From Octopus vulgaris (lineage: Eukaryota), in NCBI GenBank assembly GCA_951406725.2, contig OX597814.1:7688001-7752000 (forward strand): a DNA stretch of 64,000 nt. The letters are read 5' to 3'. Under the pieces are notes generated by a model that did not search any database, was not told the DNA's origin, and saw only the letters and a list, made by a program, of their open reading frames with translations. A program made the translations under genes and the position numbers. Shown piece after piece: positions 1-64,000 of this stretch (its first letter is position 1; the number at the start of each line of letters is the position of its first letter).

Positions 1-1902
1 GTGCAGAAGTATCAAGGATCAACTCCTGATAGATAAAAATGTACTCAGAGACTGCAAGAGGAGGAAAAGTAACTTAGCCATGTCATGGATCGACTATCGT
101 AAGGCATATGTTATGATTCCACGTTCTTGGATTATGGAGTGTATGAGCCTATTTGGTAATGCATCAAGTGTTGAGCGATTGCTTGGTAAAAGTATGGCGA
201 ATTGGAGGATGGAACTGACAGTATACAGAAGAAGTTTAAGGACAGGAGAAATTAGGAGGGGCATCTTCCAAGGGGACTGTCTGTCCCCACTGATCTTTGT
301 ACTGTGCTTGATACCAGTAACACTGATTCTGAGGAAAACAAAGGCTGGGTGTGTATTCAAAAGCTGCCAGCAAGAAGTCAGCCATTTGTTATTCATGGAT
401 GACCTCAAACTTTTTGGTAAAGACGAATGCCAAGTCAGTTCCCTCTTTTCATATGGTGTATACATTCAGTGCTGATATCAGAATGGAGTTCGGACTGAGA
501 AAGTGTGGTGTGTTAGTCTTGAAGAGAGGCAAAATCAAATGTATGGACGGACTAACGATACCATTGGGGGAGTTTGTGAAGCAGATAGAAGAGACAGGCT
601 ACTTGGGGATTTTGGAAAATGAATAAACTGATGGAGAAAGAAATGACAGAAACATCTAAGGTGGAGTACTTGCACAGACTGAGACTGATCCTTAAGTCGA
701 AATTAAGTGGACAATTAAGATCGAAGCTATCAAGACCTGGGTGGTTTCACTCCTTAGATATGGAGCAGGGATAATCGCATGGACAGTAGACGAACTAAAC
801 AGCTGAGATAGAAAGACAAGGAAGTTGCTTACTAGATATGGGTCACTCCACCCAAAAAGTAACACAGACAGACTGTATGTACCAAGAAAAAGAGGGGGAA
901 GAGGACTTATTGGATGTGAGCACAGCATTAGAGCAGAAGAAAACAACATAGCATGGTATGTAAAAAAATGCCACAAAACCACAATTATTGGAAGTAAGAA
1001 GGTCAGGCTTGTGTAGGATGAAAGATGGCAAAGATAAAGCACTGTACAAGAAATTGAAAATAGGTGGGTAAAGAAAAGAATGCATGGACAATTTCATAGG
1101 GATGTTGAAGATAAGACAGACAGAGGAAAAAGACGGGTGTGGATGACTAAAAGAGATTCAAAACCAGAAACAGAGGCTCTAGTCTGTGCTGCCCAAGAGG
1201 AATCACTAAGAACAAATTACATAAAATACAAAATAGACAACACAGCAGAAAGTAATAAGTGCAGAATCTGCGGACAAAACGGTGAAACCGTATGGCATAT
1301 TACCAGTCAATGTATGCCACTAGCCCAGAAGGAATATAAGAGAAGCCATGACAATATAGCCAGGTTTGTCCATTGGACACTTTCCAACAAGTATGGACTT
1401 GACAGAGCAAAAACTTGGTATGACCACAAACCTGAAGGCATTGGTGAAAATAGAAATGCAAAGATCCTATGGGATTTTATGATTCAGTACAACCATGAGA
1501 TAGAGAATAGGAAGCTGGACATAGTCTTAATTGAGAAAGAAAGCAAACTATACTGGAAGATAGATATAGCATGCCCAGCTGAAAACAAGATATGCGATAA
1601 GGAAGAAAGAAAAGTCGTGAGATATGACAGGTTAGCTTGGGAGGTTAAGCAGTTGTGGTTGATGAAAAAGGTAGCAGTAGTACCAATAATTGATGGAGCC
1701 CAGGGAAGAGTAAGTAAAAATCTTGAGAAGTACATGGAACAAATAGGGGCTGCAATAAGGAACACTTGCAGAAAATAGCAGTGCTTGGGACCCCTTGAAT
1801 ACTCCGGATGGTACTCAAAAAACAAGGGGTTTTACCATAGTTCACTCGTAGTGAACAGTTGATACTGTAGTACGTCTCCAGCGTTAGAAGCTGTTCAAAG
1901 GC
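1..1902 (+). mobile_element. Degenerate R4/Dong-clade non-LTR retrotransposon (RT plus restriction-like endonuclease)
   Basis: Motifs DYRKAY, GIFQGDCLSPL, HLLFMDDLKLF, CRICG..ETVWHI.SQC, RSHDNIA and KILWDF, broken by frameshifts and stops. Followed by an (AAT)n tract. Confidence 0.85.
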
Positions 1903-1947
<45 letters not shown>

Positions 1948-1948
<1 letters not shown>

Positions 1949-2450
1949 CACACACCAGAAAAGGTCACAGAAAACGAGAAAGCAACCATAATCTGAGATA
2001 TTCCAATACACACAGATAGAGAAATTAAGGCCAACAGACCAGATATAGTTGTCAGAGATCATGAAGAAAAAAATGCTTTCTAATTGATGTATCAATAACG
2101 GCTGATGACAACGTGTCTCTAAAAGAAATGGAGAAACTGTCAAAATACAAAGACCTGGAAATAGAGGTAACCAGAATGTGGAATCTAAAAGCAGAAACAA
2201 TTCCTACCATGGTAGGTGCATTAGGCATGATAAAAAAATATTCAGACAAATACATAACAAAAACACCAGGACTTACAAACACATATAACATACAGAAAAT
2301 TGCACAACTAGGCACTGCACACATCCTACGCAAAACACTTTCAATACAGTGAAAATAAGAGCATCACAACAAATCACAGCACATAGCCAAGGCACACAGA
2401 GCTGCGCTCGGTAGTGAAGTGAAAGCATGTTATAAAAATAAAACTACTGA
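1948..2450 (+). mobile_element. 5'-truncated Dong/R4-like 3' end
   Basis: RPDIVV, KYKDLEIEVTRMW..GALG..AHILRKTL, then a 3' UTR ending in (AAT)n. Confidence 0.8.
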
Positions 2451-2459
2451 ATAATAATA

Positions 2460-2554
<95 letters not shown>

Positions 2555-2564
2555 AATAATAATA

Positions 2565-4230
2565 ACAACTGGCAACAAGAAAACAAGTCATCTGTTTTAT
2601 GTGGATGACTTAAAACTTTATGGCAAAGACGATAATGAGCTTGAAGGACTACTAGGTACTGTGAAAGCATTTAGTGATGACCTTGGGATGGAATCTGGTT
2701 TTGATAAATGTGCCAGGGTCACTTTCCAGAAAGGGAAATTGAAGACGTCACATTCAGTGGAGTTGGATGTTGACACAGTCATAAAAGAACTCAAGCAAGA
2801 AGAAACTTACAAATACCTCGGAATAAATGAGGGTTCTGGCATTCAGCATGCAAGAATGAAAGAGAAGGAATGGTAAAGGTGAGTTCAAGCAGTCCTAAAC
2901 TCCGAGTTAAATGCATGTAACAAGGTGTTAGCAATAAATTCCTTAACAGTTCTGGTTGTTATTTACAGTTTCAATGTATTCAACTGGAATATGAGTGAAA
3001 AAAGGAAGATTGACAGGAAAATCCTTGAGTTGCCGAGTTGCAAAAAGAGGCACCAACCAAAGGCAGATGCAGATCGTCTTTACCTACCCAGAGCTGAAGG
3101 AGGTCGAGGCTTGGTTTGATTTGAAACCTCCTACAAAACCATCACAACTGGACTGGCCAAATACCTTGAAACATCTAATGAATGGATGCTAAATCTCATT
3201 GAAATTGGAAGTGCAACAACTGTAGCTGCAAAGAAGGTGAAACCAGTAGCAAAGCAAAATGCGCTTGGACAATTGGATGATGGGTGGGAAGAAAATCCTC
3301 TGCATGGCAAATATGTGGCCCGTAGCAAACAAGCTGATGTAGACCAGAAGCACAGCCATCAGTATCTAGGGAGCTCAGAGCTTAAAGGCAGAGAGAGAGA
3401 AGGCTTTATCATGGCTACCCAAGATCAGAACTTATTGTCCTGGGACTGTCAAGCCAATGTGATGAAAATGGAGCAGACCCAAAGTGCTGATACTGCAACA
3501 ATGATATAGAAATAGTGGACCACCTACTCTCAGGATGTAAGGTTTTAGCACCTGTGTAGTATAAATCAAGGTATTGCAGATAATGTGTTGGCATTATAAA
3601 ATGAAAAGTGCTGACAAATGGTACAAGCACCACCCTGAGGCTGTTAGAGAGGGAGAAAATGTAACGATTCTTTGGGACTTCCCAGTATGTACAGATGTGA
3701 CCATCAAGGCAAATAAACCAGAAATTGTTGTGAAAGACCAAAACAATAAAGTCTGTTTATTGATTGATGTGAGCGTAATTTGTGTCTATGATATCTCGGC
3801 AAAAGAATTTGATAAGCTCAGAAAATATAAAGATCTGCTGATTGAAATCGAAAAGATGTGGCATCTCAAGACACTTACAATACCAGTGATTGTAGGAGCA
3901 CTTGGAATGATCAAAAAAGGAACTGAAAATTATTTAAGAATGATCCCTGGTTTACCATCCAGGCAGGAAGTGCTAAAGATTGTCTTAACTGGTAACTGGT
4001 CACATGTATTGAGAAGAGCATTGTTGCTGTGAATTTTCTTTACTTTTCCCCCTCTTTATTTTATTTGTTTACTTTCTATTTTCTTTTTCTTTTTTCTCTC
4101 TGTCTTCTCCTTTTTCTCTATCACATGAGTCTGTAGGCCATTTAATGGCCTACAGTCATTTCTCTGCCCTAGGTGCCAGGAAGACACCCAGCAAGAAATG
4201 GAAACAGAATTGAAAGAAGATGCTAATGAA
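2565..4230 (+). mobile_element. Degenerate Dong/R4-like LINE fragment
   Basis: HLFYVDDLKLY, YKYLG, RLYLPR..GGRGL, ILWDF, KYKDL, VGALG. Confidence 0.8.
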
Positions 4231-4271
4231 AATAATGATAATAATTGTAATAACAGTAATAATAGAGGAAT

Positions 4272-4920
4272 GAGCAAGTGTCTGCACTGTGCTGCATCTG
4301 CAATAGTGTCGATGAATCAACTGCTCATATCACAAATAAATGCTCTAGACGTGCCCCAAACCACTAAAAGTTGTGGCAACACAACCAGGTAGCAAAAGTA
4401 CTACATTGGAAACTGTGCACAAAGTGGAGGCAAGACGTGGTATGAGCACAAACCACAAAGAGCGGTGGAGTCAGGGACTAGCAAAATCCTCTGGGATTTC
4501 CCAATCCAAACAGATCAGGTGTCAGAGCATAATGGACCAGACCCAATGGTGGTCAACAAGATGCACCCCATGTGCTATACAGTTGACAGTGCATGCCCCA
4601 TTGACCCGTGAATAGTCAACCAGTAAGGCGAAAAGATAGATACATAGATACAACCCTCTTAAGTACGAAATAGCCCGGCTATGGTAAATGAAGACAGTGA
4701 AGATAGTGCCAATTATTGTTGGGTCCTTGGGGACAATACCAGAAGGCATCAAGAGGAATATAAAGGAAATTGGAATAGAGAGCCCAGTAGAATTGTTACA
4801 AAAGGAAAGGATTAGATAGAGGAAAAGAATGAATAGCATGGTACCGTAGGCTGCAGGTAGCAAGCCTGCTATGCATGCAAGACTCCAGGAATTCCAACAA
4901 AAACTGTGATAAAGAGAAAA
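4272..4920 (+). mobile_element. Dong/R4-like 3' fragment
   Basis: KILWDF-, RPD- and PIIVGSLG-like remnants, bounded by (AAT)n tracts. Confidence 0.65.
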
Positions 4921-4924
4921 TAAT

Positions 4925-4968
<44 letters not shown>

Positions 4969-4985
4969 TACTGATAATAACAATA

Positions 4986-5020
<35 letters not shown>

Positions 5021-5227
5021 AAGATCAGTTTTTCAATTGCATGGTACCTCACCTGTTTTCCTTCCGAAAGGCCAGAAAAAACTCCACCAGGATTCAGATG
5101 TGGATGCAGCTTATATGAAAGAAAGGAAAGGTAGAACATGATAATAATTATAATGATGATGATGATAATGATAATAATTATAATGATAATGATAATGATA
5201 ATAACAAAAATGATAATAATAATATTC

Positions 5228-5868
5228 TCTATATATATAAAAGGCAGTTTGTCTGTGTGTCTGTCTGTCTGTCTGTGTGTGAGTCTGGCAGGTTGTACCC
5301 TCACCCTGACCACGGCTTTCAACCGATTCTGATGAAACTTGACACACTCATAGCCCAATGTCATAATTCAAAACTAACGCAGTGAAAATTTTGAAAAGTT
5401 CCCCCAGTTCTGAAAAAAATTGATAAATTCGACATGGAGTCGAGAATCTAAGCTTATCATATACAACACATTTTCCGTTGTAGTTTTCGCAACTTGCAAT
5501 CGATTTTCACCAAACTCATGTTGAAGCTTAATGTTACCCTAAGGAACTTAATTCTGACGTTAGTTTTCCATGCAATACCTTACCATCAGAAAAAATCGAT
5601 AAAATCATGCCATTTTTGGAAATCGAGTTCAAATTCAAGATGACATATTTTTGACAATATCTTTAACAAATTGGCAGGAATTTTTTTTTAAATTCACAGC
5701 GAGCATCATGTCTTCTCCAAGGAGCTATATGGCCCTTTTGATTCCAATAGGATACGTTATTACTGGAAATGATAAGGTTGAGAAATGGTGTTATAGATTA
5801 TGCCTAACCGAAAACGATCACAGCCACATCATCCAAACAGACCGGGTGAAACCGGGCTTAACTGCTAG
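5228..5868 (+). mobile_element. Non-autonomous Helitron-like element
   Basis: 5' TCTATATATATAAAA, internal (GTCT)n, 3' GC-rich hairpin ccgggtgaaaccggg and terminal CTAG before T. Confidence 0.7.
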
Positions 5869-5885
5869 TAATAATAATAATAATG

Positions 5886-5945
<60 letters not shown>

Positions 5946-6390
5946 GCTTCTGATCTTAACTGATTGCAAGTGTTATCATGTACATTGTTTTGTCTTGGTA
6001 TAAAAGATGGGCTGCAGCAAATATTCTTCTCAATACCACAGATTTGCTTGTCAGTTGTTTGACCTTAACCAGTTGAGCATGTCCCTTAGTGGCTGACGAT
6101 ATGTGCATCTCTGATCATGAGCAGAAGTAGTTGGGGAGCATCAGAGCCATGTGTTGAGAGGGATTCTTTGGAGTTTGAATAATTCACCTCTGGAAGCATG
6201 GGTGTTTCATTCATCATCTTTAAACAACCCTTATTCAGGGACCTTTTAAGCAGGATGGGCTACTTGATCTGAAGAAAACTCTAACTGAGCCTCCACCTGC
6301 AAGGTCATGCATTCTTTATCTTGATATGAGATCAGCATGTTATGTACATATGGTTGTGATGCATGTGCCTGGTGTACCCATATCAGACGG

Positions 6391-6738
6391 GCGGGGAAGC
6401 ACTCCGTCGGTTACGATGACGAGGGTTCTGGTTGATCCGAATCAACGGAACAGCCTGCTCATGAAATTAACGTGTAAGTGGCTGAGCACTCCACAGACAC
6501 ATGTACTGTTAACGTAGTTCTCGGGGATATTCAGCATGACACAGAGAGTGACAAGGCCGGCCCTTTGAAATACAGGTAAAACAGAAACAGGAAGTAAGAG
6601 TGAGAGAAAGTTGTGGTGAAAGAGTACAGCAGGGATCACCACCATCCCCTGCTGGACCCTCGTGGAGCTTTTAGGTGTTTTCGCTCAATAAACACTCACA
6701 ACGCCCGGTCTGGGAATCGAAACCGCGATCCTACGATA
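6391..6738 (-). mobile_element. tRNA-derived SINE, 5'-truncated, inserted in another repeat
   Basis: B-box-like GGTTTCGATTCC on the minus strand near 6712-6723. Flanked by the apparent target duplication agacggg. Confidence 0.6.
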
Positions 6739-7019
6739 AGACGGGTAGTCATGATGGGTATACTGGACTTCATATATTTGTATCACAGTGTCACTTTGAT
6801 GACACACACTGCTCTCTCACTCATTAATAGTAATAAGGGCGTTGATATTGGTAATTGGATGTTGAATGTCTCCCATAATAATTAACAACTAAGTATAAAA
6901 GTGTATAATGTGTGGAAAGAGAACCTGTGAGATCTCGAACAGCAAGTTACTCTCAGCTCTCACAGAATCGACCAGAATAAACAAGACTGAACATTCTGAA
7001 AAATAAAACAATAAAATTA

Positions 7020-8217
7020 ATAATTATAATTTAAGAATGATCCCTGGTTTACCATCCATGCAGGAAGTGCTAAAGCTGGACTTAACTGGTAACTGGTCGC
7101 ACGTTGCTGTGAATTTTCTTTCCTTTTTTCCCCTTTATTTTCTTTGTTTACTTTTTATCTTTCTCTATGTCTTTCTTCCCCCTTTTCTCTATCACATGAC
7201 TTTGTAAATGAATAATCTGGTGTGTTTAATTTAATGGCTTACCAATGTATACAGTGAGTTTCTCTGCCCTAGGTGTCAGGAAGACACCCAGCAAGAAATG
7301 GAAACAGAATTGAAAAATATTAATGATGATAATAATAATGATAATAGCAATGAACAGGTAATTATCCAGTACAGAGGACTGGATGCTGTGGCTTGTGGGC
7401 AAACATGAAAGCAGCAGAAAATCACATCAAATTGTAAAAGAAACTTACAAATTCATAAGGGAACTTGATATTAATCCTGAAATAGTTGAAGAAACTGAAA
7501 CCACTGCCACAAAACAAGCAAAATGGATCAAGCAGACTGCAAAAAAGAATGGGCAGAAACAAATTGTGGAGTGATGGAGTTAGAAGCCTCAGCATGGGTG
7601 GTATATGCTTCAAAGTCGAAATGCTGATATAGTTCAAGCAACAACCCATCAGTGGCTGAGAAGATCAGGACTGAAAGCAGAGACTGAAGGCTTCAAATTG
7701 GCAGCACAATACCAAAGTTTGCTCACAAAAATCTACCGGGCTAATGTTCTTCAAAACAGTTCTGACCCTAAATGCAGATTCTGTGACACATTTGATGAAA
7801 CAACAGACAATCTCATCTCAGGATGTCCTATACTGACACCAAACGAATATAAAAATCACCACGATAGGGTAGGACAGTATTTAAATTGGAAAATATATAA
7901 ACACTAGAAAACCATCACTCCTGTTTACTGGCATGAACAGCATCCTGAGCCAGTCGTTGAAGGTAAAAATGTCTCTATCCTCTGAGATTTTCCAGTCATC
8001 ACTGACAGAACGATCCGGGCTAATCGACAAGACATAATTATTAAAGACATGGAAGAAAACACTTGTACCCTAATAGATGTAAGTGTTCCCACAGATAAAC
8101 ATATATCTGTCAAGGAAATTGCCAAACTGAGTAAATATAAGGACCTGGAAATTGAAATACAAAAGATTTGGCATTTTAAAACGAGAACTGTTCCTGTTAT
8201 TTTAGGTGCCCTATGGG
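7020..8217 (+). mobile_element. Two further Dong/R4-like fragments
   Basis: 7030-7320 repeats the 3' end seen at 3930-4230. 7355-8217 encodes GLKAETEG, CRFC...ISGC, HDRVG and KYKDLEIE. Confidence 0.78.
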
Positions 8218-8253
8218 AAGGAATATATTCACAGACACGATAGAGTTGGGACC

Positions 8254-8813
8254 TATTGGGTTGTCCGGAAAGTTTTTAAAGGCAAGGAAAAGGTCAATAA
8301 ATACTTGCCATGACATTTTTAATCAACCAAATATAAACCATTTTGTTGCACAATGCGTCTCCATCCTTCCTTTAACTTGAAAATACCCTTTTCCCAGAAT
8401 TGACGTGGTTTCATGGCAAAGAATTCATCAAGGTATCTTTTTACGTCATCCAAGGATTTGAAATTTTTACCATTACGACTAGTCTACAGAGACCTGAATA
8501 AGTGGAAATCCAAAGGAGCAATATCTGGTAAATATGGAGGGTGGGGTAACACATCCCAGCCAAGAAGCAGCAATTTTTGTCTGGTTCCCAAAGCATCAAG
8601 TGCCGAAAATGAACTTTCTTATCTTCCATTTTAAAGGGTTACAGAATTAACACAGGTTATAGGAACATAAATCTTCTTCCACGAAAAGATAGCTTAAACT
8701 GTGCTTTAAACGGAGGTGTAGTCCAATCCTATTTTATGGATTCAGCCATGTTCTAAAATAAGTCTAAAGGTAAGCTACTATAATTCGGCACAAACTTTCT
8801 GGACAACCCAATA
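8254..8813 (-). mobile_element. Internally deleted mariner element
   Basis: TIRs tattgggttgtccggaaagttt / aaactttctggacaacccaata with TA ends. MEDKKVHFRHLML is fused to a P.IAP.DFHLFRSL...FWEKGI..L..W remnant. Confidence 0.85.
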
Positions 8814-9319
8814 CATACATTGGTATAGGCACACACCAGAAAATGTCACAGAAAACGAGAAAGTAACCATACTCTGGGATATGCCAATACACACAGAAAG
8901 AGAAATTTAGACCAATAGGCTGGATATAGTTGTCAGAGATTATCAAGTAAGAAAAATGTTTTCTAATTGATGTAATAATAGATGACAAATAGAGGTAACC
9001 AGAATGTGGAATCTAAAAACAGAAATAATTCCTATCATAGTAGGTGCATTAGGCATGATAAAAAAATATTCAGACCAATACATAACAAAAACACCAGGAC
9101 TTACAAACACATATAACATACAGAAAATTGCACTACTAGGCACTGCACACATCCTACTTAATATAATTTCAATACAGTAACCATCAGAGCATTTCAACAA
9201 AACACAACACATACCCAAGGCACATGGAGCTGCACTTTGTAGTGAAGTGAAAGCATGCAACTACAGAATAATAACAACAACAACAACAACAACAACAATA
9301 ATAATGATGCTAATAACAG

Positions 9320-9668
9320 CAGGACCCACAGAATGCAAACATCTGCAAAGGCAACCCCCCCCCACCCGCCCCAATGATTAACCAGAGATGATTTTTAAAC
9401 TGAGAATATTTGAAATAAACTCAATTGCTCTCACAAACGAGAAACACTAAAAATGAACCCAACCGCTTCCAAAATGAAGTTAAAAAACAGGTAAACTATT
9501 TGAGAATCCTTGTACCATGTCGACACCAAAATCTAATCAGCTCATGCCAAGCATTGCTGAAAGTTTCATACGAATCCATCCAGCAGTTCTTTAGATATCT
9601 TGTCCATAGACAAACAAACGAACAGGACTGAAAACAATATCTCTGACTTCGCTAAGGCAGAGGTAATA
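9320..9668 (-). mobile_element. Probable non-autonomous Helentron/HINE-like element (copy at ~44562-44910)
   Basis: The minus strand begins ttattacctctgccttagcgaag..., followed by gtttgtttgtct and ggatggattcgtatgaaacttt, a layout typical of HINE/DINE-like elements. Confidence 0.4.
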
Positions 9669-9669
9669 A

Positions 9670-10130
9670 CAATTGGCACAACGTGAAAACGGAAGACAAC
9701 ATGACAATGTGACAAGAATGATACATTGGAAGCTCTGTGGAAATCACGGCTTACAAAGAGCGAAGACATGGTATGAGAAAACCCCAGAAGGAATCATTGA
9801 GAATGAGAAGGGCAAAATCCTGTGGGATGTAACGATCCAGTGTGATTATCTGACCAGACATAGGAAATTGCTGTGGTGTGAAAGAACATGTGTGATTATC
9901 AACACAACAGGCCGTGACAACAGGATCAATATAGAACACCTATAAAGTGTGCAAGTGTGAAGGTAGAACACCTATAAAAATCAGCATTGCTTGGCACTGC
10001 AAGAATTCCTCGCAGAGTTATTGAAGCATGACCAGTAAACAAGTGTTACCTTAGTCTGCTGGCTGTGGACAACCGATGCTTTCCATCATACCCAGCAAAA
10101 TAAGCTGTGAGTTTTCATCAAATAAAATTA
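9670..10130 (+). mobile_element. Dong/R4-like 3' fragment (copy at ~44912-45510)
   Basis: RQHDNV..MIHWKLC, KILWDVTIQCD, ALLGTARILRRV. Confidence 0.75.
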
Positions 10131-10139
10131 ATGATAATA

Positions 10140-13100
10140 ATAATTCTTTCTTTATTGGCCACCAGGGTCAAACACAAAACATACAGGTCGATACACAGAT
10201 GAGGAACAGTGGGGCTAAATGTGTAAACAGCAAAACAAAACACAATTAACAAGGAGATTAAAACAACAATGTACTTCCCCAATAGAGGGCGATGGGGTCC
10301 TTCCACAAAGCGGTGACCAAAGGAACCTCACACACTTTCGGCCCCCTAACATCAAAGGCACCTCATGTAGGCACCCCTCTCCTCCTCATTCCATCTGGTC
10401 TACAGGCACATACTTAGAGTAGGCCCGTTTACATGGGCCATTCTTGCCACATTCACCCATGATTCAACAAACTTACTGGGTGACAGTTCTTACCTCTCCG
10501 GCATCACTTTCCTTTTCAGACGGAACTTGAAAAGAACAATGAGGCCATGGCCAAAGAGGAAGGTACCCATCTTCAACTTTTTCAATCACGTCCACCACGC
10601 AACCTCCTTCACCATAGCTACCAGACAGAGAAAAACGGCCTGTCCTTCCCAGTCAAAAGAAGGAGGCACAGTAATTTTCATAATGGGTTCGGATGATAGC
10701 CAAATCCGTCTTATATGCGACAATAACTGTTCGACAAAGCTCTACAAGTCAGCAATGTGTGGACACAGTACGAGAGCATATAGAACGGTTTCATCGCACT
10801 TGCATGCATCTCAGACAAGCCTGTCTGGTTGCACAGATGCTTATTGTAGACCAGCAGAGCCCTCCAGTAGCACTGCCAGGCCAGGGATTTTAGGAAGTTA
10901 TCCATAGACCCCAGCCCAAAAGTCCACTGGAAGAGACCAGCCAATCGATCATTCTCAATGCTCAGATCCTCACCAAGTATGTCATCACTCTTGCCCTCCA
11001 CTAATCCCCTACAGAACTCTAAAGTGGAACTTCCACCCACCACATTGCCCAACTGGCCAAGGGCTGCGAGTGCTTGCAGACACTCTAGGTGCCAAGTGCA
11101 TTGCCTCAGTCTACTCCTCATCCAAGACTATCGCCCTACCAAGGAGATGAGTTGCAGAAAAACATGTCCACCCTGATAAGATCTGGATGACCCAATGCTG
11201 TTTGTGCATGCCCACACTGGGGCATATGGGTAATCAAGTCTGATCTTGTCAGCCAGTTGGAAACAAATGAACAGGATTGCAAGGCTTGTGAACACCACAC
11301 TTTCCGATCTGCTAGCCCCATCCAATACACATGGACATCCAAGATGGTATTCCTAAGAGAGGAATGTCCCTAGAAAGACCTCCAAATGTTTGAAGAAATT
11401 CGGCTACCCCGATCCTGTCAGCGCATACACAACGACCAGTCTGAAAGCACTGCCTTCATTATTGTTCCCTTCCAGGACCACCAACTTACCTTCCGGGTCC
11501 AAGAAGACCAACTGTATCTTAGGATGCAAGACTGTTCTGAACAACGCCCACCCACTATTCCTGGTTGACTAAGAGATGAAAAGATCACAAAAACATCATC
11601 AAAATTGGGTGCTAAGGTGCACGGGTTTGCGATCCTGGTCTCACTGATGGCTATTACATTTAAATTCAGCCACCTCAGGTCATTGAGCAAGTAACCTTGC
11701 TTCCAGGATGACCTCACCACATACATTAATGCAACCCACTCTTAGCACTGCCATATTGGCCTAAAAGAAAGGAAAGAAAGATGAGGAGTGTTACTTAACC
11801 TCCTGGTGCTGTTGGAGATCACGTGGTCCCACCTCTATTTCTTTGTTGGTCTGCGTTGGGAACCCTTAGAGAATCCTTGTATTGGCATTTACTTGAGAGA
11901 TTCCTACATCGTCTAGAAGGGCATCCCTAATTGTTTGGAAAGTGTCCAAATCCATCCTCCCCATCATTAAGTCTTTTGGCACATGGCATGTGTTAGTCCA
12001 AGAAGATTCTCCCCCGCCCCCGTACCTTTTCCAATGACTCCCCTTTGTGATAAGATGGCCATCAGTTCTTTGCTGGCCCTCCTTACTAACACAGAGTGAG
12101 CTGCCTGTGTCACTGCTTTTTGCTGTTCTTGTTGCGTTGGTGGTGTAAGTTTGCTTTTGGGAATTTTTTCCTGTCTGCAGTGGAGTTCTTGGTGCTTGTG
12201 GTGCTTTAGTTGATGATTGTGATGCTGCAGGAGTTGTCTGGCTGTCTGCGTTTGTTGTGTGTGTGTGTGTGTGTGTGTGTGTAGTTCCTTTGCTATCTTG
12301 TTTTGGTGCAGGGTAAGATGTCTTGCCTCTGTGACTTCTTTTCGGTTGTTTTTCTAGTTTACTCTGATCCCTGTCCTCATCACCTTTCATTGAGGTAGAA
12401 CCAGAGTCTGTTGCAACCTCCTCCGCTCTCCTGTGCAAGTGAATTCGTGTTTGTATGTGTATCTTTTTTCTGCATGCTTGTTTGTGAGGGGTGGGGTTGT
12501 TGAGGTTGGTTGCAAGGTGTTGGTTTTCATGGTTGACCTCTCCGATGGGTTTCCTGCTGGTGCCCTCATTACACCTGCCACCGCCACCACCACCATTGTT
12601 GCTATTTTTGCTGCTTTTCCTGTTGTTGTCTTTTGTTTTCCCAGCCTTAGTCAACGGAGGTCCCCACATCCCTGTAACGTTTTGATGAGGGCAGCATGCT
12701 TGTAGGTGTGTTGCATCACCACAAGCAAAGCAATGAGTCATACTGCCCTCAGTGATCAAATGTAATTTCGTCCCCTCTTGGAGGCAGACATGGTCTCGGA
12801 TGCTCTCCAAGACTTGTGGTTTTATTTGGATTAGCAATTCCAAATCCATCCAAATCCTGTCTTCTCTTTGCATCCGTTGAACTTTAAGGAGGAAGGTGTT
12901 GCTGCTCTCCACAATCACACATCTCAACCACCTCCAGATGTTGATACCTGGTGTTACTGTGGGGATTCAAACTTTTATTGTTTGTGGTGCCCATGTAGGG
13001 CAGGCACATTATAAGCTGGTCAGTTTTACCGGGTCCCAATGAATACTTCATGGCCAGCTCTTCTGTTTTAAAAAGGACCGAGATGGTGCCAAAACTCTGG

Positions 13101-13810
13101 TCCCTTCTTGATTGATCTCAGTACCATCTCCACTTGAAGAAGGTGGGAGGGTTGTTCTGCACTCCGAGTCAGTACTGAGACACACTTATACTTCACTGTT
13201 CCCTTCTCAGTTTCTACCTCTACTTTGGCTGGGATTGCAAGGTTAGCCCAGGTTCTTTCTCTTTTGATGAGCTTGTGCATCAGGGCTAACATCTGTTTTT
13301 TTGTTGGCGGTGTCTATCTCATAGTACTTTTGTTGGCATTTCACAGCTGCTGCTGCTGCTGCAAAGGTCCTTGTTCTGCTCTCACAGATGATGGTGGTGA
13401 TGGAATCGTTCATGCTGTTACTGCTATTGTTACTCCTAAATACAAATATCTCTCTGTTGCTCATGTTGGCGTTGGTATTGGTTGGGTTCTCATTGATGTT
13501 TTTGTTGTTGTTTTTCTGTTATGCTTCTCTGCTCTGTGTTGTTGGAGTTGTTAATTTCTGTGTTGATATCAGCTATCATTTACATTTTCATTATCTATTC
13601 GACTATCAAGTGAATGTGTGTTCTCCATTGTGTCGCTTTCCTCTGTTGTGATAATTAGGCACAAGAACCAAATATTATTTAATTCTTTTTTCTGGAGACA
13701 AATACTATTGCCTTGGGTTCCCTTCTCAACAATAATATCAACCAAGACAATAGTTTTCATAAAAATACCTGTCAAGCTTTCACCAATGTCCTAGCCTTTC
13801 AACTGAAAGT
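10140..13810 (-). mobile_element. Degenerate, internally deleted Tx1/L1-like LINE
   Basis: ORF1 has a zinc knuckle CFACGDATHLQACC. The ORF2 start is APE-like (INV..., LNVIAISETR). The 3' end has aataaa and a simple tail. Confidence 0.65.
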
Positions 13811-13949
13811 CTAATAATAATAATAACAACATCAACAACAATCGTTGTTTACTAAAGGCACAAGGCCTGAAACTTAGTGGGAGGAGATTGTCAGTTACAC
13901 TGACCCCAGTGTATAACTGGTACTTATTTCATCAACCCCGAAAGGATGA

Positions 13950-14140
13950 AAGAAGAAGGAGGAGGAGGAAGAGGAGAAGCAGGAGGAGGAGGAGGGGGAG
14001 AAGAAGAAGAAGAACAAGAACAAGAACAAGAACAAGAACAAGAAGGAGGAGGAGAGGAAGGAGGAGGAGGAGGAGAGGAGCAGGAGGAGCAGAAAGAGAA
14101 GAAGAAGAAGAAGAAGAAGAAGAAGAAGAAGAAGAAGAGA
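13950..14140 (+). repeat. Compound (GGA)n/(GAACAA)n/(GAA)n purine microsatellite (copy at 49277-49481)
   Basis: Read directly from the sequence. Confidence 0.95.
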
Positions 14141-14189
14141 CATATTTTTTCCTAATTAAAATTTAAGATAAAAAAAGGAAAATATTTAC

Positions 14190-14241
14190 CTGATGATGCA
14201 TCTAAACCCCTCCTGTTTCCTTGGAAATATTCTTTAAATTC
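14190..14241 (-). CDS. Micro-exon D, identical to D'
   Basis: Same 52-nt sequence and AG/GT sites as 49531-49582. No further exon was recognised in 1-14189, so the gene presumably continues left of the window. Confidence 0.7.
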
Positions 14242-14925
14242 CTGTTAGAAGTAATCAAATAATTTATCATCACTCAATGAAAAACATAATTTCATAATTA
14301 ATTTCTGTTAATTTCAATGCAATGCTTTTATTCATTGCTTCTACCGTGAATGTTGTTTTAAATTTACATTTCTATTCATTGTATTATAAAATAAACTCCT
14401 ACAATGGACAGGGTTTTGAATATTCTGTAGTTTGGTGAGGAATTGTTACTTAAAGAATAAGAAAATATTATTCATGGAATTGGAATTGCTTTCGAGACTC
14501 CATGTTATGCCCAAACATCAGCTTAATTCCTCATTGTTTTCAAAACTGATTAAAACCAAAAGAAGAACATTTCTGTAGAAACAGACTGGCTTTGAGTAAA
14601 TTCCAGTGAATTACTGGTATGTCAACAGTGCTTTACTTCAATGCTATATATACTGTCCTACAGAGTATATCTGCAGATGTGTACCCAACACTGGAGAAAG
14701 AAGTAAGGAACTGGTCCAGCCAAACAATCTTTTTCTGTCCCCAACACACATTGTATACAGAAAGTGTATATATGACGCTCAGTTTATATACACCCGTCTT
14801 GCTTACACCCATCTATGCATAGGCAATATATTTTATAGAGACATGATATTTACATTAGTCTCTCTCTGTGTCTGTTTCTCTCTCTCTCTCTCTCTCCCTC
14901 TTTTTCTCTCTCTCTCTCTCATATA

Positions 14926-15795
14926 TACAGGGTGTTTCAAAAAATTTTATATCATTTTGCAATCTAATAACTTTGCCAGTTCTTGTTCATATGACTTCAC
15001 ATTTTAACAGCATGTTTAACGTTTGATGTGTTTAACATTTCAGATATAGAAATGGCATTCACTGGAAGAGAAAAGGTGTTTTGTGTGTTGGAGTATTCTC
15101 GAACACAGTCGAACAAAACTGTGCAGCATGCATGGGTGAGAGAATTCTCTAAAAAGTCACCAACGGCAATGTGTATTTCGACATGGCACAAACATTGCAA
15201 AGAGGAAGGCTGTCTGTGCAGGGCAAAAGCATCTGGATGACCACTAACATTGGAAGAGATGGTCAAGCGGGATCACCAGAAACTCTTGCAAAGCCCCAAG
15301 AAGTCCATAAGAAGAATAAGTCTGGAAACCCAGATTCCTCCAACGACAGTTTGGCGCGTCTTGAGGAAACGCTTGCTAATGAAACCCTACAAGCTGCAGC
15401 TCATTCAGACCATAACAGCAGATGAAAAGCGAAAGCACAAATATGGGGCTATGTGAAGGGCCAGGTCTATGTCCCCCTCTCTTCCTGCAAACCTAGAGGA
15501 ACTTTAACAGAGAATCACTACCGTACTGCAGACTGTTATCCCAAAAATGCTGCAGCATGACTGCCAGGAGCTGGACTACCGACTTGACATGTGCCAAGTC
15601 TCAGACGTTGCGCATTTTGAACATTTGTGAAATTGTTCATGGAATCCACATTCCTTTGAATTTCTCATTCAAATATGGAGGAATAAATCTTATATTGCTC
15701 AAACGTTATGCCTGTTTGGTTTCATTTGCTTTGACTACGCAGTTTCTGCAATATTTACATCTCAAATGATATCAAATCTTTTGAAAGACCCAGTA
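14926..15795 (+). mobile_element. Internally deleted Tc1/mariner-superfamily DNA transposon
   Basis: TIRs tacagggtgtttcaaaa / ttttgaaagacccagta with TA ends. Transposase N-terminal HTH remnants (EKVFCVLEYSRTQS...SPKKSIRRIS..TVWRVLRK). Confidence 0.8.
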
Positions 15796-15844
15796 TATGC
15801 AGGGAACATGGGTGTTAAACAATAATGCTGACGATGATGATAAT

Positions 15845-15879
<35 letters not shown>

Positions 15880-15885
<6 letters not shown>

Positions 15886-16343
15886 CATCGTTGTCATCAT
15901 TAAAAATCCATTTTCCATGCTGGCATGGGTTGAGTGGTTTGACTAGAGACTGGTCAGGTAGAAGACTACACCACGTTACTGTGTCTTATTTGGCAGGCTT
16001 TTTATGGTTGGATGCCTTTCCTAACATCAACGACTCCACAGAGTAGACTCAGTGCATTTTCCATGGCACCAACACATGCAAGGTCAGTTTTGGTAGGGAT
16101 TTTAGAGCTGGAGTCCCTTCCAAATGCCAACCACTTCACAGTGTGAATTAGAGGCTTTTTAAGTGGCACCGTCACTGGCAGAGTTACCGAGTAACTTGTA
16201 AGACAAGGAACGTGTGAGAGGGGATACAGCATTGGAGGTGATTTTGTAGCAGATGAAGGAAGGGTAGAAAGTGAGAGAGAGAGAGAGAGAGAGAGACAGA
16301 AACAAGTGTGTTGGTGTAAAAGAGATGCATGGTTACTTAGTCA

Positions 16344-16392
<49 letters not shown>

Positions 16393-19250
16393 AGTGATCA
16401 AAATTAAGGTCAGCAACGCATGTGTTGCTGTAGAGGAGATACGGGGTCAAGCAGTCTGCAGGATAGAGCAGGAGGAAGATAATGAATGCAAGGGAGCAGG
16501 AGAGAGAGGCCAGCGCATGCTCACAAGGAAAAGGGATCAGAATATAAAGGGGATAGTAGAGAAAGGGAGAGATAAGTGATAGCAAAGTAGCAAGGTTTAC
16601 CCTCAAAACATGGGGTCAGAATATACATGGTAGGGTATTGCCAAGGTGTGCGAGTAGGGAGTACAGATTTCACATGAATGCAAGGAGTGTCGGGGTGGGG
16701 GAGTACTGTGACTGGTGAAACCTGGGTATACAGAGGGGGTGAGGGTGAACAGGATAGCAAAGACACAGTGAGGACAGGATTGGGTAGTAAGAGATAAGCG
16801 TAGCGCATGAGAAAGAGGAAATTTAGAGGCAGAGAAGAGATGTAGTTTGGTCTGTTGGGGTAGAGTGAGGAAAAAGGTTTCTTGGTCTCACAGTGCTTCT
16901 GGAACTCAGTTTTGTTGAAGTGGGCGGGTCTTCCTAGAACCTCATATTGCCAGACATACCAGTCCATTGTCAACTCTTGCATGAGGTCTAACATCCTGAG
17001 ATTGGTCATCACCACTTCATCCCATGTCTTCCTGGATCTCCCTCTTCCACAGGTACCCTCCACTTTCAGTGACCAGCACTTCTTTATACAGCTGTCCTCA
17101 TTCATACGCATCATGTGTCCAAACCAGCACAGTCTTCTTTTTTGCATGCTACATCTGGTTCTTCTTATTCCCAACTTTTCTCTCAGCACATTTGCACTTT
17201 GTTGTATGTGCACACTGATGCTGCGCATCCAACAGGACATACTGCCTTCATTCCTCTCTAGTCTACACATGTGTTCTGCATGCAGAGCCCGTGTCTCACT
17301 ACCATGGAGTATAGCCACTTGTACAGAAGCATCATACAATTTACTTTTCACTGGGAGACAGAATCCTTTTGTTGGCAACAGAGGTAATAGTTCTCTGAAC
17401 TTCCTCCATCCTATTCTTATTCTAGAAACAATACTTTAAGAGCATCCTTCATCATTGCTAATTTGGTCACCTAGGTAACAGAAACTATCTATAACCTCAA
17501 GAGAGCCTCCTGGGCATTTGAGAGAATCTAAGTCCTGTGTGCTCTTAGTGTTTATTGTTCCTGCATATCTGCCACACACAAAGATGACTTTATCTGTTAA
17601 TCTATCTGTGGTTCCAATGCACCTCTTATGTGTCCATAGTTTACATTGGGTGCAACAATTGGAATTTCTTCCAACACTTTTCCTACATATTGAGTCGCAC
17701 CATTTACCTGACGGAAGGAAAATTTATCTTCTTTCTCACTAAGAACCACTTTTGACTTAGCTAGGCCCTTTGATTCCAAGTTGTTTGGTTTCCATACATG
17801 GAATTTCTTCTCCAATTCTGCTAAAGATTCTGCAATAAGAGCAAGGTCATCAGTATATAGCAGTTCTCAATCCTGTGATGATAAATCATGTACCACTCTG
17901 ACCTTCCAAAATGGACAACCAAACACCCATTATTTATCTGAGGAAAAAAAAGAAGACAGGCGATGACTGGCAGAAACGTTAGCACACTGGGTGAAATGCT
18001 TAGCGGTATTTTGTCTGCCGTTACATTCTGAGTTCAAATTCTGCCGAGGTCAACTTTGCTTTTCATCCTTTCAGGGTTGATAAATTAAGTACCAGTTATG
18101 CACTTGGGTTGATGTAATCAACTTAATCCCTTTGTCTGTCCTTGATTGTCCCTTCTACGTTAGCCCTTTGTGGGCAATAAAGAAATATAGCAGTTCCCAC
18201 TGGCACCCAGTCTTGAATTCCTCTGTGATGGCCTGAAGGACTATAATGAATAAGAGTGGGCTGAGAACTGAGCCCTGGTGAACCCCTTCCTGAACGCAAA
18301 ATTCATCTCTGTATTATTCATAGCTGACTCTCACCTTCCTGACTGTACATGGTTTGGACAGCTCTAACAAGCCACTCCTCTGCTCCCAACTTCCTTACAG
18401 ACTACCATGTAACAGACCAAGGAACTTTGTTGAAAGCTTTCTCCAGGCCGATGGCTTACTTTTGGCCAACTACTTTCCTTGCAGCTGTCTCACTAGGAAG
18501 ATGGCTTCTGTGGTACTCTTCCCAGCTACAAAACCAAACTGCATCTCATCTAGTTTAATTCTATTTCTAATCACCTGAAATATAACCCTCTCAGTACCTT
18601 TCATGACTTGGTCTAGCAGTTTAATATCTCTGTAGTTTTTTCTATCTAAGGCATCACCTATAACCCTTATAGCAGCTACCTATAACGCTACTACACCAGT
18701 CGTTGGAGATGGTGTGCCCCCCACCTGAATAACCTGATTAACTATACAGGTGACTAAGCTGTATCATATGCCACCACAGATTTTAATCATCTCGACAGTG
18801 ATTCCCGATGGACCACCCAGGGGCTTTCCCTGTCTTCCTCTCCTTAATTGCCTTATCCATTATGCTGCTATCAACTGTGATGGCTGGTCCCTCAACTGGC
18901 TCAATATTTGGTAAACCCCTATTCACCCATTCATTTCCCACATTTACTAACCCTTTCATACTGACCCTTCCATGCGTCTTCTTCTCAGAGTCGCTGAGTG
19001 CAAGCATACCATTATCCATTCGCACACATTTCTCACCCACCACATCTCTTTGCAACTCTGAACACCTCACGCCTCTCAACCTCACCTTCTATAACATTTG
19101 ATGATCTCTTACCTTCTGCTACATTTTTCGCAATGTAAACCTGACGCCCAGCTGCTCTTTTGGCTACCTGATGTAATTCTCTGCTTCCACCCCTTTCCCG
19201 GGCCGGTCATTTGTTTTTATCGTACTGTCCAGTCCCTTGCTCCACCACCA
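15880..19250 (-). mobile_element. Degenerate RTE-clade LINE with (GAT)n tail (copy at ~51222-54560)
   Basis: LHGSET, RRLCWFGHM.RM.ED, GRGR.RKTW, Y.DDL and KTGKAPG remnants. Confidence 0.82.
17959..18184 (+). mobile_element. tRNA-derived SINE nested in the RTE (copy at 53274-53499)
   Basis: A-box-like tggcagaaacgtt, B-box gagttcaaattc, core gcttttcatcctttcagggttgataaattaagtacc, and an A-rich tail. Confidence 0.8.
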
Positions 19251-19334
19251 TGTCAACTGTGATACAGCTGAGACTTTGCACTGGCCATGCATGCACACAC
19301 ACACATAGAATACTACTACTACTACTACTACTAC

Positions 19335-19378
<44 letters not shown>

Positions 19379-19613
19379 TTCAGAAGAAGAAGAAGAAGAA
19401 GAAGAAGAATTGGAAGAAGAAGAATTGGAAGAAGAAGAAGAAGAAGAAGAAGAAGAAGAAGAAGAAGAAGAAGAATCCTTGGATGGGATTTATAATTATT
19501 TTAATGCACTGGAATATGCGTTTCTGCAAATCATGTGTTTCTTAAGATCATAATTGCTATTCCTGGAATGATTCCAATGCAGCCATACTACAATGCTTCA
19601 AACAAACTACAAC

Positions 19614-19699
<86 letters not shown>

Positions 19700-19799
19700 G
19701 GAGAGGGAGAGAGACATAGACATGCATGAGTAGACAAACAAAATGTGTTGAGCATATATATAAATATATATTCATGTTTGATGGCCATCCACTTGTGAC

Positions 19800-21760
19800 C
19801 GAGAAAGACCATTACTGACCTTCAAAAACATTGTGCACTCAAGGATTAACTTATATTTTGCATTTGCAGCCCCAGTGGTGGCTAATGAGCCCTACTCTTG
19901 ACAATCATACACAACTGCAAACATTACAGATCAAGTTTCCCTATGCACTACACCAGCAGTGTACTTTCGAACAGCTTCTTAAGTTCTTCTAGCAGAATGT
20001 GTGCCCCCTCAAAAGTGTCGACCCCCACCTCCTTAACCTGCTTCTTCCATCTGTAGTGCGACAGGCATTGTTTTCCCAGTCAGTCTCTTGTATATCACAG
20101 GACTTGACACAGTCCTTAAATCACAGCCTTGGTTTCTGCCAGGGCCTCTTTCCATTCACAAGTTCTCCATATAGCATCTGCTTAGGGATCCTGCTAAACT
20201 TCACCTTAATAAAGTATCCAGTCCATCGTAACAGGTGCTTGTGTAACATTGCCTCAATACTCAAGATATCAGCTGTCCTCAGGACCAGTGTGTCTGGAGT
20301 TTTTAAGGTCCAGACAACATTCAGAAAGTGTCTGAGAGACTGCTGCAGTAGTGATTTTACACTGTTATAGTGGGCAAGTGCTAGATTTCGCTGCACAGCT
20401 GAAAGTCCTATGTGCAGCAATGCATTGAGGGCATGGTGCTTTACAACCAATAGTTGCTGAACCTTAGCATCATTTTCATGAAACCAGTGTCTGTGTCTGG
20501 CAGTTGCATGTCCCAGTGTTTCAGCAGCACATTGAAGAATATGGTCTCAAAAAGCTTCCCATGCTGCAGTATTTTCGATGCTGGACAAGCGAGTCTGAAG
20601 CTCTTTCCTGAACACAGCATCATATATATTGTGGACATTCAGATGCCAAGGAATGCTGAATGGCCCTCTTCTCTCTTTCACTCGAATCATCATCCGGGAC
20701 TTTGCTTGCACCAGACTGAGGTCTGTCCAGCATACCGATCCCTTAAAGGACTTGACATTACAAATGTCATAGATGTCAGGCTTGTGGATGATGACATAAT
20801 CCAGCAAGTGCCAAAACTTAGACCTTGGATGCATCCACATTTTTGTGTCATCACTTTTGTGCTTGCGATGTCCATGTTCATTGCAGAGATCCAGCAACAC
20901 GAGACCATTGCTATTCATTTTCCCTACTACAAAATGTCCTAGAGAGTTCCATCCCTAGCATTGAAATCTCCCAATAGAATGACTTTATCAGAATTGGGGA
21001 TTTTCCTAAGTATGGCTCCCAGCTGTGTATAAAGAAGTAGCTTCGTCTTCACCATAACTAGTCAAGGTAAGTGCTTAGGTACTTATTAGAGTAGCAAACC
21101 ACCCACCTTTCAGGTGCAATCTTAGAGTCATTCGACATTCATTTATAGGAACAGGAAGCTCCTCCAACTTCTTCAGGATATCAGATCGAACTGCCAAGCC
21201 AACACCAGCCTCTCTGTGCTTCCCCATCTACTTCCCCTTCCCCAAAAGGTGTTTCCACTTCCTAATTCCTCAAGCTGACCATCACCTTCTATATGAGTCT
21301 CTGAAAGTGCAGCTATATCAATGGTATAACAGTTCAGCTCATGAAAAACAAGTGCAGAGCATCTTTTTAGGCCTGCAATCACTCTTGTTATCCAACAGAG
21401 TGCGCACATTCCAACATGAAATGTTCAAGTTCCATCCAGATTTTGTAAATAAGAGTTTCTTTGTTTTTCGAGTGCAGGGTGGACATCCATCAATCGTGCT
21501 AAACTGACCAGATATAGAAAGACAGACAATTTTTGGTTCACCTTTTCTAGAACCTCCCTGGCCTCCGGGTCAGTGGTGCCCTCTCCAAATGGAGCTGCAC
21601 AGACACCCATGCAGCAAACAAATCCTACTGCTATCTTGGGCAAACAAGGAGATGACTTTATATCTAGCATGGTCTGCCTATGTGCAGGTCGCTGACTACA
21701 TGCTCCCAAACTGTAAGGTCTGCATGCTTCACCACTTTCTCATTGCTGCAGGACTTCCGA
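19800..21760 (-). mobile_element. Degenerate, deleted RTE/BovB-like LINE (copy at ~55197-57160)
   Basis: IDIAALSET, WMHPRSK.WHLLDYVI, LRW.G...PKQMLYGEL..GKR. Confidence 0.78.
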
Positions 21761-21917
21761 GAAAGAAATTAAATACAAACATACTAAAAATATATAAATA
21801 TATATACTAAAATGAAAGATACATATATACTAGAAATGTGATTATGTGTATATATATATATATGTAATTTAGAGAAAAACTTCTATTAAACTATTATTAT
21901 TATTATATATGTATGTA

Positions 21918-22280
21918 TCATCATCATCGTTTAACGTCCGTTCTCCATTCTAGCATGGGTTGGACGGTTCGACCGGGGATCTGGGAAGCCAGAAGGCTGC
22001 ACCAGGCTCCAGTCTTATCTGGCAATGTTTCTACAGCTGGATGCCCTTCCTAACGCCAACCACTCCATGAGTGTAGTGGGTGCTTTTTACGTGCCACCTG
22101 CACAGGTGCCAGGCGAGGCTGGCAGCGGCCACGGTCGGATTCGTTTATTTTATGTGCCACCGGCACGGAAGCCAGTCGAGGCGGTGCTGGCATCGGCCAC
22201 GAGTCGGATAGTGCTTTTTACATACCACCAGACCAGGGATCCTGGCTGGTTCAATTCGATTTCGAATTCGATTTCGATTT
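21918..22280 (-). mobile_element. RTE 3'-UTR/SINE tail fragment
   Basis: (CAT)n-cgtttaacgtccg...ctacagctggatgcccttcctaacgccaaccactcc, shared with 25097-25340, 25405-26030, 30720-31070 and 35928-36120. Confidence 0.75.
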
Positions 22281-22289
22281 AATATATAT

Positions 22290-24810
22290 ATATATATTTT
22301 TTCTACTTTCACCTCAGAGCTGTGGCCATGCAGATGCACTGCCATTTTGCGCTACACTGTTATTACTAAGAGCCTCCTCTAATATGTGGCACTTGGTGAA
22401 GAATGGAGTTTGATATAGCTACCCTCATTTGCAACTCTTGCCGTGAGGTGGGTTCAACTGGGACTCTCGACAAGAAGAGGTCCAGCTTTGATTTAAAAAC
22501 CCCTACATCTACTTTGTGCAAGTACGTCAGACTCTTTGAGAGAATATTAAAAAGCTGTGGGCCCTTGAAACCCAGGCTGTTGCAGTAACTGGTCCTAAAG
22601 TGTGATGGCATTGCTGGGATCTTTGGCACTATGCAGTGTCGTCCTGTTCTGGCATTGGTGTAGCTTTCAATGCCAAAATTTGGCACAATTCCTTCCAGGA
22701 TCTTCCAGACATATATTACTGCATACCCCTCCCGTCTTCTCTCCAGGGAGTAGAGTCTTAGCTGTTTCAACCTTTCCCAGTAGCTGAGCTGTTGCAAAGA
22801 GACGATCTTCTTTGTGAATCTTCTCTGGATAGCTTCAAGGTCTGCTGTTAATTTCACACGACTGGATGACCATAACTGTGAGCAGTAATCCAGGCGACTG
22901 AGGACGAATGTCCGCCAGAGGACCATCATGGTTTCCTTATCTCTGGTTCTGAATGTTCTTAGGACCCACCCAGCCAGTTGTCTGCACTTTGTCGCCATCC
23001 TGGTAATGTGCACTTAGAAAGAGGTATCATCACTCATGTCGATACCCAGGTCCCTCACTGACTTAGACTCTGGGATTAAAATCCCCTGTGGACCGGTGTA
23101 TCCTGTAAGTTTAATATTCAGTTTTGGATGCTGGTAGCGCAGGGCCTGGAATTTTTCAGCATTAAACTGCATATTATTATCCTCAGCCCATCTGTAGATT
23201 GAGTCCAACTCCTGCTGCAGGTGTCCAACATCGCTGAGGTTCTGTATTCTCATAGCTTGCCAGAGTGGCTATCCGGGTATTTGAGGGCATATCTGAGAGG
23301 GCTACTATAAAAAGCAGTGGTCCCAAGACAGTGCCCTGTGGAACACCACTCACTATTGGTGTGTTCATAGAGGTGGCTCCATTAACCACTACTGCCTGAC
23401 TCCTATCTTTCAGGAATTCATGTAACCACACTCCAAGTTTTTCAGCTATGCCGAGGTCACGTAGTTTGTGGCATATCATAACATGATCCAACTTGTCAAA
23501 AGCTTTTGCAAAATCAATGTATATTACATCCACATTTGATTTGTTGAGTAAATGCCTCAACACCCAGTCATAATGTTATAAGAGTTGGGTCAGGCAGCTC
23601 CTACCTGGTCGAAAACAATACTGGGTATCACTTAGCAAGTTATTTTCCTCAAGGAATGTGATTAGTTTCCCTCTGACTATCCATTCCATGACTTTGCTGA
23701 TGTGTGAAGTCAGAGAGATAGGCCTATAGTTTTTGGCATCTGCTCTACTTCCCCCTTTATGTATTGGGCATATTATTCCCTCCTTCAGCTTGCTTGGCAG
23801 TTTGCCATTTGTAAGAATGCTGTGGAAGAGTGTCTTGAGGGGTTTTGCCTGGGCATGTTTACACGATTTGAGGAGAATTGCTGGGAAACCATCAAGACCA
23901 GCAGTTGAGTTTGTGTCCACTTCATCTATGGCTAGTAGGACATCTTCTTCGCTAATGTCAATACATTCTATTGTAACCACCTCGCTGGTTATAGGTGAGG
24001 CGGCAAAGAAGTCCACTGGTTCGTTCACTTGTCTGTGTTCCAACTGGGTGGTAAAGACACTTTTGAACTGGTCATTCAGTATCTCACTGATCTTAGTTGG
24101 ACAGTCTGTGAGGGAGCCATCCTTTTGGAGGAGGGGTCCTATCTTGTAGTGTACTGAGACTGTTTCTTTCACGTGATGAAGGAAGTCTTTGGGTTTGATA
24201 TAATGTTTTTTATAACCCAGGCTTCTTCGTTTACTTTCTCCCTCACATATGATTGTTACAGCCTTTTTTTGATCTCCATCAGTGTTGTTTTTAGGCGGGA
24301 CGTTTCGCTACTTTTTGGATGTTGGTTGAGTCGATTTGCACCCTTCGTCCGTCGTCTCATGAGGATCTTCCTGCCTCTTGGAATCTTGCTCCTATTTGTT
24401 TTGGTCTTGTGCTCTGGGACATATTTGTGGCATACGGCTTGCACAGAAGACATGAAACATTCTAGTTTCATGTCAATGTCTGGTGTGCAGAGACATTTTG
24501 GCCAGTGCTCTCTGAGGATCTCTTTTTGGATCGATTTCCAATCTGCTTTGTGGAAGTTCAGATTGGAGAGATTTCGGGTGCTTCTTTTAGGCTGTATGTC
24601 TCTGGTTACTTTCGGCCCAAACATAGACAGCTCTATTATGTTGTGATCCGAAACTGATGTCGGTGTCACTTTTACATCATGAATGATGTCCATATTGTTC
24701 GTGAAGCAGAGATCCAGAATGTTATTCGCCCTAGTTGGCTTGAGTACAACTTGCTCCATGAATAAGGAATTTTGTGAGGTTGAGCAGGGACTGTACCTGA
24801 ACTCGCTTAA
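22290..24810 (-). mobile_element. CR1-group LINE, 5'-truncated, with a few disablements
   Basis: PTR.NNILDL, NYRPISLTS, IYIDFAKAFDK, SGVPQGTVLGPLLF, RDLGI, LEAIQRRFTK. Confidence 0.88.
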
Positions 24811-24840
24811 CCTCTAAACTATTATTATTATATATGTATA

Positions 24841-24888
<48 letters not shown>

Positions 24889-24983
24889 CAAATATACATA
24901 TACAAATATACATATACAAATATATATATATATATATAATTTAGAGAAAAACCCTATTAAACTTTTATTATTATTTATGTATG

Positions 24984-25023
<40 letters not shown>

Positions 25024-25096
25024 CATATATATATACACATATATATAATTTAGAGAAAAACCTCTATTAAACTATAATTATTATATATGTATGTAT

Positions 25097-26030
25097 CATC
25101 ATCATCATCATCATTGTTTAACGTCCGTTTTCCATGCTAGCATGGGTTGGACGGTTCAACCAGGGTCTGGGAAGCCAGGAGGCTGCACCAGCCTCCAGTC
25201 TGATCTGGCAGAGTTTCTACAGCTGGATGCCCTTCCTAATGCCAACCACTTCGTGAGTATAGTGGGTGCTTTTTATGTACCACTGGCACAGGTATCACAA
25301 CTACAATTTCCTTTTGATTTTTTGATGTTGATGTACTTGACTCAATAGGTTTCCGCAACCACAGGGTCTCCTCGAGCACAGTGTGTGTGTATATATATAT
25401 ATATATCATCATCATCGTCATCATTATTTAATGTCCGCTTTCCATGCTGGCATAGATTGGACGATTTGACTGAGGACTGACTGGCGAACCAGATGGCTGC
25501 ACCAGGCTCCAATCTGATCTGGCAGAGCTTCCACAGTCAGATGCTCTTCCTAATGCCAACCACTCCGAGAGTGTAGTGGGTGCTTTTACGCGCCACCTGC
25601 AAGAGGACCAGTCTGGCGGTACTGGCTACAGACATGCTTGAAATGGTGTTTCTTTACATTCCACCTGCACAGGAGTCAGTCCAGCGGCACTGTCAATGAG
25701 CTCACTCAAATGTTTTGTTCACATGCCACCGGCACAAGTGGCAGTAAAAAAACACTGGTAAGTATCACGCTCAAATGGTGCTTTTTACGTGCCCACTGGC
25801 ACGGAAGCCTGACAGCTGCTCTGGCAGTGATCCTTCTCTGATTGAGTTGTCAGAACTCCACTGGCATGGGTGCCAGTCATCGAATTTGGTTCAATTTCGA
25901 TTTCACTTGCCCCAACAGGCCTTCGCAAGCAGAGTTTAGTGTCCAATGAAGGGAAGTTGGCACGGGAGCCAGTCGTCGGATTTGGTTCGATTTCAAATTC
26001 AATTTCGATTTTACTTGCCTCAACAGGTCT
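25097..26030 (-). mobile_element. Two RTE 3'-UTR/SINE tail fragments
   Basis: Same tail sequence as 21918-22280, each ending in (CAT)n on the plus strand. Confidence 0.72.
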
Positions 26031-26231
26031 TATATACATATGTGTATATATAAATATTTCAATACATGTGTATATTTAGGGCTGAAACCACTAGGTGGAT
26101 AACTATATGCTAGAAGAACATCACATACGATCTAACTAGAAAGAAAGAATGTTCTCGAGAGAAAATTCAGCGAACACAAGGACATAAGCAGGCAAGACAG
26201 ATGAAAATTATATAAAAATCAAGAATTAATT

Positions 26232-26299
26232 GTATACCGGTTTTGTCTGTTACCGAATAAATTACTTATGTAATCCTTCGTCCACAGACTCGTCAGTAC
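26232..26299 (-). ncRNA. Type I hammerhead ribozyme motif (Penelope type) with a G12A core mutation
   Basis: gta-CTGACGA-gtctgt...acagac-AAAA-ccgg-TA-tac. Stems I and II pair and stem III is palindromic, but GAAA reads AAAA. Confidence 0.65.
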
Positions 26300-26589
26300 G
26301 ATCGTTCCAAATTCAATATAACTTGAAAAACTAAACTCTAGTTTTCTATATAAAATTAGACACGTGCTTAGTTCTACCAATTACATTGGGGTTATTTTCT
26401 GATTTTTATATAATTTTCATCTGTCTATTAAACTATTATTATTATATATGTATGTATGTATGCATGTATGTATGTATGTATGTATATACATACATATATA
26501 TATATATATATAATAACAATATTAGGGAGTAAATCCAAACTTACAGGGAAAAATTAGATTTAGGATTAAATCCAATTTTATAGTATAAA

Positions 26590-26984
26590 CTAGCAGTATC
26601 GCCCGGCGTTGCTCGGGTTGTAAGGGAAATAACTATATAAGCATTTTTAGAGAGTTATAGCCAAAAAATAGCAAAAAAATGCATTAAAAATTGAAAAAAA
26701 ATTAAGGTAAATTTTTTTTTAAATCGTTGACACATCGTAGATATTTTTAGAGAGTTACTTCCCTTATATAAAAGCGAAAAAAATGCATTAAAATGGAAAA
26801 ATATGATGGTAAATTTTTTTTAATCGTAGACTCATCGTAGACGCGCGCTAATACCCAGAAGGGCTCGATATGAATCACGACTATAAGATACCCGCTTTTG
26901 GTTAAACTGCACCGCAAAATGTGGGAGTAGTTAGGAATCTAAATCGTAGGAGACAGACACACAACTTCACTCTTATATAAAGAT
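26590..26984 (-). mobile_element. Non-autonomous Helitron
   Basis: Minus strand 5' TCTTTATATAAGAG..., 3' hairpin cccgagcaacgccgggc and CTAG. Same family as 63650-64000. Confidence 0.75.
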
Positions 26985-27899
26985 GCTTTTTTTTCAGTCA
27001 TAGAGTTAGATTTATGAAGGTCTTCAGTAGAAAATCCTTCGAATTCTGACTGGCTGCTTGATATAATGAAATTCGTATCCATTTTTTGTCAGAATTACAA
27101 ATTTTGAAAACACAATAGGAACAAATTTCGGAAAAAAATCTCCCATAATTCACGGAATTAAAATTACACTTCGATTTTTGTACAAAACTGTAGTTGAAGT
27201 GTTTACGAAGTATAATACGTGTTTTCACGAATGTACTAAAGAGATTTGCTCTGATATTCTCATTTAAATATGAATAGGTAAATTCGGGCGGTTTGGTAAC
27301 GAAAGGGTTAAACGGATGCATACATTTATTAATCTCTTATTATAATAACTATATATAAGTGTCGTCTGTTTATACATAAACACTGTTTCATACTGCAATT
27401 ATATATACATATATCTATATATAATATTATATAATAAAATATATACAGAGTAAAATAAAAACCAATTTACCTTTTCTGTATTGTTATAGCAATTCCACCG
27501 TCCGTGTGTCTTTGCAAATGTGTTGGAATGATAAGTGAGTTGTGTTTTGGCGCCTTTTTTACTAATAACAAACACACACGTGTTTGTATGTAGTTGTTTG
27601 AAACGTTTGTGTTTGCCACTCTCATATATGTATGTGTATGCGTGTGTGTGAGGAATGACACACACACACACATGTACATCAATGCTTTCGGAGTGATATG
27701 TTAAAATATTGAGTTTTCTCGAATTTTGTCTTAATTGGTGGTAAAATTGAAAGAAATTTTTTATGGCATCACCCACTGAAGTACTCTGAAAAATCATGGA
27801 TACACTCTAATTGAAGAAATTGTGTGAGGAGTAAATCGTTATGTATTTATTTGTTTCTGTTTGCTGTTTTTTTTTTTTAGTAGTGGTTTAAGGTACACT

Positions 27900-28246
27900 T
27901 CTCTCGTTTTATCGAATTAGTTTCACTTTAATCGCTGCAAACGTGCAAAGAGAAAGTCGCAAAAATGAGTGATAGCGTGAGTGAATGAGATCGCTCCCTT
28001 TTTATGTGTGTGCGTGTGCGTGTGGTGTAAACCACATTAAGAAAAGCATTTGACATACACACCAGAATGTGAGTTTTCTGTAAATTTTGCTTAATTGGAG
28101 TTTAAATTTTAAAAACTGGACCTGGCATGACCCGATGCATTCTACTCTTAAAAATGCTAGGTAAATTGTAATTGAAGAAATCCTATACTGTAGATTTCTA
28201 TAAGTTACAAAGGGAGGCAGATAAAATCTGCCTTTTATAATAAGAG
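27900..28246 (-). mobile_element. Helitron-like 5' portion
   Basis: TCTCTTATTATAAAAGGCAGATTTTATCTGCC; reverse complement of 62169-62400. Confidence 0.65.
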
Positions 28247-28247
28247 A

Positions 28248-28459
28248 TATATATTATATTAAATTAGAGATAAAACCACTATTGGGAAAATCAAACAGTG
28301 AAAATACATAGAAAAAAATTAATTAAAAAATATAAAATATAAATATAAATATATAAAATATAAATATAAAAAATATAAAATATAAAATTCCAAAATAAAA
28401 ATATTTAAATTAAAGTTAAAATTTTTTTAAATATTTAAATAATTTAAACTTATAAATTT

Positions 28460-28496
<37 letters not shown>

Positions 28497-29594
28497 TTAT
28501 TTTATTTTATTTTATTTTATTTTTTTTTTATAACAATCAAAAAGTATTAAAAGTTTAATATAAGATAAATATTAAAAACACTACGATCGTTTCATGCCCT
28601 TAACCAATTCGAATAACAATAATTTAAATTCAATTAGTAATTCGAATTATGGTTACAGTCAATCTTCAGGTTAATTGTAACATTTAATAAGTAATCAGAA
28701 ATATTTAAACAATATTTTTAAGAAATAAATAATATAATAATTTTACTTATAAAAAACTCTATTATCAAACTAGAAACTTAACGATTATGATTATATCAAA
28801 ACATTAATAATAATGTTAAGTATTAATTTTAATTTTTAAGTATTAATTTTTAAGGTAAGAAACCCACCAATAATCTAATATCAGTAATAGTCAATATCTA
28901 ATTACATAAATATTTTACAAAAAAAACTATTATATTATTAAAAATATAAAATTCAAATAATATACAAATTATCAATGAAAATATATAAATGTATATATTA
29001 TAATTAAGATCTAAAATAATCTCTATAAATATATATACACATATAATAAAGACCCAATAAATTAATTTTTCATATTTAAAGATGAAATAGCTAATTTCAA
29101 AAATACAAACAAACAATCTTAAACGAACGCTATATCAAATTAACTATCTTTATATCTCATTGGCTAAATAATAACTTACAGAAATCTTATTCTTAAAATA
29201 CTTAAAGAAATAATCAATTCGTAATACTATAAATATATTTATCAATGGGAATAATAAATCTAGCAAATATCAATTTAAAAAGACAATAGATAAGTTAAAA
29301 TAATAATTATAAGAAATTTAAAACTACAATTAATGCTATTAATACATATATATACATAAACCTTGCTATCAAACAACATATCTATCGCTAAGTAAATTCT
29401 AATGAATAAACTTAAAGTTAATATCTAATAATTATATAGAAAATTACGATAATTAGATCATTACATAAACAACGATACTTACATAAATATTATTACACCA
29501 TAAGACTTATAAAATATTAAAATTCAAAGATCTTAAATATAAATATATATATATAAAAAAATAAATAAAATAAAATAAAATAAAATAAAATAAT

Positions 29595-29683
<89 letters not shown>

Positions 29684-29978
29684 CGTTTCAAGATTAATTT
29701 CAGAAATGAAAGTAAGTTTAAATTATTTAAGCAATAATTTTTAAAATTCAAACGCTATGCTTAACTTTAATTTAAATATTTTTATTTTGGAATTTTTATA
29801 TTTTATATTTTATTATTTTATATTTATATTTTATATTTTTTAATTAATTTTTTTACCCTCTATGTATTGGTATTTTATATTTTATATTTTTATATTTATA
29901 TTTTATATTTTTTAATTAATTTTTTTCTTATGATTTTCACTGTTTGATTTTCATAACAGTGGTTTTATCTCTAATTTA

Positions 29979-29990
<12 letters not shown>
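28248..29990. mobile_element. AT-rich foldback element with long imperfect terminal inverted repeats, probably Penelope-derived
   Basis: The left arm tattatattaaattagagataaaaccact..aaaatcaaacagtgaaaat is mirrored at 29930-29985, and the mirror extends ~280 bp or more inward. Confidence 0.75.
28579..28672 (-). ncRNA. Hammerhead ribozyme motif with long stem II
   Basis: CTGAAGA, then the hairpin taacc..aattcgaat / attcgaatt..ggtta, then GAAA, palindromic cgatcg and TA. Stem I is weak. Confidence 0.55.
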
Positions 29991-30013
<23 letters not shown>

Positions 30014-30109
30014 TTAGAGGAAAACCTCTATTAAACTATTATTATTATATATGTATGTTCGTTTGTTTTCCACCTGCCTTCGTCTTTTGTCTATTTTCAT
30101 AAAGCTTCC

Positions 30110-30154
<45 letters not shown>

Positions 30155-30199
30155 TAAGGCCTCTCGCTCAGAACAAAAGGCAGACTGTATGATGCATGT

Positions 30200-31075
30200 G
30201 TATGAACAGCCATGCTACATGGCAGTGGATATGCGTAAGCTTGCAAGAAATGAAGCCAGTATGCTCCGATGGATGTGTAATGTCAGTGTTCATACTCGAC
30301 AGAGTGTAAGCGCCCTGAGAGAAAAGTTGGACCTAAGAAGCATCAGTTGTGGTGTGCAAGAGAGACGACTGTGCTGGTATGGTCATGTGGCGAGGATGGA
30401 TGAAGATAGTTGTGTGAAAAAGTGCCACACCCTAGCGGTTGATGGAACATGTGGAAGGGGTGGACCCGTGAAAACTTGGGACGAGGTGGTGAAGCACGAC
30501 CTTCGAACTTTAGGTTTCACTGAGGAAATGACTAGAGACTGAGTCCTTTGGAAGTGTGCTGTGCGTGAGAAGACCCGGCAGGACAAGTGAGACCAAAACC
30601 CATGGCCTCTACCTGGGATGTAGCCAGTCCACTTATGCATACCATTCCTTCTTGGGAAACAAAACTCTACTTGTGAAGACCAGTTGAGGCAAGTGAAAAT
30701 CGAAATCAAAATCGAAATCAATCAACATCAATGGAAATTGTAGCTGTGATACCAGTGCTGGTGGCACATAAGAGAACCATCCGAACGTGGCCGTTGCCAG
30801 CGCTGCCCCGAATGGCCTCCGTGCCGGTGGCACGTAAAAAGCACCATCCGATCGTGGCTGTTTGCTAGCCCTGACTGGTCTCCGTGCTGGTGGCATGTAA
30901 AAAGCACCCACTACACTCCCGGAGTGGTTGGCATTAGGAAGGGCATCCAGCTGTAGAAACACTGCCAGATTAGACTGAGCCTGGCGCAGCCTCCTGGCTT
31001 CCCAGACCCCAGTTGAACCGTCCAACCCATGCTAGCATGGAAAGCAGATGCTAAACGATGATGATGATGATGACC
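30200..31075 (+). mobile_element. 5'-truncated RTE LINE 3' end with 3' UTR and (GAT)n tail
   Basis: RNEASMLRWMC...RRLCWYGHVARMDED...KTWDEVV. Confidence 0.85.
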
Positions 31076-31213
31076 ACCACCACCACACAATCATGAGAAC
31101 AAATATTATGAATCAGATATTTATTGGGTTAATTTATATATGTATTTGTGTGCGTATTCTATATATAAATATGTATATATAATGTATATATACAAAGTGT
31201 ATATATCTGTATT

Positions 31214-31245
<32 letters not shown>

Positions 31246-31251
31246 TGTGTG

Positions 31252-31291
<40 letters not shown>

Positions 31292-31424
31292 TAAGTGGAG
31301 AAAGATAGAGTAAGAGAAAACGAGGGAGAATCCAAGAGAGAGTGGGAAAGTGAGAGAGAAATGAGAGAGAAACAAAGAGGGAGAATGTGGCGATACAAAA
31401 CAGAAAGGAAGACATGTATGTATG

Positions 31425-31499
<75 letters not shown>

Positions 31500-32256
31500 T
31501 AGAAGAAATGAGGTAATCAGAAGATCGGATGGTTCATATTTACAGGTATTCATTTATATATTACATTTTTTACATATATATATCATATCATTCAAATCAT
31601 ATCATTCAGATCATTAGCGCTTTCTCCCATTCTAGTAGGGTTTTCAAATCAAAATAATTCCTTTGTGGGGAATTTTAATCATTTTATAGAGTTTCGTAGT
31701 GGTGGGGAGGAACAAGACAGCACAAGAGGGAGATGTGGATGAGGAGGAAGTGAGAGAGAGAACATGTGTGTATGTGTGTGTGTGTGTTCGTTTGTATCTG
31801 AGGCTAAAGAGAAAGAGGGGAAGGGAGAGGGAAGAAGAAGGATTTCCTTTGGCCTACTGGACCCCAAGGGAGTTCTAAGAATTTTCGATTTGTCCATTTT
31901 AGTGTTACTGAGTGTGTGTTGGTGGGTAGGCAGGCCATAAATTACACCTTTTATGATTTTGAGGATGGTCAAATGCCATTTGGGGTCTAAGAACTATTTC
32001 TACTTTGTATGATCGTTTTGTGGAGGTGTGTGTGTGTGTGTGTCTCTGTGTGTCCGTGTGTGTTTGTGTGTGTGTGTATGCGTGTGTGTGTGTGTCTCTG
32101 TGTGTTTGGAGAAGGGGAGAGAGACAAAAAGAGAAAAGGGAAAATAAAAATAAAAATAAAAATAAAAATAAGGGAGGAAGAGGAGAAGAAAAAATCTTTT
32201 TGTGTTGATATTTATACCACTATATATATATACACAGACTTATACATGAAATATTT

Positions 32257-32715
32257 GAAAAAAAACCTTTTATCGGTTCAAAATGAATAACCAAATTACT
32301 CCATCTTGAAAATTGTATATCATAGGAAAGTTAAAATTAAAATGACAATTAAAAAGTAAAGATGGAAGTAAATTATAAAAATAATAATATAATGTATATA
32401 ACAGGCAATATATATATATACATACACACATATATATATACACATACAGACATATACTAAATGTTCTACTATATTAGATTGTATATCGAAAGATGCGTCC
32501 TTCAATGTCACTATATATATAAATACATGCTTACATATGAAATATTAGAAAAAAACCCACCTTCTATCGAATCAAAATGAACAATCAAATTACACCATCT
32601 TGAAAATTGTATATCATAGGAAGGTTAAAATTAGAATGACAATTGGCAAGTAAAGATCAAGTAAATTGCAAAAACAATATAATGTATATAACAGGTAACA
32701 CATATATACACACAC

Positions 32716-32758
<43 letters not shown>

Positions 32759-32813
32759 TACATTAAATGTTCTACTATATTATATTGTAAATCGAAAGAT
32801 TTGTCCTTCAATG
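32257..32813. repeat. Two imperfect ~260-290 bp direct repeats just 3' of the Penelope ORF
   Basis: caaaatga..aattac.ccatcttgaaaattgtatatcatagga.. occurs at ~32279 and ~32573, and the similarity continues to tccttcaatgt. Confidence 0.8.
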
Positions 32814-32829
32814 TATGTTGAGTAAAGTT

Positions 32830-35780
32830 TCAGCCATTTAATTTGGGGGAGAACTTAGCTATGAAATATTTTTCCATATTCTTCCTGAAAGAGGTGTCGT
32901 TCTTCGGACACTTGTAGAAGGGAAAGATCTTAAATTTACCTTCTCCACATGTAGCTAGGTGTGTACTTAGTGGTATTTTGCGTAGTTCTTCCTGCCGAAT
33001 ATGTTGTTGGTGAATCCTGGCTCGCTGGCACAAAGAATTACCAGTTTCACCTATGCAATCCTCCTTGCACGTGGGGCAGGTTATGCAGTATATGACGTTC
33101 TGCATCTTGCAGTTCATATCTGCATTTACTTTGAATATGTCACCATTTTTAAATCTCATCTCTCTGTTACCCTCTATGTATTTGTAGGTGGGGTTGCTGC
33201 AGATCCCACATCTACCATCTCCGCACTCTTTTGCAAAGAATTCCGTTTTAGTTTCTGAAGAGAATTTCGCTCTTGTTAGGTGTTTCTTTAGGTTTTTGTC
33301 CTGTCGTCTACTGTTTTTTATGCTATATTTGTTTAATATGTTTTTTCATTTTGGGGCTTTGTAAGGCTATTGGTAGGTTTGAATGTATGGTTTGGAAGAT
33401 GTTGGTAACTCCAGGGTTGTGTGTGTTTATAAAAGAGATAGTGTTTTCTTTGTTTTTTGTTTTGGGTGTCCTGAGTTGTGCGATGTCTAGTTTTAATGCT
33501 CTTGTGATTCCATTTTCTATTAGTTTAAGGGGGTATTTTTGCTCTAGGAGGAAGTTTTTGAGTTCATCTAGTCTTATTAGTCGTGTTTGTGAATCAGTTA
33601 CTATGCTACATATTCGTCTTGCCATACTATATGGGATGTTTCTTTTTGTGTGGGATGGGTGGCAGGAGTGAAAATTTAAGTATTGATGTGTGTCAGTTTT
33701 TTTGTAGTGGATGTCTGTTGTGACGATGGAGTTGTGTATTTTGATGTTGATGTCTAGGAAAGGGAGTTCGTTGTGGCTGATATCTATTGTGAAGTTGATA
33801 GATGGGTGCAGCGTATTGAGGATGTTGTGGAATGTTTGTAGGTCCTCTTCTGATCTGTTTCAAAAGATGAAGCAGTCATCGAGGTAGCGTTTCCACTTTT
33901 TCTTGATGTCTTCTCTGAAGTCGTGTTCGAAGACTTTCCCTATTTCATCGTATAGTTTGTTCTCCAGGAAACCCATCACCAGGTTGGCATATGAAGGTGC
34001 GAATTTTGTACCCATAGCTGTGCCTTTTATCTGTCGGTATGTCTTGTTGTTGAATGAGAATATGTTTTCTTCGAGTATTAGTTGGGTGGCTTGGGTGATA
34101 AAGTTTTTGTCTTGAAGCGTTCATCTATAAGTTCTCTGTATTTTTCTATTGATTGTTTTATAGCTTCTAGACCTAGGGTGTGTGGTATGTTTGTGTATAG
34201 GTTTGTGACATCAAAGCTTGCAAGTATGGTGTTTTTCGGGACTGTGTTTGGAATGTGTGTGAGGAAGTCTATGTCATCCCTTATGTAGCTTGGTATCTGT
34301 GGGCATAAAGGTTTGAGGAGTATATCTATGAAGTGGCTTAGTTGTTGTGTTGGTGCCTGGGGTCCTGCCACTATTGGTCTCATTGTGAGGTCTGCAGGCC
34401 TTTGTACTCTTATATAGTGGTTCCTCTGTTCCTTTATGGCTCTCTGTATTTCAGAGCTTTTATGAATTTTAGGTAATCCATAAAAGTTGCTTTCTTTGGT
34501 TTGTGAATTGCATAGATAGTCTTTCTCCTTATCTGTAAAGGAGTCCTGGTATTCATTGACTAAAGTTCTAATTTTTTTTATTGTTGTTTTCTCCGGTGGT
34601 GTTGGTTCCTCTTTATAATATGTCTGGTTGTTCAGTAACTCAAGTATCTTTTCTTTGTAGTAATCTGTGTCCATAATTACTATTGCTCCACCTTTGTCAG
34701 CTTCTTTTATAATGATCGATTTGTCATTTTTTAGTTTTTGTAAGACTTGTTTTTCTTCTCTGCGGAGATTCTGTTTGCATTTGTGTGTGTGGAGAGGGAA
34801 TTTGGATATTGTTTCTATGTATGTGTCAAGGTGTTTGTCACTTCCCTTGTAAGGGGTGAAGTGGGATTTTTTTCTTATGATTGAGTTATCTTCTGTTTCT
34901 TTATTTTCAAAGAATTCCATAAGGCGGAGGTAGTGGCTGAAGTTGTCTATATCAGTTTTTAGTTCTATGAGGTTTGGAGTGGGTGTGGGTATAAATTTGA
35001 GGCCTTTTAGTAGTAGGTTCATTTCATTTTCGTCAAGTTCTCTTTTAGATAAGTTTATTATTTTGGGGTCTATGTGTTTTGTGAGTTCATCCGGAATTTT
35101 TGGTGTATTGGGTCTGGAGTATGGTTGAAGTATCCTCTCCCTAAAAAATGGGTTGTGTTGTTACGTCTCCAAATTCCCTTTTCAGTTCTTAGGTTTTCTT
35201 GTAGTTGGGGTGGTCTGTGTGATCTGTATGTGTTGTTTTGTCTTTGGTAGTTGTTTTCTTCCCATCTTCTGTGTTTGTTGAGCCAATATCTATTACTGGG
35301 GTTCAGGTTTCTTTGTGGGTAGGTGGATGGTTCATGTATTGTGTTTGTATTGTATTGATAGTGGGAGTTGTTTTTTATCCATCTTGGAAATTTGTGGGGT
35401 TGCATGGGGTTGGTGTTTGTGTGGTTTCGATTTCCTCGATGTTTGTTGTAGGTTATGTGTTGATTTCTATCCATTTGTATATTGTTCCATGTGTGTGTCC
35501 CTTTAGGGTGTCCAGTGTTATGTGTTGGTGGTTGTTCCTATTCTATTTGTTCTCTCCAAGTGTTATAGGTTGTTGGTTGGATGTATTGCGCTCGTCTTGC
35601 TGTTGGTGTGTTTGTTTTTGTGGGGTTTGGGGTTGATGGTTGTCTTTCATATTTTGTGTATCTGTTAATTGGGGGGTTCGGCAGTGTAAGGAGCAGGATT
35701 TTGGTTTGTGTTTGGTAGGGCTTATTTGGATGTCTGGGAGTCCAATATGTTTGTGGTGTTGGTTTGTTGTATCTATTCAA
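32830..35780 (-). mobile_element. Penelope-like element (RT plus GIY-YIG), frameshifted; Neptune-like Cys linker
   Basis: KGLKF.PTP, ADKGGAIV, FYGLPKIHK, RPIV, FDVTNLYTNIP, GTAMGT, RYLDD, PFLD, the linker C.DGRC.IC, and VIYCITC..C...IGET. Confidence 0.9.
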
Positions 35781-35890
35781 TTGTATATATATATATATGT
35801 ATATATATATGTATATCGTCGTTTAACGTCCGTTCTTTAAACGATATACATATATATATACATATATATATATATATAGATATGTATATA

Positions 35891-35927
<37 letters not shown>

Positions 35928-35931
<4 letters not shown>

Positions 35932-38496
35932 TCATCATCATCATCATCATCGTTTAACGTCCGTTTTCCGCGCTAGCACGGGTTGGACCGTTCGACCGGG
36001 GTCTGGGGAGCCAGGTGCTGCCCCAGGCTCCAGTCTGATCTGGCAGTGTTTCTACAGCTGGATGCCCTTCCTAACGCCAACCACTCCGCGAGTGTAGTGG
36101 GTGCTTTTTACGTGCCACCTGCACAGGTGCCAGAGGGGTCTGGCATCGGCCACGATCAGTTGGTGCTTTTTTTTTTTTTTTTTTGTGCTACCGGCACAGA
36201 AGCCAGTCAAGGCGGTGCTGGCATCGGCCACGTTGAGATGTTGCTTTTTATGTGCCACCGGCACAGAAGCCAGTCGGGGCGGTGCTGGCATCGGCCACGT
36301 TCGGATGTTGCTTTTTATGTGCCACCAGCACAGAAGCCATTCGAGGTGGGGTTGGCATCGGTCACGTTCGGATGGTGCTTTTTATGTGCCACCGGCACAG
36401 AAGCCGGTGGAGGCTGCACTGGCAACGGCCACATTCGGATGGTGCTTTTTATGTGTCACCGGCACAGGTATCACAACTACTGTTTCCATTGATATTTGGT
36501 TCGATATTCATGTGCCACCGGCACGGAAGCCATTCGAGGCGGGGTTGAGGTATCACAACTACTGTTTCCATTGATATTTGGTTTGATATTCATGTGCCAC
36601 CGGCACAGAAGCCAGTCGGGGCGGTGCTGGCATCGGCCACGTTCGGATGTTGCTTTTTATGTGTCACCGGCACAGGTATCACAACTACTGTTTCCATTGA
36701 TATTTGGTTCGATGTTCATGTGCCACCGGCACAGAAGCCATTCGAGGCGGGGTTGGCATCGGTCACGTTCGGATGGTGCTTTTTATGTGCCACCGGCACA
36801 GAAGCCAGTGGAGGCTGCACTGGCAACGGCCACATTCGGATGGTGCTTTTTATGTGTCACCGGCACAGGTATCACAACTACTGTTTCCATTGATATTTGG
36901 TTCGATGTTCATGTACATGCACTTGACTCGACAGGTCTCCTCAAGCACAGCAAGATGTTCCGGGATCCAAGGTACTTTGGATGGGCAGGGGGTATGCGGA
37001 ACTGGTGCCGGGAGCATCCCGGGTCTTAGTAGTCACAGCACATCTCCAGAGGTCTCGGTCCTTCGCCATTGCCTCAGTGAGGCCCAACGCTCTGAGGTCA
37101 TGCTTGACTACCTCATCCCATGTCTTCCTGGGTCTACCTCTCCCCCTGATTCCTTCAACTGTTTGGGAGTGGCACTTCTTCACACATTTCTCCTCATCCA
37201 TCCGCAGTACATGACCATACCATCGCAAGCGTCGCTCTTGCACACTGCATCTGATGCTTCTTATGCCTAGCATTTCTCTCAGGGTGCTTACACTCTGTCG
37301 TGCATTCACACTGACATTACACATCCAGTGGATCATGCTAGCTTCATTTCTTTCAAGTCTACGCATGTCCTCTGCAGTCATGGCCCATGTTTCACTGCCG
37401 TGAAGCATGGCAGTTCGCACACATGCATCATACAATCTACCTTTCACTCTGAGTGAGAGACCCTTTGTCGCCAGTAGGGGTAGGAGCTTTCTAAACTTTG
37501 CCCAGGCTATTCGTATTCTAGTGGTAACACTCTCTGAGCATCCACCCCCACTACTAACTTGGTCACCCAGGTAGCGGAAACTATCAACTACTTCTAGTTT
37601 ATCCCCCTGGAGTGTGATGGAATCAGTTTTTTGAGTGTCTGTGGTGTCTATTGTCCCTTTGCATCTGCCGCACATGAAAGCTATCTTATCAGTTAATTTC
37701 CCTTTGATGTTGCTGCACCTCTTATGCGTCCATAGCTTACATTGGGTGCATCTTATGGAGTTTCTACTTACACCTTTCCTACAGCTTGAGCAGGGCCATC
37801 TGCCCGATGGGGGGTGTACTGAGTTCGCCTTTCTGCATACTATAACTTTGGTCTTCGCTACATTTACTCTAAGGCCCTTAGATTCTAACCCTTGTTTCCA
37901 CATCCGAAATTTCTTTTTAGTTCCGGTAGTGATTCTGCTATGAGGGCCAGGTCATCAGCATAGAGGAGCTCCCAGGGGCAACCTGTTTTGAATTCCTCTG
38001 TTATTGCCTGGAGGACTATGATGAATAAAAGGGGGCTGAGGGCTGAGCCCTGATGTACACCTACTTCTACCTGGAATTCTTCACTATATTCATTGCCAAT
38101 CCTAACCTTGCTGACAGCCTCTCTGTATAGAGCCTGTACAGCCCTTATTAGCCATTCGTCAATCAACAGTTTCTGCATTGACCACCAGATAAGGGATCGG
38201 GGAACCCTGTTGAAGGCTTTCTCCAAGTCCACAAAAGCTATGTAGAGGGGTTTATCTTTAGCTAGGTACTTCTCCTGCAGTTGTCAGACCAGGAATATAG
38301 CATCAGTGGTGCTTCTACCCGGCACAAAACCGAACTGCATCTCATCTAAGCAAATTCTCTCCCTAATGAGATGGGTTATGACCCTCTCTGTGGTCTTCAT
38401 CACCTGATCCAACAGTTTAATACCCCTGTAGTTATTTCTATCTAGAGCATCGCACTTACCCTTGTAGCAGTTGACTATGGTGCTGCTACGCCAGTC
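35928..38496 (-). mobile_element. Relatively young 5'-truncated RTE LINE with an expanded 3' UTR
   Basis: NYRGIKL, QFGF.PGRSTTDAIF, DLEKAF.RVP, GVHQGS.LSPLLF, LLYADDL, FRYLG, RLRWYGHV; few disablements; (GAT)n tail. Confidence 0.92.
36100..36910. repeat. Complex minisatellite of ~60-65-bp units in the RTE 3' UTR
   Basis: Recurring gctttttatgtgccaccggcacagaagcca and aggtatcacaactactgtttccattgatatttggtt modules. Confidence 0.9.
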
Positions 38497-39300
38497 AAAA
38501 TGTTGCACCCATTCCAAAATGGAACAAGGGCTGTAAATGAGGATCATTTCTATTTCCTTTGTTTCTTGTAGAATATTGTTTTTTGGTAAATTCCAAGAAT
38601 ATCAACATAAAACAACAAACAACAAATACATCAACCAACCTTCAGAATTTCCGTGTCATTACTTAAAACCATGAATTTAACAACTTTGATCTGGTTTGAA
38701 TTTAGATCTGAGTAGTTTTTCACTGCTTCATACATTGTTCTGGGTAGATTTTCAATGGGGTACCTCAGTACCCCAGCTCCTAATATAGGAAATGCAAGGC
38801 TTCTAGCTTCCATTCTCTCAGCAGTTTCCAGACAAGTGATTATTATTTGAGTCAAGTTTGCCAGAATCTAAAAAAAATAATTGTTTAGTAATTGATAATG
38901 AACATTTTATTAAGTTATTTTTTTATTACAGGAAGAAACCATTAAGTTGTAATAAATATATCCTCCTCTCACAACTCCTCTCACTTCTACCACTTCTAAA
39001 CACAACTGTCATTCCTATCACTCTTTAGTCCTGCAAGGGACAAGGCAACCTCAATCATGATGCTGCTACAATAAATCAGACCCAATCCACCATGTAAAAT
39101 GGTTGTTGAATGAAGAGAGACAATGCAGACCCAAGAGGAGTCTTTAGTGTTGTTGAGGACATGACAACCTCTCTAGTGCTCGTGCCATGACAGAGAAAAA
39201 CTCACCAATACAGACAGTAAAACAGAGAAATATGTTTTAATATAGTCTTATTTATCAGTCACATAACTGTTGTTAGGCCATGAGGCTTTTTTCCTTCTAT
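38490..39300 (+). repeat. Duplicated block around exon C (partner 61358-62169)
   Basis: Intron flanks align directly with 61358-62169. Confidence 0.95.
38640..38867 (-). CDS. Exon C (macrodomain C-terminal half), paralogue of exon C'
   Basis: Same splice sites and length as C'. Translates ILANLTQIIITCLETAERMEARSLAFPILGAGVLRYPIENLPRTMYEAVKNYSDLNSNQIKVVKFMVLSNDTEILK. Confidence 0.88.
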
Positions 39301-39477
39301 TTATATATAAAAGTGTCCTGTTCATCGATATCTTCTGCTTCCTTCCAATGATAACTTGGAAGAACAAATATTAAACAGGATGCTGACATTTGCTTTATGA
39401 TTCTCACACAACATGCATAAGGTTCTCTTCAAACATTAACTGTTTCAATAAATCAATATCATATTATTGATACTTAC

Positions 39478-39705
39478 TAAATGAGAAGAATTTTCATTCC
39501 AGTCAGGTAATGCCAGATGAAATACTTTCTTACATTTGAGGTTGTATCCTTTAGTGATGGCTATTTCAGATGTAGAAATACCTTGAGGATATTTCTGGTT
39601 ACATTCAACTTGTATCTGTGAACCAGCAGCATTGAGAATATATTTGGAGATAGAACCATTGTTAAGCTGAAGGTCTCCAGCAGTGCTATTAACAATGACA
39701 TCAAC
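39478..39705 (-). CDS. Exon B (macrodomain N-terminal half); absent from the ORF track
   Basis: tttttatag|GTTGAT...CATTTA|gtaagt, 228 nt, phase 0/0. Translates VDVIVNSTAGDLQLNNGSISKYILNAAGSQIQVECNQKYPQGISTSEIAITKGYNLKCKKVFHLALPDWNENSSHL, with the classic DVIVNS / AAG..Q.EC / T.GY.L.CK.V.H...P.W pattern. Confidence 0.9.
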
Positions 39706-39986
39706 CTATAAAAATAATTAATGGTAAACAGCTAAGGAACATTCCATGGAGAGAAGAGAGATACATTGTTGCAGTTGATATTGTTGTTAAGAAAGGCTCT
39801 ACAGAATGGCTGTAGTAAGTTTGAGGTTGTTAAAGTTAGCAAAAGATATACTCAAGATATCAGATGTGAAGGAAATAAAATGTTTGAGTTTGATTGAGAA
39901 AATGTTTTAATTAACTGTAATGATTCCTTATTTGGAAATGAAATAACAATTAAATATAAATAAGTTACATGAATCTATTTACTCAC

Positions 39987-40123
39987 AGATGCATTAGAAA
40001 TTGAACCAATCATTAGTTGTATTTTGATGCAAGCTTTTTCTCCAGGTGCCACATTAGTTTTGGGTGTCATAGGGGCTGCTTTCTCTTGTGGATGAAGAGG
40101 GGATGGGTTTGATGTTGTGGTTT
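39987..40123 (-). CDS. Exon A (low-complexity linker plus start of macrodomain)
   Basis: ttattttcag|AAACC...GCATCT|gtgagt, 137 nt, phase 1/0. Translates (E)TTTSNPSPLHPQEKAAPMTPKTNVAPGEKACIKIQLMIGSISNAS. Confidence 0.82.
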
Positions 40124-41289
40124 CTGAAAATAAACAAATATCAGTGTGTGTGTGTGTGTGTGTATAGATACACACACACACATATACATACCAACACCAT
40201 TATTACCCACCATCATGATATAACGTCCATATTCCATCCAGGCTCAAGTGGAACAAAATGATACACAAACACACATCTGTTATAGCAAAAGTGAGGTCCT
40301 AAATGCATTGTGCTTATTCATGCCCATGCTGGGCCCTACACCCACATCTGTCCCCGTGAAGCATCCCCTTCACCACATCTCATCTTCCTAACACCCATCC
40401 CTCCATTACTCTTCTAACTATGGTCCTACTTTGCTGCTGTAACCATTTGACAGCAGAATCTTCACATATTCATCACCACCACCACCAACACCCTTTCGCT
40501 AATACCAGTCGCCTCACTTGCATCATCATCTCTGTCCATACACCCTTCCATCGATCATCCCTTTCTGTCCCTTCCCTAATCTTTCCCACCTACCCCTCTT
40601 AGCTACACCTTACTCTGCCAGGTCTCCTGTTGAACACTTCTCCTATCTGCAATCATTCTCAACACCCTCTCACAGCCATTGCTAAAACTCCCTTACCAAT
40701 TTTCTGGCCCCACTCACTACAGCAACCCCCATGTATCTCTGACTCCCATCTCTTTCACAGTTCATCATCTTTGCTTTCCCTCTGCTGTCAGATCCTGGTC
40801 ATCATCTCCCTTCCTCCTCATCTATCAACAGATTGATGGTTCTGCTGCTCTCCACCCTTCCTATGCTGCTTCTTGTCACCTCCTCCTTTCCGAGCCCCGT
40901 CAGTCTCTCGACTCCACCTCAAACCATTGTTCCTCACTCTCTACAACCACCTCAAGCCCCATCTCTAACCTCTGCCCTTCTCATCTCACACTCTGATGCC
41001 ATTACCCTCCCATTCCTTCTTTCCTCATCCACAGTCTCCCTTATACTCCCCTTCTTGTAACTTGGGACTATGCTCTGGCACCCAATTACCACCATCTTTC
41101 TCCCTTCCAGATACTGTCATGCACCCTTGCATAAATATAAGGACGCCATGAGCCTCGTCTATATCCAGACAACTGTGCTTGACCCTCTGTCAAACTTTAG
41201 GCTTTCTACCCCAGGCATCAAGCCAACTCCCTCCCCCCAGTTCCATCGGGGGGGGGGGTTATCCTTTTCGATTCTTTGCTTTGTCTTGC

Positions 41290-41555
41290 AAGTTAGTTGG
41301 TGACCTCACCAGTGCTGGTGCCATGAGAAAAGCAGCTTCCAGTCCTCACTGTAAAATGGTTGGCATTATGAAGGGCAACCAACCATCCACACTCAGCCAG
41401 CCGCACTCAGCCAGTCAGCCGCACTCAGCCAGTCAGCCGCACTCAGCCAGCCAGCTGAGTGTGGAACCTAACACAGATCTAGAGATCACCAGATCTTGTC
41501 AAATTGTGTAACCCATGCCAGATCAAAGACGGACATTAAATAATGATGATGATGC
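41290..41555 (+). mobile_element. Degenerate SINE/RTE tail containing an 18-bp tandem repeat (cactcagccagtcagccg, ~4 copies)
   Basis: ggttggcattatgaagggca..., acccatgcca..ggacattaaataatgatgat. Confidence 0.6.
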
Positions 41556-42339
41556 TATAGAAAACAGGCATTTGTACATTTGTTAATAGAGTAGGTAATT
41601 TACCACCAAAACTATACAGTATTATAAATCCATTTCAGCCATTCTTACAAATCAGTTTTGCACAGGATAACATCTAACACTGTGCTTATCAGAGTGGCCA
41701 GTATGGAAGTAGGGAAATGGGTTTCTGACAGCAAGTGCCACATCTCTAATTGCAAGAGACAATTAGAGAGGAGGATTCCATCATTGGTTATGCCACTTGT
41801 CCAAAATCTCTGAGTGAGGAGTAACTGCCAGCAAAGTGGAATTTGAGTGCGGATGGTGAAGGGTTGGTGTGTGTGCAGAATGGTGGGGTTTGGAAGGAGT
41901 GGGATGGGGCAGGCACTCAAAACTTTAAACTCTTGTGGATATATATATATATGTGATTATGTGAATATAGTTGAGTCCACTGTGCTGGACTTTGAGGTTG
42001 TGGTGGGGGAAAGACTGATAGTACAAGTGTTAATGTTTATAATCATGGTGGAGTCAGTTGGTAACTGATCACATACTTCTTTTTATGTGGGCATGAGCAA
42101 TAAACCTTGTGCTTGTGGTTTAGGTTTTAGTTAAGTGTGTAGGTGACATGGGAGGAGGTCACAAATGATCGCCCTGGCTGGAGACAAATACTGTGAAAGG
42201 GGATGAAGTGAGGGGAAGAAAAACAGGAACCACCACCATTGAAAAGTGCACTTGATGGGAGGAAGTGCCAGCAAAGAGCTTATCAGATGCAGTCGTTGTA
42301 TGGACCGGTGCAGCCACAGCAGATGCTGTACCTCTATCA

Positions 42340-44510
42340 GCAGTTGACATGATTCCTTTGGGCACAGAGCCATGGCCTCTCAAGACCAACAGATGCCTAC
42401 TATATAAATAAAACTTGAAGTGCATACAACTACTATGGTAAAAATAGCTCTTGTATATGGATAATCTCAATCGGTATGCTGCAAATGATAAACAGCTGGA
42501 AACATTACTACAGACAGTGCATAGATTTACCAAAGAAATAAACATGAAATTCAGCTTAGAAAATGTGCTAAAGCAACTTTGAAAAGATAGAAATTAGTTA
42601 AAAGTTAACAATATCACACTAGATAAAGCAAATGAAATAAGAGAATTAGACCAAAGCCAAACTTACAAATACTTAGGAATCAATGAACTAGATAAGACAC
42701 AACACACACAAATGAAAGAGAAGATAAAGAAAGAATACTATAGACGAGTTAGATCAATACTAAAAACAGAGCTCAATGCTAAAAACAAGATAATAGGTAT
42801 TAACACTTAACCGTCCTAGTTATAAGTTACAGCTACAAGATTCTTCATAGGTTCATAAATGAACTAATCAAAATAATGACAAAATTTAGGATGCACCACT
42901 CAAAATCTGACATTGAAAGGTTATGCAAACAGCGTATAGAAGGTAGTAGATGTCTTATGCAGCTAGAAAACTATTTTTAAATATCCACCTTAGAAATATC
43001 TAACTCAGAACCAAGGAGAGATGGTACAAATATCCACAAAACATAATTTTAAAAAACTGTTTTCTGTCTTTAAGGAAGCTGGAAAATAGAAGAAAGAGAT
43101 CATAAAATCTAACAACTATGAAGAAAAAGGACAAACAAGAACATCTGTAACATATCTGAAACCTAAGCTAAAACTGGAACAACAAAATACCACGATAAAA
43201 CGATGGCAAGAAAAGCCCATACATAGAAAATATTGGGTTAAGCTAAACAGAAAAGCAAAATCCCAGCAGTGGCTGAAAAGAACAGGACTCAAAGCAGAGA
43301 TTGAAGGATTTTTAATTGCAGCACAAGACCAAAGCCTCCCCAGCAGAAATCATCAAAATGCACATAATGAAAAAGAGTAATTGCAGAATATGTGGTGATG
43401 GAGAGGAAACAATAAATCATATTATCTCTGGCTGCCCAGTCCTGGCTAAGAAGGAATATATTCACAGACACAATACAGTTGGGACCTATTGGGTTATCCG
43501 GAAAGTTTGTGTCGATTTCTAAAGGAAAGAAAACGGTCAATAAATACTTGCCATGACATTTTTAATCAACCAAATGTGAACCATTTTGTTGCACAATGCG
43601 TCTCCATCCTTCCTTTAACTTGAAAATACCCTTTTCCCAGAATTGACGTGGTTTCATGGCAAAGAATTCATCAAGGTATCTTTTTACGTCATCCAAGGAT
43701 TTGAAATCTTTGCCATTACGACTAGTCTACAGAGACCTGAATAAGTGGAAATCCAAAAGAGCAATATCTGGTAAATATGAAGGGTGGGGTAACACATCCC
43801 AGCCAAGATGCAGCAATTTTTGTCTGGTTCCCAAAGCATCAAGTGCCGAAAATGAACTTTCTTATCTTCCATTTTAAAGGGTTACAGAATTAACACAGGT
43901 TATATGAACATAAACCTTCTTCCACGAAAAGATAGCTTAAACTGTGCTTTAAACGGAGGTGTAGTCCAATCCTATTTTATGGATTCAGCCATGTTCTAAA
44001 ATAAGTCTAAAGGTAAGCTACTATAATTCGGCACAAACTTTCTGGACAACCCAATACATACATTGGTATAGGCACACACCAGAAAAGGTCAAAGAAAACG
44101 AAAAAGTAACCATACTCTGGGATATGCCAATACACACAGAAAGAGAAATTTAGACCAATAGGCTGGATATAGTTGTCAGAGATCATCAAGTAAGAAAAAT
44201 GCTTTCTAATTGATGTAATAATAGATGACAAATAGAGGTAACCAGAATGTGGAATCTAAAAACAGAAATAATTCCTATCATAGTAGGTGCATTAGGCATG
44301 ATAAAAAAATATTCAGACCAATACATAACAAAAACACCAGGATTTACAAACACATATAACATACAGAAAATTGCACTACTAGGCACTGCACACATCCTAC
44401 TTACTATAATTTCAATACAGTAACCATCAGAGCATTTCAACAAAACACAACACATACCCAAGGCACATAGAGCTGCACTTTGTAGTGAAGTGAAAGCATG
44501 CAACTACAGA
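42340..44510 (+). mobile_element. Dong/R4-like LINE interrupted by the mariner derivative
   Basis: LLYMDNL, YKYLG, CRICGDGEETINHIISGC, HRHN.VG, then the REL/3' end after 44056. Confidence 0.8.
43487..44056 (-). mobile_element. Internally deleted mariner element (duplicate copy)
   Basis: As 8254-8813. It interrupts the Dong-like element at 42340-44510. Confidence 0.85.
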
Positions 44511-45522
44511 ATAATAACAACAACAACAACAACAACAACAATAATAATGATGCTAATAACAGCAGGACCCACAAAATGCAAACCTCTGCAAAGGCAAACC
44601 CCCCCACCCGCCCCAATGATTAACCAGAGATGATTTTTAAACTGAGAATATTTGAAATAAACTCAATTGCTCTCACAAACGAGAAACACTAAAAATGAAC
44701 CCAACCGCTTCCAAAATGAAGTTAAAAAACAGGTAAACTATTTGAGAATCCTTGTACCATGTCGACACCAAAATCTAATCAGCTCATGCCAAGCATTGCT
44801 GAAAGTTTCATACGAATCCATCCAGCAGTTCTTTAGATATCTTGTCCATAGACAAACAAACGAACAGGACTGAAAACAATATCTCTGACTTCGCTAAGGC
44901 AGAGGTAATAACAATTGGCACAACGTGAAAACGGAAGACAACATGACAATGTGACAAGAATGATACATTGGAAGCTCTGTGGAAATCACGGCTTACAAAG
45001 AGCGAAGACATGGTATGAGAAAACCCCAGAAGCAATCATTGAGAATGAGAAGGGCAAAATCCTGTGGGATGTAACGATCCAGTGTGATTATCTGACCAGA
45101 CATAGGAAATTGCTGTGGTGAATAAAAATGAAAGAACATGTGTGATTATCAACACAACAGGCCCCGGTGACAACAGGATCAATATGGAAGAAGAGAAAAT
45201 AAGCAACTATGACTATTTAAAGTGGGAAATACGAAGGTTGTAGTCAATGAAGAGCGTAGACATGGTACCAATAGTAACTGGTGCACCTGGAAGAATCAGT
45301 ATTCAACTACCAGCATGGCTGAAAAAGATTGGTGCAAGTGTGAAGGTAGAACACCTATAAAAATCAGCATTGCTTGGCACTGCAAGAATTCCTCGCAGAG
45401 TTATTGAAGCATGACCAGTAAACAAGTGTTACCTTAGTCTGCTGGCTGTGGACAACCGATGCTTTCCATCATACCCAGCAAAATAAGCTGTGAGTTTTCA
45501 TCAAATAAAATTAATGATAATA

Positions 45523-47546
45523 ATAATTCTTTCTTTATTGGCCACCAGGGTCAAACACAAAACATACAGGTCGATACACAGATGAGGAACAGTGGGGCTA
45601 AATGTGTAAACAGCAAAACAAAACACAATTAACAAGGAGATTAAAACAACAATGTACTTCCCCAATAGAGGGCGATGGGGTCCTTCCACGAAGCGGTGAC
45701 CAAAGGAACCTCACACACTTTTGGCCCCCTAACATCAAAGGCACCTCATGTAGGCACCCCTCTCCTCCTCATTCCATCTGGTCTACAGGCACATACTTAG
45801 AGTAGGCCCGTTTACATGGGCCATTCTTGCCACATTCACCCATGATTCAACAAACTTACTGGGTGACAGTTCTTACCTCTCCAGCATCACTTTCCTTTTC
45901 AGACGGAACTTGAAAAGAACAATGAGGCCATGGCCAAAGAGGAAGGTACCCATCTTCAACTTTTTCAATCACGTCCACCACGCAACCTCCTTCACCATAG
46001 CTACCTGACAGAGAAAAACGGCCTGTCCTTCCCAGTCAAAAGAAGGAGGCACAGTAATTTTCATAATGGGTTCGGATGATAGCCAAATCCATCTTATATG
46101 CGACAATAACTGTTCGACAAAGCTCTACAAGTCAGCAATGTGTGGACACAGTACGAGAGCATATAGAACGGTTTCATCGCACTTGCATGCATCTCAGACA
46201 AGCCTGTCTGGTTGCACAGATGCTTATTGTAGACCAGCAGAGCCCTCCAGTAGCACTGCCAGGCCAGGGATTTTAGGAAGTTATCCATAGACCCCAGCCC
46301 AAAAGTCCACTGGAAGAGACCAGCCAGTCGATCATTCTCAATGCTAAGATCCTCACCAAGTATGTCATCACTCTTGCCCTCCACTAATCCCCTACAGAAC
46401 TCTAAAGTGGAACTTCCACCTAGACTATCGCCCTACCAAGGAGATGAGTTGCAGAAAAACATGTCCACCCTGATAAGATCTGGATGACCCAATGCTGTTT
46501 GTGCATGCCCACACTGGGGCATATGGGTAATCAAGTCTGATCTTGTCAGCCAGTTGGAAACAAATGAACAGGATTGCAAGGCTTGTGAACACCACACTTT
46601 CCGATCTGCTAGCCCCATCCAATACACATGGACATCCAAGATGGTATTCCTAAGAGAGGAATGTCCCTAGAAAGACCTCCAAATGTTTGAAGAAATTCGG
46701 CTACCCCGATCCTGTCGGAGCATACACAACGACCAGTCTGAAAGCACTGCCTTCATTATTGTTCCCTTCCAGGACCACCAACTTACCTTCCGGGTCCAAG
46801 AAGACCAACTGTATCTTAGGATGCAAGACTGTTCTGAACAACGCCCACCCACTATTCCTGGTTGACTAAGAGATGAAAAGATCACAAAAACATCATCAAA
46901 ATTGGGTGCTAAGGTGCACGGGTTTGCGATCCTGGTCTCACTGATGGCTATTACATTTAAATTCAGCCACCTCAGGTCATTGAGCAAGTGACCTTGCTTC
47001 CAGGATGACCTCACCACATACATTAATGCAACCCACTCTTAGTGCTGCCATATTGGCCTAAAAGAAAGGAAAGAAAGATGAGGAGTGTTACTTAACCTCC
47101 TGGTGCTGTTGGAGATCACGGGGTCCCACCTCTATTTCTTTGTTGGTCTGCGTTGGGAATACTTATAGAATCCTTGTATTGGCATTTACTTGAGAGATTC
47201 CTACATCGTCTAGAAGGGCATCCCTAATTGTTTGGAAAGTGTCCAAATCCATCCTCCCCATCATTAAGTCTTTAGGCACATGGCATGTGTTAGTCCAAGA
47301 AGATTCTCCCCCCCCTCGTACCTTTTCCAATGAGACCCCTTTGTGATAAGATGGCCATCAGTTCTTTGCTGGCCCTCCTTACTAACACAGAGTGAGCTGC
47401 CTGTGTCACTGCTTTTTGCTGTTCTTGTTGCGTTGGTGGTGTAAGTTTGCTTTTGGGAATTTTTTCCTGTCTGCAGTGGAGTTCTTGGTGCTTGTGGTGC
47501 TTTAGTTGATGATTGTGATGCTGCAGGAGTTGTCTGGCTGTCTGCG

Positions 47547-47582
<36 letters not shown>

Positions 47583-49140
47583 TTCCTTTGCTATCTTGTT
47601 TTGGTGCAGGGTAAGATGTCTTGCCTCTGTGACTTCTTTTCGGTTGTTTTTCTAGTTTACTCTGATCCCTGTCCTCATCACCTTTCATTGAGGTAGAACC
47701 AGTGTCTGTTGCAACCTCCTCCGCTCTCCTGTGCAAGTGAATTCGTGTTTGTATGTGTATCTTTTTTCTGCATGCTTGTTTGTGAGGGGTGGGGTTGTTG
47801 AGGTTGGTTGCAAGGTGTTGGTTTTCATGGTTGACCTCTCCGACGGTTTTCCTGCTGGTGCTCTCGTTACACCTGCCACCGCCACCAACACCATTGTTGC
47901 TATTTTTGCTGCTTTTCCTGTTGTTGTCTTTTGTTTTCCCAGCCTTAGTCAACGGAGGTCCCCACATCCCTGTAACGTTTTGATGAGGGCAGCATGCTTG
48001 TAGGTGTGTTGCATCACCACAAGCAAAGCAATGAGTCATACTGCCCTCAGTGATCAAATGTAATTTCGTCCCCTCTTGGAGGCAGACATGGTCTCGGATG
48101 CTCTCCAAGACTTGTGGTTTTATTTGGATTAGCAATTCCAAATCCATCCCAATCCTGTCTTCTCTTTGCATCCGTTGAACTTTAAGGAGGAAGGTGTTGC
48201 TGCTCTCCACAATCACACATCTCAACCACCTCCAGATGTTGATACCTGGTGTTACTGTGGGGATTCAAACTTTTATTGTTTGTGGTGCCCATGTAGGGCA
48301 GGCACATTATAAGCTGGTCAGTTTTACTGGGTCCCCATGAATACTTCATGGCCAGCTCTTCTGTTTTAAAAAGGACTGAGATGGTGCCAAAACTCTGGTC
48401 CCTTCTTGATTGATCTCAGTACCATCTCCACTTGAAGAAGGTGGGAGGGTTGTTCTGCACTCCGAGTCAGTACTGAGACACACTTATACTTCACTGTTCC
48501 CTTCTCAGTTTCTACCTCTACTTTGGCTGGGATTGCAAGGTTAGCCCAGGTTCTTTCTCTTTTGATGAGCTTGTGCATCAGGGCTAACATCTGTTTTTTT
48601 GTTGGCGGTGTCTATCTCATAGTACTTTTGTTGGCATTTTGCAGCTGCTGCAAAGGTCCTTGTTCTGCTCTCACAGTTGATGGTGGTGATGGAATCGTTA
48701 ATGCTGTTACTGCTATTGTTACTCCTAAATACAAACATCTCTCTGTTGCTCGTGTTGGCGTTGGTATTGGTTGGGTTCTCGTTGATGTTTTTGTTGTTGT
48801 TTTTCTGTTATGCTTCTCTGCTCTGTGTTGTTGGAGTTGTTAATTTCTGTGTTGATATCAGCTATCATTTCATTTCCCACATTATTCCTGTTTGGGGAGT
48901 TGGCAGTTACATTTTCATTATCTATTCGACTATCGAGTGAATGTGTGTTCTCCATTGTGTCGCTTTCCTCTGTTGTGATAATTAAGCACAAGAACCAAAT
49001 ATTATTTAATTCTTTTTTCTGGAGACAAATGCTATTGCCTTGGGTTCCCTTCTCAACAATAATATCAACCAAGACAATAGTTTTCATAAAAATACCTGTC
49101 AAGCTTTCACCAATGTCCTAGCCTTTCAACTGAAAGTCTA
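45523..49140 (-). mobile_element. Tx1/L1-like LINE (duplicate copy)
   Basis: As 10140-13810. Confidence 0.65.
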
Positions 49141-49530
49141 ATAATAATAATAACAACATCAACAACAATCGTTGTTTACTAAAGGCACAAGGCCTGAAAC
49201 TTAGTGGGAGGAGATTGTCAGTTACACTGACCCCAGTGTATAACTGGTACTTATTTCATCAACCCCGAAAGGATGAAAGAAGAAGGAGGAGGAGGAGGAG
49301 GAGGAGAAGCAGGAGGAGGAGGAGGGGGAGAAGAAGAACAAGAAGAACAAGAACAAGAACAAGAAGAAGAACAAGAAGGAGGAGGAGAGGAAGGAAGGAG
49401 GAGGAGGAGCAGGAGGAGCAGAAAGAGAAGAAGAAGAAGAAGAAGAAGAAGAAGAAGAAGAAGAAGAAGAAGAAGAAGAGACATATTTTTTCCTAATTAA
49501 AATTTAAGATAAAAAAAGGAAAATATTTAC

Positions 49531-49582
49531 CTGATGATGCATCTAAACCCCTCCTGTTTCCTTGGAAATATTCTTTAAATTC
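49531..49582 (-). CDS. Micro-exon D' (macrodomain last helix plus linker)
   Basis: ttctaacag|GAATTT...TCATCAG|gtaaat, 52 nt, phase 0/1. Translates EFKEYFQGNRRGLDASS+G and continues DTEIVK of exon C'. The phase-1 end matches exon A. Confidence 0.75.
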
Positions 49583-50268
49583 CTGTTAGAAGTAATCAAA
49601 TAATTTATCATCACTCAATGAAAAACATAATTTCATAATTAATTTCTGTTAATTTCAATGCAATGCTTTTATTCATTGCTTCTACCGTGAATGTTGTTTT
49701 AAATTTACATTTCTATTCATTGTATTATAAAATAAACTCCTACAATGGACAGGGTTTTGAATATTCTGTAGTTCGGTGAGGAATTGTTACTTAAAGAATA
49801 AGAAAATATTATTCATGGAATTGGAATTGCTTTCGAGACTCCATGTTATGCCCAAACATCAGCTTAATTCCTCATTGTTTTCAAAACTGATTAAAACCAA
49901 AAGAAGAACATTTCTGTAGAAACAGACTGGCTTTGAGTAAATTCCAGTGAATTACTGGTATGTCAACAGTGCTTTACTTCAATGCTATATATACTGTCCT
50001 ACAGAGTATATCTGCAGATGTGTACCCAACACTGGAGAAAGAAGTAAGGAACTGGTCCAGCCAAACAATCTTTTTCTGTCCCCAACACACATTGTATACA
50101 GAAAGTGTATATATGACGCTCAGTTTATATACACCCGTCTTGCTTACACCCATCTATGCATAGGCAATATATTTTATAGAGACATGATATTTACATTAGT
50201 CTCTCTCTGTGTCTGTTTCTCTCTCTCTCTCTCTCTCTCTCCCTCTTTCTCTCTCTCTCTCTCATATA

Positions 50269-51151
50269 TACAGGGTGTTTCAAAAAATTTTATATCATTT
50301 TGCAATCTAATAACTTTGCCAGTTCTTGTTCATATGACTTCACATTTTAACAGCATGTTTTAACAGCATGTTTAACGTTTGATGTGTTTAACATTTCAGA
50401 TATAGAAATGGCATTCACTGGAAGAGAAAAGGTGTTTTGTGTGTTGGAGTATTCTCGAACACAGTCGAACAAAACTGTGCAGCATGCATGGGTGAGAGAA
50501 TTCTCTAAAAAGTCACCAACGGCAATGTGTATTTCGACATGGCACAAACATTGCAAAGAGGAAGGCTGTCTGTGCAGGGCAAAAGCATCTGGATGACCAC
50601 TAACATTGGAAGAGATGGTCAAGCGGGATCACCAGAAACTCTTGCAAAGCCCCAAGAAGTCCATAAGAAGAATAAGTCTGGAAACCCAGATTCCTCCAAC
50701 GACAGTTTGGCGCGTCTTGAGGAAACGCTCGCTAATGAAACCCTACAAGCTGCAGCTCATTCAGACCATAACAGCAGATGAAAAGCGAAAGCACAAATAT
50801 GGGGCTATGTGAAGGGCCAGGTCTATGTCCCCCTCTCTTCCTGCAAACCTAGAGGAACTTTAACAGAGAATCACTACCGTACTGCAGACTGTTATCCCAA
50901 AAATGCTGCAGCATGACTGCCAGGAGTTGGACTACCGACTTGACATGTGCCAAGTCTCAGACGTTGCGCATTTTGAACATTTGTGAAATTGTTCATGGAA
51001 TCCACATTCCTTTGAATTTCTCATTCAAATATGGAGGAATAAATCTTATATTGCTCAAACGTTATGCCTGTTTGGTTTCATTTGCTTTGACTACGCAGTT
51101 TCTGCGATATTTACATCTCAAATGATATCAAATCTTTTGAAACACCCAGTA
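50269..51151 (+). mobile_element. Tc1/mariner-like element (duplicate copy)
   Basis: As 14926-15795. Confidence 0.8.
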
Positions 51152-54100
51152 TATGCAGGGAACATGGGTGTTAAACAATAATGCTGACGATGATGATAAT
51201 GACTATATATATATATATATACATCATCATCGTTGTCATCATTAAAAATCCATTTTCCATGCTGGCATGGGTTGAGTGGTTTGACTAGAGACTGGTCAGG
51301 TAGAAGACTACACCACGTTACTGTGTCTTATTTGGCAGGCTTTTTATGGTTGGATGCCTTTCCTAACATCAACGACTCCACAGAGTAGACTCAGTGCATT
51401 TTCCATGGCACCAACACATGCAAGGTCAGTTTTGGTAGGGATTTTAGAGCTGGAGTCCCTTCCAAATGCCAACCACTTCACAGTGTGAATTAGAGGCTTT
51501 TTAAGTGGCACCGTCACTGGCAGAGTTACCGAGTAACTTGCAAGACAAGGAACGTGTGAGAGGGGATACAGCATTGGAGGTGATTTTGTAGCAGATGAAG
51601 GAAGGGTAGAAAGTGAGAGAGAGAGAGAGAGAGACAGAAACAAGTGTGTTGGTGTAAAAGAGATGCATGGTTACTTAGTCAGAGGGAGAGAGAGAGAGAG
51701 AGAGAAGGAGTGATCAAAATTAAGGTCAGCAATGCATGTGTTGCTGTAGAGGAGATACGGGGTCAAGCAGTCTGCAGGATAGAGCAGGAGGAAGATAATG
51801 AATGCAAGGGAGCAGGAGAGAGATGCCAGCGCATGCTCACAAGGAAAAGGGATCAGAATATAAAGGGGATAGTAGAGAAAGGGAGAGATAAGTGATAGCA
51901 AAGTAGCAAGGTTTACCCTCAAAACATGGGGTCAGAATATACATGGTAGGGTATTGCCAAGGTGTGCGAGTAGGGAGTACAGATTTCACATGAATGCAAG
52001 GAGTGTCGGGGTGGGGGAGTACTGTGACTGGTGAAACCTGGGTATACAGAGGGGGTGAGGGTGAACAGGATAGCAAAGACACAGTGAGGACAGGATTGGG
52101 TAGTAAGAGATAAGCGTAGCGCATGAGAAAGAGGAAATTTAGAGGCAGAGAAGAGATGTAGTTTGGTCTGTTGGGGTAGAGTGAGGAAAAAGGTTTCTTG
52201 GTCTCACAGTGCTTCTGGAACTCAGTTTTGTTGAAGTGGGCGGGTCTTCCTAGAACCTCATATTGCCAGACATACCAGTCCATTGTCAACTCTTGCATGA
52301 GGTCTAACATCCTGAGATTGGTCATCACCACTTCATCCCATGTCTTCCTGGATCTCCCTCTTCCACAGGTACCCTCCACTTTCAGTGACCAGCACTTCTT
52401 TATACAGCTGTCCTCATTCATACGCATCATGTGTCCAAACCAGCACAGTCTTCTTTTTTGCATGCTACATCTGGTTCTTCTTATTCCCAACTTTTCTCTC
52501 AGCACATTTGCACTTTGTTGTATGTGCACACTGATGCTGCGCATCCAACAGGACATACTGCCTTCATTCCTCTCTAGTCTACACATGTGTTCTGCATGCA
52601 GAGCCCGTGTCTCACTACCATGGAGTATAGCCACTTGTACAGAAGCATCATACAATTTACTTTTCACTGGGAGACAGAATCCTTTTGTTGGCAACAGAGG
52701 TAATAGTTCTCTGAACTTCCTCCATCCTATTCTTATTCTAGAAACAATACTTTAAGAGCATCCTTCATCATTGCTAATTTGGTCACCTAGGTAACAGAAA
52801 CTATCTATAACCTCAAGAGAGCCTCCTGGGCATTTGAGAGAATCTAAGTCCTGTGTGCTCTTAGTGTTTATTGTTCCTGCATATCTGCCACACACAAAGA
52901 TGACTTTATCTGTTAATCTATCTGTGGTTCCAATGCACCTCTTATGTGTCCATAGTTTACATTGGGTGCAACAATTGGAATTTCTTCCAACACTTTTCCT
53001 ACATATTGAGTCGCACCATTTACCTGACGGAAGGAAAATTTATCTTCTTTCTCACTAAGAACCACTTTTGACTTAGCTAGGCCCTTTGATTCCAAGTTGT
53101 TTGGTTTCCATACCTGGAATTTCTTCTCCAATTCTGCTAAAGATTCTGCAATAAGAGCAAGGTCATCAGTATATAGCAGTTCTCAATCCTGTGATGATAA
53201 ATCATGTACCACTCTGACCTTCCAAAATAGACAACCAAACACCCATTATTTATCTGAGGAAAAAAAAAAGACAGGCGATGACTGGCAGAAACGTTAGCAC
53301 ACTGGGTGAAATGCTTAGCGGTATTTTGTCTGCCGTTACATTCTGAGTTCAAATTCTGCCGAGGTCAACTTTGCTTTTCATCCTTTCAGGGTTGATAAAT
53401 TAAGTACCAGTTATGCACTTGGGTTGATGTAATCAACTTAATCCCTTTGTCTGTCCTTGATTGTCCCTTCTACGTTAGCCCTTTGTGGGCAATAAAGAAA
53501 TATAGCAGTTCCCACTGGCACCCAGTCTTGAATTCCTCTGTGATGGCCTGAAGGACTATAATGAATAAGAGTGGGCTGAGAACTGAGCCCTGGTGAACCC
53601 CTTCCTGAACGCAAAATTCATCTCTGTATTATTCATAGCTGACTCTCACCTTCCTGACTGTACATGGTTTGGACAGCTCTAACAAGCCACTCCTCTGCTC
53701 CTAACTTCCTTACAGACTACCATGTAACAGACCAAGGAACTTTGTTGAAAGCTTTCTCCAGGCCGATGGCCTACTTTTGGCCAACTACTTTCCTTGCAGC
53801 TGTCTCACTAGGAAGATGGCTTCTGTGGTACTCTTTTCAGCTACAAAACCAAACTGCATCTCATCTAGTTTAATTCTATTTCTAATCACATGAAATATAA
53901 CCCTCTCAGTACCTTTCATGACTTGGTCTAGCAGTTTAATATCTCTGTAGTTTTTTCTATCTAAGGCATCACCTATAACCCTTATAGCTGCTACCTATAA
54001 CGCTACTACACCAGTCGTTGGAGATGGTGCCCCCGCTGAATAACCTGATTAACTATACAGGTGACTAAGCTGTATCATATGCCACCACAGATTTTAATCA

Positions 54101-54621
54101 TCTCGACAGTGATTCCCGATGGACCACCCAGGGGCTTTCCCTGTCTTCCTCTCCTTAATTGCCTTATCCATTATGCTGCTATCAACTGTGATGGCTGGTC
54201 CCTCAACTGGCTCAATATTTGGTAAACCCCTATTCACCCATTCATTTCCCACATTTACTAACCCTTTCATACTGACCCTTCCATGCGTCTTCTTCTCAGA
54301 GTCGCTGAGTGCAAGCATACCATTATCCATTCGCACACATTTCTCACCCACCACATCTCTTTGCAACTCTGAACACCTCACGCCTCTCAACCTCACCTTC
54401 TATAACATTTGATGATCTCTTACCTTCTGCTACATTTTTCGCAATGTAAACCTGACGCCCAGCTGCTCTTTTGGCTACCTGATGTAATTCTCTGCTTCCA
54501 CCCCTTTCCCGGGCCGGTCATTTGTTTTTATCGTACTGTCCAGTCCCTTGCTCCACCACCATGTCAACTGTGATACAGCTGAGACTTTGCACTGGCCATG
54601 CATGCACACACACACATAGAA

Positions 54622-54653
<32 letters not shown>

Positions 54654-55020
54654 ATAATAATAATAATAATAATAATAATATTCAGAAGAAGAAGAAGAAG
54701 AAGAAGAAGAAGAAGAAGAAGAAGAAGAAGAAGAATTGGAAGAAGAAGAAGAAGAAGAAGAAGAAGAAGAAGAAGAAGAAGAAGAAGAAGAAGAAGAAGA
54801 AGAAGAAGAAGAATTGGAAGAAGAAGAAGAAGAAGAAGAAGAAGAAGAAGAAGAAGAAGAAGAAGAAGAAGAAGAAGAAGAATCCTTGGATGGGATTTAT
54901 AATTATTTTAATGCACTGGAATATGCGTTTCTGCAAATCATGTGTTTCTTAAGATCATAATTGCTATTCCTGGAATGATTCCAATGCAGCCATACTACAA
55001 TGCTTCAAACAAACTACAAC

Positions 55021-55076
<56 letters not shown>

Positions 55077-58000
55077 GGGGAGAGAGAGGGAGAGAGGGAG
55101 AGGGAGGGAGACATAGACATGCATGAGTAGACAAACAAAATGTGTTGAGCATATATATAAATATATATTCATGTTTGATGGCCATCCACTTGTGATCGAG
55201 AAAGACCATTACTGACCTTCAAAAACATTGTGCACTCAAGGATTAACTTATATTTTGCATTTGCAGCCCCAGTGGTGGCTAATGAGCCCTACTCTTGACA
55301 ATCATACACAACTGCAAACATTACAGATCAAGTTTCCCTATGCACTACACCAGCAGTGTACTTTCGAACAGCTTCTTAAGTTCTTCTAGCAGAATGTGTG
55401 CCCCCTCAAAAGTGTCGACCCCCACCTCCTTAACCTGCTTCTTCCATCTGTAGTGCGACAGGCATTGTTTTCCCAGTCAGTCTCTTGTATATCACAGGAC
55501 TTGACACAGTCCTTAAATCACAGCCTTGGTTTCTGCCAGGGCCTCTTTCCATTCACAAGTTCTCCATATAGCATCTGCTTAGGGATCCTGCTAAACTTCA
55601 CCTTAATAAAGTATCCAGTCCATCGTAACAGGTGCTTGTGTAACATTGCCTCAATACTCAAGAAATCAGCTGTCCTCAGGACCAGTGTGTCTGGAGTTTT
55701 TAAGGTCCAGACAACATTCAGAAAGTGTTTGAGATACTGCTGCAGTAGTGATTTTACACTGTTATAGTGGGCAAGTGCTAGATTTCGCTGCACAGCTGAA
55801 AGTCCTATGTGCAGCAATGCATTGTGGGCATGGTGCTTTACAACTAATAGTTGCTGAACCTTAGCATCATTTTCATGAAACCAGTGTCTGTGTCTGGCAG
55901 TTGCATGTCCCAGTGTTTCAGCAGCACATTGAAGAATATGGTCTCAAAAAGCTTCCCATGCTGCAGTATTTTCGATGCTGGACAAGCGAGTCTGAAGCTC
56001 TTTCCTGAACACAGCATCATATATATTGTGGACATTCAGATGCCAAGGAATGCTGAATGGCCCTCTTCTCTCTTTCACTCGAATCATCATCCGGGACTTT
56101 GCTTGCACCAGACTGAGGTCTGTCCAGCATACCGATCCCTTAAAGGACTTGACATTACAAATGTCATAGATGTCAGGCTTGTGGATGATGACATAATCCA
56201 GCAAGTGCCAAAACTTAGACCTTGGATGCATCCACATTTTTGTGTCATCACTTTTGTGCTTGTGATGTCCATGTTCATTGCAGAGATCCAGCAACACGAG
56301 ACCATTGCTATTCATTTTCCCTACTACAAAATGTCCTAGAGAGTTCCAACCCTAGCATTGAAATCTCCCAATAGAATGACTTTATCAGAATTGGGGATTT
56401 TCCTAAGTATGGCTCCCAGCTGTGTAGAAAGAGGTAGCTTCGTCTTCACCATAACTAGTCAAGGTAAGTGCTTAGGTACTTATTAGAGTAGCAAACCACC
56501 CACCTTTCAGGTGCAATCTTAGAGTCATTCGACATTCATTTATAGGAACAGGAAGCTCCTCCAACTTCTTCAGGATATCAGATCGAACTGCCAAGCCAAC
56601 ACCAGCCTCTCTGTGCTTCCCCATCTACTTCCCCTTCCCCAAAAAGGTGTTTCCACTTCCTAATTCCTCAAGCTGACCATCACCTTCTATATGAGTCTCT
56701 GAAAGTGCAGCTATATCAATGGTATAACAGTTCAGCTCATGAAAAACAAGTGCAGAGCATCTTTTTAGGCCTGCAATCACTCTTGTTATCCAACAGAGTG
56801 CGCACATTCCAACATGAAATGTTCAAGTTCCATCCAGATTTTGTAAATAAGAGTTTCTTTGTTTTTCGAGTGCAGGGTGGACATCCATCAATCGTGCTAA
56901 ACTGACCAGATATAGAAAGACAGACAATTTTTGGTTCACCTTTTCTAGAACCTCCCTGGCCTCCGGGTCAGTGGTGCCCTCTCCAAATGGAGCTGCACAG
57001 ACACCCATGCAGCAAACAAATCCTACTGCTATCTTGGGCAAACAAGGAGATGACTTTATATCTAGCATGGTCTGCCTATGTGCAGGTCGCTGACTACATG
57101 CTCCCAAACTGTAAGGTCTGCATGCTTCACCACTTTCTCATTGCTGCAGGACTTCCGAGAAAGAAATTAAATACAAACATACTAAAAATATATAAATATA
57201 TATACTAAAATGAAAGATACATATATAATAGAAATGTGATTATGTGTATATATATATGTAATTTAGAGAAAAACTCCTATTAAACTATTATTATTATATA
57301 TGTATATATATATATATATATACATAACAAAGTGGAGTTGTAAGGTACCACATGAGTGGAATTATATATGAAAGAAGGTTTGAAAATGCAATTTTAAAAG
57401 ATGTTTATTCACTTGACCAGTTTCACTTTTTTAGAAAAAGATTGTCAAAAGTAAAATGTAAAAGCTTTGTTGTGTTAGGTACTGGTTGTCACAAAATATT
57501 ACAATACATATATACATTCTTTGATAATAATAAGAACATGTTAAAAACAGTTTACAAGGTAAAATCTTGGGAAAATATAAAAATGTTTAACAAGTTCATT
57601 AAAATATTGGGCACAAAAGATTACAATATATATATACATTCTTAAGAAATGTTAAAAACAGTTTACAGAAAGAATTATTAAAAAGTTCAGAGGAATATTG
57701 GTATTGTATCTGTATATATATACACAGAAAATTATAAGTGCAAAAAGGTCATATTTTGGTAGTATATATATTTACACCGAAGGAGATATATTTAGTTTAC
57801 AAAGAATTTGGGATGAACTGACCTGATTCACCATATTATCGTAAAAGACTATTTTCTATTTCAAGAGACAGTGTAGGAAATGTGTTTGGGTGGGGGGAAG
57901 GAAGAGCAATGTGGAATTGACAAGAAGTTTTTGTTTCTCTTACAAGAATAAGTGATTTGGGCGATTGGTCTTTAGAGGTTAGAATGGTGTGAGTGTGTGT

Positions 58001-58259
58001 GGGGGAATTATAACCGTGTTTCATGGTCTGCTACCCCCAACAGCTCCTTTATAGGATCCAGTTAGCTCAAGACATCATCAGGAGGAACCACATCCGGTTT
58101 CGGCCCCTACTCCTCTACCGTTTTGACGTGGCGGCCGCCCCCCCTTCCGGAGGTGTCTTCAGCTCTGGTGTTGGGTGCATGTCTTTTTTCTTCTGTTCCC
58201 TGGCCTCTTCGATGTAGCGTCAGCGAGTGTCAGTCGGTGACTGACTGACTTGTCAAATT

Positions 58260-60492
58260 TCTCCCTTTAAATACCTGCCGCTAGGCTCCAGCAGGCAGCC
58301 CCAGCAAGTTGTCACGTGACACTGTCTCACCTTAACTGACTAGTGAAGGCGCGTAGTTTTAGCCCGCGCTTTTTCTAAACGACCGTCACCTGTCAATCAG
58401 CGAAGCTAATTCAGTGTCAGCCTGTCTCACCTAGTGATGTTATTTTCCTGCCGGTATGTTATGATTTTCAAGCCATTTTTGGTTTTCCCGCTTCAGCCAT
58501 ATATAGAAGCTGGCTTTTTCGACTGCCTCCTGTATTCTCCTTATTAGCTTTCCCAATTCCAAGCTAGAAAATGCAAATCTTCTTTTGAATAGCATTGTCA
58601 TTTTCCTTTCAATGAAGCCCCTAGCCCCCACTGCCAGGTGGTAATACTCGACAGTCCATCCCTGTTCTCTGCATTCTTCGATTAGCTTTTCGTACCTCAT
58701 CTCCTTTCGTTTCTCTGCATTGTCGATGTTCTCTTCCCATGACACTGTCAGTTCTAGCAAAATTCCTATTCTCCATTCTCTGTCCCATAGGACTAAATCT
58801 GGTCTTTTTGTTGTTTTTATTAGTGGAAATACTACTTGTCTTTCCAAGTCCGTGGCCACCTCCCAGTATCCCTTCCATCTTTCGTCCATCTCGTATACTT
58901 TACTTGTAGGCCTGGTTTTATATCCTTTTCCTCCTTCTGGAAGTATACTTTCCTGCGCTTTTCTACTTTTGGGTACTCTCCCCTATTGTATCCCTCGATC
59001 TTCTCCTTGAGTGCTGCACTTATGATGCCGAGGACTTGATTATGACGCCATGTATACTTTTCTAGTGCTAGTCTGCAGTTTGACAGAACATGTCTAAACA
59101 TCGCTTTCTCTCCACATCTACACTCATCAGTTGTTTTTACATTCCACTGGACTAAGTTTGCCAGTGAGGGTAGAACGTCGAAGGTAGACTTGATCAGGAA
59201 GGATGTTCTTGCTTGTTCGACCAAGCCCAAAGTTCCTGCAATGAGATTCTGCGACTGATCACATATTCCTCCCATCTCAGGCACTGTCCCTGTTGACTGC
59301 ATTGCACCAAATGTACATTTCACCTTTCTTCTTCCTCCTTTCTCACTTCATGTACCACTGCCTCTTTCATCTCTTTTACACTGCTCTTGCAAAATGGCCT
59401 GAAATTTTGCGACCCTAGGCTGGTTCTAGCTTCTTGCGTCGCTCCGACTATATCTGCGTGCTTTAGTTTTCCGATTGCCCTGTTTACTGCCTCTTCCGCC
59501 TTCCATTTCCTCCCTGTTCGTACCTTTGGAGGGTTTTCCCGGATGCTCTGATCTTTTGAATACCTTAGCATCAATACTGTCCTTGCCTTTCCTGCCTTAT
59601 ATTCTTCGGCGATTGATGTTATTGGTAGTTGCAGCACAGGTTTTCCATATAGTGCAGTTGTATTCAGTGGTTTTGGCAGACCAAGCCATTTTCTGATAAA
59701 CACACAGCATCTTTGTTCCATCCTTCCTACTCTACTCGTGGCTATTTCGTACATCTGCAATGGCCACATTATTCTTGGGTACAGCCCAAATTGCAGTATC
59801 CAAAATTTGAATTTCCCGGCAGCGTTGTTCTGTCAACTGCCTTTAATCCTTGTTCTACTAACTCGTGTGTTTCTTTCCCTTGCTTCTTATCATTTAATAA
59901 ATCTCTATACCATCTGCCGAGACTCTTTACTGGTGGTTCTTTCACCGTTGGTATGTCTTCACTTCCTATCCTGAATTTCACTTCTTTTTACCTTCCTTTC
60001 ACAAAAGCCACGCTTCGAGACTTTTTGGCTTTGAATTTCATCTTTGCCCATCCTATCAGTTCGTCCAACCGCTCTAACGTTCCCTCTGCTGCTTCTCTAC
60101 TTTCCAATAATACAGTTACGTCGTCCATAAAAGCCCTTAATGGTGTCTTTGTAACAGCTTTCTCGCAGTTTGTAGATCTGAGTAACATTTCCATGACTAG
60201 CACAAGTAAGATGACTGATATCGTGCATCCGGCTGCAATGCCTATTTCAAGCCGTTGCCACTCCGTTGTGAACTTTCCTGCTGTAAATCTCATCCTCAGG
60301 TTGTCGTAGTACGACATGAGCATTCGTTGAACACCTTTCGGAATCCAAAAGATGTCCATCGCTGTTTTTATTATTGCGTGCGGAACAGATCTAGCCAAAT
60401 AATATACAGGTTTTCTTCAGTTGTTTTGCACAGGTGAAGGCTTCCCAGATGGCAAATGCGTGTTCTATGCACCCAGGAATTCCGGGGATTCC
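58260..60492 (-). mobile_element. HERO/R2-group non-LTR retrotransposon (RT plus restriction-like endonuclease), 5'-truncated
   Basis: GIPGCIEH, GIAAGCTIS, AFMDDVT, KSLGRW, C.CG...HVLSNC, WRHNQVL, RPDLVLW..ELTV.WEEN..A..RK..RY. Confidence 0.82.
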
Positions 60493-61046
60493 TGTTTGTG
60501 TGTGAGGGCCGTTTTTGATTGGTCCCAGGGTTTATTGTGGTGTAAGTAGATGTGTCTGTGTGTGTTTAATATTTGGTAGGATGGTGTGTGCATATGTGTG
60601 CACGTGTGCATATGTGTGTGTGTGTGTATGTGTGTGGTTAGTGTTTGTTAGTGTGTTGTGTGTGCACTAGTGTGTGTATGTGTTTGTTCATATGTGTGCA
60701 TCTGTGGTTGCATGTGTATTCTTGTGTATTTTGTGTTGGTGGGGATGTTATATGCGTGTATGGGAGTGTGTGTGTAATATGAGTGTGTGTGTGTGATCAA
60801 CAGTGTGTGTTGTTGTCTTGGTGTTGTGTGTGTGTATGTGCGTGATTGGTATTTGTCATGGTGCTGTGTGTGCGCATGTGTGTGTATATGTGCATCTGTA
60901 TGGAGGTCAGAATGGTGTGAATGTGTTTGTCTGTGTGTGTGTGTATATACATGTGTTTGTGTGTGAGGGCCGTTTTTGATTGGTCCCAGGGTTTATTGTG
61001 GTGTAAGTAAAAGTGTCTGTGTGTGTTTAATATTTGGTAGGATGGT
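60493..61046. repeat. ~90-bp direct repeat pair enclosing a (GT)-rich tract
   Basis: tgtttgtgtgtgagggccgtttttgattggtcccaggg...tttggtaggatggt at ~60493 and ~60954. Confidence 0.85.
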
Positions 61047-61357
61047 CATGCTTGACCTTCAGTCTGATGAATCACAACTGACTCAGGGTCAAACAACAAC
61101 AACAACAACAACAACAAGCAAAACATTCTTAGCTTCAAATGTTACAATGGAATATTTCAGAAGCAAGAATTTGGTGATGGGAAATGGTATAATGAAAGGA
61201 TAAAGCACAACAAGATATAATGAACAGCATTAAAGGTAGCATGAAGAAAGGTACCCAGGACATGCTGTGAAGTGGTTGGCATTAGGAATGGCATCCAGCC
61301 ATAGAAACCATGCCAAAGCAGACACTGGGGTTCAATAAACCCTTGTGGCTCATTGGA

Positions 61358-62169
61358 GCCAGTCAAAATGTTGCACCCATTCCAAAATGGAACAAGGGCT
61401 GTAAATGAGGATCATTTCTATTTCCTTTGTTTCTTGTAGAATATTGTTTTTTGGTAAATTCCAAGAATATCAACATAAAACAACAAACAACAAAAACATC
61501 AACCAACCTTTACTATTTCTGTGTCTTGAGAATAAACCACAAAGTAAACATCTTTGATCTGGCTTGAATTTAGATCTGAGTAGTTTTTCACTGCTTCATA
61601 CATAATTCCAGGTAGTTTTTCAATGGGGTACCTCAATGTCCCAGCCCCTAATATAGGAAATGCCAGGTTTCTTGCTTCTATTCTCTCAGCCTTTTCCAGA
61701 CAAGTGGTTATTATTTGAGTCAAGTTTGCCAGAATCTAAAAAAAATAATTGTTTAGCAATTGATAATGAACATTTTTATTAAATTATTTTCTTATTACAG
61801 GAAGAAACCTTTAAGTTGTAATAAATATATCCTCCTCTCACAACTCCTCTCACTCCTACCACTTCTAAACACAACTGTCATTCTTATCACTCTTTAGTCC
61901 TGCAAGGGACAAGGCAACCTCAATCATGATGCTGCTACAATAAAACAGACCCCATCCACCGTGTAAAATGGTTGGTGAATGAAGAGAGACAATGCAGACC
62001 CAAGAGGAGTCTTTAGTGTTGTTGAGGACATGACAACCTCTCTAGTGCTCGTGCCATGACAGAGAAAAACTCACCAATACAGAGAGTAAAACACAGAAAT
62101 ATGTTTTAATATAGTCTTATTTATCAGTCATATAACTGTTGTTAGGCCATGAGGCTTTTTTCCTTCTAT
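61358..62169 (+). repeat. Duplicated block around exon C' (partner 38490-39300)
   Basis: Alignment ends on the right at a Helitron-like 5' end at 62169. Confidence 0.95.
61508..61735 (-). CDS. Exon C' of a multi-macrodomain (PARP9/14/15-like) gene: C-terminal half of a macrodomain
   Basis: Acceptor ttttttttag, donor aag|gttggt, 228 nt, phase 0/0. Translates ILANLTQIITTCLEKAERIEARNLAFPILGAGTLRYPIEKLPGIMYEAVKNYSDLNSSQIKDVYFVVYSQDTEIVK, with the macrodomain-type AFPxxGxGxxxYP loop. Confidence 0.88.
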
Positions 62170-62440
62170 CTCTTATTATAAAAGGCAGATTTTATCTGCC
62201 TCCCTTTGTAACTTATAGAAATTTACAATATAGGATTTCTTCAATTACAATTTACCTAGCATTTTTAAGAGTAGAATGCATCGGGTCATGCCAGGTCCAG
62301 TTTTTAAAATTTAAACTCCAATTAAGCAAAATTTACATAAAACTCACATTCTGGTGTGTATGTCAAATGCTTTTCTTAGTCTGGTTTACAGCACACGCAA
62401 ACGCACACACACAGTGGGCAACGAATAAAGTGAAACTAGA
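62169..62440 (+). mobile_element. Helitron-like 5' portion
   Basis: Starts with TC after an A, exactly where similarity to 39300 stops. Matches 28020-28246 inverted. Confidence 0.65.
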
Positions 62441-62634
62441 TGTAATATTTGTTTCTGTCTATCACGCTGATAGATACATGAGTAAAATGTATGGGAAGCT
62501 AACAGATAAGGGTGAGTGAAAATGTTCTTGGAAGAGAGTAAATAGCCAGAGAGAGTGATTTGAGGAAGACTTTACATTAAATAACCGTAGTGGCTTGTGT
62601 TAGTAATAAAGTAAACATACACTCATACATACAT

Positions 62635-62665
<31 letters not shown>

Positions 62666-62883
62666 TACACACACACACATACATACATACACACACACAT
62701 ACATACACACATACATACATACATACATACATATACATACATACATACACACACACACACATACACACACACACAGTATTGAAGCTTGAGAACAATCAAA
62801 TACATTTGCAACACATCTGTTGAAAATATTATTGTTCACACACATACATATACATATATACATACAGACAGACAGACAGATAG

Positions 62884-62914
<31 letters not shown>

Positions 62915-63039
62915 ATCCAGCATGGCCACAACCTCAAGGCTGAAACATATAAAAGAATAACAGAATATAAATGTGTGCATGTGTGTGAGAGAGAGAGTGT
63001 GTGTGTATATGTATGCATGTATGTATGTATGTATATATA

Positions 63040-63630
63040 ATAATGCGGTTTTTTTCAACAGCTTGAACTAAAAGTCAGAGGGGAATGGGATAAACTACTT
63101 ATATTAACTTGCTATAAAAGCATGTAGTAATTTTATCTTGTCCTTATTCATAGTGCAAGTTTTGAAGAGTGCATTTCGATTTTAACAGCTATTTTTTTCA
63201 AAGCTATGTTGGAAGTAACAAAGGAGCATATTTGGCATATTTTGCTTTATGAGTTCAATAAAGACAACAACGCAATGGAAAGTACAAGAAATATTAATGC
63301 AGTATATGGGGATTGGACAATAAGCGTAAGGCAGTGTCAATGGTGGTTCCAGAAATTCCGAGCCATAAACTACAGCCTAGAAGACGAGCCTCATCCTGAA
63401 AGATCTGTAGAACTCGACAAGGACATCCTGAAAACCCTGGTGGAACAAAATCTCATCGTAACTGTTGAGGAACTAGCAGAGAAGCTTGGATTTGGTCATT
63501 CAACCATTCATTGAGACCTGTGTGCTATCGGAAAAGTCAGCAAATTGGGTCAATGGGTTCCTCACGAACTTTCCGAGTCTAATTGCATGCAGAGAGTGAA
63601 TGTATGCTTTTCTTTGCTGTCACATCTCAC
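63040..63630 (+). mobile_element. Truncated mariner transposase pseudogene
   Basis: HIL.YEF...W.QKF HTH region and WVPHEL motif, with an in-frame stop at 63512-63514. Confidence 0.85.
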
Positions 63631-63649
63631 CACTACTGCGCTATGTATA

Positions 63650-64000
63650 TCTATATATATAAAACTGTAGTTGTGTGAGTGTCTGTCCCCTTCGATTTAG
63701 ATTCCTAACTACTCCCACATTTTGCGGTGCAGTTTAACCAAATTCGGGTAGCTTATAGTCGTGATTCATATCGAGCCCGTCTGAGTATTAGCGTGCGTCT
63801 ACGATGAGTCTACAATTTTAAAAATAATTTAACATCATTTTTTATTCCATTTTAATGCATAATTTTTCGTGTGTCGATGGTGGCGGAGTTGGCGTCCACG
63901 CTCACACCTGCACCTGTGGGGAAGGGAGTGTAAGGAAATCAACGTCGTAATGCGTTGTCAAGGAGACCAGCGTTCTTTTAGAACAACGACTTCATGGCTT
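63650..64000 (+). mobile_element. Non-autonomous Helitron 5' part (same family as 26590-26984)
   Basis: TCTATATATATAAAA start and the shared gatttagattcctaactactcccacattttgcggtgcagtttaacc block. Confidence 0.7.

Follow-up and report, generated by a model that had tools for sequence, protein, structure and literature searches.

Diverged exons and near-identical introns in a probably shuffled family of PARP14-like macrodomain cassettes of Octopus vulgaris

In the genome of Octopus vulgaris, we find at least 51 copies of a 1.6-kb, three-exon cassette whose product is a single PARP14-macrodomain-2-like domain, and across this family the exons are considerably more diverged than the introns that separate them. 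The copies share short variants in mosaic combinations, and their genealogies are linked across donor splice sites. We consider it probable that short ectopic gene conversion at the DNA level among all copies, together with selection on the exons, yields this pattern of high exon and low intron divergence. The mechanism is a known one, and a shuffled octopus macro-PARP family of some 50 copies was not found in the literature searched.

The cassette family and its two copies in the window

The window analysed here, a stretch of 64,000 nucleotides, contains one complete cassette and part of another, both on the minus strand. Repeat 2 comprises exon A (39987..40123, 137 nt; a linker and the first strand of the macrodomain), exon B (39478..39705, 76 codons; loop 1) and exon C (38640..38867, 76 codons; loop 2), separated by intron A-B (39706..39986, 281 nt) and intron B-C (38868..39477, 610 nt) and followed by the first 150 nt of intron C-D (38490..38639), which align over at least 90% of their length in 15 copies. 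Repeat 1 is represented by exon C' (61508..61735, 76 codons), the C-terminal half of its macrodomain, and its exons A' and B' lie just beyond the window end (B' at 64464-64691 and A' ending at ~64973, in extended coordinates). Exon C' belongs to an 828-nt block (61358..62184) in common with 38490-39313, consisting of 430 nt of intron, the exon and 150 nt of downstream intron; the block, as first delimited, ends at 62184 because an insertion of ~2.1 kb, starting with a repeat (62167..62411) that is a 97% inverted match to 28005-28249, interrupts intron B'-C'. The 52-nt micro-exons D (14190..14241) and D' (49531..49582), likewise on the minus strand, are indeed identical, but they are sited in a separate duplicated block of 13.7 kb (8217..21918 and its copy at 43450..57309, with about 1% substitutions) rather than in the 828-nt one. 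A linker exon, E, lies on the minus strand at 5053..5109, and the exons of the PARP domain follow it more than 23 kb past the window start.

The contrast between exons C and C' that was reported in the preliminary description is borne out by a recount. Between the two exons, both bounded by AG and GT, we count 32 differences in 228 nt and 15 in 76 amino acids; among the codon changes are 8 single-base synonymous ones, a serine switch between AGT and TCT, and 7 further two-base changes. Codons 62–76 hold 15 of the 32 differences, the last of which falls on the fourth-last base of the exon. Divergence of the flanking introns is low, as had been stated, with 1 difference in 150 nt on the donor side and, over 429 nt on the acceptor side, 13 substitutions and one 1-nt indel, or 15 differences in about 580 nt (exon against flanks, p = 2e-9, Fisher). 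The excess of exon synonymous over intron divergence likewise holds on a formal Nei-Gojobori count (pS 10.5/54.75 = 0.19; pN 21.5/173.25 = 0.12), the synonymous sites alone differing from the flanks at p = 8e-6 (Fisher). The remaining parts of the two repeats differ at 34/131 (exon A) and 32/228 (exon B) positions, and their introns at 9/281 (A-B) and 16/601 (B-C). An origin of C and C' as a recent duplicate with later exon divergence is, however, contradicted, as they are never each other's closest copy in any exon half (mutual ranks 6–47 among 35–50 copies); they are not a special pair but two of at least 51 cassette copies.

Searches, whose counts are lower bounds, returned exons B and C in 51 copies each; four of the clusters lie on C1 and a fifth on C29. 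Mean differences across the family reach 10.5–17.9% in exons (A, 17.9% in 40 copies; B, 10.5% in 46; C, 12.5% in 50) and 1.8–4.0% in introns (A-B, 4.0% in 41 copies with a core at 1.6%; B-C, 1.8% in its 5' part in 38 copies and 3.3% in its 3' part in 42), with intron cores at about 2%. Exon divergence exceeds intron divergence in 806 of 808 copy pairs, with a median ratio of 3.7, and after de-duplication, exons exceed intron cores in all 465 pairs (12.6% vs 2.3%). Intron diversity declines with distance from the exon, from 0.064 through 0.054 and 0.040 to 0.017–0.029 (Spearman -0.51, p = 5e-4, 43 blocks), a slope that hitchhiking predicts; within exons, synonymous diversity showed no fall with distance from variable codons (35 codons, p = 0.37). 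By a crude per-codon count, the omega-like ratio is 0.79 overall and in no region significantly above 1; it is 1.0 at 32 loop positions vs 0.73 elsewhere, and 0.59 in loop 2 alone. Replacement steps are more numerous in the loop set (p = 0.002), which was picked after the data were seen.

Shared alleles, probable gene conversion and the alternatives

The exon differences are largely drawn from a common pool: 79 of the 98 between repeats 1 and 2 are alleles present in other copies. Short motifs recur among paralogues in incompatible combinations, and both C and C' can be split into many short runs, each matching different copies. Among the 39 copies left after 12 had been dropped, r2 is 0.25 at 1–3 nt, 0.10 at 11–25 nt and 0.06 thereafter, so that linkage weakens within about 25 nt, and compatibility between neighbouring sites exceeds that of shuffled sites in each of the three exons (p <= 0.001). 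Nine young pairs, picked by distal flanks that are 0.65% apart, already show 3.4% divergence in their exons and 1.6% in the cassette introns; of the differences counted in 11 young pairs, 192 of 234 in exons and 120 of 171 in introns correspond to alleles that exist in other copies.

According to our favoured explanation, conversion patches of roughly 50–200 bp would fall on introns and exons alike. Intron cores would offer no counterforce and would collapse to about 2%, while events erasing the less common amino-acid variants of the exons would be selected against, such that old variants would persist and recombine anew; synonymous sites and exon-near intron bases would hitchhike with the amino-acid variants kept. 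Selection appears to keep many amino-acid variants in circulation. A toy simulation combining DNA conversion over 100–200 bp with diversity-keeping selection reproduces the observed values: five DNA-only settings with selection, each run as one seed, gave 0.11–0.15 at synonymous sites, 0.15–0.19 at nonsynonymous sites, 0.03–0.06 in exon-near intron and 0.03 in the core. The contrast between exon and intron disappears without selection. Simulated linkage at 1–3 nt (0.5–0.6) is above the observed 0.25; a first set of simulations, in which an excess of codons was under selection (selected-site diversity 0.70), was repeated with weaker settings. Intron-homogenising conversion with selection on old exon variants had been offered earlier as one of three possible mechanisms for the C pair; it is supported here, and for the whole family.

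The main rival, which we judge unlikely, places functional elements in the cassette introns under purifying selection, with relaxed exons drifting in a birth-and-death family that undergoes some recombination. It gains from Tajima's D, which is negative everywhere and strongly so in the intron cores (-1.9 to -2.2, exons -1.2 to -1.6), from an omega-like ratio that is not above 1, and from intron cores that are as alike across 200 Mb, from one cluster to another, as they are inside a cluster, an outcome not expected from conversion alone. Yet the contigs of organism D show, at full depth, intron letters of their own, of which 8 were checked and 5 occur in no copy of the window's own genome, and the intron pieces of that organism stand 5–8% from the window copy (9/172 and 10–11/145, own-family means 1.9 and 4.9; few contig pieces, with no genome-wide baseline), its exon pieces being no further from the window copy than own paralogues are (18 vs 17.0 and 22 vs 26.4 differences; again few contig pieces). 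The direction is the one expected if introns, but not exons, cluster by species. Within the octopus family, other sequence stands in place of 470–525 nt of intron B-C in 5 copies (L020, L022, L026, L034 and L035) whose exons B and C remain alignable, 140 nt are missing in 4 more, and C' has accepted the 2.1-kb insertion; the diversity slope away from exons, moreover, fits hitchhiking. Rfam gave no match inside introns A-B and B-C, its 11 sub-threshold matches all lying at 40128-40216, upstream of exon A, and the intron folding z-scores are -1.3 and -0.6; neither a hosted RNA gene nor a strong fold was found in the introns. Templating by cDNA, possibly from A-to-I-edited transcripts, would rewrite exons only, and it could account for the sharp C/C' contrast at the donor site and for the sense-strand exon bias of A>G (84/215) over T>C (42/157, p = 0.015). 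We nevertheless hold it to be very improbable: there is no A>G excess at synonymous third positions (17/62 vs 16/67, p = 0.69), where an RNA-editing signature is accordingly absent, and genealogies correlate across 3/3 donor boundaries (Mantel r 0.24–0.44) vs 0/2 spliced junctions, in a test of low power, since both acceptor boundaries and 2 of 4 within-exon controls showed no linkage either. Sites on either side of a spliced junction are linked no more than background (r2 0.052 vs 0.049 far and 0.082 within exons, distances not exactly matched), and 12 of 65 candidate tracts span a splice site while many are entirely intronic, although this list is not a formal GENECONV test and some tracts may be shared ancestry. 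A cDNA-only simulation gives introns at 0.46 and exon synonymous sites at 0.01–0.08, the reverse of what is observed, and the earlier proposal of cDNA templating is therefore not upheld; a 30% cDNA share changes the simulation little, and a minor share may operate alongside DNA conversion.

A raised mutation rate confined to exon sites, synonymous ones included, would fit the diversity of 0.14 at four-fold sites in conserved codons vs about 0.02 in intron cores, as well as the greater difference of young pairs in exons than in distal flanks. Singletons, however, are alike in the two classes, at 5/35 conserved four-fold sites (0.14; a small sample) and 61/472 intron-core sites (0.13); the excess consists of shared variants (0.54 vs 0.06 per site), and most exon differences of the young pairs already exist in other copies, leaving such hypermutation with hardly any likelihood. 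The capture of one exon from a more distant macrodomain repeat with equally diverged introns is slightly less credible still. Exon C does have 6 letters unique among the copies, of which 4 fall in the final 15 codons, a more diverged copy exists (L060, 61% aa), and the copy number is a lower bound, but no pair of the 808 has introns more than 6.2% apart, the runs of C and C' match different copies and not one, the contrast recurs in exons A and B, and the best 150 representatives fall at 53–78% or at <=40%, with none between. No single distant donor was found among the 51 copies; from the patchwork conversion with a distant repeat that had been envisaged, the patchwork exchange stands and the more distant donor does not. 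Least probable of all is an assembly or polishing artefact with collapsed or chimeric copies. Some pairs (L041/L042 and L012/L013) are only 0–0.5% apart and could be uncollapsed haplotypes, and all contigs of run X4 counted at 38658-38664 carry letters other than the window's, without the private letters of C. Even so, the frames are open, the splice sites are clean, and the pattern survives removal of the 12 near-duplicate or broken copies. An artefact in C/C' is unlikely because the O. sinensis protein P0008 has both repeats and the private 3' residues of C, matching C at 74/76 amino acids with its 3' cluster included and C' at 68/76. Relative to P0008, exons C and B of repeat 2 differ at 2/76 and 16/76 amino acids, and C' and B' of repeat 1 at 8 and 13, which would suggest shuffling more than locking. 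For DNA-level conversion with selection on the exons, no exon-restricted machinery is required, contrary to the exon-restricted diversification first suggested.

A predicted PARP14-like reader and its relation to known systems

The cassette is predicted to encode a PARP14-MD2-like ADP-ribose reader. Its best sequence match is human PARP14 macrodomain 2 (PDB 3Q71, E 4e-22; fold match with a TM-score of 0.93), the non-catalytic MD2 as opposed to the hydrolase-type macrodomain 1. A glycine is invariant across the family at the position that we take to align with G1044 of human PARP14, and positions in loops 1 and 2 are among the residues that vary most, pocket contacts having been assigned from motifs and published loop definitions. 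P0018 and P0008 combine macro and PARP domains, both above Pfam cut-offs; on what is presumably the catalytic triad numbering, their PARP domain keeps HGT and has GVSF at the place where GVYF stands in 14 of the 16 proteins compared.

In its macro plus PARP architecture and its best sequence and fold match, the family resembles human PARP14, although in mammals a single PARP14 gene carries three macrodomains that diverged long ago, whereas octopus proteins amplify one MD2-like unit in up to 5–6 repeats. Primate macro-PARPs evolve rapidly (PMC4038475, PMC10221186, PMC10499325), and in the portion consulted of one of these reports the sites under selection in mammalian PARP14 are placed on surfaces where ADP-ribose binding should not be affected, and the term "gene conversion" does not occur. 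The consulted part of a PARP14 review mentions a cluster of four copies in lancelet and more than one copy in sponges, with no occurrence of octopus or mollusc; our literature search found no conversion in invertebrate macro-PARPs and no octopus PARP14 expansion, and the latter might be listed in supplementary gene-family tables of octopus-genome papers. An immune role for the octopus family is suggested by analogy with the mammalian macro-PARPs.

Exon divergence exceeding intron divergence, synonymous sites included, is also a feature of snake PLA2 and cone-snail toxin genes, where it is often explained by accelerated exon mutation; those are secreted toxins, and the singleton test in octopus does not support such acceleration. 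The sections consulted of PMC12674619 and PMC7116101 do not mention intron homogenisation, nor do those of the latter show toxin-gene introns to be better conserved than exons. Closer parallels are the primate red/green opsins and colobine RNase1, for which the "peak of divergence" model, as given in the part of the source consulted, describes introns homogenised by conversion and exons diverged around selected codons (PMC3924837). Those cases comprise two or three copies with fixed differences, unlike the octopus family, with its at least 51 copies and with pooled variants recombined over tens of bases, in three exons, among clusters that lie 200 Mb from one another and on a second chromosome. 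Conversion is likewise described there as creating haplotype diversity in MHC, self-incompatibility and plant R-gene clusters (PMC3924837). The octopus family shares with MHC and R-gene clusters its many paralogues, short motifs in new combinations and some broken copies, but its module is predicted to be an intracellular ADP-ribose-binding fold. The sea-urchin SpTransformer genes, which the consulted text links to immunity, are likewise an invertebrate family, with about 50 members in clusters and mosaic coding regions, yet they vary by present or absent elements in one exon of unrelated proteins, whereas the octopus cassettes vary by point-variant motifs in a conserved fold with homogenised introns (PMC8634487).

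A tentative reading, less likely true than not in our estimate, is that the cassettes form a germline library, comparable to the MHC, of intracellular ADP-ribose readers, in which the near-identical introns would serve as universal homology arms and micro-conversion would recombine pocket-loop variants into multi-reader PARPs able to tell ADP-ribosylated targets apart or to escape pathogen antagonists. The clusters of this putative library are distal and lie on two chromosomes.

More generally, the apparent paradox of synonymous divergence above intron divergence is replaced by a standard process that can be tested, and the family offers an unusually large and clean case of it, with about 50 copies of a unit of three exons and two short introns, and a measurable hitchhiking slope. 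It also suggests that an animal which, to our knowledge, lacks adaptive immunity has an expanded macro-PARP family that is shuffled fast. If the variable loops change binding, ADP-ribose reading would join the short list of diversified recognition systems in invertebrates.

Gene Organization and Domain Identity

Homologues of the window gene in Octopus vulgaris and O. sinensis carry the name PARP14-like protein. On the minus strand, repeat 1 (exons A', B', C' and D') precedes repeat 2 (A, B, C and D), linker exon E and the PARP exons, with A' and B' just beyond the window edge and the PARP exons outside it too, past the window start. The gene is divided between the stored proteins P0022 and P0018, and both repeats are united in O. 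sinensis P0008; repeats 1 and 2 probably share one transcript. Exon C is skipped in one repeat of some predicted isoforms (P0002, P0006, P0027), leaving half macrodomains. Open frames resembling LINE/reverse-transcriptase remnants, as judged by eye, fill the long C-D introns (16524-18701, 22369-24813, 34081-35160, 36944-38496 and 51840-54016).

One macrodomain is encoded by the end of exon A plus B and C, and its structure model (pLDDT 96.7) most closely matches human PARP14 macrodomain 2 (MD2) with ADP-ribose (TM-score 0.93; sequence E 4e-22). Since MD2 is described in PMC10499325 as being without hydrolase activity, the octopus domain is predicted to be an ADP-ribose reader. The PARP domain of P0018 and P0008 reads GVSF, against GVYF in 14 of 16 family proteins compared, and the window gene may be catalytically impaired. 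These two proteins are identical over their final 89 aa and differ at 17 of the 103 aa before them; motifs near HGT in the PARP domain also appear mosaic among stored proteins P0001-P0034, and shuffling may extend beyond the macrodomain into this domain.

Exon Divergence Within a Multicopy Family

The divergence counts of the preliminary description were all confirmed: exons C (38640-38867) and C' (61508-61735) differ at 32/228 nt and 15/76 aa, while the donor-side intron differs at 1/150 nt and the acceptor-side intron by 13 substitutions and one indel across ~430 nt, within a common block of 828 nt. Formal counts gave pS 0.19 and pN 0.12, and the excess of exon over intron divergence persisted when synonymous sites only were compared with the flanks (p = 8e-6). 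P0008 agrees with exon C at 74/76 aa, the 3' cluster included, which argues against a polishing artefact. Micro-exons D and D' are indeed identical, because they sit in a separate 13.7-kb duplication (8217-21918 and 43450-57309) with ~1% substitutions; the residues after repeats 1 and 2 differ in P0008 (KFDE vs EFKE), and the identity of D and D' likely reflects a long, recent exchange.

Exons B and C each have at least 51 genome matches. The copies lie on the 226-Mb contig C1 (nine at 5 Mb, 20 at 7-9 Mb, 12 at 207 Mb and seven at 216 Mb), with three more on contig C29; the clusters (C1 5.3-9.4, 206.6-207.1 and 215.8-216.4 Mb; C29 31.8 Mb) are each 3-19 Mb from a contig end. Near-identical copies are common to different clusters (L007/L008, L016/L017, L030/L044), and the copies L041/L042 and L012/L013 (C1 7.56-7.59 vs 8.53-8.56 Mb), 0-0.5% different, are either the product of a very recent segmental duplication or haplotypes that were not collapsed. 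Apparently broken copies, which could act as conversion donors, include L011 (1-nt deletion in exon C), L012 and L013 (23-nt deletion in exon A), L034 (stop in exon A) and L046 (truncated cassette).

The sequence of all 51 exon-C loci was retrieved, and most copies could be aligned over a 1.6-kb cassette that starts with exon A and ends shortly after exon C. Pairwise differences averaged 17.9% in exon A, 10.5% in B and 12.5% in C, compared with 4.0%, 1.8% and 3.3% in the parts of the introns; exons differed more than introns in 806 of the 808 pairs, and intron difference never rose above 6.2%. Among these pairs, C/C' ranks at the 98.5th percentile in exon difference and at the 26th in intron difference; C and C' are not each other's closest relative in any exon half and are only mid-rank in the two internal introns. 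Their introns are thus alike because those of the whole family are alike.

Probable Exchange Among Copies and Its Template

Most exon differences between repeats 1 and 2 (79/98; 25/32 in exon C) are alleles present in other copies, and multi-base motifs occur in numerous combinations. Among 39 copies, with 12 near-duplicate or broken ones dropped, within-exon r2 fell from 0.25 to 0.10 inside 25 nt, 59-73% of site pairs showed all four gametes, and in each of the three exons compatibility was higher for nearby sites than for shuffled ones. Nine young pairs, picked by distal flank similarity (0.65% apart), had already reached a difference of 3.4% in their exons and of 1.6% in the cassette introns. 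Across 11 young pairs, 192/234 exon and 120/171 intron differences were alleles known from other copies, and 65 candidate tracts had a median visible span of 50 nt, 12 of them spanning a splice site; this is an informal tract list, and shared ancestry may explain some entries. Exons and introns therefore seem to take up foreign patches with similar ease, a pattern pointing to selection that maintains diversity and not to locked copies.

Intron diversity declines from 0.064 beside exons to ~0.02 past 100 nt. Genealogies of 70-nt windows correlated across 3/3 donor sites, 0/2 acceptor sites and 0/2 spliced junctions, in a test of modest power (2/4 within-exon controls were flat too). The cDNA-templated conversion suggested earlier is disfavored by these unlinked spliced junctions, at that modest power, and by a simulation in which cDNA-only conversion reversed the exon/intron contrast. 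An exon A>G excess on the sense strand (p = 0.015) vanished at synonymous sites (p = 0.69). Singleton densities are alike at conserved four-fold sites (0.14) and in intron cores (0.13), and the former hold nine times as many shared variants per site, so the exon excess is old variation, not a raised mutation rate.

Proposed Selection, Intron Constraint and Precedent

A toy simulation gave 40 copies the actual geometry, DNA tracts of 100-200 bp and an advantage for rare alleles at 20-30% of codons. Over five settings, it yielded diversities of 0.11-0.15 (synonymous; observed 0.09-0.18), 0.15-0.19 (nonsynonymous; observed 0.11-0.18), 0.03-0.06 (exon-near intron; observed ~0.06) and 0.03 (core; observed 0.02-0.03). 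Removing selection abolished the contrast. In this model, conversion plus selection is sufficient, not unique.

Constraint on the introns would be the main alternative, and it fits intron cores that have the minimum Tajima's D and are without cluster structure. Recent growth with copying between clusters fits the same two observations, and cross-cluster young pairs do occur (L007/L008, L030/L044). Against constraint, intron B-C is mostly replaced in five copies, and a search of the introns returned no RNA family or unusual fold. Moreover, comparison organism D, represented by read-derived contig pieces, carries intron letters at full depth, five of eight checked being missing from every copy in the window's genome; its intron pieces are 5-8% off the window copy and its exon pieces no farther than that copy's paralogues in its own genome (few pieces, no genome-wide baseline). 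As to selection, the omega-like count did not demonstrate it, being 0.79 overall and significantly above 1 in no region, although replacement steps per site (0.70) reach 3.7 times the intron-core rate (0.19). Short DNA conversion, with putative selection keeping exon variants, remains the best reading.

Variability peaks at domain residues 25 and 30 (loop 1), 123 (loop 2), 6, 47 and 82, with loops as defined in PMC10221186, and the core glycines are invariant across copies. A 32-residue loop set, picked after the data were seen, had more replacement steps than the remainder (p = 0.002); loop 2 by itself was not enriched for them. What varies may be specificity at the pocket rim. For primate macro-PARPs, PMC4038475 considers the surfaces under selection to have no effect on ADP-ribose binding.

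No description of this octopus family was found in the literature searched (incomplete coverage). According to PMC3924837, primate opsins and RNase1 show the same exon/intron pattern as the octopus family, and conversion generates haplotype diversity in MHC and R genes. The octopus feature is real and is probably explained by a known process.
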